Below, piece by piece: positions 1-58,568 of a DNA stretch of 58,568 nt. The position numbers were made by a program, and so were the translations under genes. Under the pieces are notes generated by a model. That model was given only the letters and a program-made list of their open reading frames with translations, made no database searches and was not told where the DNA came from. How positions within the stretch are numbered: the stretch's first letter is position 1; the number at the start of each line of letters is the position of its first letter. The stretch comes from Christensenellaceae bacterium (GTDB lineage Bacteria; Bacillota; Clostridia; Christensenellales; DTU072): positions 1 to 58,568 of the forward strand of contig JAITQU010000114.1 in NCBI GenBank assembly GCA_031288735.1, given 5' to 3'.

Positions 1-2
1 GT

Positions 3-356
3 CAAAAAGCAGTAGATGGTATAAAATTAGAGCTTTTAGATCGTTTCGGAAAGATTCCACTAGAAACACAGATGTTATTAAATATAACCAATTTAAGACT
101 TTTAGCTCAAAAAATAGGAATAGAAAGAATTTCTGAAGATATTAAGTATTTATATATATACTTTTTTAAAACTTTAGATTTTTCTAATTTAGATATTACA
201 AGGTTAATAAATGATTATTCAAATAAAATAGAGTTTGTTTCTGGGAAACATTATGCTTTTAAATTAATAAAAGATACATATAACGTAAATATAGTTGAAT
301 ATATAAAAAACTTTTTAGTAGACTTAGAGTCTAATATATTTAGTGCAAAAAAGTAG
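3..356 (+). CDS. mfd: Transcription-repair coupling factor Mfd, C-terminal end (partial; 5' part outside window)
   Basis: The frame is open from the window edge to the stop at 354-356. The translation QKAVDGIKLELLDRFGKIPLETQMLLNITNLRLLAQKIGIERI fits the conserved Mfd C-terminal pattern (ELxDRFGxxP ... LRxxAxKxGI). Confidence 0.8.
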   Translation, partial: QKAVDGIKLELLDRFGKIPLETQMLLNITNLRLLAQKIGIERISEDIKYLYIYFFKTLDFSNLDITRLINDYSNKIEFVSGKHYAFKLIKDTYNVNIVEYIKNFLVDLESNIFSAKK

Positions 357-389
357 TTCTTATTAGTCTTGTATGTAAGAGGAGGAGAA

Positions 390-2999
390 ATGAATATTTC
401 TAAGTTTACTGTTAAGTCGCAAGAAGCTTTAGCAGACGCTCAAAATATAGCTTTAGATTATGCAAATCAAGAGATAACTTCAGAACATTTATTATACGCA
501 TTAGTTAAACAAAAAGATGGTACAGTTGGAGCAATAATTAAAAAAATTGCTGCTACTGGTCAAGAGACGATGTTATTAACAAGCATTTCTAACGAGTTAA
601 TTTCTGAAGTTGAAAAGAAACCTAAAGTTTCAGGCGGTAATGTTTTTTTGTCTTCAGTTTTAAATAAAATTTTAAACAATTCAGAAAAGATTGCTAAAAA
701 TTTAAAAGATGAGTTTGTTTCTACAGAGCATATATTAATTTCAATTTCCGAAGAGACTCAAGAAAAATCTTCTAAAATATTAAAAAAGTACGGTCTTTCA
801 AAAGACTCTATTTTGAAAGCTCTTGTAAGTATTAGAGGTGATCAGCGTGTTACAGACCAGAATCCTGAAGACAAGTATCAGGCATTAGAAAAGTATGGGA
901 AGGATTTAACTGATTTAGCCAAAAAAGGAAAGTTAGACCCGGTTATAGGTAGAGATGAAGAAATACGTAGATGTGTACAAGTTTTGTTAAGGAGGACAAA
1001 AAATAATCCTGCTATAGTTGGAGATCCGGGAGTAGGGAAAACTGCAATAGTTGAAGGTCTTGCGCAAAGAATAATTTCAGGTGATGTCCCAGAAAGTTTG
1101 AAACATAAAAAAATTATTGCTTTAGATTTAGGTTCATTAATAGCAGGAGCCAAATATAGAGGTGAGTTTGAAGATAGACTTAAAGCAGTTTTAAAGGAAA
1201 TTGCTAGTGCAAACGGAGCTGTAATTTTATTTATAGACGAGCTACATACAATAGTGGGCGCAGGTGCTTCTGAAGGTGCAGTTGATGCAGCTAATATGTT
1301 AAAGCCAATGCTTGCTAGAGGAGAACTTCGTCTTGTTGGAGCTACGACTTTAGATGAGTATAGAAAATATATTGAAAAGGATGCTGCTTTAGAAAGGCGT
1401 TTTCAACCTGTTTTTGCAGGAGAGCCGTCTATCGATGATACAATAGCGATTTTAAGAGGAATAAAAGAAAAGTATGAAGTGCATCATGGTGTAAAAATAA
1501 AAGATTCTGCATTGATGTCAGCTGCAACTTTAGGTGCACGATATATAACAGATAGACACTTGCCAGATAAAGCTATAGATTTAATTGATGAGGCTGCTAG
1601 TCGGCTTAGAATAGAAATAGACTCTATGCCAACAGAGCTAGACTCTATTGAACGCAAAATAAGGCAACTGGAGATAGAAAAACAAGCTGTAAAAAAAGAA
1701 ACAGATTCTACATCTAAAGAGCGTTTTTTTAATATTGAAAAAGAGATAGACAAGTTGAGGCAAGAATCTAGTAACATGAAAGTCCATTGGGAAAAAGAGA
1801 AGGACTCTATTTCCAAAATAAGACACTTTAAAGAAAAGATAGAAAACATAAAAATTGAAGAACAAAAAGCTGAAAGGAATGGTGATTTGAACTTAGTTGC
1901 AGAGATTCGTTATGGAAAAATTCCAAATATGCAAAAACAGCTTGAAGAGGAAAACAAGAAACTTCTTGAACTTCAAAAAGAAAAAAAGATGTTAAAGGAA
2001 GAAGTTGATGAAGATGATATTGCTCAAGTTGTAAGTAGGTGGACAGGCGTTCCTGTTAGCCGTATGATGCAAAGCGAAATTCAAAAACTTCTTAAAATGG
2101 AAACTAGTCTTCATAATAGAGTCATAGGTCAAGATGAGGCAATAACTGCTATATCTAATGCTGTAAGACGGTCACGTTCTGGTATTTCTGATCCAAATAA
2201 ACCTATAGGCTCATTTTTGTTTTTGGGTCCTACTGGGGTTGGTAAAACAGAACTTGCAAAGGCTTTAGCGGAACTTTTGTTTGATGATGAAAAAAATATA
2301 GTAAGAATTGATATGTCAGAGTACATGGAAAAACATAGTGTTTCCCGACTCATAGGTGCGCCTCCTGGATATGTTGGTTTTGAAGAAGGTGGCCAACTTA
2401 CAGAAGCTGTAAGAAGAAGACCTTATTGTGTTGTCCTGTTTGATGAAATTGAGAAAGCAAACACGGAAGTTTTTAATATTATGCTTCAACTGTTTGACGA
2501 TGGTAGGCTTACAGATGGCCAAGGTACAACAGTTGATTTTAAAAATACTGTTGTAATTATGACATCAAATATAGGTTCACAATATATTCAGTCCGGTAAA
2601 GATGATAAAGAGATTAAAATTAATATAAATCAACAATTGCGTGCTTTTTTTAGACCAGAATTTTTAAATAGGATTGATGAAATAATAATATTTAAAAACT
2701 TAAATTCTAATGAGCTAAATAAAATTGTAGATATTCAAATTAAAACATTACAAGACCGTCTTTTGTTAAGAAAAATAAATGTAAAGTTATCAGAGAAAGC
2801 AAAAGACTTTTTGTCTTTAAAAGGTTATGACCCTGCTTTTGGTGCAAGGCCTTTAAAAAGAGCAATACAAAATTATTTATTAAACCCTCTTTCCTCAAAA
2901 ATTATTTCAGGAGATTTTAAGGAAGGTGACACTGTAACAGTGGATGTGTTAAAAATAGATAACGAAGCTTTAGAATTTAAGAAAAGCTATGTGAATTAG
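390..2999 (+). CDS. clpB: ATP-dependent chaperone/disaggregase ClpB
   Basis: Two AAA+ modules are present (Walker [14 protein letters not shown] and [12 protein letters not shown]; Walker B ILFIDELH and [10 protein letters not shown]). A long coiled-coil middle region separates them and there is an N-terminal Clp repeat. GGAGGAG sits just upstream of ATG 390; the ORF-track start at 369 is an upstream TTG. Confidence 0.95.
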
Positions 3000-3011
3000 T
3001 TAAAAAAAATT

Positions 3012-3389
3012 GATTTAAATAGTTTGGTTGGCCTAGTTTAGACTCTTATCTACGTTACTAGAGCAATCGCAAGTAAACATTTAAACAAATTAGCAAACTT
3101 GCAAAATGATAAGGTAAGAAAGGCATAAATGAATTTTGCTTCAAACACTGAATGGGCCCTCTCTAAAAACCTTAGTGCATATCCTTACTATGCCTTTTTC
3201 TACACTGCTGCGCTAAAAAACTTGTGTTTGGGGTACGATAAACCCTGCGTTTTTTGCCTTGCATTGTCAAAAAAATCACAGTAATTATAGGCATTTGTGT
3301 TTTTTAGAGAGACCCCTTTTGAAATATTAAATGTTTATTGCTCATAAGCTGCTCTTTGAGATAACGCAGGTAAGGTTCTAAATTAAATC
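3012..3389. repeat. Long imperfect inverted repeat / extended hairpin in the clpB-ackA intergenic region (possible structured RNA or inverted repeat-element pair)
   Basis: Four coaxially nested perfect helices were read directly. They are 3074-3082 taaacattt with 3329-3337 aaatgttta, 3159-3169 ctctctaaaaa with 3301-3311 tttttagagag, 3190-3195 atgcct with 3289-3294 aggcat, and 3215-3221 aaaaaac with 3249-3255 gtttttt. The apex is ggg...ccc at 3231-3245. The outer arms (3012-3070 vs 3340-3389) are also similar, with indels. Confidence 0.5.
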
Positions 3390-3415
3390 AATATCTGCTG
3401 CATTTTGTTTGATGT

Positions 3416-3486
3416 TGATATAATGTTGACTAAGTACGCAATTTTATAGACGGTATAATTTGACAAGATGTCTAAAATACTATAAA
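3416..3486 (+). promoter_or_regulatory. Candidate sigma70-type promoters upstream of ackA
   Basis: An extended -10 TGaTATAAT lies at 3416-3424. A second candidate is TTGACA at 3460-3465 followed after 15 nt by TATAAA at 3481-3486. Both lie upstream of the ackA ATG at 3545. Sequence pattern only. Confidence 0.3.
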
Positions 3487-3544
3487 ATTAATATCAAAGT
3501 AAGTTGTTTTTTTGTAATTTAAACAAACTTGGAGTTTTATAAAT

Positions 3545-4753
3545 ATGAAAATATTAGTAGTTAATTGTGGCTCTTCATCTGTTAAGTATACTCTGTTTGA
3601 AATACACAATGAAAAAAAGCTTGCTTGGGGTATTGTTGAATGCATAGGTTCTCCCAAAGCTTTTTATACAAAGCAGTCACAAAAAGTAAAAAAACAAAAA
3701 GAAGTTGTAAAAGTTTTAAATCACACTGAAGCTGTAAAGCTTATAATAAAAGAGCTTTTAAATAAAAAGAGTGGGATGATTTCAGATATTAATGAAATTG
3801 CTGCTGTTGGACATAGAATAGTTCATGGTGGAGATAAGTTTCATGAGTCAGTTTTGGTTACAGAAGAAGTAAAGAAAGATTTAAAAGATTGTTTTTTGTT
3901 AGCGCCACTTCATATGCCTGCTCATTATGCTGGTATAGAAGCTGTTGAAAAAATGCTTCCCGGAGTTCCTTCAGTTTTAGTTTTTGATACAGCTTTTCAC
4001 CAAACCATGCACAATTATGCTTATATGTACGCATTACCTTATGAATTTTTTGAAAAGGACCATATAAGAAGATACGGTTTTCATGGTACTTCTCATGATT
4101 ACGTTTCTCAAAGAGCTGCAGAAATGTTGGGCAGGCCGTTAAGTAAAATTAAGTTGATAACAGCTCATTTGGGAAATGGTAGTAGTATTACTGCTATTGA
4201 GAACGCTAAAGTTGTTGATACTTCTATGGGGTTTACTCCTTTAGAAGGTGTTATGATGGGGACTAGGTGCGGAAATATTGACCCTGCGATAGTCCCTTAT
4301 ATTCTAGATAAGTATCCACAATATAAAGAAGGAGATGCTCTAAATAAGCTTATGAATAAAAAAAGCGGGTTGATTGGTATTTCTGGCGTTTCTGCTGATA
4401 TGAGAGATATTTTGATAGCAAGTGCAAATGGTAACAAAAGAGCTTCTTTAGCTTTTGAAATGCTTTGTTATAGTGTAAAAAAATATATATGTGCTTATTT
4501 TGGAATTTTAAATGGTGTAGATGCTCTAGTTTTTACTGCAGGTATTGGAGAACATTCTTTTCATGTAAGAGAGAATGTTTGTAAAAATTTAAGTGCATTA
4601 GGTGTAGAAATAGATTTAGAAGAAAACGCTAAATCTTCTGATAAAGAAAGAGTTATTTCTACAAAATCTTCAAAAGTTAAGATTATGGTTATACCTACTA
4701 ATGAAGAGTTGATGATTGCTAAGGAGTCTAAAGCGGTGTTGACAAATATATAA
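3545..4753 (+). CDS. ackA: Acetate kinase
   Basis: The N-terminus [15 protein letters not shown], the internal RYGFHGTSH and the C-terminal [10 protein letters not shown] are classic acetate kinase motifs. Length is 402 aa. Confidence 0.95.
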
Positions 4754-4781
4754 TTAACATCTTATAATCTAAAGGATTGTT

Positions 4782-5243
4782 ATGAAAGAATTGATTATAC
4801 ATTTGTCTGACTTTTTAAAAAAAGACACAATAGAGATAAAGGAATGTAAATATACAAATGATATTGGTTATCAAATAAATATAAGTGTATCTTTTGTAGC
4901 TGTTAAAGTTTCTGACTCTAAAATATATATAAAAGGCAAACTAGTAGGTTTTATTGAACAACAATGCTCTCTTTGCCTTCAACCCTACAGTCATCCTTTG
5001 GAAATTCCTATTAACGTAGATATGGATGTTAAAGAAGGTTGTGTTGATGTTAATGAGGAAGTTAGACAGTTAATACTTCTTGAAATGCCATCAAAACCTA
5101 TCTGTAGTAGTGATTGTTTAGGTATATGTAAAATTTGTGGAAGACGTAATAAAAAAGGCGATTCTTGTTTTTGTGTTGATGAGTACGACAACTGTATTAA
5201 AGAAAGATGGAAAGAATTGTTAAATAAATATCGGAGGAAGTAA
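4782..5243 (+). CDS. yceD: DUF177 / YceD-family protein (large ribosomal subunit accumulation protein)
   Basis: The protein is 153 aa with a Cys-rich C-terminus (CSSDCLGICKICG...CFC). It sits immediately upstream of rpmF-plsX, the conserved position for this family. Confidence 0.8.
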   Translation: MKELIIHLSDFLKKDTIEIKECKYTNDIGYQINISVSFVAVKVSDSKIYIKGKLVGFIEQQCSLCLQPYSHPLEIPINVDMDVKEGCVDVNEEVRQLILLEMPSKPICSSDCLGICKICGRRNKKGDSCFCVDEYDNCIKERWKELLNKYRRK

Positions 5244-5245
5244 AG

Positions 5246-5467
5246 ATGCCAAATCCCAAAAGGAAACATACCCCACATCGTAGGGATTGTAGAAGATCAG
5301 CAAATTCAAAACTAGATGCTCCAAATGTTGGCAAATGTTCAAACTGTGGTGCATCAAAAATGCCTCATAAAGTGTGTCCTGAATGTGGTTTTTATAATGG
5401 AGTTTTAATTGTGCCTAAAAAAGTTAAAAAGGCTGAAAATACTCAAGAAGAGGCTCAAGCAAAATGA
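5246..5467 (+). CDS. rpmF: 50S ribosomal protein L32
   Basis: The start MPNPKRKHTPHRRDCRR and a CxxC...CxxC zinc ribbon (CSNCG ... CPECG) match L32. The gene lies upstream of plsX. Confidence 0.95.
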   Translation: MPNPKRKHTPHRRDCRRSANSKLDAPNVGKCSNCGASKMPHKVCPECGFYNGVLIVPKKVKKAENTQEEAQAK

Positions 5468-6486
5468 TAATTGCACTGGATGCAATGGGTGGAGATTTTG
5501 CGCCGGTATCGACTATTGAAGGCGCAATTTTAGCTACAAAACAGTCCAATCATAAGATTTTGCTTGTAGGTAAAGAAAAATCTATTCTTGATGAGATGTC
5601 TAAGTACAGTAAAAAATATAATTTAAAGGCTCTTAATATTGAAATAATTAATGCTGATGAAGTTATCGCTATGGACGAGCATCCTGTAAAGGCTGTTCGT
5701 CACAAGCGAAATTCATCTTTATCTATTTGTGCAAGTCTTGTTGCAGATGGTAAAGCAGATGCATTTGTCTCTATGGGTAATTCCGGAGCAATTATGGCAG
5801 CTGCTCTTTTTTATTTAAAAAGAATAGAAGGTGTTTTAAGACCTGCTATATCTACATTTTTCCCTGCTATAGAGGGTAGTTGTATAATTGCGGATATGGG
5901 AGCTAACGTGGATTGTAAGCCAGAACATTTACTGCAGTTTGCAATAATGACTAGTTTGTTTTGTGAGAAAGTTGCTGGGATAAAAAGACCAAGAGTAGGG
6001 TTAGTTTCGGTTGGTGAAGAACCTACAAAAGGTAATGCACTTTCTTTGGCTGCTTTTGAGCTTTTAAAAAAAGCTGATATAAATTTTATAGGCAATATAG
6101 AAGGTAGAGATATTCCAAGGGCTAAAGCAGATGTGGTTATATGTGACGGTTTTGTCGGAAACGTTATTTTAAAATTTGGGGAAGGTCTTTCTGAAATGAT
6201 TTTAAAGCTAGTTAAAAAAGCTTTGAAAAAGCACCCTCTTGCGTGGGCATCTTTACCATTTTTGTGGCTTGCTATAAAAGATTTAAGAAAAAATGTTGAT
6301 TATACTGAAGTTGGCGGGGCTCCACTTTTAGGTGTAAATGGGATCAGCATAGTGGGGCATGGTAGTTCTAATGCTAAAGCTGTAAAAAATGCAATTTTTG
6401 CGGGTGTAAGAGCTGCAAAGCATAATCTTGTTTATGAAATAAAAGAAGCTATAGCAAAATACAATAAGGTTATAAATAATGAATAA
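5464..6486 (+). CDS. plsX: Phosphate acyltransferase PlsX
   Basis: The N-terminus MIIALDAMGGDFAP and the CDGFVGNV motif match PlsX. The start overlaps the rpmF stop (ATGA). Synteny with the fab genes supports the call. Confidence 0.95.
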   Translation: MIIALDAMGGDFAPVSTIEGAILATKQSNHKILLVGKEKSILDEMSKYSKKYNLKALNIEIINADEVIAMDEHPVKAVRHKRNSSLSICASLVADGKADAFVSMGNSGAIMAAALFYLKRIEGVLRPAISTFFPAIEGSCIIADMGANVDCKPEHLLQFAIMTSLFCEKVAGIKRPRVGLVSVGEEPTKGNALSLAAFELLKKADINFIGNIEGRDIPRAKADVVICDGFVGNVILKFGEGLSEMILKLVKKALKKHPLAWASLPFLWLAIKDLRKNVDYTEVGGAPLLGVNGISIVGHGSSNAKAVKNAIFAGVRAAKHNLVYEIKEAIAKYNKVINNE

Positions 6487-7468
6487 AAAAATTGGTGTCA
6501 AAATTTTAGGTACAGGTTCATATTTCCCAAATAAAGTTCTTACTAATGCTGATCTAGAAAAAATTGTTGAAACTTCTGACGAGTGGATAAGTACAAGGAC
6601 TGGAATAAAAGAAAGAAGAATAGCTGCTAATGGTGAGTACACATCAGATCTTGCATATAGAGCTTCTTTAGAAGCTATTAAAGCTGCAAATATAAAACTT
6701 AAAGAAATAGATTTAGTTTTAGTAGCTACAATTACACCAGATATGTTTTTTCCTTCTACAGCTTGTTTGCTACAAAAGAAATTAGGGTTAGGTTCAGTTC
6801 CAGCTTTTGATTTGTCTGCAGCTTGCAGTGGATTTGTTTATGGAATTGCTACTGCAAGAGCATTTATAGAATCTGGACTTTATAAAAATATTTTATTGGT
6901 TGGTGCAGAAGAACTTTCTAAAATTACAGATTGGGCAGATAGAAATACTTGTATTCTATTTGGAGATGGTGCAGGTGCTATGATTTTGTCTGCTTCGCAG
7001 CAAAATGACGATATTTTATCTGTTTTTTTAGGGGCAGATGGTTCTTATGCTAACTTGCTTTTTATGCCTGGTGGTGGAAGCGTCAATCCAGCTACTGCTA
7101 AAACTGTAGATGAAAATTTACACTCAATAAAAATGCAAGGGAAAGAAGTTTTTAAGGCAGCCATACCTAAAATGGTATTTGCAGCTCAAAAAGCTTTAGA
7201 ACTTTCAGAAAAAAGATTGGAAGATATAAAACTTTTTATTCCTCATCAAGCAAATATGAGAATAATTGAGGCTGTTGCAAAAAAGATGGGTATTCCTATG
7301 GAGAGGGTTTTTGTTAACATACATAAAACTGGAAACATTTCATCTGCAACTACAATTACAGCACTAGATGAAGCTATAAAAACAGGCAAGCTAAATAAAG
7401 GGGACTTAGTTGAGCTTGTTGCTTTTGGTGGTGGGTTTACGTGGGGAGCTGTAGTATTAAAAGTTTAA
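6479..7468 (+). CDS. fabH: 3-oxoacyl-ACP synthase III
   Basis: The Cys-His-Asn triad contexts AACSGFVYG, IPHQANMRI and GNISSAT are all present. Length is 329 aa. Confidence 0.95.
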   Translation: MNKKIGVKILGTGSYFPNKVLTNADLEKIVETSDEWISTRTGIKERRIAANGEYTSDLAYRASLEAIKAANIKLKEIDLVLVATITPDMFFPSTACLLQKKLGLGSVPAFDLSAACSGFVYGIATARAFIESGLYKNILLVGAEELSKITDWADRNTCILFGDGAGAMILSASQQNDDILSVFLGADGSYANLLFMPGGGSVNPATAKTVDENLHSIKMQGKEVFKAAIPKMVFAAQKALELSEKRLEDIKLFIPHQANMRIIEAVAKKMGIPMERVFVNIHKTGNISSATTITALDEAIKTGKLNKGDLVELVAFGGGFTWGAVVLKV

Positions 7469-7485
7469 ATATAGTAGAGGGTAAA

Positions 7486-8415
7486 ATGTCAAAAATAGCG
7501 TTGATGTTTCCAGGCCAGGGCTCACAAACAGTTGGTATGGGTAAAGATCTTTATGAGAAATATTCTAAAGCAAAAGAAATTATAGATTTGGCAGGAAATG
7601 ACATAAAAGATATTATTTTTAATGGTCCTGAAAGTACGCTAAAACTTACCCAATATGCTCAACCTGCAATATTTACTGTTTCTATGGCTATTTTTGAAGT
7701 TTTTAAAGCTAACTATAATTTTACAAATTCAGAATTTGTTGCAGCAGGGCATTCACTTGGTGAATATTGTGCATTATGCGCAGCAGGGTTTTTTAGTTTT
7801 AAAGATGGTTTGGAAATGGTAAAAGCTAGAGGTAAGTTTATTCAAGAAGCTTCTTGCAAAAATCCTGGCACAATAGCTGCAATTTTAGGTATAGAGAAAA
7901 AGCAAGTTTTAGATATTTGCATCAAAGCCTCTTCTTATGGTGTTTGCCAAGCAGTTAATTTTAATTCTCCAGAGCAGATAGTTATAGCAGGTGTTTCTGC
8001 TGCGGTAAATAAAGCTATGGAGTTTGCAAATGAGGCTGGTGCAAAGGCTATTATATTAAATGTTTCTGGACCTTTTCATTCTTCTCTTATGAACTCTGCT
8101 TCAGATGCAATGTCAAAGGAATTAGAAAAGTATAATTTTAATAATCCTTTTTTTGGAGTGTATACAAATTGTGACGCGCAGCTTACTAAAGATGTGTCTC
8201 AAATAAAAGAGAAGCTTGTTGCTCAAATAAAAAGTCCGGTAAAGTGGGATGAAAGCGTACAAAATATGATTTTGTTAGGTTATGAAAAGTTTATAGAAAT
8301 TGGCCCTGGAAAAGTTTTGTCTGGGTTGTTAAGAAGGATTGACAAAACAAAAAAAGCTTTAAATATTCAAGACAGTATAAGTTTGCAAAAAGCATTGGAG
8401 GAATTAAGTAAATGA
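7486..8415 (+). CDS. fabD: Malonyl-CoA:ACP transacylase
   Basis: FPGQGSQ, the active site GHSLGEY and SGPFHS are present. ATG 7486 follows an AGAGGG RBS; the ORF-track start at 7441 overlaps fabH. Confidence 0.95.
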   Translation: MSKIALMFPGQGSQTVGMGKDLYEKYSKAKEIIDLAGNDIKDIIFNGPESTLKLTQYAQPAIFTVSMAIFEVFKANYNFTNSEFVAAGHSLGEYCALCAAGFFSFKDGLEMVKARGKFIQEASCKNPGTIAAILGIEKKQVLDICIKASSYGVCQAVNFNSPEQIVIAGVSAAVNKAMEFANEAGAKAIILNVSGPFHSSLMNSASDAMSKELEKYNFNNPFFGVYTNCDAQLTKDVSQIKEKLVAQIKSPVKWDESVQNMILLGYEKFIEIGPGKVLSGLLRRIDKTKKALNIQDSISLQKALEELSK

Positions 8416-9155
8416 GACTTCAAGGAAAAGTAGCTGTTATTACAGGCTCTGCTGGCGGTATAGGTAAGTCAATAGCTGAAACTTTTGCATCAGAAGGTGC
8501 TAATATTGTGATATCAGATATTAATGCAGAGGCTGCTTTAAAAACAGCAGAAGAAATAAAAACAAAATATAATGTTGAAACTATGTCTGCTGTATGTGAT
8601 GTTGCAAAGTTAGAAGAATGCGAAACTTTAATAAAAGCTGCTCTTGACAAATTCTCCAAAATAGATATACTAACCAACAATGCAGGAATAACAAAGGATA
8701 ATCTTGTTTTGACAATGACAGAAGCACAATGGGATGCTGTTATTGCTGTTAATTTAAAAGGTGTATTTAATTGTATAAAAGCTGTAAGTAAATCTATGCT
8801 TAAAGCAAGACAGGGCAGAATAATAAATATAGCTTCTGTAGCTGGACAGATGGGGAATGCTGGACAGATAAATTATTCTGCAACTAAAGGTGGCGTTATT
8901 GCTATGACAAAGACGTGCGCAAGAGAATTCGCGTCAAGAAATATTTTGGTAAATGCTATTGCTCCAGGGTTTATACGTACAGCTATGACAGATAAGCTTA
9001 CAGAAGAGAAGAAAAAGGTTATCTCTAGCACTATACCTTTAGCAAGACTTGGAGAAGTTTCTGATATAGCAAAAGCAGCGTTATTTTTTGCAAGTGACGA
9101 TTCGTCTTATATAACAGGGCATGTTTTAGCGGTAAATGGTGGGATGTATATGTAA
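8412..9155 (+). CDS. fabG: 3-oxoacyl-ACP reductase
   Basis: This is an SDR with the Rossmann motif TGSAGGIGKS, NNAG and the catalytic YSATKGG (YxxxK). Confidence 0.95.
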   Translation: MRLQGKVAVITGSAGGIGKSIAETFASEGANIVISDINAEAALKTAEEIKTKYNVETMSAVCDVAKLEECETLIKAALDKFSKIDILTNNAGITKDNLVLTMTEAQWDAVIAVNLKGVFNCIKAVSKSMLKARQGRIINIASVAGQMGNAGQINYSATKGGVIAMTKTCAREFASRNILVNAIAPGFIRTAMTDKLTEEKKKVISSTIPLARLGEVSDIAKAALFFASDDSSYITGHVLAVNGGMYM

Positions 9156-9233
9156 AATAATTATTACCTTAGATGTAATATAAAAAGTTGCCAATATGTA
9201 CAAAAATTGCAAAAAATAAAGGGGGACGTGAAA

Positions 9234-9473
9234 ATGGCAGATTTTGAGGCTAGAGTAAAAGAGATTATTGTTGAACAGTTGGGCGTAGACCCTGCTGAAG
9301 TTGTAGCAGGCGCATCGTTTGTAAATGATTTAGGGGCAGATTCTTTAGATACCGTAGAGCTTGTTATGGCTTTTGAAGTAGAATTTGGTATTGAAATTTC
9401 AGATGAAGATGCAGAAAGAATACAGACTGTAGGAAATGCTATAGATTATATTAAGGCACATGTTACAAAATAA
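9234..9473 (+). CDS. acpP: Acyl carrier protein
   Basis: The [12 protein letters not shown] phosphopantetheine-site motif is present. A GGGGGA RBS precedes ATG 9234; the ORF-track start at 9207 is upstream. Confidence 0.95.
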
Positions 9474-9483
9474 GGCATAAATA

Positions 9484-10725
9484 ATGAATAAGAGAATAGT
9501 TATAACCGGCATAGGAGTCGTTACACCTATAGGTATAGGTATGCTTGAGTTTGCTAAAGCTTTAAAAGAAGGGAAATCTGGAGCTATTCTAATAGATTTT
9601 TTTGACACAAGTCCCTATTCTACAAAATTTGCTGGAATTGTTAAAAACTTTAATCCAGAAGAATTTATAGACAAAAAAAATATAAAGAAAATGGCAAAGT
9701 TTACACAGTTTGGCTTTGCAGCTGCAAAGATGGCTATAGAAGATTCTGGTTTAGATTTATCTAAAGAAGATTTGTCAAGAATTGGTGTTATAACAGGGAC
9801 TGGTATAGGTGGTTTGGATGTAATTGAAAAAGAAGAGCAGACTTTACTTGCAAAAGGACCTAGACGAGTAAGCCCTTTTCTAATCCCTATGATAATTACA
9901 AACATGCTACCTGGAGAAATAGCTATTAAATATGGTTTTACTGGGCCAAACTATGCAGTTACAAGTGCTTGTGCTTCATCTAACCACGCTTTAGGTGATG
10001 CGCTAAGGTTGATGAGAAGTTCAGATGCAGATGTAATAATTGCTGGTGGTTCCGAAAGTGCTATTACTCCACTAGGTCTTGCAGGCTTTTGTTCTATGAA
10101 AGCTCTTTCCCAAAGAAATGATGCCCCACTTAAAGCGTCTAGACCTTTTGATAAAGATAGAGATGGTTTTGTTATAGGAGAAGGCGCTGGTGTTGTTGTT
10201 CTTGAAACTTTGGAACACGCATTAAGTAGGGGAGCAAAAATATACGCTGAACTTGCAGGTTACGGTGCGTCTAATGATGCTTATCATATAACAGCTCCAG
10301 ATCCTGAAGCTAAAGGTGCTGTTATGGCTATAGAAAAAGCTATTTGTGATGCAGGCATTTCTAAAGAAGATGTTGACTACATAAATGCGCATGGCACATC
10401 TACAGCTATGAACGATAGAATTGAAACTCTTGCACTAAAGAAAGTTTTTGGAAATAGAGCTTACAGCATACCTGTTTCTTCTACAAAATCTATGATAGGC
10501 CACCTTTTAGGAGGTGCAGCTGGAGTTGAGCTTTCTGCTACTGTTTTAGGTATGCAAGAAGGTTTTATACATCCAACTATCAACTACCAAACTCCTGATC
10601 CTGATTGCGATTTGGATTATGTGCCAAATGTGGCAAGAAAACAAGCTATAACTTGCGCAATTTCAAATTCTTTAGGATTTGGTGGTCATAATGCTGCAAT
10701 AGTAGTAAAGAAATATGATAAGTAA
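9484..10725 (+). CDS. fabF: 3-oxoacyl-ACP synthase II
   Basis: The active-site contexts TSACASS, NAHGTST and GHLLGGAAG are present. Length is 413 aa. Confidence 0.95.
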   Translation: MNKRIVITGIGVVTPIGIGMLEFAKALKEGKSGAILIDFFDTSPYSTKFAGIVKNFNPEEFIDKKNIKKMAKFTQFGFAAAKMAIEDSGLDLSKEDLSRIGVITGTGIGGLDVIEKEEQTLLAKGPRRVSPFLIPMIITNMLPGEIAIKYGFTGPNYAVTSACASSNHALGDALRLMRSSDADVIIAGGSESAITPLGLAGFCSMKALSQRNDAPLKASRPFDKDRDGFVIGEGAGVVVLETLEHALSRGAKIYAELAGYGASNDAYHITAPDPEAKGAVMAIEKAICDAGISKEDVDYINAHGTSTAMNDRIETLALKKVFGNRAYSIPVSSTKSMIGHLLGGAAGVELSATVLGMQEGFIHPTINYQTPDPDCDLDYVPNVARKQAITCAISNSLGFGGHNAAIVVKKYDK

Positions 10726-11410
10726 AAAAATAATAAAATTTCAAAAGATTATTGAATATGTATTTAATAACCTTGAAGTTTTAATAACGGCTTTAACTCA
10801 TAAGTCTTATGCATCTCAAATAGGTCAAAACAGTTGCAATGAGCGTATGGAATTTTTAGGTGATAGTGTTTTGTCGGCTATCGTTGCAGAAACCTTATAT
10901 TTACACTATCCTACATACAGTGAAGGCAAGTTGTCTCAATTAAAAGCTCAAATTATTTCTGCGCCTAATTTAAGTGTTTGGTCACAAAAAATAAATTTGG
11001 GTGATTACATTTTTTTAGGTAAAAGCGATGATACAAGAGAGTCTAGGGAACGAGAAAGCTTGCTTTGTGATGCTTTTGAGGCTGTTGTAGGTGCTATATA
11101 TCTAGATGGTGGTTTTGAAAATGCAAGAAATTTTGTTCTAAAATTTTTAGATTTTAAGCAAGAAATAGTAATAACAGATTATAAAAGTAAACTTCAAGAA
11201 ATTGCTCAACACTTATATAAAAAAATCCCAGAATATAGAATAGTAAAAGAATTTGGTCCTGGACACAATAAAAGATTTGAAGCAGCAGTATTTGTAAATA
11301 GTGAGCTTTTAGGCAACGGAGTGGGGAGCTCTAAAAAAGAAGCGCATCAAGTTGCAGCTCAAAAATCTTTAAAAAACCTAAAAGAGTCTCTGGACGTAAA
11401 TAATGTTTAA
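10715..11410 (+). CDS. rnc: Ribonuclease III
   Basis: The RNase III signature NERMEFLGDSVL is present, with a C-terminal dsRNA-binding domain (GVGSSKKEAHQVAAQ). Confidence 0.9.
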   Translation: MISKKIIKFQKIIEYVFNNLEVLITALTHKSYASQIGQNSCNERMEFLGDSVLSAIVAETLYLHYPTYSEGKLSQLKAQIISAPNLSVWSQKINLGDYIFLGKSDDTRESRERESLLCDAFEAVVGAIYLDGGFENARNFVLKFLDFKQEIVITDYKSKLQEIAQHLYKKIPEYRIVKEFGPGHNKRFEAAVFVNSELLGNGVGSSKKEAHQVAAQKSLKNLKESLDVNNV

Positions 11411-11456
11411 CAAGCAACATTTCCGTCGGTAGATTTTATTAAAAGGGGTTAAAATT

Positions 11457-12626
11457 ATGGTGATGAACTATATGTTGTCTGAAGAAGAACAGATGATGGT
11501 TGAAACTGCTAGAAATATAGCAGTGGAAAAAATAAGGCCTGTTAGAGAACATTACGATGAAAAAGAAGAATTTCCATGGGAAATTGTAAAAGAGTTTGCG
11601 CAAGCTGATTTGTGCGGTGTTTATATACCTGAAGAATATGGTGGGTTTGGTAAAGGTATAATGGGTCTTGCGCTTGTTGTTGAAGAGCTTTGTAAAGTTG
11701 ATGGTGCAATTGCACTTTCGCTTGCTGCTACAGCGCTGGGGACTCTTCCAATTCTTCTAGTGGGAAATGAAGAACAAAAGAAAAAATATTTGCCTGACAT
11801 TGCTTCTGGCAAAAAACTTGCTGCTTTTGGTTTAACTGAAGCCTCAGCAGGTTCTGATGCTGCTGGTATGACTACCACTGCAGTTAAAGACGGTGATTAT
11901 TATATTTTAAACGGTACAAAGTGTTTTATAACTAATGGCGGGGATGCAGAAACTTATACTATTTTTGCAAAAACTAACCCTTCAAAAGGTGCAAGGGGAA
12001 TTTCTTGCTTTATAGTAGAAAAAGGAACTCCTGGTTTTGAGTTTGGTAAAAAAGAAAAAAAAATGGGTATAAGAGCTTCTTCTACAAGAGAACTTATATT
12101 TAAAGATTGTAAAGTACATAAAGATAGTCTTTTAGGAAAAGAAGGGCATGGTTTAATGATAGCTCAAGCTACATTAGATAACTCTCGTCCAGGAGTAGCA
12201 GCCCAAGCTCTTGGTATAGCATCTGGGGCATTAGATGAGGCTGTGGATTATGCAAGAAAGAGAGTACAATTTGGGCAACCTATAGCCTCTTTTCAGGGTA
12301 TACAACATATGCTTGCAGATATGGCCACAGAAGTTGAAGCTGCAAGAGCATTGCTTTATGCTTCTGCAAGGATGATAGATTCTGGTACTTCAAAACGTAC
12401 TAGTAAAGAATCGGCAATGGCTAAACTTTTTTGCTCAGAAGTTGCTATGAAAGTAACAACAAATGCCGTGCAAATTCTTGGTGGGTATGGGTATTCTAGA
12501 GAGTATCCTGTAGAAAAAATGATGAGAGACGCAAAAATAACAACTCTTTATGAAGGGACAAGTCAGATTCAAAAAAATGAAATTGCTCTTAATCTTATAA
12601 AAGAATCTGCAGCAAAAGCTAAGTAA
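11457..12626 (+). CDS. bcd: Short-chain (butyryl-CoA type) acyl-CoA dehydrogenase
   Basis: Acyl-CoA dehydrogenase motifs GLTEASAGSD, ITNGG and TLYEGTSQIQ are present. The gene lies directly upstream of etfB-etfA. Confidence 0.85.
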   Translation: MVMNYMLSEEEQMMVETARNIAVEKIRPVREHYDEKEEFPWEIVKEFAQADLCGVYIPEEYGGFGKGIMGLALVVEELCKVDGAIALSLAATALGTLPILLVGNEEQKKKYLPDIASGKKLAAFGLTEASAGSDAAGMTTTAVKDGDYYILNGTKCFITNGGDAETYTIFAKTNPSKGARGISCFIVEKGTPGFEFGKKEKKMGIRASSTRELIFKDCKVHKDSLLGKEGHGLMIAQATLDNSRPGVAAQALGIASGALDEAVDYARKRVQFGQPIASFQGIQHMLADMATEVEAARALLYASARMIDSGTSKRTSKESAMAKLFCSEVAMKVTTNAVQILGGYGYSREYPVEKMMRDAKITTLYEGTSQIQKNEIALNLIKESAAKAK

Positions 12627-12670
12627 ATTTTTTTGATAGTTTTATTTATATTGATAGGTGTGGGGAAAAA

Positions 12671-13456
12671 ATGAAAATAATTGTCTGTATTAAGCAGGTA
12701 CCTAACACAACAGATGTACAAATTGATGCAAATACAGGTAGACTTAAACGAGAAGGTGTAGAATCTATAATAAACCCTTATGATGAGTATGCTATAGAAG
12801 AGGGAGTAAGACTTAAAGAGAAATTTGGTGGCAAAGTAACAGTTATAACCATGGGCCCACAGCAGGCAGAATCTTCGTTAAGAGAAGCTATTGCTAGAGG
12901 TGCAGATGAAGCTGTTTTAGTAAGTGATAAAGCTTTTGGCGGTTCAGATACTTTGGCAACTTCCTACACTTTATCCAGTGCTATAAAAACAATAGGGGAG
13001 TACGATATTATAATTTGTGGCAAACAAGCCTCAGACGGTGATACTGCTCAAGTTGGGCCTGCTATAGCAGAAATGCTTAACATACCGCACGTTTCTTGTG
13101 TTAAAAAGATTGAAGTTGTAGATGATAATTCAATTAAAGTAGAAAGAATGATGGAAGATGGCTACGATTTGATAGAAAGCTCCTTTCCTGTTTTGTTTAC
13201 TGTCGTAAAAGAGATCAATAATCCAAGAGTACCTTCTCTTAAAGGTAAAATGGCTGCAAAAAAAGCTATTATTAAAACTTTTAATGTGGACTCTATTGGA
13301 GCTGATACAAAAAGAATAGGTTTGAGCGGATCTCCTACCCAAGTTGTGAAAATATTTAGCCCTCCGCAAAGAACAGGTGGAGAAAAGTTTGTAGGTCAAG
13401 CAAAAGATGTCGCTGCTAACTTGGTTAAAAGGTTGCTTGATCTTGGAATTATATAA
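12671..13456 (+). CDS. etfB: Electron transfer flavoprotein beta subunit
   Basis: The N-terminus MKIIVCIKQVPNTTDV and CGKQASDGDTAQVGP are typical of EtfB. Length is 261 aa. Confidence 0.9.
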   Translation: MKIIVCIKQVPNTTDVQIDANTGRLKREGVESIINPYDEYAIEEGVRLKEKFGGKVTVITMGPQQAESSLREAIARGADEAVLVSDKAFGGSDTLATSYTLSSAIKTIGEYDIIICGKQASDGDTAQVGPAIAEMLNIPHVSCVKKIEVVDDNSIKVERMMEDGYDLIESSFPVLFTVVKEINNPRVPSLKGKMAAKKAIIKTFNVDSIGADTKRIGLSGSPTQVVKIFSPPQRTGGEKFVGQAKDVAANLVKRLLDLGII

Positions 13457-13521
13457 AGAACAATTATAAAAAGTGGAATACAAACTAACTTTTCACTTTG
13501 CAAAAATGGGAGCTTTCTAAA

Positions 13522-14748
13522 ATGGCAAATACTATTAAGATTATAAGCGAAAAATGTGTGGGTTGCCAAATGTGTGCTAAAGCTTGTCCTTTCGGTGCAA
13601 TCTCTATGCTCCAAAGAGCTGAACATCCTAAAAAACTTGCGCTTGCAAGTATAGATTTAAACAAATGCACTTATTGTGGGCTTTGCATCCAAACTTGCAA
13701 ATTTAATGCAATAGAGTTTACAAAAGATGTGCCAGTAACAAATGTCGACAAAAACCTTTACAGAGGTGTTTGGGTATATGCAGAGCAAAGGCATGGAGTT
13801 GTTCATAGACTCTCGTATGAACTATTAAATAAAGGGAAACATCTTGCAAAAGAATTAGGAACAACTCTTAGCGCTATTTTAATTGGTGATAACATAAAAG
13901 CAAAAGCTCAAGGATTCATTAATAGAGGTGCTGATAAAGTTTATGTTTGTGATGACCCTCTTCTTCTTGAGTTTCAAGAAGAATCTTATTCGACTGTTTT
14001 TTCTCAATTGATAGAGCAAGAAAAACCTGAAATTGTTTTAATAGGTGCCACAGATATAGGGCGTTCTTTTGCTCCAAGAGTTGCAGCAAAAATTAAAACT
14101 GGTCTTACTGCAGATTGTATGTCTTTAGAAATAGATCATGATACAAGAAATTTAAAACAAACTAGACCTGCTTTTGGTGGCAATGTTATGGCTACTATTG
14201 TAACTCCAGAACATCGCCCTCAGATGTCTACAGTCCGGCATAGAGTTTTTAAAGAAGCCCAACTGCAAGAGGGACTAACAGGCGAAATCGTTGATTTTAA
14301 ATTGGACATCAAAACAATAGTAAATAGAACAAAATTTTTAGGCTTTGTAAAAGATGAAAGTAGTTCTATAGATATTTCTGATGCAGATATTGTAGTAGCA
14401 GGTGGAAGAGGTGTTGGAAGTGTTGAAGGTTTTAAACTTTTAAAAGAACTTGCAGATCTCTTAGGAGGGGCTTTAGGGGCATCTAGGGCTGCTGTTGATA
14501 GTGGATGGATACCTTATTCTCACCAAATAGGGCAGACAGGTAAGACAGTTTCTCCTAAACTTTATATAGCTTGTGCAATATCTGGCCATATGCAGCATAC
14601 TGTTGGTGTAAATGCAGACATTATTATTGCAATTAATAAAGATTCTTCTTGCCATATGATGCAGATAGCTACTTATGCATTAGAAGGTGATATATACGAA
14701 ATAGTTCCAAATATAATAAAAGAAATAAAATCTTGTAAATGTAGTTAA
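13522..14748 (+). CDS. etfA: Electron transfer flavoprotein alpha subunit with N-terminal 2x[4Fe-4S] ferredoxin domain
   Basis: Two ferredoxin motifs (CVGCQMCAKACP and CTYCGLCIQTCK) are followed by the EtfA core (VVAGGRGVG, PKLYIACAISGHMQH). ATG 13522 follows a GGGAG RBS; the ORF-track start at 13498 is a TTG. Confidence 0.9.
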   Translation: MANTIKIISEKCVGCQMCAKACPFGAISMLQRAEHPKKLALASIDLNKCTYCGLCIQTCKFNAIEFTKDVPVTNVDKNLYRGVWVYAEQRHGVVHRLSYELLNKGKHLAKELGTTLSAILIGDNIKAKAQGFINRGADKVYVCDDPLLLEFQEESYSTVFSQLIEQEKPEIVLIGATDIGRSFAPRVAAKIKTGLTADCMSLEIDHDTRNLKQTRPAFGGNVMATIVTPEHRPQMSTVRHRVFKEAQLQEGLTGEIVDFKLDIKTIVNRTKFLGFVKDESSSIDISDADIVVAGGRGVGSVEGFKLLKELADLLGGALGASRAAVDSGWIPYSHQIGQTGKTVSPKLYIACAISGHMQHTVGVNADIIIAINKDSSCHMMQIATYALEGDIYEIVPNIIKEIKSCKCS

Positions 14749-14949
14749 TTAAGAAAATTGATTCTTTCAAAGATACTTTAGGGATAGTAATTAATATTTA
14801 GTGTTCGTATATGTAATTAATTTGCGTTCCATAAATAACAGACGGTACCGCCCAGATTTTGCCTCCTATGGGAACAAGTTCATTCCCTGTGTAAACAACA
14901 AAGTTCCTTTTTTAAATTTAGAGCCTAATAATATAATGGGCTCTAAAAA

Positions 14950-15412
14950 TAGGACATAAAAAAGTATACGAAGAAGGGTTTAAGGCAAAAGGTAGCATTA
15001 GAAGCAATATAGATGAGCTGCATAGGCAATTAGGGAAGGCCAATGGGGGGGGGGGGTAGAATTCTTAAAGAAAAAGTACATACGAATATATGGTAAAGAA
15101 GCAGACTTGTCGAGCCTGAAATGAAGGAGTTGAATATAGAAGAGCAATGCCAATATTTAGGTATAGGATGTTCCTCATATTATTACAAGAAGCGAGATAA
15201 AAAAGCGATATTGGGGTGGATACAAGGAGTAATGATAGAACTGCCCTTTTATAGATATCGTAAGATATACGAAGTATTGAAAGAAGTTATAGAAGTAACA
15301 AAAAAGAAGAAAAAAGGAGACGATTATAAGTGATGAGAGCCATAAAAAATATCCATATTTGTTAAGGGGATATGAAATAAGATTTCCAAATCAAGTAGGG
15401 GCTACCGGTTTT
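14950..15412 (+). pseudogene. IS3-family transposase fragment (OrfA remnant plus OrfB N-terminus, truncated before the DDE core)
   Basis: The frames read KKVYEEGFKAK...IDELHRQLGKA..EFLKKK. They then read LVEPEMKELNIEEQCQYLGIGCSSYYYKKR...LPFYRYRKIYEVLK...KKYPYLLRGYEIRFPNQV, the usual lead-in to the IS3 catalytic domain. Stops and frameshifts interrupt the frames and the sequence breaks off near 15412. A G12 run lies at 15045-15056. Confidence 0.6.
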
Positions 15413-15800
15413 ATTTGTCTTGACTAATGGGCTCACTATATAAATCTCTCATAATTATAAAGATTAGTAAAATCTTTTATGGTCGGTTTTTGCAGAATAA
15501 TAGCAATAGGACTCTATCAAAACTAATATAAATATAGTTTAAGCTTTTGCACACCTGTGCAAGGATTGATTTTCCTGCTTGTCTTGGCACTAAAGGTCGA
15601 GTTTTTATTGTTTGTTGTAATAAATTATATAAATTTCTAGGGGGATATTTCATATTTATCCTATAATTACTAGTTTAGTATTGTGATCCTGTAAATTATA
15701 GTATTATAATACAATATAATATTAAATAATATTAAAATAATCAAGTTTATGTATGTGAAAAAGTTTAAATACATATTGGGCTGATGTGGTAGGATAAGTT

Positions 15801-15840
15801 AAATGCGGACAGGTTTTAAAACCTGTCCGCATTTTTCAAA
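15801..15840 (+). terminator. Perfect 15-bp stem / 4-nt loop hairpin followed by a T-run (intrinsic-terminator-like)
   Basis: The stem is aaatgcggacaggtt (15801-15815), the loop is ttaa, and the return arm is aacctgtccgcattt (15820-15834), followed by ttcaaaa. It sits at the left edge of the IS481-like element. Confidence 0.45.
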
Positions 15841-15849
15841 AACATCAGG

Positions 15850-16925
15850 GGACCTAATATGCAGTATATGAGCAAGTTTTAGAAGCTGCAAAGAGCAAAA
15901 GTGTAAAATGCATTGCAAAAGGCGATAAGTGCGCAAGAATGTAATCCGATAGCCAAAGAAGGTGAAAAGATAGCATTGTTTTACCAAAAGAATGGATTGA
16001 AGTTAACACAAGAAGCCTTTGAAGTTAAACGCTCAACATTGTTTAATAGACAAAAAGGATATAATGAATTTGTGATAGGAGGACTACTTCTCGGCAATAG
16101 GTGTCACAAGAAAAAACGCAAAAGCGCAATAGGGGAAAAATAGAAGGTTTCATATATGATGGCAATATACATAAAGACGAAATAAAGCCGCATTTGGATG
16201 AGTATTGCAAGAAAGAAGGTATAAGAACAATTTCCATATCAAGTATTGGGCGAATAATACGAAAATTCAAAGAGAAGGGATTATTGGATAATGGAGTAAA
16301 ATACAAATTCAACGCAGGTACTGGTAATTTAAGCAAAGTAAAGGTAAAAAAGATAAAAAAAGAACCAATAGGAAAGTATAAGCCGCAGGAACCCGGTGAT
16401 TTAGTACAAGCCGACAATATACATTTAAGAATAGATGGAAAGAAAAGATATATTATAAGTGCAATAGGCGTATTTGAAAAGATTGCCTTTAGCTAAGAAT
16501 ATGGTCGGTTAAACAGCAAAAACGCGCAAGATTTCTTTAAGAAATTAAAAGGATTTTATCCATTTGAAATAAAACGAATACAGACGGACAATGAAAGTGA
16601 ATTTGAAGGATATGCCCACGATTATTTGAAAGTAAATAGAATGAAGCATTTATTTACTTATCCGAATAGTCCAAAAAGCAATGTATATATAGAACGCTTT
16701 AATAGGACAATAAAAGAGCAGTTCGTTTATAGAAATAAAGATTGCCAAGAAGCAAACGAGCGAATACGTGATTGGCTAAATTGGTATAATACAAGCGTTA
16801 TCATAGAGGCTTGAATTATCAAATTCCGCTTGATTATACTTTGTCCGCTTTAAACACACAGGAGTCTAATATGTTATGAACTACTACACACTATTTACAA
16901 CTTTTTCAAAATATATTATATAATT
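15850..16925 (+). mobile_element. IS481-like (rve/DDE integrase) insertion sequence, decayed copy 1
   Basis: The broken frames give an HTH-like N-terminus (EGEKIALFYQKNGLKLTQEAFEVKRSTLF). They also give the DDE contexts DLVQADNIHL, RIQTDNESEF and NVYIERFNRTIKEQF, then WLNWYNT. Several stops and frameshifts are present. It is homologous to 54700-55600. Confidence 0.65.
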
Positions 16926-16967
16926 TATAATTGACAAGAGCAGGTATTTTAGAAATTAAATAAAAAA

Positions 16968-18116
16968 GGGTTGACTGTGTAAAGTTCCTTTAGTAAAATG
17001 AAGCTAAAGGAGCGTTAAAATTGACAAAGAAGAGTTGAAGAAAGTGAAGGGAGAAGCAAAGAGTTTGGAAGATTTGAATAAGATAATTGTAGAAATTAAG
17101 AAAGGACTGATAGGATTGATGTATGATGAGGAAATGAAAGAGGATCTAGGATTTAGAAGGTCAGAAAATAAAGAAGGTGGGCGAGAAAACTACAAAAACG
17201 GGAGCTATAGAAACAGAGAAAAAAGTAGAGAAGGAGAATTAGAAGTACCTATAGACCGACAAGGAGAGTATGAAGCAAAGGTAGAACCGAAAGGTAAAAG
17301 AGACATATTTGAAATAGAAGATAAAATAAATAGTTTGTAAGTATTGGGGCTAAGCACCATAGACATGTGAGAGAACATAAAGGAGCTATATGGATTTGAA
17401 GTAAGAGAAGGAACAATCAGCAAGATAACAAACGGAGTGGTGGAAAAAGTAAAAGAATGGCAAAACCGACGCTTGCAAGAAAAGTATAGAGTAATGTTTT
17501 TAGATGGACTATATAATGTAAAAGAAGAAGGAGTAGTAAGAAAGACAAGAGACGGGCTAGTAGGAATAGGTATGCAGGGACATAAGGGGAAGTACTGGGG
17601 ACTATATGCTAGGAGCCAGTCAAAACGAGAAGTATTGGCTAAATGTGTTGATGGAAATAAAAGGAAGAGGAGTAAAAGAAGTAGTGATATTTTGCACAGG
17701 TAATTTAACGGGAATAAAAGAAGCAATCCAAGCAGGTTTTACTCAAAGCGAACATCAGAAATGTATAGTGCATCAAGTAAGGAATGCAACCAAGCATGTA
17801 TCAAGCAAAGACTTAAAGGAAGTAGTGCAGATTTAAGGTCAATATTATACATAGCTGGGAGAGTGTAAACTTGAAGAGTTTAGAACAAAATGGGATAATA
17901 AGTATCGGTATGTAGGAGAAAGTTGGCAGCGAAATCGGACGGAGCTAGCAGCATTTTGGAAATATCCATGAGAAAAGAGATTTGTGGGTTGAGCGTCTGG
18001 AAAAAGTGGTGTGCAAAAATTCAGAATTGGAGTCAGATTTACAATCAGTTGCTTATTATTTCGGACAAAAATTAACAACAAAAAAGGCAACTTTACACAA
18101 TCTTTTTTACAGTCCC
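16968..18116 (+). mobile_element. IS256-family insertion sequence, transposase pseudogene with recognisable terminal inverted repeats
   Basis: The frames read NGSYRNREKSREGELEVPIDRQGEYEAKVEPKGKR, ELYGFEVREGTISKITNGVVEKVKEWQNRRL, YWLNVLMEIKGRGVKEVVIFCTGNLTGIKEAIQAGF..QKCIVHQVRNATKHV and a C-terminal KKW..IQNWSQIYNQLLII. All match the IS256/mutator pattern, but the frames are split by stops. The left end gggttgactgtgtaaagtt (16968-) matches the reverse complement of the right end aactttacacaatcttttttacagtccc (-18116). Confidence 0.75.
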
Positions 18117-18221
18117 TAAAAAAGTAATTTCTAAAAACACCTTAAACTTTAGTTATGATTCAGTTTAATGCTTTGTATCATTTCGTATCAGATATAATAT
18201 TTTTAGTAAAGGAGCATAACT

Positions 18222-18965
18222 GTGTTTACACTGAAAGTGAAAGAATTACAGAAATACTCCAAAAAGCTGGATTACACCTATAGTTTCGGTTCGTTTCCTA
18301 CACTTGAACTACTTAAAAATCGACAAGAACAAGTTAAAGCAGTGATAATACACCCTTCTATCACGGAAGAAATTTATAAAAACGTCAAGCAATATTGCAC
18401 TGATTACAAAATTTTCCTCTTAGAAAACGAACGTATTTTTGCCCGTATTTGTAATAAAGAAAATATTTTTCTAATAGGCGTAGTTCGAAAGTATGAAGAA
18501 AAACTAGGCTCTGATGCCAATCATGTGGTTATTGTAAGTCCTAGTGATATGGGAAATCTAGGTACAATAGTTAGAACTTGTGTTGGATTCGGTATACAAA
18601 ACTTAGCTCTCATCGAACCTGCTGCAGATGTTTTTAACCCAAAAACTATTCGTGCATCTATGGGTTCTTTATTTTCGATAAAATTTCAAAGTTTTCCCAG
18701 TTTTGAACAATACACACAGCAGTTTGGTAAGAAACGAAAATTATATTCATTTATGCTAAACGGAAAAAGGAAACTTGGTTCTTTTTCTCATACTAAAACA
18801 GTTCCCTATTCTCTTATTTTTGGTAATGAGTCGAGTGGGCTTGGCGATAGTTATCTTGAAATCGGTCAAAGCATTTTCATAAAACACACAAATAATATAG
18901 ATTCTCTAAACTTATCTCTTGCAGTTGGTATTGCAATTTATGAATTTACTAAGTTGGTTTTTTAG
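18222..18965 (+). CDS. TrmH/SpoU-family RNA 2'-O-ribose methyltransferase (candidate rRNA-modifying self-resistance enzyme)
   Basis: SPOUT motifs are present: VIVSPSDMGNLGTIVRT, LIFGNESSGL and IDSLNLSLAVGIAIYE. An AGGAG RBS precedes the GTG start. The stop abuts the PPTase ATG (TAG ATG). Confidence 0.8.
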   Translation: MFTLKVKELQKYSKKLDYTYSFGSFPTLELLKNRQEQVKAVIIHPSITEEIYKNVKQYCTDYKIFLLENERIFARICNKENIFLIGVVRKYEEKLGSDANHVVIVSPSDMGNLGTIVRTCVGFGIQNLALIEPAADVFNPKTIRASMGSLFSIKFQSFPSFEQYTQQFGKKRKLYSFMLNGKRKLGSFSHTKTVPYSLIFGNESSGLGDSYLEIGQSIFIKHTNNIDSLNLSLAVGIAIYEFTKLVF

Positions 18966-19670
18966 ATGAATATTTATACATATGATGCTAACATAATACA
19001 AAAAAAACTCAGGGTGTTTTGGTTAGAAATTTGTAATGATTTAGACTTTGTATTATTAGAGCAAATACGAAAAATGTTTGAAGCACAAACACCACAATAT
19101 ATTTTTCAGAAAGATATGATGCGACATACCTGTGCTATTTTATTAGCAGTTTACGCATGGAAAAAGGAATACAGCGAATTCCCATTTACTATGATCCTTC
19201 GTGATCTAAACGGAAAACCATATTTTTCGAATTGTTCTGACAAAAAACATATGCTATATTTCAACTTAACTCATTCTGGTGATATTGCCATGTGTGTGAC
19301 AGGCGCATCAGAAGTTGGGGCAGATATAGAACAAATTCAAAAAATACCGACTCAAGTTGCAAAACGCTATTTTGATCTTACTGAGCAAGAGAAATTTTTC
19401 AAAACCACTCTTGACAAACAGGATGAAGTATTTTATCAAATTTGGACAAAAAAAGAGAGTCTACTTAAAGCAATTGGGCTTGGTCTCAGAGGATTAGGAA
19501 AAAATGTAGAAAACGATTGGATTTGTACCCCGCTTTTCATTCGTGAAGGGTATGCAGCATCAGTGTGTTGCAAGGGTGAATACTCTGTTTTAATAGAATC
19601 GATTTCTTCTAATGATCTAATGGGATTTTGCCAAAATATCTGCAACAATGAAAGAGGGGATGGGGGATGA
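18966..19670 (+). CDS. Sfp-type 4'-phosphopantetheinyl transferase
   Basis: The Sfp motifs NGKPYF, FNLTHSGDIAM, VGADIEQI and WTKKESLLKAIGLG are present. Confidence 0.9.
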   Translation: MNIYTYDANIIQKKLRVFWLEICNDLDFVLLEQIRKMFEAQTPQYIFQKDMMRHTCAILLAVYAWKKEYSEFPFTMILRDLNGKPYFSNCSDKKHMLYFNLTHSGDIAMCVTGASEVGADIEQIQKIPTQVAKRYFDLTEQEKFFKTTLDKQDEVFYQIWTKKESLLKAIGLGLRGLGKNVENDWICTPLFIREGYAASVCCKGEYSVLIESISSNDLMGFCQNICNNERGDGG

Positions 19671-20369
19671 GTGGCTATTAAACTGATTGCAATTTCATAT
19701 GCTGGCGGCAGTTCTTTTAGTTACAGTGCATGGCGAAACTACCTACCATCATCTTTCGCTCTTTTGACTCCAGATTATGCTGGCCATGGTAAGCGATTCC
19801 ATGAACCTTTAGCTGAAAACTTTGAAAATATGGTTTTAGATATGTACTGGCAAGTAGTAAAAGACTGTGCAGGATCAGTTGTGTTGTATGGACACAGTTT
19901 AGGTGCTATGATTGCAGTATATACCGCACAACATTTATATCAACAAAATAAATTTATCCCACGAGCATTAATTTTGGCGGCTTGTCGAGGACCTGAAATG
20001 TTTAAAAACGAGGTACACACTACTCTTTCAGATGATCAACTACTTACATATTTGATAAACGTGCGAAGCCTCCCTTATGAAACTTTAGAAAGTCGTGAAT
20101 TTAAATCCTATGTTTTACCAGGAATTAGAAATGATTTTCGAATTGCAAATCAATTTGAATGTCCTTCGTTGATTCTTCCACCTTGTCCAGTTTTGTGCAT
20201 AAATGGAAAACAAGACTATAGCATAACTGATGATGCAGTAAATAACTGGCAAAAGTTTAGCTCTCAACAGATTAAAAATATACGAATTTCTGGTAATCAT
20301 TTTTTCCTAGAAGATGAAGTAGAGCTGACTTGTAGACTAATTATAGATTATTTAGAGCAACTTGTTTAG
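19671..20369 (+). CDS. Type II (editing) thioesterase
   Basis: This is an alpha/beta hydrolase with the GHSLGAMIA nucleophile elbow and a C-terminal GNHFFL His motif. Length is 232 aa. The GTG start immediately follows the PPTase stop. Confidence 0.85.
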   Translation: MAIKLIAISYAGGSSFSYSAWRNYLPSSFALLTPDYAGHGKRFHEPLAENFENMVLDMYWQVVKDCAGSVVLYGHSLGAMIAVYTAQHLYQQNKFIPRALILAACRGPEMFKNEVHTTLSDDQLLTYLINVRSLPYETLESREFKSYVLPGIRNDFRIANQFECPSLILPPCPVLCINGKQDYSITDDAVNNWQKFSSQQIKNIRISGNHFFLEDEVELTCRLIIDYLEQLV

Positions 20370-20533
20370 CATACCTAATTTTGTACCACGACAAACGTAT
20401 GAAAGAAATAAAAAGATCAAAGGGAGAAAAAATGATAAACCAACCTCTAAAATAGGCGGATTGGACTATTTTTATGGATTTAAAAAAATATTATATAATC
20501 TATCATAGTTGAAAAAAATAAAGGGAGGAAGCT

Positions 20534-21235
20534 ATGATAGACAAATGCAGTCACTGTTGAAGTGAGAAATACGTATAAAAATGGGAAGGCAGGAGGAAAG
20601 CAAAGGTATATATATAAGGAATGTGGACGTTCATTTGGATGAGGCAAACACAAGCTATCAGAGAAAATATTTGCAGTGCAGCTATACAATAACAATGTAT
20701 GAATAAGAAAGATAGGATTCTCTTGTGGAGGAAGTCATTCATTAGTAATAAAATGTATAAAAATCTGAGTAGTAAGGTAAACAGAGAGAGAAAAGTGGAA
20801 AGAAAAGAACCTGATATAATAGAGCTCGATGAGATATATGTATATATAAAAAAACAAGAAAAGGAAGAGAAAAAGAGTTTATTTAAAAAACTTAAATGCC
20901 TTTATGCATATATGTATAAAGGCTAAAATGACAAAAGAATATTGTTGTAAGAGTGTAGTCAAAAGCAGCTTTAAAGAATATGTAGTTAACAATAACATAC
21001 CAAAAGTGATAGAAAAATTAAAATCTGGTCTGATTATGTAAAAAAGAATGTGATGCGCCAAGACAATACATGTTAGAAATGGAGGGAGACCTTTTAGATA
21101 GAGACTGACCAAGCAGATCAATCAAACAACTGTATGGTGCTGGAAAGCGAAAGCGTTTGGTATTGAGTGATGCGGAAAAGGTGTTAAGAAAACATCATGT
21201 AAATTGTACAAAGATCAACGAAAGTGAACTGACCG
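20534..21235 (+). pseudogene. IS1-family transposase pseudogene
   Basis: A GGGAGG RBS precedes ATG 20534. The frames read VKNGKAGGKQRYIYKECGRSFG (InsA-like zinc finger), an HTH-like IRKIGFSCGGSHSLVIKCIK, then EPDIIELDEIYVYIKK. More distal remnants are SDYVKK... and ...KAKAFGIE. Many in-frame stops are present. Confidence 0.55.
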
Positions 21236-21599
21236 AAAAGGCGTCGATAATTTAAAAATTCGCTAAAACATGGATTCCACATTTGTCCATGGATAAATGC
21301 GGAGATAGGAACTTGTAAGAGACCGCACAACGAACGGCAAAGGCAGGAAAAGAGTACAAAACAGGCTTCAACAGAGCAACTTGGGAACTTGCATGAAGTA
21401 AAGAGAACGCAGGGGCGGGTTAGTCTGTAGTAGCGAAGAAGAGCAGGAAACTGCTTGGAGCGAAGACGAAAAATAAGTCTTGTGGTGGAAACCAAAAGAT
21501 AAGTAACAAAAGCTGGATGAAGGGAGACTTTCATGTCCAGTTGTGCGTCCAGAGAAGGCCGGAATGTTCAGCGAGATGATAGTTTTCGCCGAGACACAA

Positions 21600-21906
21600 G
21601 TAGAAGTCTCGTAACTAAGGTAGCAATATTAAGAGAGATCGAAGTACTGAAGCCTACTGAAGAAACCATTTCAGAGTAGGTAACTCTAGCAGATGTTTTC
21701 GGGTACATTAAGGATTGGATGGAAAAGAAGGCAAGACGCCATCTGATGAAAAATAGAAAGAGAAAAGACTGCGGCTGAGAAAGAAGTGGTATTCGAAGAT
21801 TCACAACTGGGGTCAGAGTTACAATTAGTTGCTTATTATTTCTAACAAAAATTAGCAATGCAAAAAGGTAACTTTAACAACTTTACACAATCTTTTTTAC
21901 AGTCCC
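21600..21906 (+). mobile_element. Second IS256-like 3' end fragment (transposase C-terminus and right terminal repeat)
   Basis: The segment 21781-21906 aligns with 18020-18116 (...aagtggt.t.c.aa.attca.aa.tgg.gtcaga.ttacaat.agttgcttattatttc..acaaaaatta.caa...ctttacacaatcttttttacagtccc). The frame reads KEGKTPSDEK*KEKRLRLRKKWYSKIHNWGQSYNQLLII. Confidence 0.6.
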
Positions 21907-21987
21907 GATTTTTCAAACGACCTTTTACAAACTGCTTTTTCCTTTCATGCGTTTTTTCTGATTTTGTACCATAAAGGGGTAGCGTTA

Positions 21988-24900
21988 ATGATTTATTGTG
22001 ATTTGCGTGCACAAACAATAGACATACTACCGCTAACACAGTTGCAGCAAGAAATGTATGCCTCCATTTCACTTGGCCTCTGTGATTACAAGGAACAAAT
22101 ACATATTAATCTTAAACAAACTCCAGATTGTGATATTTTACGCCAAGCACTTGAAAATGTTGTTTCAAGTCAACCTGCATTGAGAAGTGTTTTTCGTCAA
22201 GTCACATCTAAAAAGCCTACACAGATTGTATTAAAGGATATAATACTTCCGTTTTATGTAGATTGCGATCCTCCTGAATTAGACGTAACTTCAGAACCTT
22301 GGAATCTATCGGTTAGTACAGCTAGAAACAGATTGTCTTTGCTGTATAACCATATTGTGATGGACGGTTGGAGTATGGCAATTTTATTTAAGCAGCTTTT
22401 TTCAGGATATGAAAGTATTTATTCTGGGGAAACATGGAATATTCAGTCCTCATCCACAATGCGAACACTTTTTTCCATACGAAAGAATAGAGATACTGCA
22501 AAAAATGAAGTGTTTTGGCGTGATATTCTTTCAAATTGTTACCCGACACTACTTAGCGACAATATTTGTTCTATAGACAGTTCGAAAGAAGAAAGTTATA
22601 AATGTTCTGTACCTCAAGAAATCACCCAAAAACTTTTCAATAAAGCAAAAGAGCTGTGCGTCACCCCATCAGTTTTGTTTTATGCAGTATGGGCAATATT
22701 GCTTGGTTCGTTTACAGGAAGTAAAAAAGTTTGTCTAGGTGTGTTACTTTCTGGTCGTGGGAATAAAAATGTTTCTTTTGACACAATTGGAATGTATGTT
22801 CAGTCTATTCCTCTTGTTACAAATCTCGAAGGTGATTTTTCAGACATTTGTCATGAAATTTCATGTTTTCTCAGATGTCCAGAAGTCAACGCTTTTGAAG
22901 CAGGTGAAGACGCACTTATTTCAAGCGGATTTTCACGTCGACAAGAATTATTTGACACATTGGTAGCAGTTGAAAATTATCCATTGGACGCAACGGAAAC
23001 GAGTTGGCAAGCTTTAAAAATCAATTCATATGACTATTATGAACGCCCTTCTTATCCCTTTACTTTGCAAATTCGAATGGGTAATACGACAGATCTGATG
23101 CTAACATCAACTAGAGATGAACTATTCGGCAATTTGAAGTTAGTTTTAAATTGTTATGAAGGCTTTTTACAGCAAATAGCAAATGGAGTTACAGAATTAT
23201 CTGAGCTGAAAATTTGTAATGTTTTCAACGAAGAAGGTTTTTCTATACCCTTCTCAACACCTTCTACTTTAGATAGTCTTATACGAGAAGGGTGTTTTAC
23301 TGGCGGTGACAAAATCGCGATTTCTGATGGTGATGAAACTTGGACGTACCAAGAACTTTTGGAACAGGCAGAATGTTGTGCAAAAGGGCTTGTATCACTT
23401 GGTGTAGTACCTGGTGACTCGGTTGGAATTTGCATGGAACGTAGTGCCAGACAGCTTATAGCTGTTTATGCAGTCATACTGGTTGGTGGGATTTATGTAC
23501 CATTTTCCGATTCTATCCCAGCAATCCGAGCGAATGATATGATAGTGCAAGCCGGTATACAGCGTGTAATTTGTCATACCTTACCTAATGATTGGCAAGT
23601 AGAACCTGTTTTGTTCGACGATTGCTTTAAGTATCCTGAAATACTCCTTCCAAATATTTCCAAAGATTCTAGTAGAACTGCATATATCCTGTTTACTTCT
23701 GGAACTACTGGTCGACCAAAGGGCTGTATGGTTAGCCATAATTCTTTATATAATCGATTACTTTGGAATTGCATACATTTAGGTTTAAGACCGGAAGAGC
23801 GGCAACTTTATAAAACACCTATAACATTCGATGTTTCTCTGATTGAAATTTTTTCAATCTTTGTAGGACGATTTACGCTTTACGTACTACCTCAGGGAAA
23901 CGAAAGCAGAGCAGATTGCCTTGTTGAAACCATTAAAAAAAATAAGATTACATATCTTCATTTTGTACCGTCTATGTTACATACTTTTTTAGGTTACCTA
24001 GACGCTTTTGAACAAGAAAAGTGTCTTGAAACAATTCGTATAATGGTTTGCAGTGGTGAAATTTTACCGTCATCTCTTGTAAAAAATCTTCTGCAGAGAA
24101 CAATTTGCAAAAATATGCAAATGTACAATCTTTATGGACCTACAGAAGCATCCGTTGATGTCAGTGTTCATTCCTGTACTGTAGATGAACTCTTGCCCGA
24201 AACGCCGATTGGTTTACCGATTTGGAACACCGGACTGCGGGTTTTGGATCTGTGGTATCGTTCATTACCCAATGGTATTTGCGGAGAACTGTATATTTTT
24301 GGCAGTAATTTAGGGCAGGGTTATGTAAATAACCTAGAGCAAACAGCAGCTAATTTTCTAATATTACCAGATGGAAAAAGAGCGTATCGTACTGGTGATA
24401 TTGCATATCGATTGCTGAATGAAGAACTTGTGTTGATTGGACGCCGAGACGATCAGATAAAATATAACGGTGTGCGTATCGAAATTTCTGAAATTTATGA
24501 AACAATGATGGAAAGTGGTATGGTTAAAGGAGCCGCCACTTTGCTTTATAAGGGAAATCCTGACCGTTTGATTGCTTTTTACGTTGGTGAAAAGGAAAAT
24601 GAACAAAATCTTCGTAAGTATTTGTCCAGTCGGATACCTTCTCATATGCTACCAAGCGACTATTGTAAAATTGACTCACTGCCCAAAACTGCCCATGGAA
24701 AGCTGGATAAAAACTATCTTTTAGAGCAATTTAACTTGCATAATCACTTAAGGAAAGAAATAAATTTTCAGTACAATGAAAACAATGAAATAGAACGTAG
24801 TGTAGCTGAAATTTGGTGTCAATTAATTGAAACAGATAGAAAATTTTTACCTGAAGATAATTTCTTTGCTTTTGGAGGAACATCACTCCTGCTAATTCGT

Positions 24901-27900
24901 ATGCAAATTGAAATCCGTAAGCGATGGAAAGTAGAACTTCCAGCGCATCTTATCTATAAATCTCCTCTTTTGGGACACATATGCAATTTAATTCAAACAG
25001 CTTATACCGGACAAGCTATACAAAAGGCAACAAAAAATTCTGTTTCTATATTAAATACCGCACAAGAGACTATTGCTAAATTTCAATTTTTAAATCCAAG
25101 CAACACGGCCTATAATATGCCCATTTGCTTCCGCCTTTTACCTTCTGTACGCGCTCAAGATGTTCTTGGGCATATTTCTCAAATGATAAAAGAGAATCAT
25201 TGGCTACGACTTACGGTTAAGTCTACAGAAAAAGGCCTTTTAGCAGACACAGTGGAATACACACAACCCCATTGGGAAGAATCTCATTGTACTTCGAGTG
25301 ATATTCTAGAGCGAATTTCCAGTTTTGTGCGTCCATTTTCACCTGACAAATTAATGATACGTGGTGCAATCCTTCGGTGTGAACAGGAAGAATATGTTTT
25401 ACTTGATTTGCATCATTTGCTGTGTGATCAGGCAGTTTCACAGTTTTTAGTTGAATCTTTACTTAATCGAATGGATGGAAATATTAAGCCGCTTGAAGTT
25501 CCTGTTTTTAAATCTGAAATGCTGCTATCAAGTGGCGACACTTCTCCTAAAATATTCCCAGCTACCAATGGAAAAGTTCTTGATCAAATCAAGACAAATC
25601 ACCCAAATCGACTCGGCCAACTAAAGAGAAAAGGTTTTTGCTTTTCTGTGAAAGAAAATCAGATGGTTTATGATGCTTGTGCACAATATGGCGTTAGCGC
25701 TTTTTTAGTATTATTTACAGGTTTTTTCATGTTTTCTTCTCGTATTGCTGATAGTAATAATTTAACAATAGGTACAAATACTACATCTGATACGCTGCAA
25801 TCTGCTGCTATGAGTCTACGTGTTTTACCGATACAAATGCAATTTAATTCTTCTGATACTTTTGAAACGTTACTTATGCAACTGAATAAAGCTTTTGCCA
25901 ATGCTTTAGCATACATGGAGGGTTTTAGTCTTGGACAATTTGATGTAATGTTTGTACGGGAAGAATCGCCCTTCAACAATGATAGATGGAAAAAATATTT
26001 CCATGAAGTTTCTTACATAAATACGACAAGCAAGTTGGGTTTGACTTTGTTTTACAAGGAAATAGGTAAAGGCTTTACTTTTTCTTTTGATTATGATGCA
26101 GGGCTGTTTGATTCACTAACAATACAGAATTTTGTAGAGAGTTACCGGTTTTTACTTTTCGAGGGATTAACCCATCCAAAACAATCTATATCTGAATTTC
26201 AAACTATGCCACAAGAACAGCAAATATCGCACACTAGTTGCCGTGGTTTAAGTACGCCCTTACCTAATCAAACTATTCAAACTATATTTTTGGATTGTTG
26301 TAAAAAAAATCCTAATGCAATCGCAATCTATGATAAAGAAAATTGGAGCTATCGAAAACTGTTAACGCTAGCATCAAAAATTGCTGCATCGCTTATTGAG
26401 CGTGAAGATATAGGTAATTTGATCGGAGTTCTACTGCCGCCCTCAGCAGAATATTTGGTTACTGTATTTGGCATTCTTCTTGCAGGAAAAGCATTTTTGC
26501 CTTTAGATATACAAAATCCAACTCAGCGAAATGCAGCGATTCTAAAGGATAGCGAAGTTATTTTGTGCGTAAGTAATCAAGGCATAAAATTCCATACTAT
26601 TTGTTGCCTTACCGTAGAAGAACTTTCTTCACATACATTGCCAGTACAATGCCAAGGGAATATGAATGATAACGTTTATTGTATTTACACTTCAGGTAGC
26701 ACAGGTAAACCAAAAGGTTGCGTGATAAGCCAAACAAATGCATTAAACTACCTGCAATGGGCAAACAGTTTCTACCTAAATAACAAAAAGGGATGTTTTG
26801 CATTTTTTACTTCACCTGCTTCGGATATGACCATTACCTCTACATTACTTCCTATAATGTTTGGACATAGTGTTGTTATATATCCGCAAAGCGCGCGGTC
26901 CATTTTAGATGCATCAAATGATGCTCGGGTCACAGTGCTAAAAGCAACCCCTAGTCATTTAAATTTAATCAGAGAAAAAAGAATGTCTTCGATTCAAACA
27001 ATAATTGTAGGCGGAGAGCAACTTACAAGTGCTCTTGCCGCAAATTTATCTAGTCTTTGGAAAAGTCCGCCAGATATATATAATGAATACGGACCAACTG
27101 AGTCAACAGTAGGTTGTATGATTTACAAATATAACCCAAAAGATCCTTGGGCAGCAGTTCCTATTGGTACCGCAATTGACAATATGCAGATATCTATTTT
27201 AGATAGCAAGGAGCGTCCTTGCATACCAGGTGTTTCTGGGGAACTTGTTTTACAAGGTCGAAGTGTTATAGCTGGATACCTTAATCAATCAACTAATACT
27301 GAAGAACGGTTTGCTCAGTTGTTAGATGGTACTTGGCAATACAAAACGGGTGATTTTGCTCATATGTGTGCCGATGGACGGATTATTTATGAATCCAGGA
27401 GGGACAATCAATTTCAGTTAAGCGGATATCGTGTGGAATTGGGTGAAATTGAACAGGTTGCAAAAGAGACTGGAGGCATTGAAGAAGCTTGTGCAATAAT
27501 CCATGAAAATCAAGAAGGCAATAGTAGACTTATACTTTATTGTGTGACTAACTCTACAGAATATCGTGATGAAGTTCAACTCAGAAAGATACTATTTCAA
27601 AAAGTACCTCGCTATATGATTCCTGGCCAAATCGTGTTTTTGGAGCATCTCCCGCTAACTTCTAGTGGAAAAATTGATCGTAATATTCTTATTAAGAACA
27701 CAGTTATAGAAGGGATGCCATCGGATAATACTGTCCGTTTTTTAAGTACTTGTTGGAGAAAAATTCTTGGAAACTCTAATTTTACTCTCAATGATGGTTT
27801 TATGGAAGCTGGAGGCAATAGCCTTTCTATTGTTGCCCTCCAACAAGAAATTTCCGTACAATATCCAGAAATTACCGTAGAGAATTTATTTTGCTATCCA

Positions 27901-30900
27901 TCTATTAATGCTCTTGCGAAATATCTTGAAAACAATGGTCAAAAGCAAAATATAGTCAATGAAGCGTACAGGGGAGAAATCGTCATAACAGGTGTGGCTT
28001 TTTCTCTGTGTGGTGCGGCAGATTTGCTTTCACTAAGAAACGTTTTTTCGTCTCAATACAGTCAGATTGGCTACCCTAATTCTCGTCGCCGCAAAGATAC
28101 CAAAACAGCGCTTTTAAATATGGGAATGCAAGATAAACTCTACCGTTTTGGTATGGCGGCGTACCTAAGCGATATTGATTTGTTTGATAATGATTATTTT
28201 CGTATTGGAAAAGATGAAGCAAATGCGATGGACCCCGCGCACAAGTTATTGCTAACTATAGCAGATCGCGCTTTTACCGATGCAAATTTTGGACACGATT
28301 TTAACGGAAAAAATAGTGCAGTAGTTTTTGGAGCACCAGAGAATATTGGATATCAAGATTACGTTACTCGTTGTTACCCGAATCTAAGTCGTGCTGCTAT
28401 GCTAAACCGAGTTGGTTCCAGCATAGTCGGTAGAATACAGCATTTTTACAATCTGACAGGTCCGGCTTATCTTATAGATAGTGCATGTTCATCAGGACTT
28501 TCTGCTCTTTATAACGCTTGCGCTATGATACGTGCTGGAGATTGCGATTCAGCCCTTGTTGGTGGAGTTAATTTGTTAAACCCACTGGATATTTCTGGAG
28601 AACAAAAACCAGAAATTCTTTCTCATCGTCATCATGCTAATACTTTTGCAGCAATAGCAGACGGTACGGCAAGAGGAGAAGGTTGTATCTGTTTGGTTTT
28701 AGAAAAGAAAGAAGATGTCGAACGAGCAAATCGAACATTTTATGCCGAGGTAATAGGTGGTGCCACTAATAACGATGGATTTTCAGCCAGCGTCACAGCA
28801 CCAAACGGTAGTGCACAAGTTCATCTTATTCGATCTGCTATGAAAAATGCTGCTATTAAGCCATCGGATTTTGGTCTCATAGAAACTCATGGAACTGCTA
28901 CCCAGTTAGGAGACAGTGTGGAACTTAAGGCTCTTGGTGATGTGTTTTCAGAAAGAATAGGGCGAGGCAAATGTGCTTTAAGTGCGGCAAAAACAGTATA
29001 TGGCCATTTGGATTCAGTTTCAGGGTTGCTGGGTGTGATAAAAACTATTCTTTCTTTATACTATCGTGAACTTTATCATTTTATTGGTGTAGACATTCCA
29101 ACTGAGCGGTTTGACTTTATCGAGTCACATTTTTATATGCCAGATCAAGTAATACCTTTTCCTAAAAACTGTAGTGATGATCACATTTGTGGTATTAGTA
29201 GTTTTGGCCTTAGTGGTACCAATGTACATATGATTTTACGACAAGGGAATCGTACGTCTGAGGAAAAAGTAAAAGTGCAACAACATCAGAAATTAAAACG
29301 TTGCTGGTTACCAGATGAGCCAGAACATCGATTTGTAGGAGATAAAGTCCAAGGGAAGACACAAATTCAAACGAGGCAAACTTGTGAAGAAATTGATAGG
29401 GAACTGTCTGAAAAAGTGGCTCAACTTAATAAAGTAAATGAAGTTTCTTACAATATGCCTTTTTATGAAATGGGTTTTGATTCGGTTTCTATAGTTCAAC
29501 TTCGAATTTTTATTCAGTCAAATTATGGATTTGAGTTACCTGTTTCGCCACAAGACACTATTTCTTCAATTGCCGATGAAGTTTTTCGAAAATCAGAAAA
29601 GAATCCATCTGAGTCAAAAAAGCGGCAGCACAAGAATAAAGTGATTACATCGGTACTAAACACAATGTTTTATGAAAATTGGGAAGACTACCAATTTCGT
29701 GTATTGGTATCTGATTTTGCTAGAGATTATGTCAAAAAAACTCGCCTTTCGCGGGAGCGAATGTTGGATGAAAAGTTAGAGTGGGCAAATGGACGATTTA
29801 TTACTGGTCAGACAAAAGGGCTCGATGAGCTTTCTTACCCCATTATAGCAAGTAGAGGCATGGGGTCTGAGATGTGGGACATTGATGGAAATTACTATAT
29901 TGACTATGCTATGGGGTTTGGTGTCCATTTTTTTGGATACAATCATCCTAAAATTGAAAGTGCTGTTGTCAAGGAAATGCAAAACGGCCCAGTGTTAGGA
30001 GCATTGATGAATACTCCATTTCAAGTAGCAGAAAAAATTAGCAATTTAACAGGAATTGAACGAGTATCTTTTTGTAGTTCTGGGACAGAAGCGATGATGA
30101 ATTTACTACGAATTGCTCGAGCTGTCACGAGTCGTAATTGTGTTGTGATGTTTGAGGGATCTTTTCATGGAAGCTTTGATCCGTTGTTTGTCATGAAAAA
30201 TGAATTAGATGATTCCTTTCATCCGCTACCCCGCAGCATGGGTACACCAATAAGCTATATGGACGATATTGTCATGCTACCATACGGTGACGACGTTGCA
30301 TTAGAATATATCAGAAATCATGGAAGCGAATTAGCCGCTGTACTGGTAGAGCCGGTTCAAAGTAGAAATCCTGCACTACGTCCGGCAAAATTTTTACACA
30401 CATTACGCAAAATCACACAAGAAAACGGAATTCTGCTAATTTTTGATGAAGTTATTACTGGTTTTCGAAGTGGTACAGCGGGTGCTCAGGGTTATTATGG
30501 TGTACAGGCCGATTTGGTTGCCTATGGAAAGATAATTGGCGGTGGTTATCCCATAGGTGTGTTTGGCGGAATGGCACGTTACATGGACCTTTTGGATCAT
30601 CGAGGCAGTTTGAGGCCGACAGGCGCTGGTCATACTTTAGTTGGAAATGGCGGCACATTTCACGCCCATCCTACCAGTATGGCAGCAGCTTCAAAGGTAC
30701 TTGATATATTTGAAAAAGACGGAGAATCCTTATGTGCTGAAGCTAATGCAAAAACCGAACATCTAGCTATACGGCTCAACGAATTTTTATTGCGTGAAAA
30801 AACTGGAATACAGATAGAGCATTTTTGTTCTCAGTTTATCTTTACAGGTGGAGAAGCAAGAGCACTTCGACTACTACAATATTTATTGATTTATAATGGA

Positions 30901-32304
30901 ATTTACGTTTGGGAGGGAGGCACCTGCTTTGTTTCTACAGAACACACCTGGGATCAGATACATACTTTTGTAGATACAGTAAAACGTTGTGTTGAAAAAA
31001 TGAGACAAATGCTATCACAGGTGTCGTCGTTTTCTACCCGTTTGGTAAAAGGCTTATCACAAAGAGATTACTCTCGCATAGAACAATTTGTGTCAAAGTA
31101 CGATTTAGATGAAATTGAATCGATAGATGCAAAAGCAGCCGCTTTGCTTGCCAATAATGTAGCACAAAGAAACCAGGGTGGGGATGTATCTATCATTCGC
31201 ATAAACATAAAACGTAAAATCGAAATGGCGAATGTTCAACTATGTATGAACCGCATTATCAACTCTAGCCGTCAACTACGTAGTGCTTTGAGTTGGAGGC
31301 GGCTTGAACGCCCAATTCAAATGGTTTTCCGAAAGGCTCATTGTGAGGTTAATGCATTGCAAACAAATCAGGCAGATCTAGAACTCCTCATAAGTCATAC
31401 AATAGAAAAGCGTCAAAGAAGTGGATTCCAAATAGAGCATGCACCACTAGTCGGGGTAGACATTTTTAATGTTTCTAACGGTGAAACTGAATTTTTGTTA
31501 TCGTTTTATAATGGATGGATAGACGGATGGAGTGCCGATTTATTGCTTCGTCATTTACTGAGTCTCTTAAATAATGAGCAAACTGATTTAGTCGAGGTAG
31601 ATTGGCAAAATTTCAAGCAGTGGGAAAAAAAGCAGACCCCTCAGGCCAAATCTTATTGGAAGGATGCTCTGAGTCACTTCAGCCCAAGGCCCCAATATAA
31701 CCTTGTCGAAGGCACATGGCAAGAATATACGCTACAGATCGAAGAAAAATTAGCGCATATAATAAAAAAATTTGCTTCTAAACATCGAATTTCAGAGGCA
31801 TCAGTTTATTTGTGCGTTATGGCGCGCTCTATGGGACAATCTTGGATTATGACCACGATTTCTGGCCGAAACGCACCTGTCCCAGGTTTGTGGAATACAA
31901 TTGGAAATTTTGCATCGCTTGCACCTATACATATTCCACAATTGGATCATGTAGATCAAGCAATTACAGTAAACACTAGTGTTGAGATTCTTTCACAGCT
32001 TCCAACTTGTGACTTGGAAACCATCCAGCAATATGCTGGATTCGATTTAGGAGCTTTGGATGCTTTAGTTCAAGCACATACTCTTGTTATTTTGAATCAA
32101 GTAGAGGATAGGCATTACAATACTGACGCTTCTATCCGAGAAGACCGCAGCTACATTCGAGTTCCATGCCGTTACTATATTACGCCAGGTGAAAAGCTTT
32201 TAATCACGTATCACACAGGGTATATTTCTTGTGAAAATGTAGCAAAAATAGTGCAGTGTTTTGTCGAACAAATCGAAGAATATGCTGTGGAGGAAACTTT
32301 ATGA
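21988..32304 (+). CDS. Hybrid NRPS / trans-AT PKS megasynthase: C-A(Ser-like)-T-C-A(Asn-like)-T-KS-ACP-aminotransferase-degenerate C
   Basis: Motifs with nt positions follow. C1 has NHIVMDGWS (22348-22374). A1 has TSGTTGRPKG (23695-), LYGPTE, YRTGD and GKLDKN. T1 has FGGTS with the Ser codon at 24883. C2 has HHLLCD (25411-25428). A2 has YTSGSTGKPKG (26686-), NEYGPTE, YKTGD and GKIDRN. T2 has GGNS with Ser at 27820. KS has DSACSSG with Cys at 28486, plus HGTATQLGD and GHLDSVSG, and no AT domain follows it. ACP has GFDS with Ser at 29482. The class III aminotransferase has SGTEAMM, FDEVITGFR and YGKIIGGG with Lys at 30529. The C-terminal C-like domain reads YNGWIDGWS (31507-31533). An AAAGGGG RBS precedes ATG 21988; the ORF-track start at 21964 is a TTG. 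Confidence 0.93.
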   Translation: MIYCDLRAQTIDILPLTQLQQEMYASISLGLCDYKEQIHINLKQTPDCDILRQALENVVSSQPALRSVFRQVTSKKPTQIVLKDIILPFYVDCDPPELDVTSEPWNLSVSTARNRLSLLYNHIVMDGWSMAILFKQLFSGYESIYSGETWNIQSSSTMRTLFSIRKNRDTAKNEVFWRDILSNCYPTLLSDNICSIDSSKEESYKCSVPQEITQKLFNKAKELCVTPSVLFYAVWAILLGSFTGSKKVCLGVLLSGRGNKNVSFDTIGMYVQSIPLVTNLEGDFSDICHEISCFLRCPEVNAFEAGEDALISSGFSRRQELFDTLVAVENYPLDATETSWQALKINSYDYYERPSYPFTLQIRMGNTTDLMLTSTRDELFGNLKLVLNCYEGFLQQIANGVTELSELKICNVFNEEGFSIPFSTPSTLDSLIREGCFTGGDKIAISDGDETWTYQELLEQAECCAKGLVSLGVVPGDSVGICMERSARQLIAVYAVILVGGIYVPFSDSIPAIRANDMIVQAGIQRVICHTLPNDWQVEPVLFDDCFKYPEILLPNISKDSSRTAYILFTSGTTGRPKGCMVSHNSLYNRLLWNCIHLGLRPEERQLYKTPITFDVSLIEIFSIFVGRFTLYVLPQGNESRADCLVETIKKNKITYLHFVPSMLHTFLGYLDAFEQEKCLETIRIMVCSGEILPSSLVKNLLQRTICKNMQMYNLYGPTEASVDVSVHSCTVDELLPETPIGLPIWNTGLRVLDLWYRSLPNGICGELYIFGSNLGQGYVNNLEQTAANFLILPDGKRAYRTGDIAYRLLNEELVLIGRRDDQIKYNGVRIEISEIYETMMESGMVKGAATLLYKGNPDRLIAFYVGEKENEQNLRKYLSSRIPSHMLPSDYCKIDSLPKTAHGKLDKNYLLEQFNLHNHLRKEINFQYNENNEIERSVAEIWCQLIETDRKFLPEDNFFAFGGTSLLLIRMQIEIRKRWKVELPAHLIYKSPLLGHICNLIQTAYTGQAIQKATKNSVSILNTAQETIAKFQFLNPSNTAYNMPICFRLLPSVRAQDVLGHISQMIKENHWLRLTVKSTEKGLLADTVEYTQPHWEESHCTSSDILERISSFVRPFSPDKLMIRGAILRCEQEEYVLLDLHHLLCDQAVSQFLVESLLNRMDGNIKPLEVPVFKSEMLLSSGDTSPKIFPATNGKVLDQIKTNHPNRLGQLKRKGFCFSVKENQMVYDACAQYGVSAFLVLFTGFFMFSSRIADSNNLTIGTNTTSDTLQSAAMSLRVLPIQMQFNSSDTFETLLMQLNKAFANALAYMEGFSLGQFDVMFVREESPFNNDRWKKYFHEVSYINTTSKLGLTLFYKEIGKGFTFSFDYDAGLFDSLTIQNFVESYRFLLFEGLTHPKQSISEFQTMPQEQQISHTSCRGLSTPLPNQTIQTIFLDCCKKNPNAIAIYDKENWSYRKLLTLASKIAASLIEREDIGNLIGVLLPPSAEYLVTVFGILLAGKAFLPLDIQNPTQRNAAILKDSEVILCVSNQGIKFHTICCLTVEELSSHTLPVQCQGNMNDNVYCIYTSGSTGKPKGCVISQTNALNYLQWANSFYLNNKKGCFAFFTSPASDMTITSTLLPIMFGHSVVIYPQSARSILDASNDARVTVLKATPSHLNLIREKRMSSIQTIIVGGEQLTSALAANLSSLWKSPPDIYNEYGPTESTVGCMIYKYNPKDPWAAVPIGTAIDNMQISILDSKERPCIPGVSGELVLQGRSVIAGYLNQSTNTEERFAQLLDGTWQYKTGDFAHMCADGRIIYESRRDNQFQLSGYRVELGEIEQVAKETGGIEEACAIIHENQEGNSRLILYCVTNSTEYRDEVQLRKILFQKVPRYMIPGQIVFLEHLPLTSSGKIDRNILIKNTVIEGMPSDNTVRFLSTCWRKILGNSNFTLNDGFMEAGGNSLSIVALQQEISVQYPEITVENLFCYPSINALAKYLENNGQKQNIVNEAYRGEIVITGVAFSLCGAADLLSLRNVFSSQYSQIGYPNSRRRKDTKTALLNMGMQDKLYRFGMAAYLSDIDLFDNDYFRIGKDEANAMDPAHKLLLTIADRAFTDANFGHDFNGKNSAVVFGAPENIGYQDYVTRCYPNLSRAAMLNRVGSSIVGRIQHFYNLTGPAYLIDSACSSGLSALYNACAMIRAGDCDSALVGGVNLLNPLDISGEQKPEILSHRHHANTFAAIADGTARGEGCICLVLEKKEDVERANRTFYAEVIGGATNNDGFSASVTAPNGSAQVHLIRSAMKNAAIKPSDFGLIETHGTATQLGDSVELKALGDVFSERIGRGKCALSAAKTVYGHLDSVSGLLGVIKTILSLYYRELYHFIGVDIPTERFDFIESHFYMPDQVIPFPKNCSDDHICGISSFGLSGTNVHMILRQGNRTSEEKVKVQQHQKLKRCWLPDEPEHRFVGDKVQGKTQIQTRQTCEEIDRELSEKVAQLNKVNEVSYNMPFYEMGFDSVSIVQLRIFIQSNYGFELPVSPQDTISSIADEVFRKSEKNPSESKKRQHKNKVITSVLNTMFYENWEDYQFRVLVSDFARDYVKKTRLSRERMLDEKLEWANGRFITGQTKGLDELSYPIIASRGMGSEMWDIDGNYYIDYAMGFGVHFFGYNHPKIESAVVKEMQNGPVLGALMNTPFQVAEKISNLTGIERVSFCSSGTEAMMNLLRIARAVTSRNCVVMFEGSFHGSFDPLFVMKNELDDSFHPLPRSMGTPISYMDDIVMLPYGDDVALEYIRNHGSELAAVLVEPVQSRNPALRPAKFLHTLRKITQENGILLIFDEVITGFRSGTAGAQGYYGVQADLVAYGKIIGGGYPIGVFGGMARYMDLLDHRGSLRPTGAGHTLVGNGGTFHAHPTSMAAASKVLDIFEKDGESLCAEANAKTEHLAIRLNEFLLREKTGIQIEHFCSQFIFTGGEARALRLLQYLLIYNGIYVWEGGTCFVSTEHTWDQIHTFVDTVKRCVEKMRQMLSQVSSFSTRLVKGLSQRDYSRIEQFVSKYDLDEIESIDAKAAALLANNVAQRNQGGDVSIIRINIKRKIEMANVQLCMNRIINSSRQLRSALSWRRLERPIQMVFRKAHCEVNALQTNQADLELLISHTIEKRQRSGFQIEHAPLVGVDIFNVSNGETEFLLSFYNGWIDGWSADLLLRHLLSLLNNEQTDLVEVDWQNFKQWEKKQTPQAKSYWKDALSHFSPRPQYNLVEGTWQEYTLQIEEKLAHIIKKFASKHRISEASVYLCVMARSMGQSWIMTTISGRNAPVPGLWNTIGNFASLAPIHIPQLDHVDQAITVNTSVEILSQLPTCDLETIQQYAGFDLGALDALVQAHTLVILNQVEDRHYNTDASIREDRSYIRVPCRYYITPGEKLLITYHTGYISCENVAKIVQCFVEQIEEYAVEETL
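27975..29250 (+). other. Ketosynthase domain of the megasynthase (no cognate AT in cis)
   Basis: The domain starts at EIVITGVAF. It carries DSACSSGLSALYNA (active Cys), ETHGTATQLGD and YGHLDSVSGL, and ends at SGTNVHMILRQ. The next recognisable domain is the ACP. Confidence 0.85.
29750..31010 (+). other. Integrated PLP-dependent aminotransferase (AMT) domain, class III / GSA-aminomutase-like
   Basis: The motifs DIDGNYYIDYAMGFGVHFFGYNHP, SGTEAMMNLLRIARA, LIFDEVITGFRSG and AYGKIIGGGYPIGVFGG are present. The KS-ACP-AMT arrangement matches that of the iturin/mycosubtilin and microcystin synthases. Confidence 0.8.
31050..32301 (+). other. C-terminal condensation-like domain lacking both His of the HHxxxDG motif
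   Basis: The domain is about 420 aa and resembles C domains overall (LRSALSWRRLERPIQMVF...). The active-site motif reads Y-N-G-W-I-D-G-W-S, so the catalytic second His is Asn. Confidence 0.65.
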
Positions 32305-33335
32305 AGACCCCATGCTATGTCATTGTATCTGAGATACTAAAAAGTAATCTAGAACAAATGAAAAAACGGATGGCTCCATGCAACATTTTTTATTCAATGA
32401 AATCCAATCCAACCAATGTTGTTGCCAGCGTTTTGTCTGAGATGGATTGTGGATTTGAGGTTTCTAGCTTAGCTGAGGCACAAATTTTAAATAATTTACA
32501 GGTTGGAGAAAAAAGAATTTATTGCGGTCTTCCTGTTTTGACTAATGAACAAGTTATGATTTTTTTAGAATTTGGGTGTAAGCGGTTCGTTTACGATACA
32601 ATACGTCAAATGAAACGCCTAGTTTGTTTTGCACCAAATACACAAAAAGTTTTACGACTTACAGTAGATGATCTTTCTCCTGGTGCGATTGGATTTGGCG
32701 TGTCTATCGCGGAACTTGAAGCTAATCCTGAATTATTAACGGAAGCTGACGGAATGAGCTTTCACATTAGTAACCATAGTGAAATAAACCAAACTTTGCT
32801 TGCATTGGACCGAGTAGAGCAGTTAATGATAACTACCCCGAAAATAAGGCTTCTAAATATTGGTGGTAGCTATACGCTTACAGGGCAGGAAGAAGATTAT
32901 GAATCACTGCGTCTTCGGTTGTATGCGCTAATGCGGCAACACAATCTTACGCTAATGTGCGAACTAGGTTCTGCCATTGTTAACACTGCAGGAAATGTAT
33001 TGACTCGTTGTGTTATGGTACGAGATAGGGGTGGTTTTACCGACGTGTTTTTGGACGCAGGGGTACCAGCTGGCGTTATGCGATCGCCAAAAAAATTATA
33101 CAATCTTTCACAGCCGAACCCATTACATAGGCATTTTTATCGTTTTTTTGATACTACTAGCATGCGCCAACTATTATTTCAAATGCATATAAAACAAAAT
33201 ATTTCAGAAGGAGATTTGCTAAAGCTTACTGATTACGGTGCATATTCGTTTTGCTACAGTAATCGTTTCCACTCTCAACCAATGCCAGAAATCTTTTTAT
33301 TTCAGGAGGAACAAGAATTTGAAAAATTGGTATGA
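32301..33335 (+). CDS. Fold-type III PLP-dependent decarboxylase (Orn/DAP/Arg decarboxylase family; BtrK/NspC-like size)
   Basis: The PLP-Lys context is FYSMKSNP. NIGGSY, ELGSAIV and the C-terminal DYGAYSFCYSNRFHSQPMPE are also present. ATG 32301 overlaps the megasynthase stop (ATGA) and follows GGAGGA at 32289-32294; the ORF-track start at 32256 is upstream. Confidence 0.7.
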   Translation: MKTPCYVIVSEILKSNLEQMKKRMAPCNIFYSMKSNPTNVVASVLSEMDCGFEVSSLAEAQILNNLQVGEKRIYCGLPVLTNEQVMIFLEFGCKRFVYDTIRQMKRLVCFAPNTQKVLRLTVDDLSPGAIGFGVSIAELEANPELLTEADGMSFHISNHSEINQTLLALDRVEQLMITTPKIRLLNIGGSYTLTGQEEDYESLRLRLYALMRQHNLTLMCELGSAIVNTAGNVLTRCVMVRDRGGFTDVFLDAGVPAGVMRSPKKLYNLSQPNPLHRHFYRFFDTTSMRQLLFQMHIKQNISEGDLLKLTDYGAYSFCYSNRFHSQPMPEIFLFQEEQEFEKLV

Positions 33336-33336
33336 A

Positions 33337-34653
33337 ATGTTTTGTCAAAACAGTTTGCAAAACGGCGCATTTGATTACACTTCGTTGGTTTCTCAGAGCG
33401 ACAGTATATCGGATGGGATTAATCATCTTGGAACTCCCGAACTTTACAGAAAACTTATTGCAGAAGAAATTATGCAAGGAATACGCATTAGTGGATATTC
33501 TCAATCCTCTGGGCACCCCTTGTTAACTTATGGTATTGGGATGTATGAACGAATACTTGCTGGAGAAGAGCCTGAAAACTCATGTTTTTGTGCACATGTA
33601 TGTGTAACGGTGGGAGCCACAGCCGCTATTAAGAGCTTGTTTTCTTATTTTGCTGAAGGAAAGGGGATTAATGATGTTATGTGTCTAGGCATGAACTATT
33701 ACCTATTTGCTGTGTGTGCGCAACGATATAATATGCGCTTATCCAATTTACTCGGAGAACACACAATTGCACCCAACTTGCAGCAAATTGTGTGTGAAAT
33801 TCCAAAACATAAAGGAGGATTGCTTATTCTGACGCAACCTATGAATCCGTCAGGTGAGCAATACTGTGAATCAGAACTCATACAAATTTTTTCAATGTGC
33901 AAAAACTACGATTATACAGTTATTTTGGACCTTTGTCAGATGGATGAGCTGAATCCATATGGCACTGAGGTAAATATTGGGCGAGCGATACTTACGTCTG
34001 GAGCAGAAAATACAGTAGTGATTGTTAATAGCTTTTCTAAAATTCGCAGTCTTGCTGGAATGAGATTGGGTTATCTAGCTACAAACGATAAAAAATTAGC
34101 TAAATATGCTACATACCTAAACGAAATCAATAGTTTTAATCATACCCTTGGATGTGAAAATGCAGTAATTGTTGATTTGTTTTATCGAACCATTTTACGT
34201 AGTGTTGAAGCAAGCCATAAATCAACCGTGCGACTTTTTAGGAACTTAATTTTGCAAACAGCCGGAGAATCCATCTATCAGCGAGTATTTAGAAAACTCT
34301 TGAAAAGTGAATCCCTGTTTGAGGATGCAACGAATTTCCAAAAAGAGATTGCATCTCAATGGAAAATTGTTAGAAAAAATTATGAATTTTGCAAACAGAA
34401 ACTTCTTTTAGGCACAGCGTCACGAATCACTCCCTTAAGCGGAGGCTATAATTTCTGTGTTCGTTTTCCATTATCACTGGGACAGAGTGAGACCGAATGG
34501 GCGCAGATGATAGGACGTTCTATTGGATCCAATGTGTTAACACAGCAAAATTTCTGTGTTAAAATGGAAAAAAATTCGAAGAATGTTTGGCTTAGACTAA
34601 GTGCAGCAATGGAATCAAATCGTTTTCAGGGCTATATTTCAAAATTAGTATAA
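33337..34653 (+). CDS. Class I/II (fold-type I) PLP-dependent aminotransferase
   Basis: TQPMNPSGEQY (the NPxG motif) and NSFSKIRSLAGMRLGY (the SxSK PLP lysine) are present. ATG 33337 lies 1 nt after the decarboxylase stop; the ORF-track start at 33238 overlaps the previous gene. Confidence 0.8.
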   Translation: MFCQNSLQNGAFDYTSLVSQSDSISDGINHLGTPELYRKLIAEEIMQGIRISGYSQSSGHPLLTYGIGMYERILAGEEPENSCFCAHVCVTVGATAAIKSLFSYFAEGKGINDVMCLGMNYYLFAVCAQRYNMRLSNLLGEHTIAPNLQQIVCEIPKHKGGLLILTQPMNPSGEQYCESELIQIFSMCKNYDYTVILDLCQMDELNPYGTEVNIGRAILTSGAENTVVIVNSFSKIRSLAGMRLGYLATNDKKLAKYATYLNEINSFNHTLGCENAVIVDLFYRTILRSVEASHKSTVRLFRNLILQTAGESIYQRVFRKLLKSESLFEDATNFQKEIASQWKIVRKNYEFCKQKLLLGTASRITPLSGGYNFCVRFPLSLGQSETEWAQMIGRSIGSNVLTQQNFCVKMEKNSKNVWLRLSAAMESNRFQGYISKLV

Positions 34654-34669
34654 GAAGGAGATAGACCTT

Positions 34670-34924
34670 ATGGAAATTAAAAATAGAATTATCAATGTAC
34701 TCAATAACGTACTCGGTCGGGAAGTCACAATAACCCAATTACTAGAAGGAGGTATTTATTCCCTAGGAATTCATTCTCTTGTATTCTTAAAAATTGTTGT
34801 TGGTATAGAGGAGGAATTTGATATTATGTTTGATGACAATGAAATTAATTATGAAATGTTTAGAACGTTTGAAGATTTTTGCGATTTGATTGAGCGTAAA
34901 ACTAAGGAGGGGGACTATAAATGA
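34670..34924 (+). CDS. Free-standing carrier protein (ACP/PCP-like) 1
   Basis: The protein is 84 aa, acidic and helical, with the Ser motif GIHSLVFLKIVVGIEEEFD in the carrier-protein position. A GGAG RBS is present. Confidence 0.65.
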   Translation: MEIKNRIINVLNNVLGREVTITQLLEGGIYSLGIHSLVFLKIVVGIEEEFDIMFDDNEINYEMFRTFEDFCDLIERKTKEGDYK

Positions 34925-35166
34925 ATAATGTGGAGTTAATACACAAAGTCAAGGGCCTATTGCGGGAGAAGAGTAGATATAAAGGCGAAATAGACATGGA
35001 TCATTCTCTAGCAGGCATGCTTAATTCCATTACCTACATCCAGTTTCTTATTGCATGCGAGGATGCGTTTGAAATCGAAATAGAAGATGGTGAATTAGGC
35101 ATGACTAATTTTTCCACTTTTCAAGATATGGTTGATTTTCTAACAAAAAAAGTGTATCAATCATGA
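34921..35166 (+). CDS. Free-standing carrier protein (ACP/PCP-like) 2
   Basis: The protein is 81 aa, with the motif GMLNSITYIQFLIACEDAFE in the equivalent position. The start overlaps the previous gene (ATGA). Confidence 0.6.
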   Translation: MNNVELIHKVKGLLREKSRYKGEIDMDHSLAGMLNSITYIQFLIACEDAFEIEIEDGELGMTNFSTFQDMVDFLTKKVYQS

Positions 35167-36386
35167 ATGTGGTATTATTGCTTGAAGGACAGGGTAGTTA
35201 CTCTACCGAAAAAACTAAACAGCTAATTCAACATGATTCAAACGCATCTGCGTTATGGAAAAATGCTGACAAAATTCTTGGATGGAGTATTAGCGATCTT
35301 GTACATAAAAACGAACATACAGGAATGCTGGAAACGGATCTTGCTCAACCGATGATTTTTTTAATGGAGTATACGGCGTGGCATTGTGCGAAAAACACCT
35401 TGCCAGAAGCTCCAAACTGTGTTGTCGGACATAGCTTGGGGGAGATTACTGCTTTGGCAGCAGCAGAGGTTTTATGTTTTGAAGATGCCCTTCTTTTGAC
35501 AGCTCGGCGTGGTGAGGTTATGCAGAAATTTACATCAAAAGAGCCTCAAGGAATGGCTGCACTTATTGGGGCTAGCTCTGCAGAAGCGGAGCAGCTATGT
35601 AAGCAGGTGTCTCAAGAGCTTGATTTAGTTTTGACTTGTGCAAATTACAATTCTCCATCGCAAATCGTAATTTCAGGGTACCGAAAGGCGTTGGAACGAG
35701 CTGCTGAACTTACCACGAGTGTACTAAAGCCACTGCAGGTTACGCGGGCATTTCATACACCGCTGATGAAGTTTGCAGCAGATGTAATGGATGAGGCAAT
35801 GTCAAAATTAAAATTTTATCCATCTAAAATTCCAGTTATATCTGGAGTAACAGCAAGACCGTATCCAGCATCATGGACTGTTCGTCATTTACTAAAGAAA
35901 CAAATTACAAGTCCTGTGCGCTGGACTGAAATCATGAACTATCTTCAGGAAAAAGGCTTTACTACTTTTTTGCAAACATCGGAGCGTACATTATTTCGAG
36001 ATATGAACCCGGAATTAAGAGATGTCGTTTGCTGGGGTAGCCTAGAGCAGTGGAGCAATGGAGAATTATACAATTTTGATAATCTTTTTCGAAAAGGGAG
36101 TTCAGTATTGTTTGCCGTTGGCGTCTTAAGTGATTGTCTACGAAAAATGATTGCAAATCCGTGGCCAGAAAATATAGCTAGTGAAGACGTGAAACAGGCA
36201 CAGGGTTGCTATCATACGGTCTTGGATATTTGGAAAAAACAGGCAAGCGAGCCTACCCAGAGAGAAGTCGGTTTGGCGCTGAAGAATCTTAGCAAAGTTT
36301 TAACTATAAAAAAAATCGACTCAAAAACCAAATCGGAACAAATTGAGAATATTTTAGAAAAATATGGCATCAAAGGGATGTATTGA
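35163..36386 (+). CDS. Free-standing FabD-like acyltransferase (trans-AT) with about 110-aa C-terminal extension
   Basis: LLEGQGSY, the active site GHSLGEITA and RAFHTPLM are present. The FabD-like core covers about 290 aa and is followed by a helical extension of unknown function. The start overlaps carrier protein 2 (ATGA). Confidence 0.85.
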   Translation: MNVVLLLEGQGSYSTEKTKQLIQHDSNASALWKNADKILGWSISDLVHKNEHTGMLETDLAQPMIFLMEYTAWHCAKNTLPEAPNCVVGHSLGEITALAAAEVLCFEDALLLTARRGEVMQKFTSKEPQGMAALIGASSAEAEQLCKQVSQELDLVLTCANYNSPSQIVISGYRKALERAAELTTSVLKPLQVTRAFHTPLMKFAADVMDEAMSKLKFYPSKIPVISGVTARPYPASWTVRHLLKKQITSPVRWTEIMNYLQEKGFTTFLQTSERTLFRDMNPELRDVVCWGSLEQWSNGELYNFDNLFRKGSSVLFAVGVLSDCLRKMIANPWPENIASEDVKQAQGCYHTVLDIWKKQASEPTQREVGLALKNLSKVLTIKKIDSKTKSEQIENILEKYGIKGMY

Positions 36387-36390
36387 GAAC

Positions 36391-39300
36391 ATGCAATTAT
36401 ACGAACTTTCTCATGCACAAAAAAGAATATTGCTTTCACAACAGATGTATCCAAATAAACCTGTATGTAATATTGGCGGGTATGCGATTTTTGACGGATA
36501 TGTGAAAATAGAAAATTTGAAAACAGCCCTTATTCGAACGGTAGAGTTTTATGATGCCTTTTCTATTCGTATTCGTCTCACAAGTGAGGGATATCGTCAA
36601 TATTTCCTTTGGCAAGAACCAGAACCCTCGCTTTGGGAATCAAACAAAACCACTATAGATAGCGAACAAACAGTGATATCCTTAGTAAGAGAAATGCTCG
36701 AAAAACCCTTTCCACTGCTCGACGAAGCACTGTTTCGAATTATGCTGTTGCGTTTGGGCAAAGATAGGGTTGGCTATGCCATATGTTGCCATCACATAAT
36801 ATTTGATGGATGGTCTATGCGTCTCTTTACCGATGCAGTAAACACGTTTTACAATGGAAGCATACCCCAAAAAAGCTCTTACGTTGATTATTTGAAACAG
36901 GAACAGCAATATCTTGAATCTTCACAGGCGGAAAGGGATCGAATGTTCTGGGAACAAATGTTAGAAAAATTCAAGCCAGACAAGATAGAGGGCAGTAGTG
37001 CATGTTATGGATGGCGAGAGGAATTTTTGATGACAGAGTCTCTAGGACAGAGATTTACGGAAATAGGAGATCGTTTTGGCGGGATCAATATGATATTGCA
37101 TGCCTTTGTTGGACTGATGGAAGTTTACCGTAGAAACAACCAACCTGCGTTACTTAGTATTCCAATTTATAGTCGCCGTGGAAAGCGGATGAAATCAACG
37201 GTCGGCATGTTTACTAGCACTATGTTGCTTGGAATTCCTTGTGAAGCAGAATGGACACTTTCTGAATTTGTTGAAGAAATTAAAAATCGATTTAGAAAAT
37301 CGTTAAGACATCAGCGATGGCCCTATAATCTTATAAAAAACAGAGAGCATGCTCAATTTCGATGCAGCGTTAATTGTTATAATATGAATTTGCATGCTTC
37401 TATGGGAACAGCCTCTGGTAAATACCGTGAAATTTATCCTGGCTGTCAAGCTATTCCCGTGCAAATAATTTTAAATACTTGGGAAAAGCCGTGGCGTATT
37501 GTTTTTGATTTGAGAAGCGACTTGTTTCGTAAAGAGGATAGCAAAGTGATGATGCTGTTTTTCGAAAATTTTTTAACTGTATTAGAAAAAGACCCCGAAT
37601 GCACTGTCATGGATTTTGTTCATAAGCTAGAAGAGCAAGAACGAAGTCGTCAGAAAGGAACTTTCTTGGAAGATTTGCAAGTTTTCTCGCTTACCAAACA
37701 ATTTCAAAAGATATTTGAAATAGAAAATTCAGAAGAAGTAGTCATTTATTATGATGAAAAAAATATAAATAAAGAACAGTTATCAAATTATCTTTGTAGT
37801 GCAGCAAAAAGCCTTACAGATGCTGGGTTACAGTGTGGAGATAAAATAGTGTTGCTAATGGAAAATTCTCCGGAATATGTAATTTATACTTTAGCCGCAG
37901 TAGGACTTGGAATCATTTTTATTCCGCTAGATATCGATACATTGGAAGAGCAAATTTCCTTTGTGCTGAGTAACAGTGCTGCAGCAGCAATAGTTACTAA
38001 GATGAATCTTTCAATAAATTTTCAAAAAAAAGTTATTCGTCCACTTTTAAGCCAAGACACACAATTTTTTCAGTGGCCAGAACTTTCTGATACGGAAATA
38101 GTCTATTGTATATATACTTCGGGCACAACGGGCAAATCCAAAGGGGTCACCGTATCCCGTGGAGCTTTAGCTTCTTACCTAAGTTGGAGTAGAACTTACT
38201 ACAGTTGCAGTGAAAAGAAACTAAATTTTTTGATGTTCACATCTCCTGCGTTTGACTTATCGCTTACTGCGCTGTTTTTGCCGCTGACAAGTGACGGGCA
38301 ACTTGTTATTGTACCTCGTGGGGGGATACATCAATTACATAACCTGCAGAATATTTCGCAGGTAACAGCAATTAAAGCAACACCGTCCCACTTGGAACTA
38401 CTCTTACGCACCGACAAATCAAACCTTTCGCTAAAGGCAATTATCTGTGGAGGAGAAGAGTTAACTGTTTCTCTGGCCAAACGTTTACAGCAGCGCTTTG
38501 GTGTGGATTGTCAAATCTATAATGAATATGGTCCCACCGAATGTACGATTGGGTGTATGTATCATAAATTTAATAGTTTGGATGGAGAAGATCGCGGAGT
38601 CTCTATTGGACGTGCTGCTCCAGGATGCCGTGCCTACGTTGTGTCTGAAAACAAACACCTTGCTTATGGCGGAACGATAGGAGAAATTTATTTAGCTGGA
38701 AAGCAGCTTGCAACAGGTTATTTAAATGAACCGAAAAAAACACGGGAAGCATTCCTTCAAAATTTTTTAGGAGAGACAGTAACTTACCGCACAGGTGATC
38801 TTGCACGCTATGAAAACGGCAAATTAACTTATTTAGGTAGGAAAGATAATCAAAAAAAAATTAATGGATATCGTATTGAACTTGGAGGGGTAGAGAATGC
38901 TATAAAATCTATCCCTGGAGTAACAAATGCCGGAGTTTGGGTTGAGCCGGGTGTGCGGCAGACACTTTGTGCGGCAGTAGAGACGACTATTTTGGCAGAA
39001 AAATTCATTCGCACAGAGCTTTTAAAAATGCTACCAGTTTATTGTATGCCTCACCATTTTTTCTTACGAGAACAATTGCCACTAAATCAGAATGGAAAAT
39101 TGGATACGAGTCTATTTCAAATTCAAACAAAGTCACCTCAAGGAACAGTTCGAAAAGTAGTGGAATCGGCTATTCGAAAAGTTCTAGATTATAACGGTGA
39201 TATAGATAAATTTGATTACTTTGCTGCAGGAGGAGATTCTGTTCGTGCATTGTTTTTATCCACGGCACTAGAGGAAGCAGGGCTTTCCCTTTCGATGGCA

Positions 39301-40452
39301 GATATTCTAACACATCCTAAAATAAAAGAATTAGAGGCATTGGTTATAGATACTAAGATGCAACAAACGCAGACTTTAGAAGAATACCCACTACCTAAGC
39401 ATCTTCAGTATCTGCGCGACACATGTACGGATTTTAGAAAATATCGACATACTTTGGTATTTTGCTTAAATAATGAATTATCTCAAAAATGGGCAGATGA
39501 AAGCTACCACTTACTTTTAAAAAAATTTCCGGCTTTGCAGACCGAATTTGAGTATGAAAAAGGTGTTTTGCGATATAACCGTAATCATATAGGGTCAGCT
39601 ATTCATGCTAAAAGAGGAGAAATGCGAAAGAAGCTGGAGATGCATAGTGACCACTTGTTTAATTTTGTGATTGAATACGATTTAGCAGAAACGAAAATTG
39701 GGATTTCGCTTCATCACATCTTAGCCGATGCGGTTTCTTGGAAATTGATTTTGGGTGCAATGTTGCTTCTAACTGAAGGAAAGGATATTCAACAAATTGG
39801 AGACATGAGGTTATACCAATTAGATGAAGCGATGGAATATAATTGGCCTAATCAAGTGCCACTATGTCTTGGAGAATATTTTACATGCTCAGCAACAATT
39901 CCATTGACAGAACCATGCGATATTTATACATTTATTGATTTATGTACTGAAACGCTTGCGAAGCGAACCGAAACTGCAAATATGGTGGCTTTATGCGACT
40001 GGAATGGGCGAATGATGCTCAAACAAACAGGGATGACAACTGAAATAGGATGCTATTCTGTTTTCCTGCCAATATACCCTAAAAAAGGAATGGTCAGAAG
40101 TCAGATAGAAGAGCTTCTAAATCAAAAAAAGATTGACCTTCCTGCGCAAGAAAAAGCAATCAGAATCAATTTTTTGGGCGATCTTGGACGTCTTATGCCA
40201 AGTAAATTAAAATTTGTGCCAGAATCCTTAGAGTGGAGCATGGAATCCTGTAGTGCGCATGGGTGTGCAGCAGAAATTACTTGTGTATGTAGTGCGACAG
40301 AAATGAAAATTTATATTGCAACTCGCGGAATTCTGGATTTAAAACTTCTGCCACATATTCTTGAAGATGTTGTAAAACGAGTAGAAAATCCTATACGAGA
40401 AGATTTGTTAGGGCTTAATAAGTCAGAAATAGATGCCTTATTTGACGACTGA
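36391..40452 (+). CDS. NRPS module C(starter-like)-A(Asn-like code)-T-E(epimerase-type)
   Basis: The N-terminus MQLYELSHAQKRILLSQQMYP resembles lipopeptide starter C domains. The C motif HHIIFDGWS lies at 36790-36816. The A domain has YTSGTTGKSKG (38113-), NEYGPTE, YRTGD and NGKLDTS. T has GGDS with Ser at 39238. The C-terminal domain has HHILADAVSWKLI (39712-), DWNGRM and TTEIGCYSVFLPIYP, which follow the E-domain patterns HHxxxDxVSW, EGHGRE and TVGWFT. An alternative start is ATG 36364. Confidence 0.92.
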   Translation: MQLYELSHAQKRILLSQQMYPNKPVCNIGGYAIFDGYVKIENLKTALIRTVEFYDAFSIRIRLTSEGYRQYFLWQEPEPSLWESNKTTIDSEQTVISLVREMLEKPFPLLDEALFRIMLLRLGKDRVGYAICCHHIIFDGWSMRLFTDAVNTFYNGSIPQKSSYVDYLKQEQQYLESSQAERDRMFWEQMLEKFKPDKIEGSSACYGWREEFLMTESLGQRFTEIGDRFGGINMILHAFVGLMEVYRRNNQPALLSIPIYSRRGKRMKSTVGMFTSTMLLGIPCEAEWTLSEFVEEIKNRFRKSLRHQRWPYNLIKNREHAQFRCSVNCYNMNLHASMGTASGKYREIYPGCQAIPVQIILNTWEKPWRIVFDLRSDLFRKEDSKVMMLFFENFLTVLEKDPECTVMDFVHKLEEQERSRQKGTFLEDLQVFSLTKQFQKIFEIENSEEVVIYYDEKNINKEQLSNYLCSAAKSLTDAGLQCGDKIVLLMENSPEYVIYTLAAVGLGIIFIPLDIDTLEEQISFVLSNSAAAAIVTKMNLSINFQKKVIRPLLSQDTQFFQWPELSDTEIVYCIYTSGTTGKSKGVTVSRGALASYLSWSRTYYSCSEKKLNFLMFTSPAFDLSLTALFLPLTSDGQLVIVPRGGIHQLHNLQNISQVTAIKATPSHLELLLRTDKSNLSLKAIICGGEELTVSLAKRLQQRFGVDCQIYNEYGPTECTIGCMYHKFNSLDGEDRGVSIGRAAPGCRAYVVSENKHLAYGGTIGEIYLAGKQLATGYLNEPKKTREAFLQNFLGETVTYRTGDLARYENGKLTYLGRKDNQKKINGYRIELGGVENAIKSIPGVTNAGVWVEPGVRQTLCAAVETTILAEKFIRTELLKMLPVYCMPHHFFLREQLPLNQNGKLDTSLFQIQTKSPQGTVRKVVESAIRKVLDYNGDIDKFDYFAAGGDSVRALFLSTALEEAGLSLSMADILTHPKIKELEALVIDTKMQQTQTLEEYPLPKHLQYLRDTCTDFRKYRHTLVFCLNNELSQKWADESYHLLLKKFPALQTEFEYEKGVLRYNRNHIGSAIHAKRGEMRKKLEMHSDHLFNFVIEYDLAETKIGISLHHILADAVSWKLILGAMLLLTEGKDIQQIGDMRLYQLDEAMEYNWPNQVPLCLGEYFTCSATIPLTEPCDIYTFIDLCTETLAKRTETANMVALCDWNGRMMLKQTGMTTEIGCYSVFLPIYPKKGMVRSQIEELLNQKKIDLPAQEKAIRINFLGDLGRLMPSKLKFVPESLEWSMESCSAHGCAAEITCVCSATEMKIYIATRGILDLKLLPHILEDVVKRVENPIREDLLGLNKSEIDALFDD
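39370..40449 (+). other. Epimerization-type domain at the C-terminus of the C-A-T-E NRPS
   Basis: HHILADAVSW has the VSW of E domains rather than the GWS of C domains. PLPKHLQYL sits where E domains carry PLTPIQxWF. DWNGRM sits at the EGHGRE position (Asp for Glu). IGCYSVFLPIYP fits the VGWFTxxYP pattern. Confidence 0.65.
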
Positions 40453-40472
40453 TTATAGAGGTTAAAAATAAA

Positions 40473-41468
40473 ATGGTAATGGATCGAATTTCAGGAATTA
40501 TTCCCTACAACAAATGCTTTTACTATAACTGTTTTCACAGTCATTTATTTCCAATCATAGAGAAAAATCGTGGTAATTGTACCCTTTTTCTCGCAAATGG
40601 GATTCCTTATTTTCAAATACAAACAAATGAGACAAGCAAACGTATTTTGGTACGATTTGCATTCCAATCTGACTATACAGTTCTTTTAGCGCAACAAGGT
40701 ATTTCAGTAAGGAAGTTTTCCGCAAGTGATTGGAAGCAAGTCTTAGATAAAGCCTTACTGAATGAAGAGCCTGTGATTGTTGGTGTTGATGGTTGGTACT
40801 TAGATTATCGTGATGATCTTTATCATAAAATACATTGGCCACATACGCTCTTGATATTTGGTGTGGACCAAAGTAATAAAACATATTTAGCTATAGATCA
40901 ACCTACCAGGGAAAACATGCAATTTTCAGAGTGGACACTTACAAGCCATGTGTTAGAAAGTGCGTATGAAGGTTTTTGTAAACAAAAAGGTCATGATCCT
41001 TTGTTTTCTGCTGACGAAATGATACTGTTTCATTTTGAGGGTAACCCAGACCCTTGTACTGCAAAGGAAATAGCGATATTTTGGCATAAAAATCGAAAAA
41101 TGCAGCGAATGAAAATTTTTCAAGGACTCTATAAATTGGCAGAATTTAAATGTTACTTAATGAATTGTTTAGATATGTCTTCTAGTAGTAGTGACGCATG
41201 CGCATTTGTTCTGGAGGGGCTAAATGATATTGTAAAACAAAAGCGTTGGGAAGTGTTTTTTCTAAAGTATTTGTTACCATCGCATGAGAATTGTGCAAAT
41301 ATAGCACAAAACCTCCTAAACTATTGGAGTAATATTAGAAATTTAGTTGGGTATGTCTTTCTATCTGGGTATTCACGAAAAAAAACCGTGCAGCATATTT
41401 ACGAAAAATATGAAATTGTGCTCAAGACAGAGCGAGAATACGCTGTCTTGGCAGAAGAAGAGGTATAG
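40473..41468 (+). CDS. BtrH-like / C39-like papain-fold Cys-His protein (putative carrier-protein-dependent acyltransferase or peptidase), paralog 1
   Basis: An N-terminal Cys context (YYNCFHSHLF) is followed by EPVIVGVDGWYLDYRDDLYHKIHWPHTLLIFGVDQSNKTYLAIDQP, with an all-helical C-terminal half. The pattern is shared with 44345-45319. The family assignment is from memory of the BtrH_N/DUF4872 architecture and is not verified. Confidence 0.45.
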   Translation: MVMDRISGIIPYNKCFYYNCFHSHLFPIIEKNRGNCTLFLANGIPYFQIQTNETSKRILVRFAFQSDYTVLLAQQGISVRKFSASDWKQVLDKALLNEEPVIVGVDGWYLDYRDDLYHKIHWPHTLLIFGVDQSNKTYLAIDQPTRENMQFSEWTLTSHVLESAYEGFCKQKGHDPLFSADEMILFHFEGNPDPCTAKEIAIFWHKNRKMQRMKIFQGLYKLAEFKCYLMNCLDMSSSSSDACAFVLEGLNDIVKQKRWEVFFLKYLLPSHENCANIAQNLLNYWSNIRNLVGYVFLSGYSRKKTVQHIYEKYEIVLKTEREYAVLAEEEV

Positions 41469-41471
41469 TTT

Positions 41472-43130
41472 ATGCATATAGGATTGATGGGGAACTCTTT
41501 ACGCCCAATGATTCAGCAAGGAACGGTTTATGGATATGACATCGCAGCAAATGAACTAATTGATAGTATTTTTCGCTACAGCAATGCAGATCGTATAACC
41601 TGTCTTTATGAACCAGAACAATTTCAGCAAGAACTTTTAATGCGCAAAAAAAACAAAGTGCTTCGCAAACAGGAAACAGAAAAAGAAATTTCGCTGCTGA
41701 GCGAATATGATCTTCTATTTCATTCAGACAAGACTAAGATGTTGGATATGGAGATACTTCATAATGTGAGTAGTGAGTTTTCTCCTCTTTTAGCGCTGCG
41801 TGAGGTTATTGGTCGCCCCATTCCAATAACTTTTACTATCCATTGTGCTAGTTATCCTCAGCTTTTGAATAACTTCTTTCTTCCGATGAGCATGATGTGC
41901 TTTAAATCGTATGACGCACTGATTTGCACTTCAGCAGCGGTTCGCTTAACGGTTGAAAAAATTTTGAAACGTACTAGAGAATATTCGGGTAAGGGAAATC
42001 AATTGAGATTAGAACAAATCCCTCTAGGTGTGGATACCAACCGGTTTGCTCCTGGAAGACGATTTGAAGCCAGAGAAAAATATAATATTCCTAAAGATGC
42101 TTTTGTAATCCTTTGGCTTGGACGTATTTCCGCTTGTGATAAAGCAGATTTATGTCCACTTTTGCAGGTTGTCGCAAAGCTGATTCGAAAAAATCCAAAT
42201 AAACAAATCCGTTTAGTCATTGCAGGATACCAGCCCGAAGGGACATCGTATTTGCAGGCGCTACAAGGGCTGACACGTACACTTGAGGTGAGCGAAGAAA
42301 CCATTTTTTTTGACAGACATGATATTTCTACACGTAGCGATTTATACGCGCTTAGTGATGTGTTTACTTCTCCAGTGGACAACGTACAAGAAACTTTTGG
42401 TATTACTCCTATCGAGGCGATGTCTTGTGGTGTTCCTCAAGTAGTAAGCGATTGGAATGGGTATCGAGATACTGTGGTGGATAAAGTTACTGGTTTTCGT
42501 ATACCAACATATTGGTGTAAATGTGATGAAGATTTGTGCTTATTAGGGGAATTGCCATCGGATCAGCAACACCGAAGCCAACTTCATCATTATTTACTTA
42601 GCCAGACAGTTGCAATAGATCCAAACGCATATTTAGCAGCATTTCAGACACTTTTAGATAATGAAGATTTACGGCGAAAGATGTCAGAAGCTTCTCGCTC
42701 AGAGGCACTTAAGCGGTTTGACTGGAAAAATGTTATTTCAGCGTACGATATTCTTTGGAAAGATTTATCGAAACAAGCAACTACTTCCAAAGAAAGCTTT
42801 AATCCTGATAAGCTTCTTTTACCAAATTATTGTGAAGATTTCGCTTCATATCCTACTTCTTTTTTAGGAGAAAATGTTCCTTTTTCCCGAATTAATGGTA
42901 AAAAAGCAATGCTTAAAGATTCTCATCATGCTCCGTATGGCGTGGAGTCTATTTTGTTTCCAAATGAATTGCTAGATCAAATTTTGATTCGCCTGTCTCA
43001 AAGCTTGTGTACTATGAAAGAGTTTTGTGCGGAACATCCTACGCAGCCTCAGGCACAAATTCGTAGAAGTTTTATGTTTTTATGTAAATATGGGATGATT
43101 TGTCCATATCTCGAAACAAAAGGTAGGTAA
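41472..43130 (+). CDS. GT-B fold glycosyltransferase (GT4-like)
   Basis: The C-terminal Rossmann half carries ILWLGRISACDKAD. It also carries the EX7E-type motif ETFGITPIEAMSCGVPQVVSDWNGYRDTVVDKVTGF. Confidence 0.8.
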   Translation: MHIGLMGNSLRPMIQQGTVYGYDIAANELIDSIFRYSNADRITCLYEPEQFQQELLMRKKNKVLRKQETEKEISLLSEYDLLFHSDKTKMLDMEILHNVSSEFSPLLALREVIGRPIPITFTIHCASYPQLLNNFFLPMSMMCFKSYDALICTSAAVRLTVEKILKRTREYSGKGNQLRLEQIPLGVDTNRFAPGRRFEAREKYNIPKDAFVILWLGRISACDKADLCPLLQVVAKLIRKNPNKQIRLVIAGYQPEGTSYLQALQGLTRTLEVSEETIFFDRHDISTRSDLYALSDVFTSPVDNVQETFGITPIEAMSCGVPQVVSDWNGYRDTVVDKVTGFRIPTYWCKCDEDLCLLGELPSDQQHRSQLHHYLLSQTVAIDPNAYLAAFQTLLDNEDLRRKMSEASRSEALKRFDWKNVISAYDILWKDLSKQATTSKESFNPDKLLLPNYCEDFASYPTSFLGENVPFSRINGKKAMLKDSHHAPYGVESILFPNELLDQILIRLSQSLCTMKEFCAEHPTQPQAQIRRSFMFLCKYGMICPYLETKGR

Positions 43131-44341
43131 TGAAAAATTGGAACAAAAAAATTCAGTATGCCAAAGTGCATATTTGTGGACAAGAAACGGAGATATTTGG
43201 TATTCCTGATAGACTATATCAGCTAGCATCCAATAGTAAAGCGTTTACTGCTCTCGGAATTTTGCTTTTAGTCCAGCAAAAAAGATTGAAATTGGATTTG
43301 CCAACCGATGCCTATTCTGACAAGCTTTGTTTCAGTGACAAGCACGGTTTGCAACAAACAGTAACTATTCGCCAATTACTAAACCATTATGGAGGGCTTG
43401 ATAAAAACACCATACGTTTTCAGCATGAGGGCGAAATGGATATAACAGATGCAGCACAAGCTATTACAAAAATGCCGCTAAAGAGTGCCCCCGGAACCAA
43501 GTTTTGTTATGCTACAGGCGGATATATTGTATTAGGCAGAATTATTGAGATAATTAGCGGTCAATCCTACGGTGAGTTTATTAGAAAAAACATATTTGCT
43601 CCTCTAGACCTAGACGCAACAGATGTGGAGCAAGTGCCACTGCGTGGTTTAAAAGATGGTCTCTTTGGGGTACGCTATGCTAATTGGAAAGGTTGTGGAG
43701 CGTTTGCTCCTGCTGGCTACTTGATTAGTAGCCCAAAAAACTGCGCTCGTTGGTTAGAACTTTTGCTTGGGAATATTGAAATTGAAAATGAATACAAGAT
43801 ATTGCTGCAACGTAGTTTAGATTTACGTGATTACGTGCAAACAAAGGAAAACGGCGTTTTTTATGGGTTTGGTTGGTACTATGATAAAAGGCAAGACGTG
43901 TATTTTCATGATGGAAGAAATCCTTATTTTTCTTCTTGTATTGCATTTTCGTCCGCAGGAAAAGGGGCAGCAGCACTGTGCAACATTCACTTGAGTCGTT
44001 CTGTAGAAGAAGTATTCGAATTTATGGGGTTGGAAAAAGAAAAAAGATTGCCACATAATTTTAAAGCAATGATTGTACGAATTGGGATTGCATTATTATT
44101 TATATCGTGCGCTTTAGTTTTGCATGTAGTTGGAGTTGGTGTAAAAGCGATTGTCTTTTCAGTGTTTGCAACGACTATAACACAAATAGCGATATACCTT
44201 ATTTCGGGTGAGCTTTCAATTCGACAACAATATCTTTGGTTACCAGAATGGCTATTTGTACTACTATGGGTGTTTCCCGCCGGAATTGTTATTTTGATTA
44301 TGGGTGTTTTAAACCTGTTTTCTATACGAGGAGGATTATAA
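43130..44341 (+). CDS. S12 / beta-lactamase-fold serine hydrolase with three C-terminal transmembrane helices (ClbP-like architecture)
   Basis: The SxxK motif is S34-N-S-K37, with the Ser codon at 43229. FCYATGGYIVLGRIIEIISGQSYGEF is the YxN-region pattern and FHDG is the HxG motif. Three hydrophobic helices lie in aa about 316-400 (IVRIGIALLFISCALVLHVVGV, AIVFSVFATTITQIAIYLISG, WLFVLLWVFPAGIVILIMGVLNLF). No N-terminal signal peptide is evident. Confidence 0.8.
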   Translation: MKNWNKKIQYAKVHICGQETEIFGIPDRLYQLASNSKAFTALGILLLVQQKRLKLDLPTDAYSDKLCFSDKHGLQQTVTIRQLLNHYGGLDKNTIRFQHEGEMDITDAAQAITKMPLKSAPGTKFCYATGGYIVLGRIIEIISGQSYGEFIRKNIFAPLDLDATDVEQVPLRGLKDGLFGVRYANWKGCGAFAPAGYLISSPKNCARWLELLLGNIEIENEYKILLQRSLDLRDYVQTKENGVFYGFGWYYDKRQDVYFHDGRNPYFSSCIAFSSAGKGAAALCNIHLSRSVEEVFEFMGLEKEKRLPHNFKAMIVRIGIALLFISCALVLHVVGVGVKAIVFSVFATTITQIAIYLISGELSIRQQYLWLPEWLFVLLWVFPAGIVILIMGVLNLFSIRGGL

Positions 44342-44344
44342 ATT

Positions 44345-45319
44345 ATGCTTCAATTAAATTATCGAACTCAAATTACAGAAGTTCCTGACTGCATGATGGG
44401 GTCTATTGTAAACGCAGCATTATACTATGGGATGGACTATGCATATTTATATCGCGGAATATGGGTATTTCGCTTTGAAGCCAAAAGTGAGCAGAACGAT
44501 AGTTTTTGGAAAAGGCTATCCACCGATGAACTTGTCAATTCACATAAGCAGATTGAACTATACCATGGGCTTCAACTTCAGCGTTATGAAGCCTGTGACA
44601 AGGAAGAATTTCTTTCCGTGCTTAAAAAAGAATTACAAAATGGTAATCCTGTCGCAGTTGGATTTGATGCTTTTTATTGTCCATGGTCTGGTGTTTATCG
44701 CAGACATACCTTACTGCATTTCTGTCTAATAGTAGGCTTGGATGAAAAAAGTCGTGAAATTCTTTGTGCGGACCCATACTTTATGGCGAATATTCGTCCA
44801 TGTCCTATCGACGAAATGATGGCAGGCTTTTTAGAGTTTAGCCTATTTCGCAAGATACAACCCGTATGCGGTTTAGAAACATGGAAACAGGATGTTCTGC
44901 TTTGTGCAAAACAAAAAATTGATGATGACGTGTTCACCCAAATGCGGGAAATGAAGGATGAAATTTTAAATTCTCGTGGATTCGTTTCGGAAATTAGACA
45001 GCAAAATGATAAATATTCTTATGAATTGTTTTATCAAATAAAATATATTCATCATAGCAGAGTTAATCACGGAGAATTTTTGCGATACGTTGCAAAGCAT
45101 GTAGGTCAGCAGGCTCAAATGTTGAATAAAAGCGCAAAATGCTTAGATGAAGCGGGCAAATTGTGGGCAACAACAGGGCAGTGTTTTACTAAACTTGCTT
45201 ATCTGGATGATAAAAAAAGAACCGAAAAATTGATTGCTGGAATTGCTGAAAGGATGGAAAAATGTATTGAGTTAGAATACCTTGCTGCAACACATATTTT
45301 AGAAAGTATAGGAGAATGA
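44345..45319 (+). CDS. BtrH-like / C39-like papain-fold Cys-His protein, paralog 2
   Basis: The N-terminal Cys context is VPDCMMGSIVNAAL. It is followed by NPVAVGFDAFYCPWSGVYRRHTLLHFCLIVGLDEKSREILCADPY and a helical C-terminal half. An AGGAGG RBS is present. Confidence 0.45.
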   Translation: MLQLNYRTQITEVPDCMMGSIVNAALYYGMDYAYLYRGIWVFRFEAKSEQNDSFWKRLSTDELVNSHKQIELYHGLQLQRYEACDKEEFLSVLKKELQNGNPVAVGFDAFYCPWSGVYRRHTLLHFCLIVGLDEKSREILCADPYFMANIRPCPIDEMMAGFLEFSLFRKIQPVCGLETWKQDVLLCAKQKIDDDVFTQMREMKDEILNSRGFVSEIRQQNDKYSYELFYQIKYIHHSRVNHGEFLRYVAKHVGQQAQMLNKSAKCLDEAGKLWATTGQCFTKLAYLDDKKRTEKLIAGIAERMEKCIELEYLAATHILESIGE

Positions 45320-45322
45320 ACT

Positions 45323-47242
45323 ATGGATGATGGATATTACCTTTCTACATATACACATATTGATTCGCTGGGACATTTGTATCGACTATCTTTACGTCAT
45401 GACCAAAGTATGGCTCTCTGGAAAAAAGATGGTGAAAAAATTCGTCTTATACGTTATTGGGAATTTGAGAGAATATCAGGGTTAAAAAAACACGATTTAT
45501 CTTTCTATTCTCAAGAGCAAGCATGTACTGCAATCAATACAATGTTGCTTTCATTTGGACTTTCGCTTAAAGATATGCAAGCTGTTTGGGGCACACCAGG
45601 TTTAGAACTGGTAGGACAAATTTCTTACTATAATTCCGAAAATCCATGCCCGTTACACAGTTTATGTCATTTGTTTTCTGGTATGCTAACTGATAGTGAA
45701 ACTTTTTATAAAAAGAAAATTTTAGCTTTAGCTTTAGACGGAGGGCCAGATAACGTTATAGATCAAGGTGCAAGGGAAAAACAATTTTACTGGGGTGCGT
45801 TTGTTGACCGAGGGGGTATTTCCTATTTTGAAGTTCCATCTCCGGGTGCTTTTTGGAGTTTAGCGCGATTTGAACTTGGTATGGAAGAGGGGTCAATGAT
45901 GGCTCTGGGTAGTGCCGTAACTTCTCATCTACCCAATGAAAAGAGTCTTGCTGCAAAGGCGCCTATTGTTTTAAATGGAAAAGGATTTGATGCCGCTTAT
46001 CGCTGGCTGAAAAAAATAATCGAGGTAACTAGGATGTTAAGTGCTGATGAGATTTTAGAGTATGATCCACGGTTTTCTCTGGAAGATAACCAAATCGGCA
46101 TCATAATAAAAGTTATTCAACGAGCATCGTTTAATATTTTAGAAGATATTGTTGCAAAGGCGGTAAAGCAGTATAATCTTGATCCGTCTGAAGTAATTTT
46201 GAGCATGTCCGGCGGATTTGCACTAAATTGTCCGGCAAATAGTCATTTAATGAAAAAATTTGGTTTTCAAAGTTTTCAAACTTGTCCATGTGTGAGCGAT
46301 AGCGGGATTGCGTTGGGCATGGGTCTGTTTGAGTTTTATGCACAAATGGAGACATTCCAGTTTCGTTTAGAAAATGCCTATTATGGATGTGAAGATCGCC
46401 GTACGATTTCTGAATTAACCAACATGTGGGGGTGTTATATCCATTCTGTCAGTACATTTGATCGAGAAAAATTTGTAGTAGATTTAACATCATCTCCTCT
46501 TATTTGGTTCGATGGTGCTGCTGAGATTGGTCCGAGAGCTCTTGGTGCACGTAGTATTTTGGGAGATCCACGTACTCATAAAACAAAAGATCGACTCAAT
46601 GAGGTCAAACAGCGGGAATGGTGGCGACCTGTCGCTCCAATTGTTTTGGATCAAGAGCAACACAATTGGTTTGAAAATGCATTCTCATCGCCTTATATGC
46701 TTTGTACAAGTAAAGTAAAAGCAGAAAAAGCAAAACAGGTCGTGGCAGCACTGCATCTGGATAGGTCGGTTAGACTCCAGTCCATAAAACAAGAGAACAA
46801 TCCTCGTCTATATGATGCTATTTTGGCTTTTTATGAAGCAACGGGGATACCTCTTATTTGCAATACATCACTCAATGATAAAGGTGAACCCATCATAGAT
46901 CTTTTTGAGGAATGTATCAACTTTGCATTGCGCAAATGTATTTTTATTGTATATTTTAATGGTATGAGAATAGAACTAAAAAATTCAGAAAAATATTCAA
47001 AAAAAGAACCACTTCTACGTAATATTTTACTGTTTGATCCACTGAACAAAGAAGATATAGAAACTGCAAAAAAACAGTGGAACCCACATGGACTTACTCA
47101 TAAACAGGTAGATTTGTACTTGAATATACCAGAATTTAGAAACTATGATATCCGCAGCGAAAAGGATGTGCGTATGCTTGTCAGAATACTTGCACAGTGG
47201 GCGAGACTTAATGACACAGTTTGGAAAGCAATGCTTACATAA
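45323..47242 (+). CDS. NodU/CmcH/TobZ-family carbamoyltransferase
   Basis: The N-terminal RHDQSMALWKKDG carries the HDxxxA metal-site context. The C-terminal motifs are EIGPRALGARSILGDPR, REWWRPVAPIVL, HLDRSVRLQSI and ICNTSLNDKGEPI. Confidence 0.9.
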   Translation: MDDGYYLSTYTHIDSLGHLYRLSLRHDQSMALWKKDGEKIRLIRYWEFERISGLKKHDLSFYSQEQACTAINTMLLSFGLSLKDMQAVWGTPGLELVGQISYYNSENPCPLHSLCHLFSGMLTDSETFYKKKILALALDGGPDNVIDQGAREKQFYWGAFVDRGGISYFEVPSPGAFWSLARFELGMEEGSMMALGSAVTSHLPNEKSLAAKAPIVLNGKGFDAAYRWLKKIIEVTRMLSADEILEYDPRFSLEDNQIGIIIKVIQRASFNILEDIVAKAVKQYNLDPSEVILSMSGGFALNCPANSHLMKKFGFQSFQTCPCVSDSGIALGMGLFEFYAQMETFQFRLENAYYGCEDRRTISELTNMWGCYIHSVSTFDREKFVVDLTSSPLIWFDGAAEIGPRALGARSILGDPRTHKTKDRLNEVKQREWWRPVAPIVLDQEQHNWFENAFSSPYMLCTSKVKAEKAKQVVAALHLDRSVRLQSIKQENNPRLYDAILAFYEATGIPLICNTSLNDKGEPIIDLFEECINFALRKCIFIVYFNGMRIELKNSEKYSKKEPLLRNILLFDPLNKEDIETAKKQWNPHGLTHKQVDLYLNIPEFRNYDIRSEKDVRMLVRILAQWARLNDTVWKAMLT

Positions 47243-47278
47243 TGCTCAAATTCTTAAAAGAGAAAGGAGAGGCGAGGT

Positions 47279-48031
47279 ATGGAGCAAATTAAATCGCATA
47301 ATTTAAATTGGGATCACTATGCGCATGGGTACAGTTCGGATATAGAAAGTCAAATGGATGATTTTCACCGTAATGCTTGGGTAAAACTGTTTAGTGAATA
47401 TATGGACAAAAATTTACCTCTTGATATTTTAGATGTTGGTACTGGTCCAGGATTTTTTCCCATGATACTGGGTGAACAAGGTCACCGAGTTACAGGAATT
47501 GATTTTTCCGCATCTATGCTGAGGGAAGCAGAAAAAAATACTAAAAAGCGAGCAGTTTCTTGTACGCTACTGCAAATGGATGCTGCGCAGTTGAGTTTTT
47601 CAGATGCATCTTTTGATTTTGTTGTTTGCCGAAATATGGCATATTCGCTAGCAGAGCCAGAGTTGGCTTACAGTGAATGGATACGTGTGCTTCGACAAAA
47701 TGGAACACTTCTGGTTTTTGATGCAAATTGGTTTCATTTTTTATTTGATACCGAAGAAAAAGCGAAAATCGATGAATTTTTAGAAGATTACCATGCACAA
47801 GTGGGCAAAGTTCATGAAACGTATGAGAAAGAGCGAGAATTATTTTTTGATCATATAAGCATACGTCCATTATCGCGTGTAAAACGTCCGGATTGGGATT
47901 GTAGTTTCCTAGAGTCTTTAGGTGCAAACGTTACTTTAGATAGCACAGTTGGAAACCGTGTTCATACTTCATTAGAAGTGTACACGCATACGCCAACACC
48001 ATTATTTTTAATAGAAGCTATCAAAAAATAA
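47279..48031 (+). CDS. Class I SAM-dependent methyltransferase
   Basis: Motif I is ILDVGTGPGFFPMILGEQGHRVTGIDFSASML, and the post-I and II regions include FDFVVCRNM. A GGAGAGG RBS is present. Confidence 0.85.
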   Translation: MEQIKSHNLNWDHYAHGYSSDIESQMDDFHRNAWVKLFSEYMDKNLPLDILDVGTGPGFFPMILGEQGHRVTGIDFSASMLREAEKNTKKRAVSCTLLQMDAAQLSFSDASFDFVVCRNMAYSLAEPELAYSEWIRVLRQNGTLLVFDANWFHFLFDTEEKAKIDEFLEDYHAQVGKVHETYEKERELFFDHISIRPLSRVKRPDWDCSFLESLGANVTLDSTVGNRVHTSLEVYTHTPTPLFLIEAIKK

Positions 48032-48101
48032 AAACATTTTAAATGAAACTATTTGAACAAGTGGAGGAATTATACTGAAAATACTGATAGTTCGTACGGC
48101 T

Positions 48102-49631
48102 ATGCAAGAAGATATGGAAATAGAGGAGCCATTAGGAGTTTTATATTTAGTTGGCTATATAAAGGATTATGTTCAAAATGCACTAATCGATTTGATAGAT
48201 GCTCACGTGACACGAGAAGCTCCTAAAATGGTTGCAGAACAAACAAGGCAGAAAAATTATGATTTTATACTGATCTCTACATTATCCATTGGAAGCGGCT
48301 ATGCATATGAATTAATCAAATGGATTCGTCAAAGTTCTAAAACTACTATTATCATGGGGGGTCCACATGTTACGGCATTACCTGAAGAATGTCTTAGGGC
48401 CGGGGCAGATTATTGTGTAATTGGTGAAGGGGAGGCAACTGTAACCAATTTATTGAAAATATTAATAAAAGGGGAAGATCCTAGCTCGGTAGATGGAATT
48501 GCCTTTTTTAGTGAAGGTAGTGTGATCCGTACGCGTCAGAGAGAATTAATTGATTTAAAAGTATTAAATTTTCCTGATTTTTCGCTATTGCCATCAGACT
48601 CCACGTATAAAACCAGTATTCATATACAAAACAGTAATGAAAAAGCTCTTCCAATTATGGCTTCTCGCGGGTGCGTTAATGATTGTCCGTTTTGTAGTTC
48701 TAAACTGACATGGCGTAGAAAACTTCGATTTCGTACTGTGGGTAGTGTGGTAAATGAGATAGAGTTTATAGTTATGAAATATAGTGTGCACCATTTTCAC
48801 TTTCAAGATGATGACTTGCTATTAAACAGATCTTTTTTACGCTCTTTGTGTCAAGAAATCAAACGTCGTAAACTTGATATTAAATTTTGTTTTATAACAT
48901 CAGTTAAAGCCTTTCTCGCGCTAGCTGATGAAGAAGTAGAACTGCTTCAAGAATCTGGGATGCGAGTTATAGAAATTGGTATTGAAAGTTTAATACCTGA
49001 AGTACTCCAATACTTGAAAAAAACATATACGATTTATGATATTCCACTTCTTTCCAGCCGTATTTCTAAATTCAATATTGACGCACGTCCATTGATTATG
49101 TATTTGGTTCCAGGCGAAACCTATACAGGATATCGAAATCAGGCAAATCTATTTCAAGAAACTTTAGGTACAACTTCATATTTGAAGAAAAATTGGAATG
49201 TTAATCCTTTTGTTTTTACCACATATGCATCTGCGTATACGCCCTTACCTGGTACTGCATTTCATTGCACTGTGAATTCTTTGGGAATCCAACTGAAACA
49301 GTCACTCAAAGACTGTAGCACAGGTGTAATCTCTTTTCTTCCAAACTCACTTTTAGAAGATTGTCCTCAAAAGAGTGGAAAACTTTTATCAAAAAATATT
49401 CATGAGCTAATCAAACAAGCAAAACAACATTCATTTTTTCCGCTCAATATATGCTTAGAAGAATACCTAAATGTGGTGTGGGAAAAAATTGATGCTATAC
49501 GGACAACGAAAGAAATCGCAAATGAATTATATTCCATGTATTCGACAAAAATAACGTATCATCAAACATTAACTGCGACCACTTTGATTTTAATTATACT
49601 TGCGGAATCCGGATTTATTTTGTCTAATTAA
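48102..49631 (+). CDS. B12-binding-domain radical SAM enzyme (class B, likely C-methyltransferase-type)
   Basis: The radical SAM cluster motif is ASRGCVNDCPFCSS (CX3CX2C). It is preceded by a Rossmann-like cobalamin-binding N-terminal domain (EPLGVLYLVGYI ... IIMGGPHVTALPEE). The in-frame upstream sequence (L)KILIVRTA follows GGAGGA at 48063-48068, so the true start may be a non-ATG codon near 48072-48075. Confidence 0.85.
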   Translation: MQEDMEIEEPLGVLYLVGYIKDYVQNALIDLIDAHVTREAPKMVAEQTRQKNYDFILISTLSIGSGYAYELIKWIRQSSKTTIIMGGPHVTALPEECLRAGADYCVIGEGEATVTNLLKILIKGEDPSSVDGIAFFSEGSVIRTRQRELIDLKVLNFPDFSLLPSDSTYKTSIHIQNSNEKALPIMASRGCVNDCPFCSSKLTWRRKLRFRTVGSVVNEIEFIVMKYSVHHFHFQDDDLLLNRSFLRSLCQEIKRRKLDIKFCFITSVKAFLALADEEVELLQESGMRVIEIGIESLIPEVLQYLKKTYTIYDIPLLSSRISKFNIDARPLIMYLVPGETYTGYRNQANLFQETLGTTSYLKKNWNVNPFVFTTYASAYTPLPGTAFHCTVNSLGIQLKQSLKDCSTGVISFLPNSLLEDCPQKSGKLLSKNIHELIKQAKQHSFFPLNICLEEYLNVVWEKIDAIRTTKEIANELYSMYSTKITYHQTLTATTLILIILAESGFILSN

Positions 49632-49736
49632 AAAACAAACACCCCTACTTATTTTAAGACTTAAAATTATAATATAATACAAATTGGTAGTATTAAAGTT
49701 TGAAAAAACAAGAACATATAATCGGGAGCGATTTTT

Positions 49737-50339
49737 ATGTCAGATTACTACGTATACCGTGTTGACAATGGGCTTTACATCAATGTTACTAATCGTTGTT
49801 CTTGTAATTGTGTGTTTTGCGTACGGAAATCAAGCGATGGTATTAACCAAGGTGAAAGCTTATGGCTACAAAAGGAGCCGTCTCTGGAGGAAATTACACA
49901 AGATATCGTTACTGCTGACCCGACTGGTTATTACGAGGTTGTTTTTTGTGGATACGGTGAACCCACGGAATGTCTGGAAACAGTTCTTGATGTTGCTAAA
50001 TTCATTAAAAAAAATTATTGCATCCCTATTCGTCTCAATACAAATGGGTTAAGTGACTTAATCTACGGTTGCTCCACCGCTAAAGAGATGGAAGGGTTAA
50101 TTGACACAATTTCTATAAGTTTGAATGCACCTACCAAAGAAGAATATCTTTCCATATCTAACCCTCGTTTTGGTCTTGGTTCTTTTGATGCAATGTTGCA
50201 ATTTGCTCAAGACTGTAAAAAGTATATTCCTAATGTCTTATTTACTGTAGTAGATGTCATAGATTCTGAAAAAATTGAAACTTGTAAAAAATTAGCAGCT
50301 CAAATGAACATAGAGTGTCGAATCAGAACAAAGATATAG
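49737..50339 (+). CDS. Small radical SAM protein (about 200 aa; resembles the TatD-associated radical SAM family)
   Basis: YINVTNRCSCNCVFCVRK carries CX3CX2C. FCGYGEPTE and RLNTNG are also present. Composition still matches the island (24/60 GC at 49801-49860). Confidence 0.7.
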   Translation: MSDYYVYRVDNGLYINVTNRCSCNCVFCVRKSSDGINQGESLWLQKEPSLEEITQDIVTADPTGYYEVVFCGYGEPTECLETVLDVAKFIKKNYCIPIRLNTNGLSDLIYGCSTAKEMEGLIDTISISLNAPTKEEYLSISNPRFGLGSFDAMLQFAQDCKKYIPNVLFTVVDVIDSEKIETCKKLAAQMNIECRIRTKI

Positions 50340-50471
50340 TTAGATTTTTATTTAAAAATCATTTAGAGTTGTATCTAAACTTTCATAGCTTAAATCGGAT
50401 TTTAAAATTTTCATTGTTAAATTTGATAGTTCCGTAAATGGTTATAAGTACGAAGAGGAGTGTGATTTGAA

Positions 50472-51740
50472 ATGAAGTTTAAAAAAACAGTTGCATTATT
50501 TATGTGCCTGCTATCAGTTAATCAATTAATAATGTCTAGTGTGTACGCTTTTGAGCCTACACAATTTGTAGATGTTAAAGGTAAAGATATTTCTTGGGCA
50601 AAGGATGGTGCAGGTAGTAATGTTAGAATAATAAATTACGGTATCTATAAAAAATATTTTAAAGAATGCAAAAAAAAAGTAGATCTGCATTTTGAAGTAC
50701 AAAGAATTGTTAATGATTATTTTTGTGAATGTTTACATGACGTTTTGTCAGAAAATAGGCAGCTTATATTGGACACTTTATCGGATGAGAGCAATTTCGA
50801 AAAATTTGTTAATATGGGATTTTTATGGGATAAAAAATCTAACGTGTCAAAACACGTAAGGGGTGAAGTAGATAGTGGTTTTTTGGGAATAAACAATCAT
50901 ATTTTCGAAAAATCAAAAATCAGTTCAAAAGATTTTTTTTCATATTCATCACGAGAATTCTATACTAGGCAATATTCTTTTAATATTGAAGAAGGAACAT
51001 TTCAAACAACACGAGCTATGAAGTCACTAGGAACATATAAACTTGCACAACATCTCGGTATTGAAGATGTAATTGTAAAAACAGAACCAGTAAAACTTCT
51101 GACAGATTATAGCGAAAAATTCGGAATTTTGACAGATGAAGCAGATGGCGTATATGTTTCTGAGCTTTACACTATGGAATTAGAGATTTCTCCTAAATTT
51201 CAACTTGAATTGACGAATTTGCAAATTTTAGACTCAATTACTGGTGAGCATGACCACAACCCGTCTAATTACCGAATTAAGGTTAAAGGTAATAAACTTA
51301 TTGGCGTATCTGCATTTGATAATGAAGAATGTTTTTTCGGAAAAAAAGAAGATTGCTATTGGATTGCTCCCGAACTGACAAATCTCGATTTGAAAAAAAC
51401 AGGTCTATGCTATAATTCAATTTCTCCAATAGTAACTAATGATAACAAAGTAAACTTACCACACATGAGCAGATTTTTAGCAGAAAAAATTTTAAACACC
51501 GAAGATAATGATATTGATAATATTCTTGGTGACATACTCGCTAAAGAGCAAATCTTTAGTGTAAAAAATAGACTTAAAACTTTAAAATTAGCGATAATTA
51601 ATACTATAAAGGATAATAATGATTTTTTATTATCTGACGAACAGTGGTCTTACAAAACAATATCAAAGGAACTTTCAGGAGATTATGGGAACACTTATTT
51701 AAATTATTTTTGTAAAACACTGTACGATCGAGATGTATAA
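50472..51740 (+). CDS. Secreted hypothetical protein with a PI3/4-kinase-like catalytic-loop pattern
   Basis: The N-terminal signal peptide is MKFKKTVALFMCLLSVNQLIMSSVYA. An internal LDSITGEHDHNPSNYRIK ... SAFDNEECFF (51219-51340) is present. A GAGGAG RBS precedes the start. Composition is AT-rich and backbone-like. Confidence 0.6.
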   Translation: MKFKKTVALFMCLLSVNQLIMSSVYAFEPTQFVDVKGKDISWAKDGAGSNVRIINYGIYKKYFKECKKKVDLHFEVQRIVNDYFCECLHDVLSENRQLILDTLSDESNFEKFVNMGFLWDKKSNVSKHVRGEVDSGFLGINNHIFEKSKISSKDFFSYSSREFYTRQYSFNIEEGTFQTTRAMKSLGTYKLAQHLGIEDVIVKTEPVKLLTDYSEKFGILTDEADGVYVSELYTMELEISPKFQLELTNLQILDSITGEHDHNPSNYRIKVKGNKLIGVSAFDNEECFFGKKEDCYWIAPELTNLDLKKTGLCYNSISPIVTNDNKVNLPHMSRFLAEKILNTEDNDIDNILGDILAKEQIFSVKNRLKTLKLAIINTIKDNNDFLLSDEQWSYKTISKELSGDYGNTYLNYFCKTLYDRDV

Positions 51741-52642
51741 TGATAAGTATAATTATTCCAGTTTACAATGCAGAGAAATATATAGATAGATGCGTTAAAA
51801 GCATTGTCGAGCAAACATATGATAATCTTGAAATTTTATTGCTAAATGATGAATCAAAAGATAATAGTTTGCAAAAATGTACTAGCTGGGAGAAAACAGA
51901 TTCTAGAATTAGATTAATAAATAAAAAACATGGAGGTGTTTCATCTGCAAGAAATCTTGGGTTAGAATTTGTTCGCGGAGAATATACTATGTTTGTAGAT
52001 TCAGATGATTGGATTGAACATAAAACATGTGAAATATGTTTGCAAAAGATTACTCAGTATAAAGCTCAGTTGTGTATTTACGGACACAATACGGTGGATA
52101 TGAATGAGACATTAATTGAGAAATGTAAGTATAATTGTGAAAAATTTTTTCCTTCAAAACAGTTGCCTTTATGTGAATTTATTAAGTTAAGAAATATCGA
52201 TTGTATTGATTCGACCTGGGGGAAGTTATATCAAACAGAATTGGTAAAAGAAAGAAGATTTGATACAGAATTAAATTTAGGAGAAGATTTGAGCTATAAT
52301 CTCCAGCTTCTATTTGAAAGTTCTATTGTAATAATTCCAGAACTTTTTTATACATATTATCAGCATTCGGAGAGTTTGATAAATGGGTTTGTGCCTTCAA
52401 GAAGCTGTGATATAATTAAGATAATAAAAGAGTTATATGCTTACTTTTTGCGTTACTACCCCAGCGGTGAATGGCGAGTATATTTATATCAGTGTATCTG
52501 TAATGAGGTCGCATGGGCATGTTCTAGACTTCATACTAAATATAAATCTTTGAGTGATCGTGAAATTATGGATTATTTTATGCCTATTGTTAAGGATGAC
52601 TTTATATGGAATTATATACAAAAATCGGGAAACATTGATTGA
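51740..52642 (+). CDS. Family 2 glycosyltransferase
   Basis: ISIIIPVYNAEKYIDRCVKSIVEQTY, LLNDESKDNS and the DxD motif in FVDSDDW are present. The start overlaps the previous stop (TAATG). Confidence 0.85.
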   Translation: MISIIIPVYNAEKYIDRCVKSIVEQTYDNLEILLLNDESKDNSLQKCTSWEKTDSRIRLINKKHGGVSSARNLGLEFVRGEYTMFVDSDDWIEHKTCEICLQKITQYKAQLCIYGHNTVDMNETLIEKCKYNCEKFFPSKQLPLCEFIKLRNIDCIDSTWGKLYQTELVKERRFDTELNLGEDLSYNLQLLFESSIVIIPELFYTYYQHSESLINGFVPSRSCDIIKIIKELYAYFLRYYPSGEWRVYLYQCICNEVAWACSRLHTKYKSLSDREIMDYFMPIVKDDFIWNYIQKSGNID

Positions 52643-52712
52643 AAATGGTGTTTGCTGGTAATTATTTTGGTTGAAAGTGATCTGTTAAATTATTGAGAAA
52701 GGAGTAAGTAGC

Positions 52713-54443
52713 TTGAAGTATAACAAATTAAAAAGGCTTATCTCATACTACAAGCCCTACAAGAAGTTACTTTTTTTTGATTTGTTTTTTGCTGCTATGG
52801 CTTCAATTATTACTATAATTATACCGATCATTTTAAGATATATAACAAATGAAGTTGTTTTTTTAGATAGGAATATTGCTTTTCAAAAAATTCTTGTGTT
52901 GTCGGTTGTAATATTATTTTTATTGACAATATTATATGGGTGTAATTACTACATACTTTATTATGGACATATTATGGGTGCAAAAATAGAAAATGATATG
53001 CGTAATGAAATTTTTATAGCTTATCAAAAATTTTCGTACAAGTTTTATGACAACAGAAAAGTTGGAGAACTAATATCCAGGATTACAACTGACCTATTTA
53101 ATATTACTGATCTTTTGCACCGTTTTCCAGAACAAATTTTAATATTGATTACTAGATTTTCAGGAGTCCTCATAGTGTTCTGCACAATTAACTGGAGGCT
53201 TGCAATAATAGCAGCTGTACTTGTTCCTACTACATGCTTTCATATATCTCGGTTTATGCCGAAACTTTCCCACTCTTTTAAGAAGCTTTTTAGCGTACAA
53301 GCAGAAATAAACTCGCAAATTGAAGACAGCCTTTCTGGAATACGTGTTGTTAAATCTTTTGCAAATGAAAGCTTAGAGATAAAGAAATTTAAAAATGCTA
53401 ATGAAAATTTTGTGGGTAGCAAAAAAGAAGCATTAAAAATCACAGGTTGGGGTTTTGCAGGAATGTTTACATTAGTTTCTTTATACAGCCCCTTAATTGT
53501 TATTACGGGTGCTGTTTTGATTTTGAATGATATCTTACCGCTTGCGGATTTGATGACTTTTATACTTTATGAATTCATTTTAATAGAACCTTTATTTTCG
53601 TGTCTGGGTCTTTGTGAAAATATGGGCCAATCGATTGCAGGATACAATAGATTTATTGAAATTTTAGAGACTAAATCAGAAATTACTGATAAACCTGATG
53701 CTCTTGAATTTGAAAGTTTTAGCGGTGCTATCTCATTTCAAAATGTTACATTTAAATACGAGGCTACAGGTAAAAATATTTTAAAAAACTTTAATCTTAA
53801 CATAAAATCTGGTGAGTACATAGCTTTGGTAGGTTCATCAGGTGTTGGAAAATCTACGGTTTGTAGTTTGATCCCAAGATTTTATGATGTTTTAGAAGGT
53901 AAAATTACAATTGATGGAATTGACATTAAAGATATCCAAATTAAGAGTTTGCGTAAAAACATTGGAATTGTTCAACAGGAACTGTATTTGTTTTCTGGAA
54001 CTATAATGGAAAATATTAAATACGGTAAGCCTGAAGCTACTAGAGATGAAGTGATAAAAGCAGCTAAACATGCATATGCTCATGATTTTATAATGAATTT
54101 TCCAGATGGTTATGATACATATGTCGGTTCAAAAGGACTGAAGTTATCTGGTGGACAAAAGCAAAGGCTTTCAATTGCAAGAGTGTTTCTAAAAAATCCA
54201 CCGATTTTAATTTTCGATGAAGCTACTTCTAGCCTTGATAATGAGAGTGAAAGATGTATAAAGGAATCACTTGAAAATTTAACTAAAAATCGTACCACTA
54301 TTGTTATTGCACACAGACTTTCAACAATCAAGAACGCACAAAAAATTCTGGTTCTTTCCGATGGGGAAATAGCTGAAGAAGGTACTCATGATGAATTGCT
54401 TTTAAAAAACGGTGTATATGCGGAATTTTATAAACTTTTATAA
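52713..54443 (+). CDS. ABC exporter, fused permease/ATPase (MsbA/type I exporter-like)
   Basis: The N-terminal half has six TM segments. Walker A is GSSGVGKST, the signature is LSGGQKQRLSIAR, Walker B is ILIFDEATSSLD and the H-loop is IAHRLS. The start is a TTG after a GGAG RBS. Confidence 0.9.
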   Translation: MKYNKLKRLISYYKPYKKLLFFDLFFAAMASIITIIIPIILRYITNEVVFLDRNIAFQKILVLSVVILFLLTILYGCNYYILYYGHIMGAKIENDMRNEIFIAYQKFSYKFYDNRKVGELISRITTDLFNITDLLHRFPEQILILITRFSGVLIVFCTINWRLAIIAAVLVPTTCFHISRFMPKLSHSFKKLFSVQAEINSQIEDSLSGIRVVKSFANESLEIKKFKNANENFVGSKKEALKITGWGFAGMFTLVSLYSPLIVITGAVLILNDILPLADLMTFILYEFILIEPLFSCLGLCENMGQSIAGYNRFIEILETKSEITDKPDALEFESFSGAISFQNVTFKYEATGKNILKNFNLNIKSGEYIALVGSSGVGKSTVCSLIPRFYDVLEGKITIDGIDIKDIQIKSLRKNIGIVQQELYLFSGTIMENIKYGKPEATRDEVIKAAKHAYAHDFIMNFPDGYDTYVGSKGLKLSGGQKQRLSIARVFLKNPPILIFDEATSSLDNESERCIKESLENLTKNRTTIVIAHRLSTIKNAQKILVLSDGEIAEEGTHDELLLKNGVYAEFYKLL

Positions 54444-54699
54444 GTGCTTTGAGTTAAGTGTACAAGTAGGATAGTACACATGAAAGTAATGATAAAATCT
54501 TATTGTCGTCGTGACCGTTTACTCTCCCCTTAATGAAGATGGCATAGTGGTGGTTTAACTTTCATCGATAAATATTTTCATGCGTTTTGCGGGCGATTGT
54601 ATTTAAAATATCAAAGACATATTGGACTAAAATGATAAAATGAAGCAAAAGGTGCTTTTGGGTCTTTTGTAGATTTCAGGGTTCAATATGATATTACAG

Positions 54700-55600
54700 A
54701 AGTTCTATGGATTAAGGCCCAAAAACGCATTAAAGAGTTTGCAAAAAGTAGTTTGGTTGGAAGATGTCAAAGATTTTAAAAGAAGTATCGGTTAGAATAT
54801 GACAACATCCATCAAGATGAAATCAAGGTACATTTGGGTGAGTATTGTAATGATAGAAGGATAAAAGCAACGTCAACGGCAAAGCATAGGAAGAATAATA
54901 AGGGAACTAAAACCTGATTTGACCGGTTTTAGGGAATTTTGTCAAAAACACCATGCTAAAAGGCATTCACTTTTAACAAACTGTCTTTTTTAATCCTTTT
55001 TATTTTCTAAGGCTTTTTCCTCATATTGCCAGTCCTATTTTGATTTTTAAATAACAGTAGATATATTACAAGTAGGCAGTGTGCATTTGGAAATAGAAGA
55101 GAAAAAACTATATTTAATAAACGCAATAGATGTAAAAGGAAAGATAGCTTTTAGTAAGCAGTATAAAAGATTAAACAGTAAAAATACCGAAGAGTTTTTT
55201 AAGCAATTGCAAAAGGAATATCCATTTAAAATAAAGACAATACAGACAGACAATGGAAGTGAATTTTAAAGATATGAACATAGATATTTTCAAAAGCAAA
55301 AGTTGAAGCATTATTGGAATTACCTAAAAAGACCAAAGAGTAATGCGTATATAGAACGGTTTAATAGAACGATAAAAGAACAGTTTATATATAAAAACCA
55401 AGATTGCATAAGTGATTGCGATATAGCAAATAAGAAGATTAAAGAATGGCTTTTGTGGTACAATACCAAAAGATATCATAAGACTCTAAATTATCAAACG
55501 CCTCTTCTTTATTCTTTGGCTTTGATTTCTGAAAATAAGTCCAATATTTGTGATATTCTACAATGTATTACATTTTTAAAACAAAAAATATATAATTAAT
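54700..55600 (+). mobile_element. IS481-like (rve/DDE) insertion sequence, decayed copy 2
   Basis: The frames read HQDEIKVHLGEYCNDRRIK, LYLINAIDVKGKIAFSKQYKRLNSKNTEEFFKQLQKEYPFKIKTIQTDNGSEF and NAYIERFNRTIKEQFIYKNQ...WLLWYNTKRYHKTLNYQTPL. An unrelated segment near 54900-55080 and several stops interrupt them. It is homologous to 15850-16925 and in the same orientation. Confidence 0.6.
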
Positions 55601-55661
55601 TAATATTTTAATATTAGAGAGTTTAAAGAAACTTTTATATTAATATCCGATAGGAGTTAAA

Positions 55662-58310
55662 ATGGCCAAAACAAAAAATAAAAAAATTGTTAAAAGTGTT
55701 ACTCCTAGCCCGGATGAGGGAAAACCATTTATAAACAATCCTAAATCTTTAAAAAAACTTATTTCCCGTGTAAAGAAAGCACAAGAAACTTATGCTACGT
55801 TTACTCAAGATCGTGTTGATTCTATTTTTAAAGCCGCAGCAATTGCCGCAAATAAAGCAAGAATTTATCTTGCTAAAATTGCTGTAGAAGAAACTGGTAT
55901 GGGCATTATTGAAGATAAAGTTATAAAAAATCATTTTGCTAGCGAATATATTTATAATAAACATAAAGATGCTTTAACTTGTGGCATAATAATGGAAGAC
56001 GAGCCAAACGGTATTAAAATAGTAGCAGACCCTGTAGGTGTCATAGCAGGTATTATTCCAACAACTAACCCGACTTCAACTGCAATTTTTAAATCTCTTA
56101 TAATATTAAAAACAAGAAATGGCATAATCTTTTCTCCTCATCCGAGGGCTAAAAAATCTACTATAGAAGCTGCAAAAATTGTTTTAAATGCTGCTATTAA
56201 AGCTGGCGCTCCAGAGGATATTATAGGCTGGATAGACGTACCTTCTTTAGAACTTACAAATTTGCTTATTACAGCCCAGAATGTTGCTACAGTGCTTGCA
56301 ACAGGTGGCCCTTCGATGGTAAGAGCTGCATATTCTTCTGGTAAACCAGCTTTAGGTGTAGGTCCAGGAAATACTCCTGCAATTATTGATGAGACTGCAG
56401 ATATACAAATGGCAGTTTCTTCTATTTTAATGTCTAAAACTTTTGATAATGGCATGATTTGCGCTTCAGAGCAATCAATAATAATTGTAAAGGATGTTTA
56501 TAAAAAAGTTATTGATGAGTTGGTTCTTAGAGGCGCATATATTTTAAATAAGAACGAAAAAACTAAAGTTGCACAAACTATGATTGTTAATGGTAAATTG
56601 AATTCTCAAATAGTTGGCCAATGTGCATATAAAATTGCTCAGTTGTCAGGTATAAAAGTGCCTAAATATGTAAAAATTCTTGCAGGGGAAGTTTCAGAAA
56701 TAAGTTTAAATGAAGCTTTTGCCTACGAAAAGTTATCTCCAGTTATTGCCATTTATAAAGCTAAAAATTTTGAGGATGCAATAGAAAAAGCTTATAAACT
56801 TGTAGAACTAGGCGGGGCAGGCCACACGTCTGTTTTATATACTGATGAAAGAAAGCAAAATAGAATTGATATTTTTGCAAAAAAATTGCATACAGGTCGT
56901 GTGTTAATAAATACTCCTTCATCTCAAGGTGGCATAGGCGATTTATATAACTTTAAACTAGAGCCGTCACTTACTCTTGGTTGCGGTTCTTGGGGAGGTA
57001 ATGCTGTGAGTGAAAATGTTGGAGTAAGACATTTATTAAATTATAAAACTGTTGCTCAAAGACGCGAAAACATGTTGTGGTTTAGGGTGCCTCCAAAAAT
57101 CTATTTTAAAAGAGGTGCAACAGATTTAGCTTTGCGTGAGCTTGCTGGCAAAAAACGTGCATTTATAGTTACTGACAGGTTTCTATTTGATTCAGGAGCA
57201 GTTTATAATATTACAAGAGTTTTGGAAGAGATAAATGTTGACTATCAAATCTTTTTTGATGTTAAAGCAGACCCTACTCTTAGTACTATAAATGAAGCTT
57301 TAGTAATGATTAAAGTGTATCAGCCTGATGTCATTATTGCATTTGGCGGAGGGTCTCCAATAGATGCTGCAAAAATCATGTGGTTAATGTACGAAAATCC
57401 ATATACTGACTTTCAAGATATTGCAATGAGGTTTATGGATATTAGAAAAAGGATTTGCAATATTTCTGCATTAGGAAACAAGTCGCAAATGGTTGCAGTT
57501 CCAACAACTTCTGGCACAGGATCTGAAGTTACACCTTTTGCTGTTATTACTGAAGATTTGACTCACATAAAATATCCAATAGCAGATTATGCGTTAACAC
57601 CAAACATGGCAATAATAGACCCAAATTTTGTTGATTCTATGCCTAAAAGTTTATGTGCTGCATCGGGAATAGATGCTTTAACTCACTCTATAGAAGCATA
57701 TGTTTCTGTTCTTGCAACAAACTTTACAAACTCACCTGCTTTAGAAGCTGTAAAATTGATATTTAGGTATCTACCACGCTCGTATGAGCAGGGCATAAAT
57801 GACCCAATTGCAAGAGAAAAAATGCACTATGCTTCAACACTTGCTGGCATGGCTTTTGCAAACGCTTTTTTAGGAGTTTCTCATTCACTAGCGCACAAGT
57901 TAGGTGCAGCGTTTAATATTCCTCATGGCGTTTGTAATGCTTTGGTTATAAATCAAGTAATAAGATATAATGCTACTGACCGTCCAAAAAAACAAGCAAT
58001 TTTTCCTCAGTATAAATTTCCAAACGCAAAAGCAAAATATGGACAAATTGCAGATGAGTTAGGTCTTGGCGGGAAAAATGATGATGATAAAGTTGAATTG
58101 TTAATAAAGGCTGTAACTAAATTAAAGAAAGATATTGGCTTACCTGTCTCTATAAAAGAGTATGGCATTGAAGAAAAGTCCTTTTATAATAGTTTGGACA
58201 ATTTGGTAGACCAAGCTTTTGATGATCAATGTACAGGGGCAAATCCTGTGTATCCTTTAATGGAAGATTTAAAAAATATTTTGATAAAAGCTTATAATGG
58301 CGATATTTAA
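55662..58310 (+). CDS. adhE: Bifunctional acetaldehyde-CoA / alcohol dehydrogenase
   Basis: The protein is 882 aa. The N-terminal aldehyde dehydrogenase half has the FDNGMICASEQS catalytic Cys. The C-terminal iron-type alcohol dehydrogenase half has GGGSPIDAAK and the HSLAHKLGAAFNIPHG metal ligands. Confidence 0.95.
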   Translation: MAKTKNKKIVKSVTPSPDEGKPFINNPKSLKKLISRVKKAQETYATFTQDRVDSIFKAAAIAANKARIYLAKIAVEETGMGIIEDKVIKNHFASEYIYNKHKDALTCGIIMEDEPNGIKIVADPVGVIAGIIPTTNPTSTAIFKSLIILKTRNGIIFSPHPRAKKSTIEAAKIVLNAAIKAGAPEDIIGWIDVPSLELTNLLITAQNVATVLATGGPSMVRAAYSSGKPALGVGPGNTPAIIDETADIQMAVSSILMSKTFDNGMICASEQSIIIVKDVYKKVIDELVLRGAYILNKNEKTKVAQTMIVNGKLNSQIVGQCAYKIAQLSGIKVPKYVKILAGEVSEISLNEAFAYEKLSPVIAIYKAKNFEDAIEKAYKLVELGGAGHTSVLYTDERKQNRIDIFAKKLHTGRVLINTPSSQGGIGDLYNFKLEPSLTLGCGSWGGNAVSENVGVRHLLNYKTVAQRRENMLWFRVPPKIYFKRGATDLALRELAGKKRAFIVTDRFLFDSGAVYNITRVLEEINVDYQIFFDVKADPTLSTINEALVMIKVYQPDVIIAFGGGSPIDAAKIMWLMYENPYTDFQDIAMRFMDIRKRICNISALGNKSQMVAVPTTSGTGSEVTPFAVITEDLTHIKYPIADYALTPNMAIIDPNFVDSMPKSLCAASGIDALTHSIEAYVSVLATNFTNSPALEAVKLIFRYLPRSYEQGINDPIAREKMHYASTLAGMAFANAFLGVSHSLAHKLGAAFNIPHGVCNALVINQVIRYNATDRPKKQAIFPQYKFPNAKAKYGQIADELGLGGKNDDDKVELLIKAVTKLKKDIGLPVSIKEYGIEEKSFYNSLDNLVDQAFDDQCTGANPVYPLMEDLKNILIKAYNGDI

Positions 58311-58325
58311 AATTATTGCTCACAA

Positions 58326-58568
58326 CTACTCGTTTACACTTTCAAACTTACAAGCTATTTCCTTATCCTTACCAAAGGCCACTGCCAACAAACTCACTTC
58401 TTGTCCCATATACTTCTCATAATATTTCTTATCACTTATCTGCCTCATTCCTTCCTGCAACATCTTCTTTGCTTGCTTATTCTCACCATACTTTATCTCT
58501 ACTACTATCACTTTATCTTCCTTCTTTAATATTGCATCTGCCCTTCCCTTATCTGTATGCACCTCTCC
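58326..58568 (-). CDS. PD-(D/E)XK nuclease-family domain protein, C-terminal part (partial; continues beyond window)
   Basis: The minus-strand frame is open to the window edge. (GEV)HTDKGRADAILKKEDKVIVVEIKYGEN... fits the D...(D/E)xK pattern of DUF1703-type C-termini of predicted AAA-ATPase proteins. Confidence 0.55.
   Translation of the reverse strand, partial: GEVHTDKGRADAILKKEDKVIVVEIKYGENKQAKKMLQEGMRQISDKKYYEKYMGQEVSLLAVAFGKDKEIACKFESVNE

Follow-up and report, generated by a model that had tools for sequence, protein, structure and literature searches.

A candidate hybrid peptide-polyketide gene cluster of a Christensenellaceae bacterium that may follow a prodrug route

The window analysed here, that is, the whole stretch of 58,568 nucleotides, comes from a contig (JAITQU010000114.1) of a metagenome-assembled genome labelled Christensenellaceae, from a bacterium not in culture. 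Between positions 18222 and 49631 (about 31 kb) it carries 17 uninterrupted genes, all on the forward strand. To the left, the last housekeeping genes (fab, RNase III and Bcd/Etf) stop at position 14748. Beyond them lies mobile-element debris (14749..18221; ORF list, Pfam fragments PF13683 and PF00872), including what is left of an rve integrase (16626-16814) as well as a Mutator/IS256 transposase broken across three frames (17035-17836). Another rve remnant lies beyond the right end (55081-55599), so that the surrounding IS elements are wrecked, as a preliminary description of this DNA had stated. The same description had placed the right end at 50339 and counted two radical SAM enzymes. One of them, a B12-binding enzyme, closes the conserved part of the cluster, whereas the other, a gene of about 200 codons at 49737-50339, belongs to the TIGR04100 family and is missing from those related loci that cover this side; the cluster thus most likely ends at 49631. 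Its G+C content is 0.377 compared with 0.32-0.34 in the flanks.

Pfam searches bore out the previously listed gene set from position 18222 onward. The first gene, absent from that list, encodes a SpoU/TrmH-family RNA 2'-O-methyltransferase with an L30e-like N-terminal domain (18222..18965; Pfam SpoU_methylase, E 1e-27). It is followed by genes for an Sfp-type 4'-phosphopantetheinyl transferase (PPTase; 18966..19670; Pfam ACPS and AASDHPPT_N; orthologues in related loci L006, L007 and L008) and a type II, editing thioesterase (TEII; 19671..20369; Pfam Thioesterase, E 8e-27) with a GHSLG motif. Next comes NRPS1 (21988..32304; 3438 aa), for which Pfam gives the order C-A-T-C-A-T-KS-T-aminotransferase-C*. 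Its domains are C1 (~22021-23283), A1 (~23305-24663), T1 (~24802-24993), C2 (~25051-26403), A2 (~26461-27672), T2 (~27736-27933), a KS lacking a cis-AT (~27976-29295), T3 (~29401-29613), an internal class III aminotransferase (AMT; ~29836-30993) and a terminal C-like domain, C* (~31111-32301). The AMT of iturin/microcystin type noted earlier is found here in a KS-T-aminotransferase-C layout. Stachelhaus codes, with positions assigned by alignment to GrsA (10 of 10 index positions checked), point to Ser-like specificity for A1 (DVIHVSLVDK) and Asn-like specificity for A2 (DMTKIGEVGK). Conservative I/V and G/A exchanges aside, the codes are identical across the A domains recovered from orthologues, at an overall identity of about 40%. 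C1 is assigned to the D-donor type from its best PDB matches, which are C domains positioned after an E domain (McyB, TycB, BacC residues 614-872 and SrfA-C). The KS Cys-His-His, the carrier Ser, the AMT Lys and the YN..DGWS motifs are kept in 10 orthologues. In C* the HHxxxDG position reads YNGWIDG, and the catalytic His of this domain is missing in all family members.

Downstream of NRPS1 lies a fold type III PLP-dependent decarboxylase (32301..33335; 344 aa; Pfam Orn_Arg_deC_N) of the Lys/Orn/DAP/carboxynorspermidine type. Its NCBIfam matches (lysA, nspC) fall far below their cut-offs, its top PDB match, aligned end to end, is the Lys/Orn decarboxylase 5GJM, and orthologues of 340-350 aa occur in seven loci. 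A class I/II PLP aminotransferase follows (33337..34653; 438 aa; Pfam Aminotran_1_2) with the lysine motif SFSK...GMRLG and orthologues in L006, L007/L009 and L012. Two free-standing carrier proteins, ACP1 (34670-34924) and ACP2 (34921-35166), both recognized by Pfam PP-binding, are kept together as a pair in related loci. The adjoining free-standing acyltransferase (35163..36386; Pfam Acyl_transf_1, E 4e-28; GHSLGE and RAFH motifs), which would act in trans and is presumably malonyl-specific, is present in 11 of 12 related loci, wherever the contig spans its position, at 34-43% identity. In this subfamily the AT is the only candidate for loading the free ACPs; an enzyme for charging them with amino acids is not visible.

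The second megasynthase, NRPS2 (36364..40452; 1362 aa), consists of a starter C domain, an Asn-type A domain and a T domain, all three recognized by Pfam, and a degenerate E domain. Its C domain, subtyped like those of NRPS1 from best PDB matches only, aligns end to end with the starter C domains of lipo-initiation modules (RzmA 7C1H and CDA-C1 4JN3). The A-domain code, DLTKIGEIGK, compares with DLTKIGEVGK in ZmaO, the initiation NRPS of zwittermicin; the two proteins share 27.7% identity over 1197 aa (E 1e-129), as well as an HHxxxDAVSW motif and a terminal EIDxLFD. The last ~360 residues (~39376-40449), missed in the preliminary description, match E domains best in profile comparison (9RDE, 2XHG, 6TA8, 5ISW), the top matches being those of BacC, TycA, TycB and GrsA. 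This E domain is short and degenerate, with DxNGR in place of EGHGRE, and falls under the Pfam threshold; the protein ends in a COM-donor-like SEIDALFDD. NRPS2 is accordingly predicted from these similarities to be an initiation module making N-acyl-D-Asn. Together the two megasynthases contain three A domains and one KS, as described earlier, and four integrated carrier domains (three in NRPS1, one in NRPS2) rather than five.

The remaining genes encode putative tailoring and release enzymes. BtrH1 (40473..41468), a putative carrier-protein-dependent papain-like transacylase, reaches 27.8 bits with Pfam BtrH_N, below the cut-off of 29.7. BtrH2 (44345..45319), a papain-like transacylase of the CtaG/CcbD/BtrH fold, exceeds it with 32.9 bits. 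Between them lie a GT4 glycosyltransferase (41472..43130; 552 aa; Pfam Glycos_transf_1) and a ClbP-like S12 peptidase of the beta-lactamase fold (43130..44341; 403 aa) with an SxxK motif and a conserved Tyr. The glycosyltransferase is nearest to MshA/BshA-type HexNAc transferases (top NCBIfam models, both under cut-off) and is found, at 39-74% identity, in all related loci spanning that part of the cluster. A NodU/CmcH/TobZ-type carbamoyltransferase (45323..47242; 639 aa; Pfam Carbam_trans_C, E 2e-51; NCBIfam NodU, E 6e-42, under cut-off; orthologues in L004, L012 and L015) agrees with the carbamoylation proposed earlier. It is followed by a class I SAM-dependent methyltransferase (47279..48031; Pfam Methyltransf_11/25; orthologues in L009, L012 and L015) and by the B12-binding radical SAM enzyme (48102..49631; Pfam B12-binding and Radical_SAM). 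No TE domain was detected in the cluster by Pfam, nor an R domain or a canonical terminal C domain, and a regex search of the six-frame translation of ~14.7-51 kb gave no MbtH-like motif; the absence of TE and MbtH had been noted before.

In the stretch that begins with NRPS1 and ends with the B12-radical SAM gene, intergenic distances lie between -23 and +70 nt, in keeping with the earlier remark that there is almost no intergenic space. This is not true between TEII and NRPS1, which are 1618 nt apart (20370..21987). As judged by Rfam and self-comparison, the gap is degenerate mobile DNA: it contains a group II intron RNA match (RF01999, 21081-21199; 45.6 bits, the gathering score being 36) and weaker ones at 21508-21688, while a 136-nt segment (21771-21906) is a copy of DNA upstream of the SpoU gene, 80% identical to 17993-18116. 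None of the ORFs in the gap has a Pfam match. The sister locus L006 lacks the gap altogether, and its TEII and NRPS1 genes overlap. The debris block, splitting the SpoU, PPTase and TEII genes from the rest, could affect expression. The cluster might be a silent or decaying relic in this genome, that is, a horizontally acquired island severed from its promoter, or itself split by a mobile-element insertion, and now unexpressed. The wrecked IS elements at the borders, the debris block not shared by the sister cluster, the elevated G+C content and the absence of a pathway regulator would all fit, as would the frequency of promoter-like sites in the gap, which does not exceed chance. Nonetheless, we consider a relic unlikely. 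No terminator-like site was found in the gap, so that read-through is possible, and the debris is old and degenerate, yet the neighbouring genes are intact. All 17 ORFs are full length compared with their orthologues on related contigs, consistent with the previously claimed lack of in-frame disruptions, and catalytic motifs are kept. Moreover, measured against the sister cluster, each of the 16 comparable genes has diverged far less at non-synonymous than at synonymous sites (pN 0.10-0.24 versus pS 0.57-0.79), a contrast that gauges long-term rather than recent selection. By this comparison of sequences all 16 genes are under purifying selection, as expected from the selection for function suggested earlier.

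The gene order is shared with L015 and L006 (58-82% identity), L012 and L007/L009. About 10 sequence clusters were found for NRPS1 and about 13 for NRPS2, all of them from metagenomes or MAGs, and none of these relatives has a specific or characterised product name, generic domain-level names being the most that is given. The family therefore comprises at least 10 divergent versions, none characterised. Outside the family the best matches of NRPS1 and NRPS2 show ~27% identity over about half the length, and among plasmid-borne sequences the zwittermicin cluster comes nearest, at just 28-30% identity. Within the reach of these searches, the data support the view that no recognised pathway matches the cluster, in line with the unfamiliar composition remarked on before.

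Known systems share parts of this organization. Zwittermicin A (zma; Bacillus cereus/thuringiensis megaplasmids) carries Ser after a D-Asn cap, as well as a carbamoyl group. ZmaO has the C-A(Asn)-T-E architecture of NRPS2, and both clusters encode a free AT, free ACPs, a PPTase and a TEII-like hydrolase (the present TEII is 29% identical to the alpha/beta hydrolase adjoining ZmaO). However, identity is just 24-30%, and the present window lacks genes for hydroxymalonyl- and aminomalonyl-ACP, Dap synthesis and the GNAT resistance protein, whereas it adds the in-line aminotransferase, the BtrH-like transacylases, the GT4, the B12-radical SAM enzyme and SpoU. Among ten zma proteins tested by BLAST, none matched the NodU-type carbamoyltransferase. 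Colibactin synthesis likewise starts with a C-A(Asn)-T-E module (ClbN), the architecture of NRPS2, but its downstream assembly line and tailoring genes are unrelated to the present ones. The in-line class III aminotransferase, placed after KS and carrier and before C, is also seen in MycA of iturin/mycosubtilin and McyE of microcystin, where this unit turns a beta-keto thioester into a beta-amino acid. In contrast to those, the present KS, which lacks a cis-AT, would elongate from Asn and not from a fatty acyl or polyketide chain, and the C domain that follows has no catalytic His and no downstream A-T module in cis.

Based on these similarities, we think it fairly probable that 18222-49631 is a functional-looking, horizontally mobile cluster for a hybrid peptide-polyketide, its most likely route being that of a prodrug, with precedents in colibactin, zwittermicin, xenocoumacin, amicoumacin and paenilamicin. 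The PPTase would prime the four integrated and two free carrier domains. NRPS2 would build N-acyl-D-Asn and hand it through its COM-like tail to NRPS1, the first C domain of which would accept D-configured donors. NRPS1 would then add a Ser-like and an Asn-like residue, and the KS, supplied by the free AT, would lengthen the chain by two carbons, after which the in-line aminotransferase would convert the beta-keto group into a beta-amine. The third carrier domain would thus hold acyl-D-Asn-Ser followed by a 3,4-diamino acid derived from Asn. Assembly could also be read in gene order, with NRPS1 (given a lipo-initiation C domain) making an acyl-Ser-Asn-beta-amino acid, NRPS2 adding a final Asn and releasing the product through its C-like tail, and the S12 protein acting as a resistance or trimming hydrolase instead of a prodrug peptidase. 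NRPS1 does precede NRPS2 on the DNA in all family members and also begins with a C domain, and the NRPS2 tail is too degenerate for the Pfam threshold. Still, this order seems quite improbable, since it is NRPS2, not NRPS1, that matches starter C domains end to end, C1 resembles D-donor domains, and the NRPS2 tail has E-type matches and motifs along with the ZmaO terminal motif. The C-like end of NRPS1 would, in addition, meet the further C domain with which NRPS2 begins, and an Asn starter module combined with a ClbP-like peptidase is a hallmark of the prodrug route. The prodrug-type logic proposed in the preliminary description is therefore well reflected in these genes.

If the prodrug route is followed, release or elaboration may be the task of the two transacylases, which would transfer carrier-bound acyl groups to amines. 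Their donors or acceptors may be carried by the two free ACPs, or else be amines that the decarboxylase and aminotransferase pair supplies in free form. The earlier claim of two BtrH-like proteins has a structural basis for BtrH2: Cys16, His125 and Asp143 are invariant in the family alignment, and the AlphaFold model (pLDDT 86.4, pTM 0.87) finds AziU3, CtaG and CcbD as top folds in Foldseek (E 1e-8 to 1e-5). The spacing of the three residues is like that of the CtaG catalytic triad, Cys11/His128/Asp144 (PMC12865890). BtrH1, under the Pfam cut-off, appears as a distant paralogue, hhalign giving 90% probability against the BtrH2 family with the His and Asp columns aligned; its orthologues are in L009, L012 and L015. 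The characterised enzymes of the closthioamide (CtaG), lincosamide (CcbD/LmbD), butirosin (BtrH) and petrobactin (AsbE) pathways also have small carrier proteins encoded nearby. They differ in sequence (12-16% identity), the present cluster being a modular NRPS-PKS one with two paralogues, and it contains no ATP-grasp or stand-alone ligase partner. Distant relatives of BtrH2 occur as fusions in NRPS and NRPS-PKS proteins, right behind the final carrier domain, at the place of a release domain.

Alternatively, the decarboxylase, the free ACPs, the AT and the BtrH-like enzymes might form a side-chain sub-pathway of butirosin/vicenistatin type, in which an ACP-tethered amino acid is decarboxylated (cf. 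BtrK, VinO) and the aminoacyl group is moved to a scaffold amine, release being left to the His-less C domain or occurring spontaneously. These enzyme types do co-occur here, the pair of ACPs is conserved alongside the pair of BtrH-like proteins, and both BtrH and AsbE transfer from a carrier-bound donor to a free amine (PMC12865890). We nevertheless regard the sub-pathway as doubtful: an ATP-grasp or stand-alone adenylating enzyme for ACP loading is lacking in this subfamily, the best solved relatives of the decarboxylase act on free Lys or Orn, and BtrH-like domains elsewhere occupy the release position of megasynthases. It also overlaps with the prodrug reading, and each is compatible with the other.

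Along the prodrug route, the GT4 could attach a sugar, probably HexNAc, and the carbamoyltransferase, the SAM methyltransferase and the B12-radical SAM enzyme could decorate the product; the membrane-anchored peptidase would remove the N-acyl-D-Asn cap and thereby activate the compound. The best solved-structure match of this peptidase is ClbP (3O3V, E 1e-25; SxxK and Tyr aligned), and with the peptidase portion of ZmaM it shares 30% identity. Approximately three C-terminal transmembrane segments (~310-403), also found in four orthologues, correspond to the three-helix anchor of ClbP. Unlike ClbP, it lacks a signal peptide, its alignment to the ClbP domain beginning some 30 residues in, and, unlike the peptidase-ABC fusion ZmaM, it is unfused; neither a signal peptide nor a hydrophobic segment was seen at the N-terminus here or in the four orthologues. 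Consequently, the catalytic domain may face the cytoplasm, a topology at odds with the classical scheme, in which the compound is first exported and then activated. The Christensenellaceae cluster itself is real and intact, and its product is most likely a peptide-polyketide that is first made in an inactive form and then cleaved.

The SpoU-type methyltransferase is a candidate self-resistance gene that may shield the RNA, probably rRNA, of the producer. Its PDB relatives include AviRb (1X7O), NshR (3NK6) and TsnR (3GYQ), and orthologues lie inside the sister clusters L006 (71%) and L007 (55%); the likeness is generic, extending to housekeeping and resistance methyltransferases alike. If it does protect rRNA, the ribosome would be the target. 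At the other end, the B12-radical SAM enzyme, possibly a C-methyltransferase or another radical tailoring enzyme, is 69% identical to the product of the final gene of sister cluster L015. There, this gene is followed by a small ORF that by eye resembles those of IS66-type elements.

The cluster at 18222-49631 is real and intact, it is an orphan, and it is most likely of the prodrug-activated NRPS-PKS kind. Three of its traits are unusual: predicted CtaG-type transacylases in the place of a thioesterase, a terminal C domain that has no catalytic His and a ClbP-like peptidase that carries no signal. Pfam bore out the gene list of the preliminary description, and start codons were picked to agree with those of orthologues. 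The two megasynthases (accessions MDR3185966.1 and MDR3185972.1) are NRPS1 (21988-32304), with the domain order C-A-T-C-A-T-KS-T-aminotransferase-C, and NRPS2 (36364-40452), in which C-A-T is followed by a 360-residue tail unrecognised by Pfam. According to Pfam and motifs there are four integrated carrier domains rather than the five counted initially. As had been noted, no integrated TE or MbtH-like gene is seen: we found no TE domain and, in a simple motif search, no MbtH-like motif.

To read the Stachelhaus codes, A domains were aligned to a GrsA reference sequence in which all ten index positions were checked. The first A domain of NRPS1 has a Ser-like code (DVIHVSLVDK; in the same alignment ZmaJ gives DVWHFSLIDK, which matches the canonical Ser code), and the code of the second (DMTKIGEVGK) is Asn-like. 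In NRPS2 the code DLTKIGEIGK is the same as that of ZmaO (DLTKIGEVGK) at 9 of 10 positions and is kept in 12 orthologues; this A domain is predicted to be Asn-specific. Among the A domains recovered by motif search, the codes show only I/V and G/A changes in relatives that are about 40% identical overall.

The C domain of NRPS2 (residues 12-410) aligns end to end with the starter C domains of RzmA (7C1H, E 2e-19) and CDA-C1 (4JN3), and the best matches of the first C domain of NRPS1 are C domains that come after E domains. A starter-type C domain in one protein and a post-E-type C domain in the other therefore place NRPS2 before NRPS1. As a single sequence the tail of NRPS2 had no match in the PDB; a profile of eight tails was used instead, and its best matches are the E domains of BacC, TycA, TycB and GrsA (E 6e-8 to 1e-4). 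The E-type motifs HHxxxDxxSW, NIGCYS and INFLG are found in the tail, where HHILADAVSW, DWNGR, EIGCYS and INFLGD correspond to motifs E2, E4, E5 and E7; HHxxxDAVSW and the C-terminal EIDxLFD are shared with ZmaO. This E-like tail is short, has DxNGR for the EGHGRE of E domains and stays under the Pfam cut-off. NRPS2 would then make N-acyl-D-Asn, and NRPS1 would add a Ser and an Asn, in that order, before its AT-less KS, working with the free AT, lengthens the chain by two carbons; the beta position of the extended chain would be aminated last. The KS (NRPS1 residues 2005-2444) has an intact Cys-His-His triad, keeps the DSACSSG, HGTAT and GHLDS motifs and is directly followed by a carrier domain, with no cis-AT. 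Together with the free-standing acyltransferase (AT, 35163-36386; motifs GHSLGE and RAFH) this is a trans-AT arrangement, and the AT presumably uses malonyl. In the terminal C domain of NRPS1 (~31111-32301), YN[GAS]W[IFL]DGWS stands in place of HHxxxDG in 10 of 10 orthologues, whose identity over the domain is 28-62%. The domain is thus conserved and yet, to judge by this motif, cannot use the canonical catalytic His.

The prodrug-type logic proposed in the preliminary description holds in so far as a starter C domain, an Asn-type A code and a ClbP-like anchored S12 peptidase were all found, and cleavage of the cap is predicted. The closest solved structure to the S12 protein (43130-44341) is ClbP, with the SNSK (Ser-x-x-Lys) motif and the Tyr aligned, and the C-terminal part of the protein has about three hydrophobic segments. 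However, whereas ClbP of the colibactin system has a signal peptide, an N-terminal signal peptide or hydrophobic segment is absent both from the S12 protein and from four orthologues in related metagenomic loci (L009 15764-16996, L012 16675-17865, L004 21857-23194 and L015 5091-6284), all of which retain about three transmembrane segments at the C-terminus, and the ORF of the S12 protein cannot extend upstream. Prodrug-class enzymes hold the peptidase domain outside the cytoplasm by way of a signal peptide or an N-terminal membrane segment, and the S12 protein has no N-terminal segment of that kind; its catalytic domain may lie on the cytoplasmic face. An N-terminal truncation would also account for a missing signal, but the orthologues (396-411 aa) begin at the same point, and their sequences argue that the signal-less peptidase is a family trait and not a truncated form.

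How the chain is released has to be considered together with the two CtaG/CcbD/BtrH-type proteins, BtrH1 (40473-41468) and BtrH2 (44345-45319). Neither had a match in sequence searches of the PDB, and BtrH2 was placed by structure prediction. Its model (pLDDT 86.4, pTM 0.87) combines an alpha/beta N-terminal half with an all-helical C-terminal half, and the top Foldseek matches are AziU3, CtaG and CcbD. BtrH2 falls in a tight group of 16 sequence clusters, of which several lie on contigs known from other genes to carry the biosynthetic cluster, and Cys16, His125 and Asp143 are invariant across the 16 sequences. These residues mirror in spacing the CtaG triad of Cys11, His128 and Asp144 (PMC12865890) and form a putative catalytic triad. 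The Pfam BtrH_N match of BtrH1 is sub-threshold; hhalign relates BtrH1 to the BtrH2 family with a probability of 90% and with the His and Asp columns aligned, which points to a distant paralogue of BtrH2. A full HMMER search returned 1247 representative relatives. In four of the five long relatives scanned (P0308, P0327, P0380 and P0333) the BtrH domain immediately follows the final carrier domain of an NRPS or NRPS-PKS protein, in the position of a release domain. We infer BtrH-type release, which of the explanations at hand accounts best for the missing thioesterase. Two free ACPs (34670-34924 and 34921-35166) are encoded near the BtrH genes, and acyl transfer by the BtrH proteins is predicted.

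Several further genes would modify the chain or its precursors. The decarboxylase (32301-33335) aligns end to end with a Lys/Orn decarboxylase; BtrK and VinO act on a carrier-bound amino acid, and the substrate here may be either a carrier-bound or a free amino acid. The GT4 protein (41472-43130) is nearest to HexNAc transferases of the MshA/BshA type and the carbamoyltransferase (45323-47242) is NodU-like, both under the respective cut-offs. An aminotransferase (33337-34653), a methyltransferase (47279-48031) and a B12-radical SAM enzyme (48102-49631) are also encoded. At the other end of the cluster, the SpoU methyltransferase (18222-18965) has a SpoU fold and an L30e-like N-terminal domain, as seen from Pfam and PDB matches, and belongs to no curated subfamily (NshR_TsnR, 44 bits vs a cut-off of 425; RlmB, 61 vs 160). 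The window, L006 and L007 all have this gene within the cluster, at two different positions. With function read from context, self-resistance is the most economical interpretation of this gene.

The closest characterised system that we found is the zwittermicin cluster of Bacillus megaplasmids. Identities to its proteins are far from a close match: 27.7% between NRPS2 and ZmaO, 30% between the S12 protein and the peptidase part of ZmaM, 29% between the type II thioesterase (TEII, 19671-20369) and the hydrolase adjacent to ZmaO, and 25% between the AT and the zwittermicin AT. The two clusters also differ in their remaining genes. No characterised counterpart of the cluster was found in the literature searched. 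The full-length relatives group into about 10 sequence clusters for NRPS1 (39-68% identity) and 13 for NRPS2, of which 12 are at 33-39% identity and one is identical to the window protein. Every one of these relatives is of metagenomic or MAG origin, and no product name attached to them is specific or characterised. The next matches, at ~27% identity over half of the sequence, are ordinary NRPSs. When GTDB species-representative genomes were scanned with NRPS2 and with the E-tail profile, no family member was found, the only matches being two unrelated E domains at 20-21% identity.

Within the family, a sister cluster carried by a pair of JGI contigs of the same sample (L006 and L015) has 16 comparable genes in the same order at 58-82% identity. 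The gene order of the window is also seen in L012 and nearly so in L007/L009. A second subfamily (L001, L004, L008 and L010) keeps NRPS1, the AT and NRPS2 and, as far as its contigs extend, also the ACPs, the B12-radical SAM enzyme and GT4; its other genes vary. We compared the window with the sister cluster using our own Nei-Gojobori code. In every gene, non-synonymous differences (0.10-0.24 per site) are well below synonymous ones (0.57-0.79, saturated), and dN/dS is ~0.06-0.23 where dS is estimable. This shows long-term purifying selection on the cluster, and the selection for function suggested in the preliminary description is upheld for the long term, as distinct from the period since the insertion of the mobile-element debris.

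Individual loci have their own additions: an APH/choline-kinase-like gene in L009 (21406-22338), an Asn-synthase-like gene in L004 (14141-15430), an additional stand-alone adenylating enzyme, together with a third ACP, in L010 (19041-20773), and two ABC transporters with a split transketolase in L008 (988-8094). In L012, IS66-family genes (22754-24023) lie soon after the last biosynthetic gene, and their presence beside that cluster suggests that the family resides on mobile islands in different hosts. On L015 a small ORF (11877-12173) follows the last sister-cluster gene, that of the B12-radical SAM enzyme; it looks IS66-type by eye and has no Pfam match on record.

One could go further and propose that the family makes a new compound class, a glycosylated, carbamoylated, cationic, ribosome-targeting pseudopeptide from uncultured Christensenellaceae-like anaerobes, a proposal that we consider rather unlikely as a whole. 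Under it, stand-alone CtaG/CcbD/BtrH-type transacylases would replace the thioesterase in chain release and elaboration, the His-less C domain would be a scaffold, the signal-less ClbP-like peptidase would act at the cytoplasmic face of the membrane to take off the N-acyl-D-Asn cap, and self-protection would be achieved by rRNA methylation rather than by compartmentation. Orphan clusters are common, and the value of this one lies in its testable predictions and in a poorly explored host lineage: members of the Christensenellaceae and their anaerobic relatives are seldom cultured, and we found no description of their natural-product chemistry in the literature searched. As an intact member of a conserved family, the cluster lends itself to synthesis and expression. 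The predicted N-acyl-D-Asn cap would offer a diagnostic handle for mass spectrometry, the predicted core is a Ser-Asn-derived vicinal diamine, and the candidate resistance gene hints at the target. Two themes of enzymology would be widened: carrier-dependent ligases of the papain-like type that take over from a thioesterase beside a modular assembly line, and ClbP-type peptidases that lack an export signal. A bioactive product would mean that an anaerobic community has yielded a new antibiotic scaffold.

The genes were described as having almost no intergenic space, and their spacing is indeed -23 to +70 nt, except for a single gap of 1618 nt (20370-21987) between TEII, which follows the PPTase (18966-19670), and NRPS1. 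The gap has no ORF with a Pfam match. Rfam finds in it a group II intron RNA fragment at 21081-21199 (RF01999, 45.6 bits vs a gathering score of 36) and sub-threshold group II intron matches of the domain V/VI type at 21508-21688, with no accompanying reverse-transcriptase ORF. Since TEII overlaps NRPS1 in the closest relative (L006), the gap is a later insertion. A direct repeat of 136 nt (80% identity) is located at 17993-18116 and 21771-21906, ~100 nt upstream of SpoU and of NRPS1, respectively. Such a placement would suit a conserved leader or riboswitch, but the repeat does not align to the DNA upstream of SpoU in L006 and Rfam reports group II intron fragments alone nearby; the repeat is probably derived from a mobile element rather than regulatory. 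In the main block, which NRPS1 opens and the B12-radical SAM gene closes, the G+C content is 0.377 vs 0.32-0.34 in the surroundings, which fits an acquired island.

The left 14.7 kb of the window is housekeeping DNA (ClpB, acetate kinase, L32, PlsX, the fab operon, RNase III, butyryl-CoA dehydrogenase and Etf). It includes a complete fatty-acid synthesis operon (plsX, fabH, fabD, fabG, acpP and fabF; 5464-10725) 7.5 kb upstream of the cluster. An operon of this kind could be the source of the acyl cap, and its location next to the cluster is probably a coincidence. The 3.5 kb of debris left of the cluster contains a remnant of rve, as well as a Mutator/IS256 transposase disrupted across three frames; with rve remnants on both sides, the surrounding IS elements are indeed wrecked, as described initially. 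On the right are a radical SAM gene, a gene for a protein of unknown family, GT2, an ABC exporter, an rve remnant and AdhE. That radical SAM gene (49737-50339, 200 aa) belongs to the TIGR04100 family (281 bits vs a curated cut-off of 262). It had been counted as the second of two radical SAM enzymes in the cluster, of which the B12-radical SAM enzyme stands; none of the related loci covering this side has the TIGR04100 gene, which probably lies outside the cluster. The segment 50472-54443 encodes a 422-aa protein with an apparent signal peptide and no Pfam family, a GT2 glycosyltransferase and the ABC exporter (52713-54443), a possible member of the cluster, in which membrane and ATPase domains are fused and which is weakly similar to transporters of related clusters and to the ATP-binding domain of ZmaM.

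Follow-up and report, generated by a model that had tools for sequence, protein, structure and literature searches.

The window, by which we mean the whole 58,568-nucleotide stretch of DNA analysed here, carries on its forward strand the gene for a megasynthase of 3,438 residues (21988-32304; NCBI MDR3185966.1, from a Christensenellaceae MAG). Translation from the ATG at 21988 returns exactly this protein, with the stop codon at 32302-32304; an in-frame TTG lies 5' of this ATG, at 21964. An earlier note on this DNA had read the domain order as C-A-T-C-A-T-KS-ACP-AMT-C*, and Pfam together with motif inspection bears that order out. The flanks encode anaerobe housekeeping functions (Bcd/EtfAB with a ferredoxin domain, AdhE, a fab operon). 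The features that concern us are the following.

18222-18965 (+), SpoU-family RNA 2'-O-methyltransferase
18966-19670 (+), Sfp-type PPTase
19671-20369 (+), type II thioesterase
21988-23283 (+), megasynthase C1, DCL-type condensation domain (motif NHIVMDGWS; N-terminus ILPLTQLQQEM)
23284-24777 (+), A1, Ser-like code DVIHVSLVDK (Pfam, GrsA alignment)
24802-24993 (+), T1 carrier, GGTSL (Pfam, motif)
25018-26307 (+), C2, divergent LCL-type condensation domain, HHLLCDQ (reference HMMs)
26308-27702 (+), A2, Asn-like code DMTKIGEVGK (Pfam, GrsA alignment)
27730-27942 (+), T2 carrier, GGNSL (Pfam, motif)
27976-29295 (+), KS, Cys/His/His intact, no AT after it (Pfam, motifs)
29380-29607 (+), ACP, GFDSV (Pfam, motif)
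29695-31005 (+), AMT, MycA-type class III PLP aminotransferase (Pfam; 6KFM)
31018-32304 (+), C*, terminal DCL-derived condensation-like domain, YNGWIDGWS (motif, HMMs)
32301-33335 (+), PLP-dependent Lys/Orn/DAP-type decarboxylase (best solved relative 5GJM)
33355-34653 (+), class I/II PLP aminotransferase-fold enzyme
34670-34924 (+), CP1, free carrier protein (38-45% identity to the carrier after C* in L009 and L010)
34921-35166 (+), CP2, second free carrier protein
35163-36386 (+), discrete FabD-like acyltransferase
36364-40452 (+), initiating NRPS (NRPS2), 1,362 aa, composed of:
36364-37683 (+), starter-like C (matches to 7C1H and the CDA starter C)
about 37735-39108 (+), A, Asn-like code DLTKIGEIGK (GrsA alignment)
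39160-39345 (+), T (Pfam)
39346-40449 (+), divergent E (five-sequence profile, motifs)
40473-41468 (+), BtrH-like protein
41472-43130 (+), GT4
43130-44341 (+), ClbP-like S12 peptidase
44345-45319 (+), BtrH/C39-like protein
45323-47242 (+), carbamoyltransferase
47279-48031 (+), SAM methyltransferase
48102-49631 (+), B12-radical SAM protein

Within the megasynthase ORF, Pfam finds AMP-binding (8.8e-128, two stretches), Condensation (2e-70, five stretches), PP-binding (2.4e-23, three stretches), ketoacyl-synt (1.7e-43), Ketoacyl-synt_C (8.8e-29) and Aminotran_3 (3.7e-50), and no match to Acyl_transf_1. These domain matches, and that of the free acyltransferase, are well beyond chance. The serines of all three carriers are present, as are all the adenylation-domain motifs quoted earlier (FDVSLIE, YLHFVPS, MVCSGE and NLYGPTEASVD in A1; SDMTITS, VLKATPS, IIVGGE and NEYGPTESTVG in A2).

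Which amino acids would the two modules activate? Ten-residue codes were read from a MAFFT alignment to the GrsA-PheA fragment, with a control that returned DAWTIAAICK. The two codes of the megasynthase reproduce exactly those extracted by hand in the earlier note, and both are kept in seven orthologues of 38-68% identity, which upholds its reading of A1 as Ser-like and A2 as Asn-like. Across the orthologues A2 reads DMTKIGEV[G/A]K, and DLTKIGEVGK occupies the equivalent position in P0224, P0225 and L010. A2 and the A domain of NRPS2 both fit DLTK[L/I]GEVGK, taken here as the reference code for Asn (the earlier note gives DLTKLGEVGK). In three related architectures the first equivalent A domain carries DVWHFSLIEK, DVIHISLVDK or DVIHFSLVDK and the second DLTKIGEVGK or DMTKIGEVGK.

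A1 agrees with the Ser code of EntF, as quoted in the earlier note, at 8 of 10 positions, His278, Ser301 and Asp331 among them. Its best PDB relatives include Txo2 (274 bits) and the Ser-activating EntF (259 bits), compared with 182 bits for GrsA; the two-A-domain chains LgrA and 8xjz outrank Txo2 and EntF through summed scores. Trp-239, at the floor of the pocket, is replaced by Ile or Val in all eleven readable A1 domains (seven orthologues and four 50%-cluster representatives), which read DV[I/V]H[V/I]SLVDK. Because this substitution enlarges the pocket, A1 may prefer a small polar residue larger than Ser, such as Thr, homoserine or 2,3-diaminopropionate. We consider such a substrate unlikely in view of the eight shared code positions, the ranking of Txo2 and EntF over GrsA, and the homologous A1 of P0225, the only related architecture to retain the canonical Trp (DVWHFSLIEK), which does so in the same Ser-Asn-KS-ACP-AMT-C* context. 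Ser remains our preferred assignment.

The top PDB matches of C1 accept D-aminoacyl donors (McyB at 1e-25, TycB1, the C domain following BacC E, SrfA-C), whereas LCL domains match at just 1e-6 to 1e-3. On reference HMMs, whose classes are defined by domain position and do not report function, C1 scores 203 bits as DCL versus 115 as LCL, with the same outcome in four orthologues, and C2 scores 55 bits as LCL versus 16.5 as DCL. A DCL-type C1 is what had been expected of a domain accepting a D-Asn donor.

Could NRPS2 supply that donor? The best PDB match to its C domain, over the full length, is 7C1H (2e-19), which we take to be a lipo-initiation starter C, and the CDA starter C matches at 3e-12. 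The code of its A domain is invariant in all five loci. A phmmer search of the NRPS2 C-terminus against the PDB returned nothing, the E domain being too divergent, and a profile built from five sequences of the C-terminal 365 aa matched E domains only (BacC E at 1e-10, PvdL, GrsA, TycA). The domain carries HHILxDGVSW, DCNGR, NIGCYS and INYLGN, with Asp at the equivalent of the catalytic Glu; taken as a single sequence it scores some 13-14 bits on both the E and DCL reference HMMs and 7 on LCL, an uninformative result. The sister family L010 opens with a C-A-T-E protein as well, and its E domain is canonical (161 bits on the E HMM). PDB matches, code and profile thus confirm the C-A-T-E partner proposed earlier, its C being starter-like, its A of Asn type and its E divergent.

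In the window and in all related loci the NRPS2 gene lies downstream of the megasynthase gene, as it would if assembly followed gene order, with the megasynthase acting first and the C-A-T-E protein adding a C-terminal D-Asn. We hold this order to be very improbable. A DCL-type C1 needs a D-configured donor, and the cluster contains a single E domain, at the end of NRPS2; the NRPS2 C domain is starter-like, C* has no catalytic His, and a ClbP-like peptidase suits an N-terminal acyl-D-Asn. The proposal that gene order and assembly order differ is well supported by the starter C, the E domain, C1 and the peptidase, and non-colinear initiation with N-acyl-D-Asn is so in particular because a starter-like C-A(Asn)-T-E partner is accompanied by that peptidase downstream.

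The earlier note also held that the KS has its catalytic triad intact, that no AT follows it, and that it depends on a free AT. The Cys, His and His are present in DSACSSG, ETHGTAT and YGHLD and conserved in orthologues, and Pfam finds no cis AT in the ORF. The free AT is real (Acyl_transf_1 4.1e-28; fabD model 2e-63) and carries malonyl-type motifs (GQGS, GHSLGE, an Arg, xAFH); we presume that it serves the KS module in trans. With its Cys-His-His KS, and with the AT encoded separately in the cluster and not in cis, this would qualify as a trans-AT PKS module. Among the next-best KS domains, 38 of 40 have no cis AT; the PDB neighbours MAS, CurL, Pks13, PksL and ClbC, cis-AT and trans-AT mixed, all score 185-207 bits and do not point to any one clade. 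The linker between KS and ACP is very short (about 330 aa from KS Cys to ACP Ser, versus about 470 aa in P0121), and a flanking subdomain could not be recognised in it; P0001 gave no match to RhiE-like or CurL-like linkers.

The class III aminotransferase said to follow the ACP is indeed integrated there, and it is MycA-like. Its best solved relative is 6KFM, the MycA AMT (7e-106, 358 bits, about 440 aligned residues), compared with 1e-55 for glutamate-semialdehyde aminomutases. The PLP lysine lies in AYGKIIGGG, and the lysine of YGKxxGGG is conserved in seven sequences. The AMT of MycA uses Gln to aminate a beta-keto thioester bound to the ACP (PMC3870968).

What does the terminal domain do? 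C* reads YNGWIDGWS where HHxxxDG is expected; Asn stands in place of the catalytic His, which justifies the asterisk. The motif [Y/F][N/T]xWxDGWS recurs in the seven orthologues, the 50%-cluster representatives and three other architectures; Asn or Thr replaces the catalytic His in every family member, so that none retains the canonical HHxxxDG. C* scores as DCL in every family, in contrast to the LCL-like post-AMT C domains of P0075 and P0124, and always ends its protein directly after the AMT (16 of the 24 AMT-bearing proteins seen). C* is followed by a CP1 homologue in L009 and L010; the window family encodes one at another place in the cluster. A DCL-derived terminal domain with no A-T module downstream of it, of constant placement and in the company of CP1, might acylate the new beta-amine on its own ACP and not transfer the chain forward, giving a branched or doubly capped intermediate; the donor would then be either another acyl-D-Asn, supplied by the T-E protein, or an acyl group borne by CP1. 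Such acylation is in our estimate improbable: the catalytic His is missing, HMMs defined by position carry no functional readout, and an AlphaFold2 model of C* from a five-sequence alignment, set aside for fold search at a mean pLDDT of 61, offers nothing usable.

A bolder idea, doubtful though not far-fetched, is that C* belongs to a hitherto unrecognised functional class of condensation-like domains and, together with CP1 as its dedicated free carrier, performs a reaction outside current assembly-line logic. Candidate reactions would be acylation of the beta-amine, as a branch or second prodrug cap, or a carrier-to-carrier hand-off for BtrH-type aminolytic release. If this were true, the Ser-Asn-(beta-amino C2) unit, with the GT4 and a carbamoyltransferase shared with L009, would define an unseen family of prodrug antibiotics from uncultured anaerobes, possibly directed against the ribosome. 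In any case, that a terminal C domain should consistently have lost its catalytic His poses a directly testable question of enzymology.

We return to the S12 peptidase, whose top PDB match is ClbP (1e-25). Equivalents of S95, K98, Y186, Thr188 and N331 are present (S34, K37, Y127 and T129 for the first four in its own numbering), and a hydropathy scan gives two long hydrophobic C-terminal segments, which we read by eye as three transmembrane helices. Position 257 aligns to Phe. Prodrug peptidases are marked by His/Asn257, Ser/Thr188 and Asn331, of which the latter two set them apart from other S12 enzymes, and a Cs-A(Asn)-T-E module beside an S12 gene is the pairing by which they are recognised (PMC9889268). 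Neither the window peptidase nor its 59% orthologue P0169 has a signal peptide or hydrophobic N-terminus; about 60 N-terminal residues are missing, with SxxK some 33 residues from the start in both, and the sequence as read does not appear to place the catalytic domain outside the cytoplasm behind an N-terminal signal or anchor. The relatives P0170-P0178 do have a signal or anchor, and the distant homologues (28-36%) also have C-terminal transmembrane helices. The next-best homologues P0170 and P0171 do not lie in NRPS clusters.

These observations bear on whether the acyl-D-Asn is a removable cap at all. With the same assembly logic, the mature product could be an N-acyl-D-Asn lipopeptide and the S12 protein could face the cytoplasm or be otherwise employed, as the absent signal peptide in the window peptidase and P0169, its only close orthologue, against its presence in distant homologues, the Phe at 257 and the location of P0170 and P0171 would allow. 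We give this reading a low probability, since ClbP is the best solved relative, the Thr188 and N331 equivalents that distinguish prodrug peptidases are in place, and the gene has a Cs-A(Asn)-T-E module as its neighbour within the cluster. Removal of the acyl-D-Asn remains our preferred reading.

Apart from the peptidase, the genes at 40473-49631 are predicted to provide tailoring and off-loading functions; a type I TE is absent from the cluster. Scores for BtrH_N are low, at 27.8 and 32.9 bits with the cut-off at 29.7. P0140 combines BtrH_N and a PKS in one protein, an arrangement that fits off-loading. PHROGs returned nothing for the BtrH-like and unknown proteins, nor did a megablast of the megasynthase ORF against plasmids. 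The set of SpoU methyltransferase, PPTase and type II thioesterase is kept in L002, L006 and L007. Several N-acyl-D-Asn prodrug antibiotics inhibit translation, and a SpoU-type RNA methyltransferase in the cluster would fit a ribosomal target. No GNAT acetyltransferase resistance gene is found in the window; the sister locus L010 has one.

From the domain identities, catalytic residues, specificity codes and C subtypes observed above, and from their conservation, we infer substrates, order of action, release chemistry and product as follows. The megasynthase is probably the central enzyme of a hybrid NRPS/trans-AT-PKS pathway that is non-colinear and of the N-acyl-D-Asn 'prodrug type'. NRPS2 would make N-acyl-D-Asn-S-T, which C1 would take as donor and join to Ser from A1; C2 would append the Asn loaded by A2. 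The AT-less KS would extend the peptidyl chain by one malonyl unit, delivered to the ACP by the discrete AT, and the AMT would convert the ACP-bound beta-keto thioester to a beta-amine, giving acyl-D-Asn-Ser-Asn-psi[CH(NH2)CH2CO]-S-ACP. The chain acyl-D-Asn-Ser-Asn-(C2, beta-amino) predicted earlier thus finds support in domains, codes and C subtypes. Of the three outcomes that the earlier note named as contrary to its reading (other A-domain substrates, a KS of a non-elongating KS0 clade, a first C domain of starter or LCL type), none emerged. C*, CP1, the two BtrH-like homologues and the Lys/Orn-type decarboxylase most likely either transfer the chain to an acceptor amine or modify it; the GT4, the carbamoyltransferase and the methyltransferases would then tailor the product, and the ClbP-like peptidase would cut off the acyl-D-Asn. 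The predicted intermediate offers a concrete mass and structure to seek in heterologous expression.

The whole gene set is syntenic in L002, L003, L005, L006 and L007. Family members were seen in metagenome assemblies only, as seven full-length megasynthases and a small number of 50%-cluster representatives. In pattern scans of 185,579 species-representative genomes no member of the family turned up: the E-domain profile returned nothing, and the C* profile a single weak, partial match to the motif, in a Saprospiraceae fragment. This metagenome-only distribution points to dark-matter chemistry of uncultured, probably anaerobic Firmicutes. At least four architectures contain the Ser-Asn-KS-ACP-AMT-C* unit, and one was seen on 26 contigs; this distribution suggests a conserved pharmacophore. 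In other metagenomic clusters the unit is accompanied by a free carrier protein, trans-AT and GT4, and in one locus also by a close homologue of the carbamoyltransferase. Judged from sequence, the cluster is antibiotic-like and from an uncultured anaerobe, and it most likely assembles acyl-D-Asn-Ser-Asn, extends this by two carbons and aminates the keto group so formed. It would unite two logics, the N-acyl-D-Asn prodrug and on-line beta-amination of a peptidyl-ketide; our literature searches found neither these two combined nor any description of the cluster or of a Christensenellaceae NRPS-PKS.

How does the cluster relate to known systems? Like MycA and ItuA (KS-AT-ACP-AMT-C), the megasynthase has its AMT between the ACP of a KS module and a C domain; the MycA module, however, includes a cis AT and acts on a fatty acyl chain, not a peptidyl one. 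In the MycA-like P0075 the post-AMT C domain is canonical (HHxxxDG), LCL-like and followed by A-T modules, and C* differs in this. Stand-alone, AT-less KS-ACP-AMT-C proteins, metagenomic (P0121, P0122) or from Flavobacteriaceae and Kordia (P0123-P0127), have these four domains in the same arrangement. The His-to-Asn change is also seen in P0121 and P0122 (LNSLFDGWS), and after them come a CP1 homologue (38-45%), trans-AT and GT4 (40-42%); in their loci, however, another protein carries the Ser and Asn modules, and additional KS-ACP-C and C-A-T proteins occur; the flavobacterial versions, in contrast, keep HH. The carbamoyltransferase of L009 is 53% identical to that of the window. With butirosin (BtrI ACP, BtrK decarboxylase, BtrH ACP:amine acyltransferase) the cluster shares clustered free carriers, an Orn/DAP-fold decarboxylase and two BtrH_N proteins, but it has no ATP-grasp BtrJ, and we treat the resemblance as a lead, not as membership. 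A BtrK-like identity of the decarboxylase was dropped: among solved structures the Lys/Orn decarboxylase 5GJM comes closest to it, and the matches include no BtrK.

In zwittermicin, Ser directly follows D-Asn and a carbamoyltransferase is used. Prodrug logic is common to zwittermicin A, paenilamicin, edeine, amicoumacin/xenocoumacin and rhabdobranin (PMC9889268, PMC13564427). A Bacillus zwittermicin cluster, suggested by low GC and the acyl-D-Asn logic, was rejected on account of the anaerobe flanks and the Christensenellaceae MAG protein. We know of no integrated PLP aminotransferase after an AT-less KS-ACP, no His-less terminal C and no BtrH-like genes in any of these prodrug pathways. From colibactin (ClbN/ClbB/ClbP) the cluster differs by a strongly diverged E domain, a peptidase with Phe257 and no signal peptide, and unrelated Ser-Asn, AT-less KS, AMT and C* chemistry. 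Common to both are a starter C-A(Asn)-T-E on a separate protein, a next synthase that is an NRPS-PKS hybrid opening with a C domain that takes, here by prediction, N-acyl-D-Asn (PMC8264950, PMC9889268), and an S12 peptidase with the Ser/Lys/Tyr triad, Asn331, Ser/Thr188 and a C-terminal transmembrane region, of three helices in ClbP.

Translated from the ATG at 21988 to the stop at 32304, the 10.3-kb plus-strand open reading frame yields a megasynthase of 3,438 residues identical to MDR3185966.1, recorded at NCBI as 'MAG: Christensenellaceae bacterium'. Pfam places in it two AMP-binding domains (8.8e-128), five Condensation stretches (2e-70), three PP-binding sites, ketoacyl-synt N and C (1.7e-43 and 8.8e-29) and Aminotran_3 (3.7e-50), and no acyltransferase (AT) domain. 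All peptide motifs quoted in the earlier note are found in this frame, and its description of domain order and motifs is confirmed: C1-A1-T1-C2-A2-T2-KS-ACP-AMT-C*. The ketosynthase (KS) carries DSACSSG, ETHGTAT and YGHLD; the carrier domains have their serines and the aminotransferase domain (AMT) its lysine, and the terminal condensation-like domain, C*, reads YNGWIDGWS in place of the expected HHxxxDG.

Which substrates enter the line? Specificity codes were read by alignment to a GrsA-PheA fragment, which itself yields the canonical DAWTIAAICK (positions 235-517). This reproduced exactly the codes previously extracted by hand, DVIHVSLVDK for A1 and DMTKIGEVGK for A2. Among PDB matches of A1, the top-scoring chains, LgrA and 8xjz, each have two A domains, and their totals add two stretches. 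Behind them rank Txo2 (274 bits; domain of the Ser7 module) and the Ser-activating EntF (259 bits), with GrsA at 182 bits. The two A domains that precede the KS in other lines ending in KS-ACP-AMT-C* read DVWHFSLIEK and DLTKIGEVGK in P0225, DVIHISLVDK and DMTKIGEVGK in P0241, and DVIHFSLVDK and DLTKIGEVGK in the sister cluster L010. The canonical Trp-239 version thus sits, in P0225, at the position homologous to A1. These relatives and codes fit the reading of A1 as Ser-like and A2 as Asn-like.

The initiating NRPS (36364-40452, 1,362 residues, C-A-T-E) was proposed to act before the megasynthase although it is encoded after it. The nearest full-length PDB match of its C domain is 7C1H (2e-19), presumably the lipo-initiation starter C of rhizomide synthesis, and the CDA starter C is also matched. 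Its A code, DLTKIGEIGK, is invariant in five loci. The C-terminal 365 residues have no match by Pfam or phmmer; a five-sequence profile of this region retrieves epimerization domains only (BacC E at 1e-10, PvdL, GrsA, TycB and TycA), and it contains HHILxDGVSW, DCNGR (EGHGRE-like), NIGCYS and INYLGN.

The first C domain of the megasynthase, C1, was expected to be of the DCL type if its donor is D-Asn. Its best PDB matches are C domains fed by D-aminoacyl donors, namely McyB (1.2e-25), TycB module 1 (1e-18), the bacitracin synthase 3 C domain that follows an E domain on the same chain (1.1e-18) and SrfA-C (1.1e-13), against 6e-6 to 4e-3 for the LCL structures (fuscachelin PCP-C didomain, TycC6 and LgrA); the DCL and LCL labels of these entries are those we assume from textbook pathway knowledge. 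As an independent check, reference HMMs were built from 113 unrelated NRPSs labelled by position alone, DCL being a C domain 480-640 residues after A (T-E-C, n = 50), LCL one 60-150 residues after A (n = 230), and E the domain intervening in T-E-C (n = 50). They assigned 65 of 66 held-out sequences correctly and scored the three domains as follows.

C1: DCL 203 bits, LCL 115 bits; same direction in four orthologues
C2: DCL 16.5 bits, LCL 55 bits
C*: DCL 95 bits, LCL 63 bits

PDB neighbours and HMM scores thus both place C1 in the DCL subtype. The cluster has no E domain besides that of the initiating NRPS, so nothing else could supply C1 with the D-configured donor it expects. The order consistent with this is the non-colinear one; the starter-like C and Asn-like A domains of the initiating NRPS agree with it.

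The KS retains its catalytic Cys, His and His, as had been read. Among the KS domains retrieved, 38 of the 40 next best by per-domain score have no AT within 650 residues downstream; PDB neighbours mix cis-AT and trans-AT types without separating them. The linker is unusually short, with about 330 residues from KS Cys to ACP Ser compared with about 470 in the stand-alone KS-ACP-AMT-C* protein P0121. The free AT at 35163-36386, on which the KS was said to depend, is FabD-like (2e-63) with malonyl-type motifs. A second FabD, a housekeeping one, lies at 7441-8415. The integrated AMT was likewise recognized correctly: its best solved relative is the MycA aminotransferase domain 6KFM (E 7e-106, 358 bits, about 440 residues); glutamate-1-semialdehyde aminomutases reach 1e-55. 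In MycA, this domain takes the amine from Gln and passes it to an ACP-bound beta-keto thioester (PMC3870968). On substrates, KS and first C domain, the three points at which the earlier note allowed for its own refutation, none of the refuting outcomes it had named was observed.

Taken from these domain features, the system most likely works as follows. The initiating NRPS would form N-acyl-D-Asn-S-T, C1 would join N-acyl-D-Asn to Ser, and C2 would add Asn; the KS would then extend the chain with malonyl delivered by the discrete AT, and the AMT would aminate C-3 to give acyl-D-Asn-Ser-Asn-psi[CH(NH2)CH2CO]-S-ACP.

As far as the synthetases are concerned, the prodrug logic has good support. 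The peptidase at 43130-44341 has ClbP as its nearest solved structure (1.2e-25), and we compared it with the prodrug-peptidase features listed by Velilla et al. (PMC9889268). Equivalents of S95, K98 and Y186 are in place, as is N331, strictly conserved in prodrug peptidases. Position 188 is Thr, which fits a prodrug peptidase because these have Ser or Thr there and other S12 enzymes Asn (PMC9889268). At position 257, for which His or Asn is listed, the alignment shows Phe. A hydropathy scan of the C-terminal transmembrane region gives two long hydrophobic segments, read by eye as three helices. This protein and its sole close orthologue, P0169 (59%), begin only about 33 residues before the SxxK motif and lack any N-terminal signal or anchor; relatives with C-terminal transmembrane helices, at 28-36% identity, do carry one.

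How widespread is this assembly line? The same ten-domain order occurs in six further full-length proteins in the protein database, all from metagenome assemblies, one at 68% and five at 38-41% identity. When 1.84 billion cluster representatives were searched exhaustively with a profile, just a few members were added, and neither of two pattern scans over 185,579 species-representative genomes turned up any. The sole match in these genomes is a fragment with [Y/F]NxWxDGW at the end of a Saprospiraceae MAG contig (L008, 9666-9818; 35% identity over 47 residues). Across the seven megasynthases the codes are DV[I/V]H[V/I]SLVDK for A1 and D[M/I]TKIGEV[G/A]K for A2, and the KS triad, carrier serines and AMT lysine are invariant. 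The gene set recurs, its order partly shuffled, in L002, L003/L004, L005, L006 and L007: PPTase, type II thioesterase, optional SpoU methyltransferase, megasynthase, Orn/DAP-fold decarboxylase, class I/II aminotransferase, two free carrier proteins, AT, initiating NRPS, BtrH-like protein, GT4 and B12-radical SAM enzyme.

All seven megasynthases carry [Y/F][N/T]xWxDGWS in C*. Identity among them is 28-61% for C*, 31-68% for C1 and 23-62% for C2; C* being as conserved as C1 and C2, its lack of the histidine is old and has been maintained, and does not reflect decay. With KS-ACP-AMT alone as query, the search retrieved stand-alone AT-less KS-ACP-AMT-C proteins, of which P0121 and P0122 have Asn for the catalytic His (LNSLFDGWS) and the Flavobacteriaceae and Kordia counterparts retain HH. 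A histidine-less C* is present in 16 of the 24 AMT-bearing proteins retrieved, and is protein-terminal in every one of the 16. With Asn or Thr for His, and directly after AMT, it occurs in at least four architectures (P0121, P0122, P0224, P0225, P0241 and others). Canonical post-AMT C domains, either internal and MycA-like or at the protein end as in the Flavobacterial type, have LCL-like scores; in every family C* comes out as DCL. By these scores, C*-type domains form a DCL-derived clade.

In two sister clusters, L009 (915-20395) and L010 (1-24887), the Ser-Asn and KS-ACP-AMT-C* line is split over separate proteins; P0122, from L010, was found on 26 contigs. The first protein of L010 is a C-A-T-E one whose E domain is canonical (161 bits); L009, in the portion read, opens with an Orn/DAP/Arg-type decarboxylase. 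Both continue with a C-A-T protein (its C scoring DCL in L010), a second, more distant carbamoyltransferase, KS-ACP-C and KS-ACP-AMT-C*; a carrier protein 38-45% identical to the free carrier protein CP1 of the window follows C*, then an AT about 30% identical to ours. A GT4 with 40-42% identity to that of the window is present in both, and a carbamoyltransferase with 53% identity to the window's carbamoyltransferase in L009 only. Both finish with a C-A-T-C-A-T protein; its codes were read in the L010 copy alone, where they are Ser-like and Asn-like and a GNAT acetyltransferase follows. This gene content indicates that the two families end the line alike, with Ser, Asn and KS-ACP-AMT-C* followed by CP1.

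What does C* do? Most likely it would catalyze forward condensation onto an acceptor bound to CP1 or onto a free amine from the Lys/Orn-type decarboxylase, whose best PDB relative is 5GJM. A scaffold or docking role for the histidine-less domain ranks second. Third, C* may acylate the beta-amine newly formed on the chain bound to its own ACP; this would account for a DCL-derived terminal C without a downstream module. No type I thioesterase is present in the cluster. Two BtrH_N/C39-like proteins are encoded at 40473-41468 and 44345-45319. They are candidates for release from the carrier protein by aminolysis, and P0140, a metagenomic PKS with a fused BtrH_N domain, hints that members of this family are able to release chains from carriers. 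GT4 together with carbamoyltransferase is suggestive of a carbamoylated sugar. Weak NshR/TsnR and RlmB matches of the SpoU-family methyltransferase hint at self-protection of RNA or ribosome.

GC content is 0.30-0.34 in the flanks and 0.37-0.40 over about 22-49.6 kb, a rise suggestive of an acquired island. At the left cluster edge, 14750-18220 is a 3.5-kb stretch without an intact gene, with strong purine skew and insertion-sequence remnants, and a 1.6-kb gap (20370-21960) between type II thioesterase and megasynthase holds pieces of an ORF-less group II intron on the plus strand.

16626-16814: rve_3 integrase-core fragment
17035-17836: IS256-type Transposase_mut gene, split into three frames
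21081-21199, plus strand: RF01999 (group II intron D1-D4), above gathering threshold
21508-21688, plus strand: domain V/VI-type matches, below gathering threshold

Because the thioesterase abuts the megasynthase in L007, locus of the 68% orthologue, this gap represents DNA inserted into the operon. The flanks hold anaerobe housekeeping genes: ClpB, acetate kinase, plsX-fabH-fabD-fabG-fabF, RNase III and Bcd with EtfB/EtfA (EtfA with a ferredoxin domain) at 369-14748, and a TIGR04100 radical SAM protein, GT2, ABC exporter and AdhE at 49737-58310.

ClbN/ClbP-type prodrug initiation, the MycA-type AMT and trans-AT KS domains are each known; literature searches found no published description of the three combined. 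As a lead for genome mining the cluster is solid and well supported; one of its domains is truly odd, but it overturns nothing established. It differs from known families in an AT-less KS-ACP-AMT predicted to work on a peptidyl chain, in a conserved histidine-less, DCL-derived terminal C domain, in a ClbP-like peptidase without a signal, and in its BtrH-like genes.

Follow-up and report, generated by a model that had tools for sequence, protein, structure and literature searches.

The locus described here is best explained by a pathway in which an acyl-D-Asn cap is installed on a product and then removed by a membrane peptidase facing the cytoplasm, an overall reading that we consider reasonably probable. 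Judged from sequence and structural models, the chemistry itself, that is, the installation and removal of an N-acyl-D-Asn group, appears highly probable, because it is backed by an Asn code, an E-type terminal domain, a D-donor acceptor C domain and a ClbP-clade hydrolase. The mechanism is a known one, as in colibactin makers; what is new is that the peptidase has no signal for export and probably acts intracellularly. The first-pass annotation of this DNA had proposed a ClbP-type prodrug mechanism. The pairing of enzymes that install and remove N-acyl-D-Asn was borne out, but activation after export is probably not the case, because the absence of a signal peptide is conserved and the charge bias is reversed.

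The initiation module and the line it feeds

The window analysed is one whole contig of 58,568 nucleotides from a metagenome-assembled Christensenellaceae genome (uncultured, gut-type Clostridia), and all features below lie on its forward strand. The contig carries an NRPS/PKS island of ~31 kb, with a GC content of 36-40% in the cluster versus 30-34% in the flanks, in keeping with the AT-rich host first assumed. The four-gene stretch from the NRPS to the hydrolase is part of this NRPS/trans-AT-PKS island. A free-standing FabD-like acyltransferase (35163..36386, assigned by Pfam among other bases) is likely the trans-AT for the AT-less KS module. Between the NRPS and the hydrolase lie a BtrH_N-like protein (40473..41468; Pfam and synteny), which is a putative acyl-carrier-to-amine acyltransferase and a conserved neighbour across related clusters, and a GT4 glycosyltransferase (41472..43130; Pfam among the bases), whose C-terminal extension of ~200 aa has no family match. 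A second BtrH_N/C39-like protein follows (44345..45319; Pfam). The cluster also encodes two free ACPs, a PLP decarboxylase of the DAP-decarboxylase fold, and glycosyl-, carbamoyl- and methyltransferases for tailoring. No dedicated exporter was found inside the higher-GC island of this window; in homologous clusters, ABC exporters adjoin the hydrolase as separate genes. By synteny, the same cluster with its hydrolase was recovered in five further versions (seven loci) from other samples.

The first synthetase (36364..40452; 1362 aa) has a ClbN-like starter C-A(Asn)-T-E organization, as assigned by Pfam and motifs. Its start is probably the ATG at 36391, which gives 1353 aa; the public record of the same protein starts at MQLYELSH, 9 codons later than the longer frame. 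All strings quoted in the first-pass annotation were found in the translation, namely MQLYELSHAQKRI, HHIIFDGWS, FDLSLTA, AIKATPSH, IICGGE, NEYGPTECTIGC, NGK, GGDS and HHILADAVSW. Pfam placed Condensation at residues 11-416, AMP-binding at 458-787 and PP-binding at 933-994. The first of these is a starter-type (lipoinitiation) C domain (36394..37611) with the motif HHIIFDGWS. Its closest solved-structure relative by sequence was the RzmA starter C domain 7C1H (2e-19), with the CDA-C1 starter domain also listed, which agrees with the starter-like character claimed earlier.

The A domain (37735..39108; Pfam, motif anchoring and ClbN comparison) has the ten-residue code D-L-T-K-I-G-E-I-G-K, which we derived anew from motif anchors, with ClbN from E. 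coli CFT073 as a check. It is identical at 9/10 positions to the albicidin code DLTKIGEVGK, and at 8/10 to that of ClbN, DLTKVGEVGK, the two differing positions being conservative. DLTKIGEVGK is tied to Asn, which is converted in situ to beta-cyanoalanine (PMC12283262). The present code has E at position 322, where Asp codes have H, and an Asn code occurs in 8/8 full-length family members. Thus, the domain is of the Asn type as proposed, its code differing by one residue from a published code for Asn activation and by two from that of ClbN, with no sign of a substrate other than Asn or Asp. The T domain follows (39160..39345), with its Ser in GGDS, and the whole C-A-T part aligns end to end with ClbN over ~1000 residues (26% identity, E = 8e-99).

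The other synthetase of the cluster (21964..32304; 3446 aa) is a single protein reading C(DCL)-A(Ser-like, DVIHVSLVDK)-T-C(LCL)-A(Asn-like, DMTKIGEVGK)-T-KS-ACP-aminotransferase-C. Its first C domain matched only D-donor C domains (McyB, TycB1, BacC, SrfA-C and PvdL-C3, the BacC match being the C domain after BacC's E domain), and by these matches it is of the D-donor (DCL) type. The second matched the L-donor C domains of LgrA, AB3403 and TycC6, and the last has no catalytic His. A starter-type C domain at the front of the C-A-T-E protein and, at its end, a docking-like tail toward a D-donor C domain mark it as the first module and not the last.

A ClbP-like peptidase without a signal peptide

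The hydrolase (43130..44341) is a ClbP-like S12 serine peptidase of 403 aa, assigned by Pfam, PDB matches and a structural model. It lies two genes downstream of the NRPS, as first described, with the BtrH_N protein and the GT4 glycosyltransferase in between, and carries the S12 motifs S34-N-S-K37, Y127-A-T129 and H260-D-G262 (Pfam Beta-lactamase, 1e-40). A catalytic domain (residues 1 to ~307) is followed by three TM helices. Helix 1 (residues 311-334; 44060..44131) is preceded by the K/R-rich KEKRLPHNFK, and a loop of a few residues with a single Lys leads to helix 2 (residues 338-358; 44141..44203). A linker helix (44219..44239) ends in W370, which corresponds to ClbP W466, a residue in contact with the acyl chain (PMC9889268), and helix 3 (residues 374-401; 44249..44332) closes the protein. 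These are real TM helices, hydrophobic in sequence and, in the model, superposing on those of full-length ClbP.

ClbP was the best PDB match of the hydrolase both by sequence (1e-25) and by fold: in the structure search, full-length ClbP entries took ranks 1-4, with ~400 aligned columns and TM-scores of 0.72-0.75. The clade holding the hydrolase and E. coli ClbP was recovered in 169/200 neighbour-joining bootstraps, which places it in the ClbP-like clade as suggested. Residues S95, K98, Y186, S/T188, N331, K240 and W466 (ClbP numbering), whose roles are described in PMC9889268, are kept in 7/7 signal-peptide-less hydrolases. The hydrolase studied here keeps the residues highlighted in the ClbP structure paper as particular to prodrug peptidases (PMC9889268), including T188, N331 and W466. 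At three positions where known prodrug peptidases show high or strict conservation (PMC9889268) it departs from them, with Q for E92, F instead of H/N at 257, and I for W460. The fold's N-terminal helix and strands are missing too, and the model has pLDDT < 50 over residues 1-23.

A stop codon directly precedes the hydrolase ATG, so no signal peptide is possible on this protein. The stop codon of the GT4 gene overlaps the hydrolase start codon, and the same coupling is seen at L010, L013 and L016. The missing signal peptide, which had been pointed out earlier, turned out to be a conserved trait of the cluster family. An N-terminal hydrophobic segment was found in 0/7 signal-peptide-less hydrolases (the present one and six more, five of which come from syntenic clusters in other metagenomes), whereas all homologues of the signal-peptide type that have TM helices possess one. 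At the five loci where upstream DNA was checked, at most 18 codons were available and they were non-hydrophobic, so that a signal peptide could not be gained. A single clade of signal-peptide-less proteins appeared in 0/200 bootstraps; therefore, the trait tracks the cluster family and not the peptidase lineage, and within this one family the signal peptide seems to have been lost at least twice.

The charge distribution changed as well. Lysines and arginines on the TM1-2 loop plus C-tail versus the catalytic side numbered 8-11 versus 0-5 in canonical homologues, and 0-2 versus 2-8 in the six signal-peptide-less proteins scored, two of which tie at 2 versus 2. The TM1-2 loop itself is ~20-27 residues long in canonical homologues versus 3-13 in these six. 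By this count, the lysine/arginine bias that keeps the catalytic domain of ClbP extracellular is either absent here or runs the opposite way. The topology is based on the absence of a signal peptide together with this simple K/R count, and because of both, the catalytic domain and the TM2-TM3 linker are predicted to be cytoplasmic, an orientation that we find somewhat more probable than its opposite.

The opposite orientation would make the locus a classical prodrug system, in which the peptidase domain sits outside, through unrecognised targeting or TM1-driven translocation of the N-terminal tail, and activates an exported precursor extracellularly, as for colibactin, xenocoumacin and amicoumacin. 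All characterised relatives known act in this way (PMC9889268), and the retention of the catalytic and D-Asn-binding residues and W466, the superposition of the whole-protein fold on ClbP, the lack of a net K/R bias in two family members and the ABC exporters of homologous clusters are all consistent with it. However, the N-terminal hydrophobic segment is missing throughout and not recoverable from upstream DNA, the positive cytoplasmic TM1-TM2 loop and C-tail that hold the canonical orientation in place are gone or neutral throughout the family, and the apparent loss of the signal peptide more than once in one cluster family also argues against it. In addition, we know of no precedent for moving a folded N-terminal domain of ~310 residues across the membrane without a signal peptide. 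We thus consider this scheme unlikely.

The terminal domain and the remaining alternatives

The synthetase ends in a divergent, short E domain (39376..40449; ~358 aa), identified by a family profile, an AF2 model and Foldseek. It shows the motifs HHILADAVSW, CDWNGR (in the position of EGHGRE), IGCYSVFLPIYP and INFLG, and an acidic tail, LNKSEIDALFDD, that looks like a COM donor helix. Pfam Condensation barely detected the domain (E = 0.0047, 16 bits, under the cut-off). A phmmer search of 1.84 billion representative proteins returned 13 relatives, with no canonical E domain among the matches. In contrast, the family profile searched against the PDB gave E domains as its five best matches, with BacC-E, TycB3-E, TycA-E and GrsA-E coming first, and within the single chain 9RDE it scored 30 bits for the E domain versus 8 bits for the C domain. 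The AF2 model (pLDDT 88.5) had E domains as all of its top 10 Foldseek matches. Both sequence profile and predicted fold therefore place the domain with E domains rather than with LCL or terminal C domains, as had been claimed. The best profile or fold matches were TycA-E (2XHG), GrsA-E (5ISX), TycB3-E (6TA8), BacC-E (9RDE) and PvdL-E2. The family shares with these canonical domains HH(I/L)(L/V)VDG(I/V)SW, acidic-xxGR at the EGHGRE position, and GWFT-like and FNYLG-like motifs; with the E domain of ClbN, the His motif was the sole stretch shared by BLASTP. The family alignment also revealed invariant cysteines of its own (GC[YF]S, CSAYGC) and an AE(I/V)T motif.

The E domain could nonetheless be impaired, because it is ~80 residues shorter than canonical E domains (~430-450 aa), aligns by sequence in its N-terminal half alone and, uniquely in the family alignment, has DA for DG in the His motif and Asp for Glu at the second catalytic position. 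Such features, with the score under the Pfam threshold, would also fit a degenerate C-superfamily scaffold or docking domain, in which case the cap would be N-acyl-L-Asn, or would not be formed in this way, and the hydrolase would have a different substrate. Yet across 10 sequences that share only 22-32% identity with the present one, the two His, the motif Asp and an acidic residue in the place of EGHGRE are either invariant or conserved. The fold also falls among E domains, the C domain on the receiving side is a D-donor-type domain, and N331 and T188, which are specific to D-Asn, are retained in the peptidase. We regard an inactive terminal domain as quite improbable.

The hydrolase might also be a decaying or unrelated membrane esterase or PBP that merely sits in the cluster. 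An in-frame stop interrupts the homologous gene at L009, N-terminal secondary-structure elements are lost in the present protein, and no hydrolase was found in the recovered DNA of two related clusters, L012 and L015. However, catalytic and specificity residues are conserved across proteins only 20-37% identical to one another, and 6 versions of the cluster, found in different samples, retain the gene, in most cases with translational coupling to GT4, which makes this reading very improbable. SurE-type enzymes are S12-fold proteins acting on NRPS lines that end in E without a TE, and SurE (6KSU) was among the sequence matches, but release of a chain ending in a D-residue by such a PBP-type off-loading thioesterase or cyclase is extremely improbable, given a match of 1.6e-5 versus 1e-25 for ClbP, a ClbP three-helix TM domain with W466 instead of a soluble lipocalin-like domain, the ClbP-specific N331 and T188, and a C-A-T-E protein that comes first in the line (starter C, docking-like tail toward a D-donor C).

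Proposed pathway and known systems

In the preferred reading, with cap removal in the cytoplasm, the domain types suggest the following order. The A domain would load Asn onto T, the starter C domain would acylate it with a fatty acyl group, and the terminal domain would epimerize the product into N-acyl-D-Asn. The acidic C-terminal tail would then dock the first synthetase to the 3446-aa synthetase and its D-donor-type first C domain, for extension by one Ser-like and one Asn-like residue and by a single malonyl unit, the latter to be turned into a beta-amine by the aminotransferase domain. Glycosyl-, carbamoyl- and methyltransferases and the BtrH-like acyltransferases would tailor the product, and the ClbP-like peptidase would finally cut after D-Asn to leave a free N-terminal amine. 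The TM2-TM3 linker, holding the acyl chain, would sit with the catalytic domain at the cytoplasmic membrane face. If so, the acyl-D-Asn would serve inside the cell as a membrane anchor and protecting group, taken off before export or in the course of it, and would not be the mark of an extracellularly activated prodrug. Butirosin (BtrH/BtrG/BtrI/BtrK) follows a similar concept: a gamma-glutamyl group is put on while the molecule is assembled and taken off intracellularly after tailoring. The present cluster has two BtrH_N proteins, two free ACPs and a PLP decarboxylase. The likeness would be one of analogy only, the gamma-Glu group and its cyclotransferase being unrelated to acyl-D-Asn and an S12 peptidase.

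ClbN and ClbP of the colibactin pks island of E. coli likewise combine a starter C-A(Asn)-T-E initiation module with an S12 fold plus a three-helix TM domain. Compared with ClbP, the present peptidase has no signal peptide, N-terminal helix and strands, or positively charged TM1-TM2 loop, in addition to the substitutions at E92, H257 and W460. The cluster has neither a MATE exporter (ClbM) nor a ClbS homologue, and its downstream chemistry (Ser/Asn, beta-amino extension, glycosylation, carbamoylation) is unrelated to that of colibactin. XcnA/XcnG (xenocoumacin) and AmiA/AmiB (amicoumacin), compared here by their published descriptions, follow the same logic in a different cluster context, with an N-acyl-D-Asn first module and a membrane peptidase of ClbP length described as acting after export (PMC9889268). 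ZmaM, PamJ and EdeA, for the polar, amine-rich NRPS/PKS products zwittermicin, paenilamicin and edeine of Firmicutes, belong to the same prodrug-peptidase family and are ~1100 aa long, with an ABC half-transporter fused C-terminal to the peptidase (PMC9889268). In contrast, the peptidase studied here stands alone at 403 aa, and the ABC genes of homologous clusters are separate. Zwittermicin is carbamoylated, and the present cluster, too, has a carbamoyltransferase.

The Asn module and its hand-off

The first-pass annotation had read the 1,362-aa non-ribosomal peptide synthetase (NRPS) encoded at 36364-40452 (+) as a C-A(Asn)-T-E module. All the sequence strings that it cited were found in the translations where it had placed them, and Pfam returned the same domains (Condensation, AMP-binding and PP-binding in the NRPS, Beta-lactamase in the neighbouring hydrolase). 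By anchoring on the A4 (FDxS), A5 (NxYGPTE) and A10 motifs, we re-derived the A-domain code as DLTKIGEIGK. The same anchoring gave DLTKVGEVGK for ClbN, the colibactin initiation NRPS (sequence from the pks island of E. coli CFT073), and the canonical Asn code, as given in the first-pass annotation, is DLTKLGEVGK. A 2025 survey of A-domain signatures reports DLTKIGEVGK for an albicidin domain whose residue is beta-cyanoalanine, probably formed in situ from Asn (PMC12283262); the query differs from it by one conservative change. The Asp-type code DLTKVGHVGK has H322, and the query has E322, which separates the compared Asn codes from the Asp-type one. Judged from its code, the A domain is predicted to be Asn-specific, as proposed earlier. 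A link to the Gly domain of LgrA was set aside: the 341-bit match adds up two A domains of a single chain, and one LgrA A domain by itself scored 163 bits.

Over C-A-T, about 1000 residues aligned with ClbN at 26% identity (E = 8e-99). The N-terminal C domain aligned with that of ClbN from residue 15, and its best solved relative was the lipoinitiation domain RzmA-Cs (7C1H); the CDA-C1 starter domain was also listed, with LCL domains close behind. The carrier domain (Pfam PP-binding, residues 933-994) is followed by the terminal domain (39376-40449).

Taken as a single sequence, the terminal domain gave little. The Pfam Condensation model detected its His-motif region only (E = 0.0047), BLASTP against the ClbN E domain aligned the His motif only (E = 0.017), and phmmer returned no significant match in the PDB. 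When 1.84 billion representative proteins were searched exhaustively with phmmer, 13 relatives were recovered; eight of them, the query itself counted, are full-length NRPSs of 1329-1399 aa with the same architecture, and all eight carry an Asn code. With a profile of this family, the top matches among PDB sequences were E domains (BacC-E at 6e-8, then TycB3-E, TycA-E and GrsA-E), and on the BacC E-COM-C chain the E domain scored 30 bits versus 8 bits for the C domain. An AlphaFold2 model of the domain (mean pLDDT 88.5, pTM 0.86) was submitted to Foldseek, and the best 10 matches were all E domains (PvdL-E2, 2XHG, 5ISX, 6TA8, 9BFD, 9BFG), ahead of C and CT domains. The family alignment keeps HH..D..W, with DA replacing DG in the query only, an acidic residue and xxGR at the canonical EGHGRE position, GC(Y/F)S at the GWFT position and NF/YLG at the FNYLG position. 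We conclude from profile and predicted fold that the terminal domain belongs to a separate E-domain subfamily of reduced length. The earlier assignment to E rather than C domains is thus upheld, with the catalytic His and the acidic residue conserved and epimerase activity predicted.

Three invariant cysteines (GC[YF]S, CSAYGC) and an AE(I/V)T motif mark this short family and are missing from canonical E domains. The query NRPS ends in an acidic tail, LNKSEIDALFDD, which we take to resemble the donor docking helix found after E domains; a PDB entry, 9RDE, bears the title "cis-E-COM-C". The family was seen only in metagenome assemblies, through exact-protein look-ups. A scan of GTDB species genomes with an E-family pattern found only weak canonical-type E domains at 20-29% identity, the pattern demanding DG and hence being unable to recover the query (DA). 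We found no description of this mini-family in the literature searched.

The cluster holds just one E domain, the one on the Asn module. Significant sequence matches of C1, the first C domain of the downstream 3446-aa synthetase (21964-32304, +), were almost only D-donor C domains (McyB, TycB1, the BacC C domain following its E, SrfA-C and PvdL-C3). Its second C domain, C2, served as an internal control and matched L-donor (LCL) domains (LgrA, AB3403, TycC6). C1 being of D-donor type, this independent line therefore argues for delivery of a D-residue to the large synthetase.

Several other features of this synthetase were noticed. Its first A domain has a Ser-like code, DVIHVSLVDK, and its second (26311-27963) a second Asn-like code, DMTKIGEVGK; the A4 motif of this second domain has SD where FD is usual. 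C2 reads HHLLCDQAVS where HHxxxDG is expected. The last C domain (31081-32301) has YNGWIDGWS at this site, without the catalytic His; an in-line aminotransferase domain precedes it, and neither an A nor a T domain follows.

The ClbP-type hydrolase and its predicted membrane orientation

The 403-aa hydrolase (43130-44341, +) matched Pfam PF00144 at 1e-40, and its S34/K37/Y127/H260-x-G262 align with S95/K98/Y186/H327-x-G329 of ClbP, the colibactin prodrug peptidase. ClbP was its best PDB sequence match (1e-25), followed by an FmtA-like protein and then by general S12 enzymes. Neighbour-joining analysis of the catalytic domain put the query in a clade with E. coli ClbP in 169 of 200 bootstraps, in agreement with the ClbP-type assignment of the first-pass annotation. 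The C-terminus forms three hydrophobic helices. The four best structures for the hydrolase model (pLDDT 80.7) were those of full-length ClbP (7MDF, 7MDC, 7UL6 and 7MDE; TM-score 0.72-0.75 over ~400 columns including the TM domain), so that the TM helices claimed earlier are borne out by the model. The claimed pairing with a ClbN-like partner also held: prodrug peptidases of this type have an NRPS gene with C and A domains within +/-10 genes, the hydrolase gene lies two genes downstream of the C-A(Asn)-T-E gene, and both genes recur together in five other cluster versions. SurE-like PBP-type thioesterases are soluble S12 enzymes with a C-terminal lipocalin-like domain and act on the last module. 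Such an off-loading role is very unlikely, the C-terminus here being three ClbP-homologous TM helices and the SurE match reaching 1.6e-5 versus 1e-25 for ClbP.

The query keeps S95, K98, Y186, K240, N331 and W466 of ClbP, and position 188 as Thr. The residue that binds the side chain of D-Asn, N331, is strict among prodrug peptidases though not in S12 enzymes at large (PMC9889268); it corresponds to N264 in the query and is Asn in 7/7 homologues lacking a signal peptide (hereafter SP-less). Position 188 is Ser or Thr in prodrug peptidases and Asn in the wider S12 family (PMC9889268); it is T129 in the query and S or T in all seven SP-less proteins. W466, in the three-helix TM domain, is an essential residue in contact with the acyl chain (PMC9889268); W370 of the query aligns with it, and this Trp is invariant in the SP-less homologues.

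In contrast, the query differs from ClbP at E92 (Q), H257 (F) and W460 (I). E92 is highly conserved, orients N331 and excludes D-Asp, and the ClbP E92Q variant retains D-Asn activity while gaining activity on D-Asp (PMC9889268). The query has Q31 at this position, as does the homologous protein P0002; among loci from other metagenomes, E is kept in L007, L009, L010 and L013, and L016 reads FELAS. Position 257, His or Asn in prodrug peptidases, is F192 in the query and F in three homologues, but this weighs little because ClbP H257A is as active as the wild type (PMC9889268). W460 is strict in 271 prodrug peptidases, and ClbP W460A is active (PMC9889268); the position is I in the query and L009, V in P0002, L in L010 and W in L007 and L013.

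The first-pass annotation had also noticed that the hydrolase shows no signal peptide (SP). Indeed, a hydrophobic N-terminus is absent, an in-frame stop lies directly before the start codon, and the A of the start codon also belongs to the TAA of the preceding GT4 glycosyltransferase gene. No SP was found in another reading frame or in an upstream extension. The GT4 C-terminal extension was considered as a source of a TM or signal segment and discarded: these ~200 aa (42522-43127) lack any hydrophobic stretch and match neither Pfam nor NCBIfam families. The overlap of GT4 stop and hydrolase start is 1 nt in the window and 7-11 nt in L010, L013 and L016. The short N-terminus was not peculiar to this contig. 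Another sample yielded a protein of 59% identity whose N-terminus is equally short, the hydrophobic segment is absent from the query and six further homologues, and upstream extensions of homologous hydrolases never exceeded 18 non-hydrophobic codons (four loci). Every other three-TM homologue from a database search has a hydrophobic N-terminus.

The charge distribution around the TM helices was reversed as well. In the six SP-less proteins scored, the TM1-TM2 loop and C-tail carry 0-2 K/R versus 8-11 in canonical proteins, and the region before TM1 together with the TM2-TM3 linker carries 2-8 versus 0-5; the TM1-TM2 loop has 3-13 residues versus about 20-27. The possibility raised earlier, that the topology differs from that of ClbP, is thus strengthened by both the absent SP and the charge bias. 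From topology rules, we infer that the catalytic domain is oriented towards the cytoplasm together with the TM2-TM3 linker, the two necessarily lying on one membrane side; with this orientation, the cap would be removed before or with export. The literature searched yielded no description of a cytoplasm-facing or SP-less ClbP homologue.

The SP-less proteins never formed one clade (0/200 bootstraps). Five of them made a tight clade (200/200), and those of L007 and L009 stood apart, nested among SP-bearing sequences. Since they are not monophyletic, the trait follows the gene-cluster family and not the peptidase lineage.

Related clusters and a possible role for the cap

Exact-protein look-ups of the NRPS homologues led to syntenic clusters in other metagenomes (L007-L011, L013, L014 and L016), which have in common the big synthetase, trans-AT, Asn module, GT4, BtrH-like genes, carbamoyltransferase, B12-radical SAM gene and a beta-lactamase-fold gene. 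Their hydrolases are 396-445 aa long, 20-37% identical to the query and without an N-terminal hydrophobic segment. One cluster version recurred across many metagenome samples, with listings in 68 blocks of the collection.

For non-ribosomal peptide pathways, the acyl-D-Asn/ClbP mechanism is the textbook example of self-resistance by way of a prodrug, and research on colibactin-linked cancer treats ClbP as a drug target. In all characterised members, to our knowledge, the product is activated outside the cytoplasm. In the query cluster, sequence and models support assignment of the A domain to the Asn type, of the terminal domain to the E type and of the acceptor C domain to the D-donor type, and they place the peptidase in the ClbP clade, with the residues that bind D-Asn and the Trp for the acyl chain retained. 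The Asn module would make N-acyl-D-Asn, from which the chain would grow, and the peptidase would then remove this cap, presumably by amide hydrolysis. Weak points of this scheme are the divergent residues of both the E domain and the peptidase, the interrupted hydrolase gene of L009, and the lack of a hydrolase in the DNA recovered for two related clusters.

We put forward, tentatively and with slightly less than even confidence, that the cap is a cytoplasmic, membrane-anchoring protecting group rather than an export-coupled prodrug moiety, and that it is removed at the inner face by an orientation-inverted, SP-less ClbP-type peptidase, the SP having apparently been lost more than once. The nucleotide-sugar-dependent GT4, whose gene is translationally coupled to that of the hydrolase, is on this inner side too; an intracellular cap fits this tight coupling to a cytoplasmic-type glycosyltransferase. 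Conceptually, such a cap would resemble the gamma-glutamyl protecting group of butirosin biosynthesis, and the BtrH-type enzymes of that pathway have relatives in the query cluster. If the cap is intracellular, self-protection would have to come from something else, for instance the SpoU-type RNA methyltransferase at the cluster head.

What is new is the pairing of a conserved, SP-less ClbP homologue whose charge bias is inverted with an E-domain mini-family not recognised before. If true, a conserved cluster family with a non-secretable ClbP homologue would represent a second use of the same chemistry and would set "protecting or anchoring group" apart from "prodrug". The natural variants at E92, H257 and W460 and the minimal E-domain family offer material for structure-function work. 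The product pointed to is an uncharacterised glycosylated, carbamoylated amino-polyketide-peptide.

Four loci deserve mention. In L009, the SP-less hydrolase (20661-21935) has one in-frame stop (...EYIAE*RGGDSF...), which could reflect a pseudogene, a sequencing error or read-through. L012 and L015 carry the two most divergent Asn-module relatives (P0052 and P0054), and no ClbP-like gene was seen in the about 23 kb of DNA recovered; L015 has an acetyltransferase instead, with HamA- and PARG-like genes near. L002 (1113-10594), from an uncultured Clostridia MAG, encodes an NRPS with an E-type domain beside an SP-bearing, three-TM, 514-aa S12 hydrolase with Asn at position 331 and Gly at 188, which may be a separate cap-removal system.

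The island and its accompanying genes

The biosynthetic genes lie, all on the + strand, in an island (~18.2-49.7 kb) of 36-40% GC, between flanks of 30-34% GC that carry housekeeping genes: clpB, ackA, plsX-fabH-fabD-fabG-fabF, rnc and an acyl-CoA dehydrogenase gene with etfBA on the left, and adhE on the right. The order is a SpoU/L7Ae RNA methyltransferase (from 18222), an Sfp-type PPTase (from 18966), a type II thioesterase (from 19671), the 3446-aa synthetase (C-A-T-C-A-T-KS-ACP-aminotransferase-C), a PLP decarboxylase (from 32256), a class I/II aminotransferase (from 33238), two free ACPs (from 34670 and 34921), a FabD-like trans-AT (from 35163) and the query NRPS. Then follow a BtrH_N protein (from 40473), the GT4 (from 41472), the query hydrolase, a second BtrH/C39-like protein (from 44345), a carbamoyltransferase (from 45323), a methyltransferase (from 47279) and a B12-radical SAM enzyme (from 48102).

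Ahead of the island, the stretch 14800-18200 is devoid of long ORFs and contains broken transposase/integrase pieces, among them an rve-like (16626-16814) and an IS256-like fragment (17606-17836). Because this stretch separates the housekeeping gene etfA from the first cluster gene, it suggests that the cluster is an acquired island. A megablast of the 8-kb stretch from the query NRPS to the hydrolase against plasmids gave no match. The 16-18 kb region is strongly purine-rich (GC skew 0.37, AT skew 0.29).

The SpoU-type 2'-O-RNA methyltransferase (18222-18965) has an L7Ae-like N-terminal domain and adjoins the PPTase gene. It scored under all NCBIfam cut-offs (RlmB 61 bits, NshR/TsnR 44 bits) and is possibly a target-modification self-resistance gene. 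A butirosin-like set (32256-35166, 40473-41468 and 44345-45319) comprises the PLP decarboxylase, of DAP-decarboxylase fold, the class I/II aminotransferase, both free ACPs and both BtrH_N proteins, one of them also C39-like. It is also kept in L010, L013 and L016, and suggests transfer of an ACP-tethered amino-acyl side chain to an amine. Beyond the GC drop, 49737-52642 holds a TIGR04100 "rSAM pair" radical SAM gene (over cut-off), a 422-aa protein without family match and a GT2 glycosyltransferase, followed by an MsbA-like ABC exporter (52713-54443).

Follow-up and report, generated by a model that had tools for sequence, protein, structure and literature searches.

Two forward-strand genes, fam1 (40473-41468, a 331-aa ORF with the gene caller's start at 40479) and fam2 (44345-45319, a 324-aa ORF), were analyzed in an antibiotic-type gene cluster, a ClbP-type prodrug NRPS-PKS operon carried by the 58,568-nucleotide stretch of Christensenellaceae DNA studied here (the window). 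We put at about 60% the probability that their products are catalytically intact papain-like carrier-dependent transacylases acting in trans within this pathway, their probable role being to provide amide-forming or release steps missing from the assembly line. The enzyme class, which was defined recently and transfers acyl groups from carrier proteins to amines, is already known (BtrH, AsbE, CcbD, and CtaG), and the deployment seen here is uncharacterized. The results of this analysis underlying the proposal are the fold, the conservation of the triad, the operon membership, and the conserved co-occurrence.

Kinship, predicted fold, and putative catalytic residues

The two proteins are real, distant paralogs, as the initial annotation had proposed, and their likeness is well above chance: BLASTP aligned them with 31% identity over 70 aa (E 2e-7), and profile-profile comparison with hhalign gave a probability of 94.8% (E 4.9e-8; columns 66-326 vs. 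73-324). The motifs on which the proposal was based are present: when read in the sequence, YYNCFHS places Cys20 of fam1 at nt 40530-40532 and VPDCMMGS places Cys16 of fam2 at nt 44390-44392, while the core reads EPVIVGVD..H124..D142QP in fam1 vs. NPVAVGFD..H125..D143P in fam2. No third copy of this type was found in the window. The assignment to a BtrH-like or C39-like family also stands, since significant matches were obtained: the Pfam BtrH_N model (cut-off 29.7 bits) scored 32.9 bits on fam2 and, slightly below the cut-off, 27.8 bits (E 3.3e-6) on fam1, and Peptidase_C39_2 scored 27.3 bits on fam2, above its Pfam cut-off. DUF4872, the C-terminal domain of BtrH, which the initial annotation had suggested looking for, was not detected by Pfam in either protein; this and the sub-threshold score of fam1 are points against the transacylase reading.

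The family assignment is further backed by AF2 models (pLDDT 87.6 for fam1 and 86.8 for fam2). The only strong full-length PDB matches of both models (TM 0.5-0.67) were AziU3/U2, CtaG, and CcbD, the Foldseek E-values ranging from 2e-8 to 1e-5 for fam1 (TM 0.54-0.67) and from 1e-8 to 3e-5 for fam2. The proteins are thus predicted to be papain-like, with the two-domain BtrH/CtaG/CcbD fold, although their identity to the solved homologs is only 10-16%, which also counts against the transacylase reading. The residues of the putative triads, Cys20, His124 (40842-40844), and Asp142 (40896-40898) in fam1 and Cys16, His125 (44717-44719), and Asp143 (44771-44773) in fam2, occupy the canonical papain positions: in the models, a helix begins at the Cys and a beta-strand at the His, and the Asp is located 18 residues downstream of the His. 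Not only the Cys and His singled out initially but also the Asp are invariant in the orthologs (8 of fam1 and 16 of fam2), and the fam2 triad is retained in 137-146 of 150 aligned sequences, consisting of 149 distant representatives and the window copy.

A Cys-His-Asp triad is also that of the clan CA proteases, and the two proteins might be papain/C39-like thioesterases or peptidases which hydrolyze carrier thioesters, for editing or to release the chain as a free acid, or which cleave off a protecting peptide. The fact that fam2 exceeds the Peptidase_C39_2 cut-off, that the C39 domains of PCAT1 and ComA are its second-tier fold matches, and that the assembly line carries no in-line thioesterase is consistent with hydrolysis. 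These C39 matches, however, involve only the N-terminal half (E 3e-4 or worse), whereas the full-length two-domain architecture matches transacylase-fold proteins only, and fam1 showed no C39 match at all by Pfam or Foldseek. Since ClbP-like peptidase and type II thioesterase genes are already present in the cluster, and the characterized carrier-dependent members of the fold (BtrH, AsbE, CcbD, and CtaG) are amide formers, hydrolysis seems quite improbable.

The assembly line and its free carrier proteins

Between the megasynthase gene and that of the radical SAM enzyme, successive genes are separated by -23 to +70 nt; all the cluster genes described below lie, like fam1 and fam2, on the forward strand. 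The megasynthase (21964-32304) shows the organization C-A-T-C-A-T-KS-T-aminotransferase (class III)-C*, based on Pfam and on motif comparisons with clusters L090 and L091. The terminal C* domain reads FYNGWIDGWS at nt 31504-31533, with neither histidine of HHxxxDG present, and in all three orthologs examined the motif is Y-N/T-xxx-DG, with both catalytic histidines missing. The NRPS encoded at 36364-40452 (1362 aa) is C-A-T-E-like: Pfam matched its C, A, and T domains, the specificity code of the A domain (DLTKICEIGK) is Asn-like, the final 363 aa gave just a weak Condensation match and contain the E-type motif HHILADAVSW (nt 39712-39741), and the acidic tail resembles a COM docking helix. We interpret this protein as a ClbN-like initiation module making N-acyl-D-Asn. 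Because of the E-type end of this NRPS and the presence of a ClbP-like peptidase, the 1362-aa NRPS was placed first in the line and the megasynthase last. The peptidase, an S12 protein (43130-44341; Pfam Beta-lactamase E 1e-40) with an SxxK motif at aa 34 and three C-terminal TM helices, has as its best PDB sequence matches the ClbP entries 3o3v, 7mdc, and 7mde (E ~1e-25, residues 25-287).

The initial annotation had also suggested that an off-loading step was missing. Pfam found no in-line TE domain in the assembly-line proteins, which bears this out in part, but a stand-alone type II thioesterase (19671-20369) is encoded next to an Sfp-type PPTase (18966-19670), and this thioesterase could be the chain releaser. 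The C* domain might likewise still be active without its histidines.

Exactly two free carriers are encoded in the cluster, as had been noted; apart from them, the window contains a single free carrier ORF, that of the housekeeping AcpP in the fab operon (9156-9470). The ACP1-type carrier (34670-34924, 84 aa; PP-binding 32.1 bits) and the ACP2-type carrier (34921-35166, 81 aa; 22.1 bits) both exceed the Pfam cut-off and retain the attachment site Ser36 (34775-34777 and 35026-35028, respectively). They constitute two distinct conserved types, sharing 17% identity with each other, whereas the ACP1 orthologs in L003, L004, and L090 show 34-43% identity and the ACP2 orthologs, which include the 87-aa carrier of the Bacteroidales cluster, 34-48%. 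The PLP-dependent decarboxylase recognized initially (32301-33335, 344 aa according to the gene caller, the ORF extending upstream to 32256) was confirmed as a member of the Orn/DAP/Arg-decarboxylase family (Orn_Arg_deC_N E 2.7e-16; lysA 6.5e-23; nspC 1.1e-13), to which we take BtrK to belong as well; nearly all its homologs occur in related clusters. It is followed by a class I/II PLP aminotransferase-fold enzyme (33355-34653, 432 aa according to the gene caller, with an ORF extension to 33238; Aminotran_1_2 E 6.9e-12), the gene of which always adjoins the decarboxylase and carrier genes in the clusters compared.

A FabD-like trans-acting acyltransferase, extended at its C-terminus by ~120 additional aa, is encoded at 35163-36386 (Acyl_transf_1 E 4e-28; fabD 2e-63); direct reading of its sequence shows the motifs GHSLG and RAFH, which suggest malonyl specificity. 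Neither a stand-alone A domain nor an ATP-grasp enzyme dedicated to loading the free carriers was found in the window's cluster, which is another point against the transacylase reading; the only candidate loaders are this malonyl-type acyltransferase and the in-line A domains acting in trans.

Downstream of the initiation module, fam1 is followed by a GT4 glycosyltransferase gene, MshA/BshA-like (41472-43130; Glycos_transf_1 E 5.8e-23; MshA 1.9e-23), and fam2 by genes encoding a NodU/TobZ-type carbamoyltransferase (45323-47242; Carbam_trans_C E 1.8e-51; NodU 5.6e-42), a SAM methyltransferase (47279-48031; Pfam), and a B12-binding radical SAM enzyme (48102-49631; Pfam and gene context), the last of which is kept in all the related clusters.

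Conservation of the neighborhood

Related clusters were identified in a cultured Clostridium (Clostridium sp. D2Q-14, L090), a Bacteroidales MAG (L092), and several metagenome contigs. Wherever the region is visible (the window/L001, L003/L091, L004, L090, L094, and L095), the cluster contains fam1 and fam2 together with carriers of both types. The invariably retained core consists of the decarboxylase, the aminotransferase, the ACP2-type carrier, and fam2, while fam1, ACP1, and the GT4 glycosyltransferase travel together across the clusters; the GT4 gene adjoins fam1 in five of the seven fam1-bearing clusters, the ClbP-like gene intervening in L003 and L094. In the Bacteroidales cluster the four core genes are consecutive, the 87-aa carrier gene overlapping the start of the fam2 ortholog, and no clear fam1 ortholog was found in the 18 kb visible. 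Gene neighborhoods are thus conserved across three phyla, which supports the proposed link of the BtrH-like proteins to free carriers and the decarboxylase. More distant relatives form minimal cassettes consisting of an adenylating enzyme, a carrier, and a BtrH-like enzyme; some fam2 relatives are fused directly downstream of the last T domain in NRPS/PKS proteins, with the triad intact. In L087, a single A-T protein is flanked by two BtrH-like genes; one enzyme per carrier is consequently no rule.

AziU2/AziU3, the azinomycin aziridine-forming complex (PDB 7WUW/8GS1), is the best Foldseek match of both proteins (~E 1e-8), at 14-16% sequence identity, and is itself a same-fold pair acting as a complex. 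It works by sulfate elimination and is not known to engage in carrier-thioester chemistry. A similar heterocomplex of fam1 and fam2 with a function other than acyl transfer would fit this match and the fact that the two genes always occur together in Endomicrobium and Clostridium-type clusters, where they may be neighbors (gaps of 2 nt in L003 and 17 nt in L094). The invariant nucleophile triad in both proteins, the tight linkage to carrier proteins, the Bacteroidales contig carrying fam2 without a clear fam1 ortholog, and the lack of any sulfotransferase in Pfam searches of the cluster nevertheless make it highly unlikely. That the top structural match has been described as functionally unrelated (Gude et al., PMC12865890) is in turn a counterpoint to the transacylase reading.

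Proposed role and comparison with characterized systems

If fam1 and fam2 are transacylases, an acyl group would be transferred to the N-terminal Cys (Cys20 or Cys16) with the aid of His124/125 and Asp142/143, and an amine would resolve the acyl-enzyme to give an amide bond in a ping-pong reaction. The partners of fam2 would be the ACP2-type carrier and the decarboxylase/aminotransferase/B12 radical SAM set, a cassette kept in all three phyla, and fam2 would attach an amino-acyl unit built on the carrier to the chain of polyketide and peptide units. The co-occurrence of fam1 with ACP1 and GT4 suggests a second transfer, plausibly to a sugar or another amine. At least one of the two enzymes would carry out a condensation or release step of which the degenerate C* domain is incapable. 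Donor, acceptor, enzyme-carrier pairing, and release role are those we infer, and the L087 arrangement argues against a strict pairing of one enzyme with each carrier.

In butirosin biosynthesis, the roles of free ACP and decarboxylase are played by BtrI and BtrK, and the operon studied here likewise combines small free ACPs with an Orn/DAP-decarboxylase-family enzyme. The pathway is not of the butirosin type, however: Pfam searches of the cluster ORFs detected no BtrJ-like ATP-grasp loader, BtrO/V-like monooxygenase, BtrG-like gamma-glutamyl cyclotransferase, or aminoglycoside core genes. BtrH itself (the ACP:aminoglycoside acyltransferase, PF14399) shares with fam1 and fam2 an N-terminal papain-like and a C-terminal helical domain and, in models, a Cys-His-Asp triad (PMC12865890); fam1 and fam2 differ from it in the undetected DUF4872 and in their setting, a modular NRPS-PKS operon with two divergent paralogs and two carriers. 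CcbD/LmbD, the lincosamide condensation enzymes (PDB 7YN1/7YN2/9DKR; full-length fold match, E 1e-7 to 3e-5), also have a glycosyltransferase neighbor in common with the present cluster. CcbD transfers a carrier-tethered amino acid to its catalytic Cys and from there to the amino group of an amino sugar by a ping-pong mechanism (PMC12945683), the catalytic residues being Cys19/His131 (PMC12945683; PDB entry titles). Unlike fam1 and fam2, it has a Cys-His-Glu triad; it shows 10-14% identity to them, and thiooctose, ergothioneine, and mycothiol genes are absent here.

The closthioamide ligase CtaG (PDB 9QUZ/9QVJ; full-length match, E 5e-8 to 7e-6, TM up to 0.67), which acts with the PCPs CtaE and CtaH, has a triad (Cys11/His128/Asp144; PMC12865890) nearly equal in position to those of fam1 and fam2, although the sequence identity is only 12-15%. 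Closthioamide biosynthesis, in which two PCPs are accompanied by a papain-like transacylase and a further enzyme of the protease clan, CtaJ (transglutaminase), as well as by an aminotransferase and a carrier-dependent decarboxylase (PMC7183216), may by analogy be regarded as a precedent for the present cluster. It proceeds independently of NRPSs, however, and with an ATP-grasp enzyme; the cluster studied here has a canonical NRPS-PKS line with a trans-AT, and its decarboxylase is, unlike that of closthioamide, PLP-dependent and of the Orn/DAP type. Since CtaG uses two distinct PCPs as donor and acceptor (PMC12865890), fam1 and fam2 might be ligases of this type, with both substrates carrier-bound instead of the free amine or sugar used by BtrH, CcbD, and AsbE; the carrier/papain-like pairs would then be non-canonical elongation modules devoid of C and A domains which together lengthen the chain past T3 and replace the dead C*. 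The two separately conserved carrier types, the loss of the C* histidines, and the presence of CtaG among the best structural matches agree with this possibility. It is weakened by the fact that CtaG is one enzyme for two carriers whereas two enzymes occur here, by the lack of an identified loader of amino-acyl units onto the free carriers, and by the GT4, carbamoyltransferase, and APH-like neighbors, which point to a free acceptor that is sugar-like or hydroxylated, at least for fam1. Carrier-to-carrier ligation is therefore unlikely.

Transfer to a free acceptor, as proposed here, is known in AsbE (petrobactin), which moves a PCP-bound aryl group; AsbE and MllDE (methylolanthanin), a carrier-transacylase fusion, have the same fold and triad (Gude et al., PMC12865890). 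Similar carrier-BtrH-like fusions occur among the fam2 relatives, but AsbE and MllDE, likened to fam1/fam2 by description alone, belong to siderophore pathways lacking modular NRPS-PKS lines. The initial annotation had called such chemistry unusual in an NRPS-PKS line, which was overstated in view of the fusions of fam2 relatives into NRPS/PKS proteins and of AdmF. According to PMC7183216, in which it is cited, this transglutaminase homolog is a published condensation catalyst of the andrimid assembly line, a clan CA enzyme forming an amide bond on thiotemplated intermediates in a hybrid NRPS-PKS pathway; on that account it sets a precedent for the use of protease-fold enzymes as condensation catalysts of assembly lines, although it belongs to the transglutaminase core family, not to BtrH_N or C39-like proteins, and is likened here by description alone.

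At the upstream end of the cluster, a SpoU-family methyltransferase gene (18222-18965; Pfam) is likely a resistance gene; its product shows 39% identity (E 4e-66) to that of a SpoU gene located within the Bacteroidales cluster.

Fold class and active site of the two paralogs

Two open reading frames on the + strand, at positions 40473-41468 (331 aa) and 44345-45319 (324 aa) and here called fam1 and fam2, carry the motifs initially read from them: YYNCFHS and VPDCMMGS, respectively, near the N-termini, and a common core (E/N)PV.VG.D...H...D.P. Their similarity exceeds chance: they share 31% identity over 70 residues in BLASTP (E 2e-7), and the profile-profile comparison (hhalign) of the two ortholog alignments gives a probability of 94.8% (E 4.9e-8) over almost the full length. 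The initial annotation had likened both proteins to BtrH of butirosin biosynthesis and to the C39-like peptidase fold. At the level of Pfam models, this holds for fam2, which matches BtrH_N (PF14399) with 32.9 bits, above the cut-off of 29.7, and also passes Peptidase_C39_2; the BtrH_N match of fam1 (27.8 bits, E 3.3e-6) lies just under that cut-off. PF14399 is precomputed on 8 of the 16 fam2 orthologs and on 3 of the 7 fam1 orthologs. DUF4872, the C-terminal domain of BtrH proper, was the part of the comparison that failed: its Pfam model matches neither protein at E values up to 1, although the predicted structures show a helical C-terminal domain. No NCBIfam model matches fam1 or fam2, and the HMMs of both families detected no third copy in the window. 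Both families are rare, with 7 clusters for fam1 and 16 for fam2, on shared contigs, among 5.8 billion proteins.

AlphaFold2 models based on the ortholog alignments (pLDDT 86.8 and pTM 0.88 for fam2; 87.6 and 0.85 for fam1) predict in both cases an N-terminal alpha/beta papain-like domain and, after it, five or six long helices packed in a bundle, which is the two-part architecture of the transacylase class (~300-350 aa) published for CtaG (PMC12865890). Full-length Foldseek matches in the PDB (340-390 columns, TM 0.5-0.67, E 1e-8 to 3e-5) were obtained with both proteins for three protein sets only: AziU3/U2 (7WUW, 8GS1), CtaG (9QUZ and variants), and CcbD (7YN1, 7YN2, 9DKR, 9DKS). This set coincides with the papain-like thiotemplated ligases defined by Gude et al. 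(Chem 2026, PMC12865890), in which BtrH, AsbE, and MllDE were placed by structure prediction. Since the PDB sequence searches, whether with single sequences or with profiles, yielded only chance matches for both families, the homology with CtaG and CcbD is visible at the fold level only.

The residues Cys20, His124, and Asp142 of fam1 are invariant in 8 orthologs and Cys16, His125, and Asp143 of fam2 in 16 orthologs; the triad of CtaG is Cys11/His128/Asp144 (PMC12865890). In the models, the Cys is located at the first position of a helix and the His at the beginning of a beta-strand, with the Asp 18 residues further on; in topology, this is the canonical papain arrangement. An exhaustive fam2 profile search retrieved 1,247 representatives at E <=1e-3, and in the alignment of the best 149 of these with the window copy, the Cys is present in 137, the His in 143, and the Asp in 146 of the 150 sequences. 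The full-length fold matches of the predicted structures and the triad at its canonical positions bear out the proposed kinship with BtrH: fam1 and fam2 both belong to the known fold class of BtrH, CtaG, and CcbD.

The second-tier Foldseek matches are partial and far weaker, those of fam2 being the C39 peptidase domains of PCAT1 and ComA. Peptidase C39 leader peptidases consist of a single domain of ~130-150 aa and occur with an ABC exporter, as a fusion or a partner, and a double-glycine precursor, whereas fam1 and fam2 are stand-alone proteins of ~330 aa with an extra helical domain, encoded inside an NRPS-PKS operon. The fact that C39 structures align only in part, with fam2 alone and at E 3e-4 or worse, also argues against this identity. 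That the two proteins act as hydrolytic thioesterases or peptidases, a role to which a papain-like triad would lend itself, is improbable; the enzymes matching them over the full length include CcbD, which uses a Cys-His-Glu triad, its Cys relaying an amino acid from the carrier to the amine of an amino sugar (PMC12945683). The AziU3/U2 matches would be in line with a heterocomplex of the AziU2/U3 type having a different chemistry, and two paralogs are at hand to form it; we hold this to be very improbable.

Organization and conservation of the NRPS-PKS operon

Both genes belong to a single tightly packed gene run extending from 21964 to 49631, with gaps of -23 to +70 nt. It begins at 21964 with a megasynthase of 3446 aa (C-A-T-C-A-T-KS-T-aminotransferase-C according to Pfam), followed in this order by an Orn/DAP-decarboxylase-family PLP enzyme, a class I/II aminotransferase-fold enzyme, two small carrier proteins, ACP1 (34670-34924) and ACP2 (34921-35166), a FabD-like trans-AT, a 1362-aa NRPS, fam1, a GT4 glycosyltransferase (41472-43130), a beta-lactamase-fold, ClbP-like protein (43130-44341), fam2, a NodU-type carbamoyltransferase (45323-47242), a methyltransferase, and a B12 radical SAM enzyme. 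The genes of a SpoU methyltransferase, an Sfp-type PPTase, and a type II thioesterase are located just upstream.

In the butirosin side-chain pathway (BtrI/J/K/O/V/H/G), the ACP, the decarboxylase, and BtrH work with an ATP-grasp loader, a monooxygenase pair, and a gamma-glutamyl cyclotransferase on an aminoglycoside core. The present cluster resembles it in its ACPs, decarboxylase, and BtrH-like proteins. Since Pfam and NCBIfam scans of all the cluster ORFs revealed no ATP-grasp, monooxygenase, gamma-glutamyl cyclotransferase, or aminoglycoside genes, the cluster is not of the butirosin type, and the likeness to butirosin biosynthesis is reduced to these three shared components.

The closest PDB relatives of the 43130-44341 protein are the ClbP entries (E ~1e-25), which cover the whole catalytic domain, and three C-terminal TM helices like those of ClbP were recognized by eye, so that it can be classified as a membrane-anchored, ClbP-like S12 peptidase; these features also dispose of its being a SurE-type PBP thioesterase. 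No N-terminal signal peptide was seen by eye, and the orthologs are equally long (394-410 aa); the catalytic domain might therefore lie on the cytoplasmic side, in contrast to that of ClbP. The specificity code of the 1362-aa NRPS, DLTKICEIGK, is Asn-like and agrees with the Asn code at 7 of 10 positions. Its last domain carries the E-type motif HHILADAVSW (HHxxxDxxSW) and an acidic tail resembling a COM docking helix; since PDB and NCBIfam searches returned nothing to distinguish an E from a C domain here, the E-type call rests on the reading of the motif. Taken together, the Asn-like code, the E-type motif, and the COM-like tail are therefore read as those of a putative ClbN-like initiation module, which would make N-acyl-D-Asn and feed the megasynthase. 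Canonical cleavage after the in-line Asn-like residue was discarded, because the KS domain extends that residue and leaves no amide bond; the cleaved N-acyl-D-Asn unit hence more likely derives from the 1362-aa NRPS.

With the 1362-aa NRPS placed at the start, the line would end in KS-T-aminotransferase-C*, where C* denotes the histidine-less terminal C domain of the megasynthase. At the HHxxxDG site (31504-31533; megasynthase aa 3181-3190), C* reads FYNGWIDGWS, and its orthologs read YYNSWFDGWS (L091) and YYTSLIDGWS (L090, Clostridium sp. D2Q-14), both histidines being missing. In all three C* orthologs examined, Y-N/T-xxx-DG thus replaces HHxxxDG, and the absence of both histidines from the terminal C domain is a conserved feature. 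The assembly line contains no in-line TE domain.

Both carriers pass PP-binding (Pfam) and have kept Ser36. The two share just 17% identity, against 34-51% with their respective orthologs in related clusters, which shows that ACP1 and ACP2 are two distinct conserved carrier types; apart from them, the window encodes a single free carrier, the housekeeping AcpP of the fab operon. The expected co-occurrence was confirmed: the two carriers and both paralogs are found together in all six clusters in which the region is visible (window/L001, L003/L091, L004, L094, L095, and L090, the L numbers denoting related contigs). The Clostridium sp. D2Q-14 cluster was found only indirectly, via the decarboxylase; the fam2 peptide-pattern scan of 185,579 species representative genomes revealed no relative. 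In a Bacteroidales MAG cluster (L092/L093; JAQUHT010000003.1, 34.9 kb), the genes of the decarboxylase, the aminotransferase, an ACP2-type carrier, and a fam2 ortholog (HMM E 3e-99) lie in a row, and on L092 the carrier gene overlaps the start of the fam2 ortholog. No clear copy of fam1, ACP1, or GT4 occurs in the visible 18 kb of this contig. A 292-aa ORF (L092 6416-7294) was dismissed as a paralog: it aligns weakly with the His/Asp core (hhalign 51.6% with fam1 and 5% with fam2). The fam1 gene adjoins GT4 in five of the seven clusters bearing it, the ClbP-like gene intervening in L003 and L094. This pattern of co-occurrence suggests a core cassette composed of fam2, ACP2, the decarboxylase, the aminotransferase, and the B12 radical SAM enzyme, and an accessory unit composed of fam1, ACP1, and GT4.

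An APH/choline-kinase-like gene is present and the carbamoyltransferase absent in L003 (13404-14336), L094 (13779-14747), and L095 (13355-14329); other variants of the cluster, including the window, carry the carbamoyltransferase. The two genes seem to be alternatives for a tailoring or resistance step at a hydroxyl group.

A possible role in chain coupling and release

The fold, the conserved nucleophile triad, the operon membership, and the co-occurrence with the carriers and the PLP pair, all shown here, allow the most likely mechanism to be drawn up by analogy with CtaG and CcbD. Both enzymes would catalyze a ping-pong transacylation, the Cys accepting the acyl group from phosphopantetheine and handing it on to an amine. 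To the polyketide-peptide, fam2 would couple a unit assembled on ACP2 and processed by the decarboxylase, the aminotransferase, and the radical SAM enzyme; the chain would present a thioester on T3, the last in-line T domain of the megasynthase, and a beta-amine introduced by the in-line aminotransferase domain. With ACP1 and GT4, fam1 would perform a second transfer, plausibly onto a sugar or another amine, and fam1, fam2, or both would carry out, in place of the histidine-less C*, the condensation or release step of which this domain is incapable.

A close precedent for such a parts list is closthioamide biosynthesis, which involves two PCPs, a papain-like transacylase, and a second protease-clan (transglutaminase) enzyme, along with an aminotransferase and a decarboxylase, CtaF, reported to be active on carrier-bound substrate only (PMC7183216); two carriers, papain-like enzymes, a decarboxylase, and an aminotransferase are likewise encoded here. 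The alternative of a CtaG-type ligation from carrier to carrier, instead of a transfer to a free acceptor, we consider rather unlikely. The proposed transacylation model has four weak points: release of the chain could be due to the type II thioesterase, C* might after all be functional, two BtrH-like enzymes surround one carrier in the metagenomic contig L087, and no loader of the free carriers is evident in the cluster, except for the malonyl-type AT or the in-line A domains acting in trans.

Butirosin-style carrier chemistry in an NRPS-PKS line had been expected to be unusual. This is only partly right, since AdmF (cited in PMC7183216) provides a precedent for protease-fold condensation catalysts in assembly lines. 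What is new is the arrangement: two divergent paralogs, along with two dedicated types of carrier, in a putative ClbP-type prodrug NRPS-PKS line with a presumably dead terminal C domain, conserved in three phyla (Elusimicrobiota, Bacillota, and Bacteroidota). Also new is that terminal BtrH-like domains exist in fused form elsewhere. No earlier account of the cluster was found in the searchable literature. Protease-fold, carrier-dependent amide synthases (CtaG, CcbD, BtrH, AsbE) were recognized as a class only in 2020-2026, and to our knowledge the characterized members act in small pathways, either NRPS-independent or peripheral to NRPS lines.

A broader idea, which is tentative and to which we give odds clearly below even, is that papain-like transacylases and free carriers constitute a previously unrecognized termination and elongation logic of modular assembly lines. 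C* would then be a docking scaffold only, the fam2/ACP2 and fam1/ACP1 pairs would take over the chain from the last T domain to form the final amide bonds, and transacylases with their carriers would substitute for both the C domain and the thioesterase. Such a logic, if true, would explain the uncharacterized BtrH-like domains following the last T domain of other NRPS/PKS proteins. Should fam1 and fam2 carry out coupling or release, they would offer a substitute for C and TE domains that is compact and can be engineered and, since fused terminal BtrH-like domains occur in other synthetases, a new handle for genome mining. The record name of Clostridium sp. D2Q-14 (GCA_016820635.1) suggests a cultured isolate, in which case the question would be accessible to experiment.

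Fused forms, wider family, and genomic setting

Distant fam2 relatives occur in minimal cassettes consisting of an adenylating enzyme, a carrier, and a BtrH-like enzyme (L087, L088, L089); in L087 (190-3904), an A-T didomain gene lies between two BtrH-like genes, both of the fam2 type. Among the best 149 of the 1,247 representatives, the BtrH-like domain is part of a protein of at least 700 aa in eight cases, seven of which are of the NRPS/PKS type according to Pfam. It may directly follow the last T domain (e.g., P0094, P0113, P0166, P0119, and P0164, the P numbers denoting relatives of fam2), as in P0094, with the order A-T-C-A(MT)-T-KS-KR-T-[BtrH-like], or it may precede an A-T pair or be joined to a T domain. 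The triad is intact in most of the fused domains. No description of BtrH_N domains as NRPS terminal domains was found in the searchable literature. About one third of the best fam2 relatives (P0038, P0048, and ~50 others) are 500-580 aa long and have a C-terminal extension of ~200 aa without any Pfam match, which also occurs behind the BtrH-like domain at the C-terminus of NRPSs (P0094 aa 3637-3847).

Housekeeping genes occupy the first 14.7 kb of the window. The AckA sequence (3545-4753) is 74% identical to the copies in termite-gut Endomicrobium/Ca. Endomicrobiellum MAGs, and the host is, judging from sequence, a relative of this lineage. The G+C content of the cluster (~18.2-49.6 kb) is 0.34-0.40, mostly 0.36-0.40, and exceeds that of the flanks (0.30-0.36), which suggests that the large NRPS-PKS cluster was acquired horizontally. 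The SpoU-family methyltransferase (18222-18965) shares 39% identity (E 4e-66) with a SpoU gene inside the Bacteroidales cluster (L092 5674-6393) and is a conserved cluster member; one may speculate that it confers self-resistance by rRNA methylation, in which case the product would target the ribosome. On the right-hand side, a 200-aa radical SAM protein passing the TIGR04100 cut-off is encoded at 49737-50339 and probably marks the edge of the cluster, since the G+C content returns there to the flank level; the next ORF (50472-51740, 422 aa) has no Pfam or NCBIfam match. Near the start of the cluster, 14800-18200 and 20400-21960 contain only short broken ORFs resembling transposase/integrase fragments. 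The SpoU, PPTase, and thioesterase genes lie between the two copies of a direct repeat of 100 nt (18001-18100 and 21781-21880, 77% identical), and the 16-18 kb stretch shows a strong purine skew.
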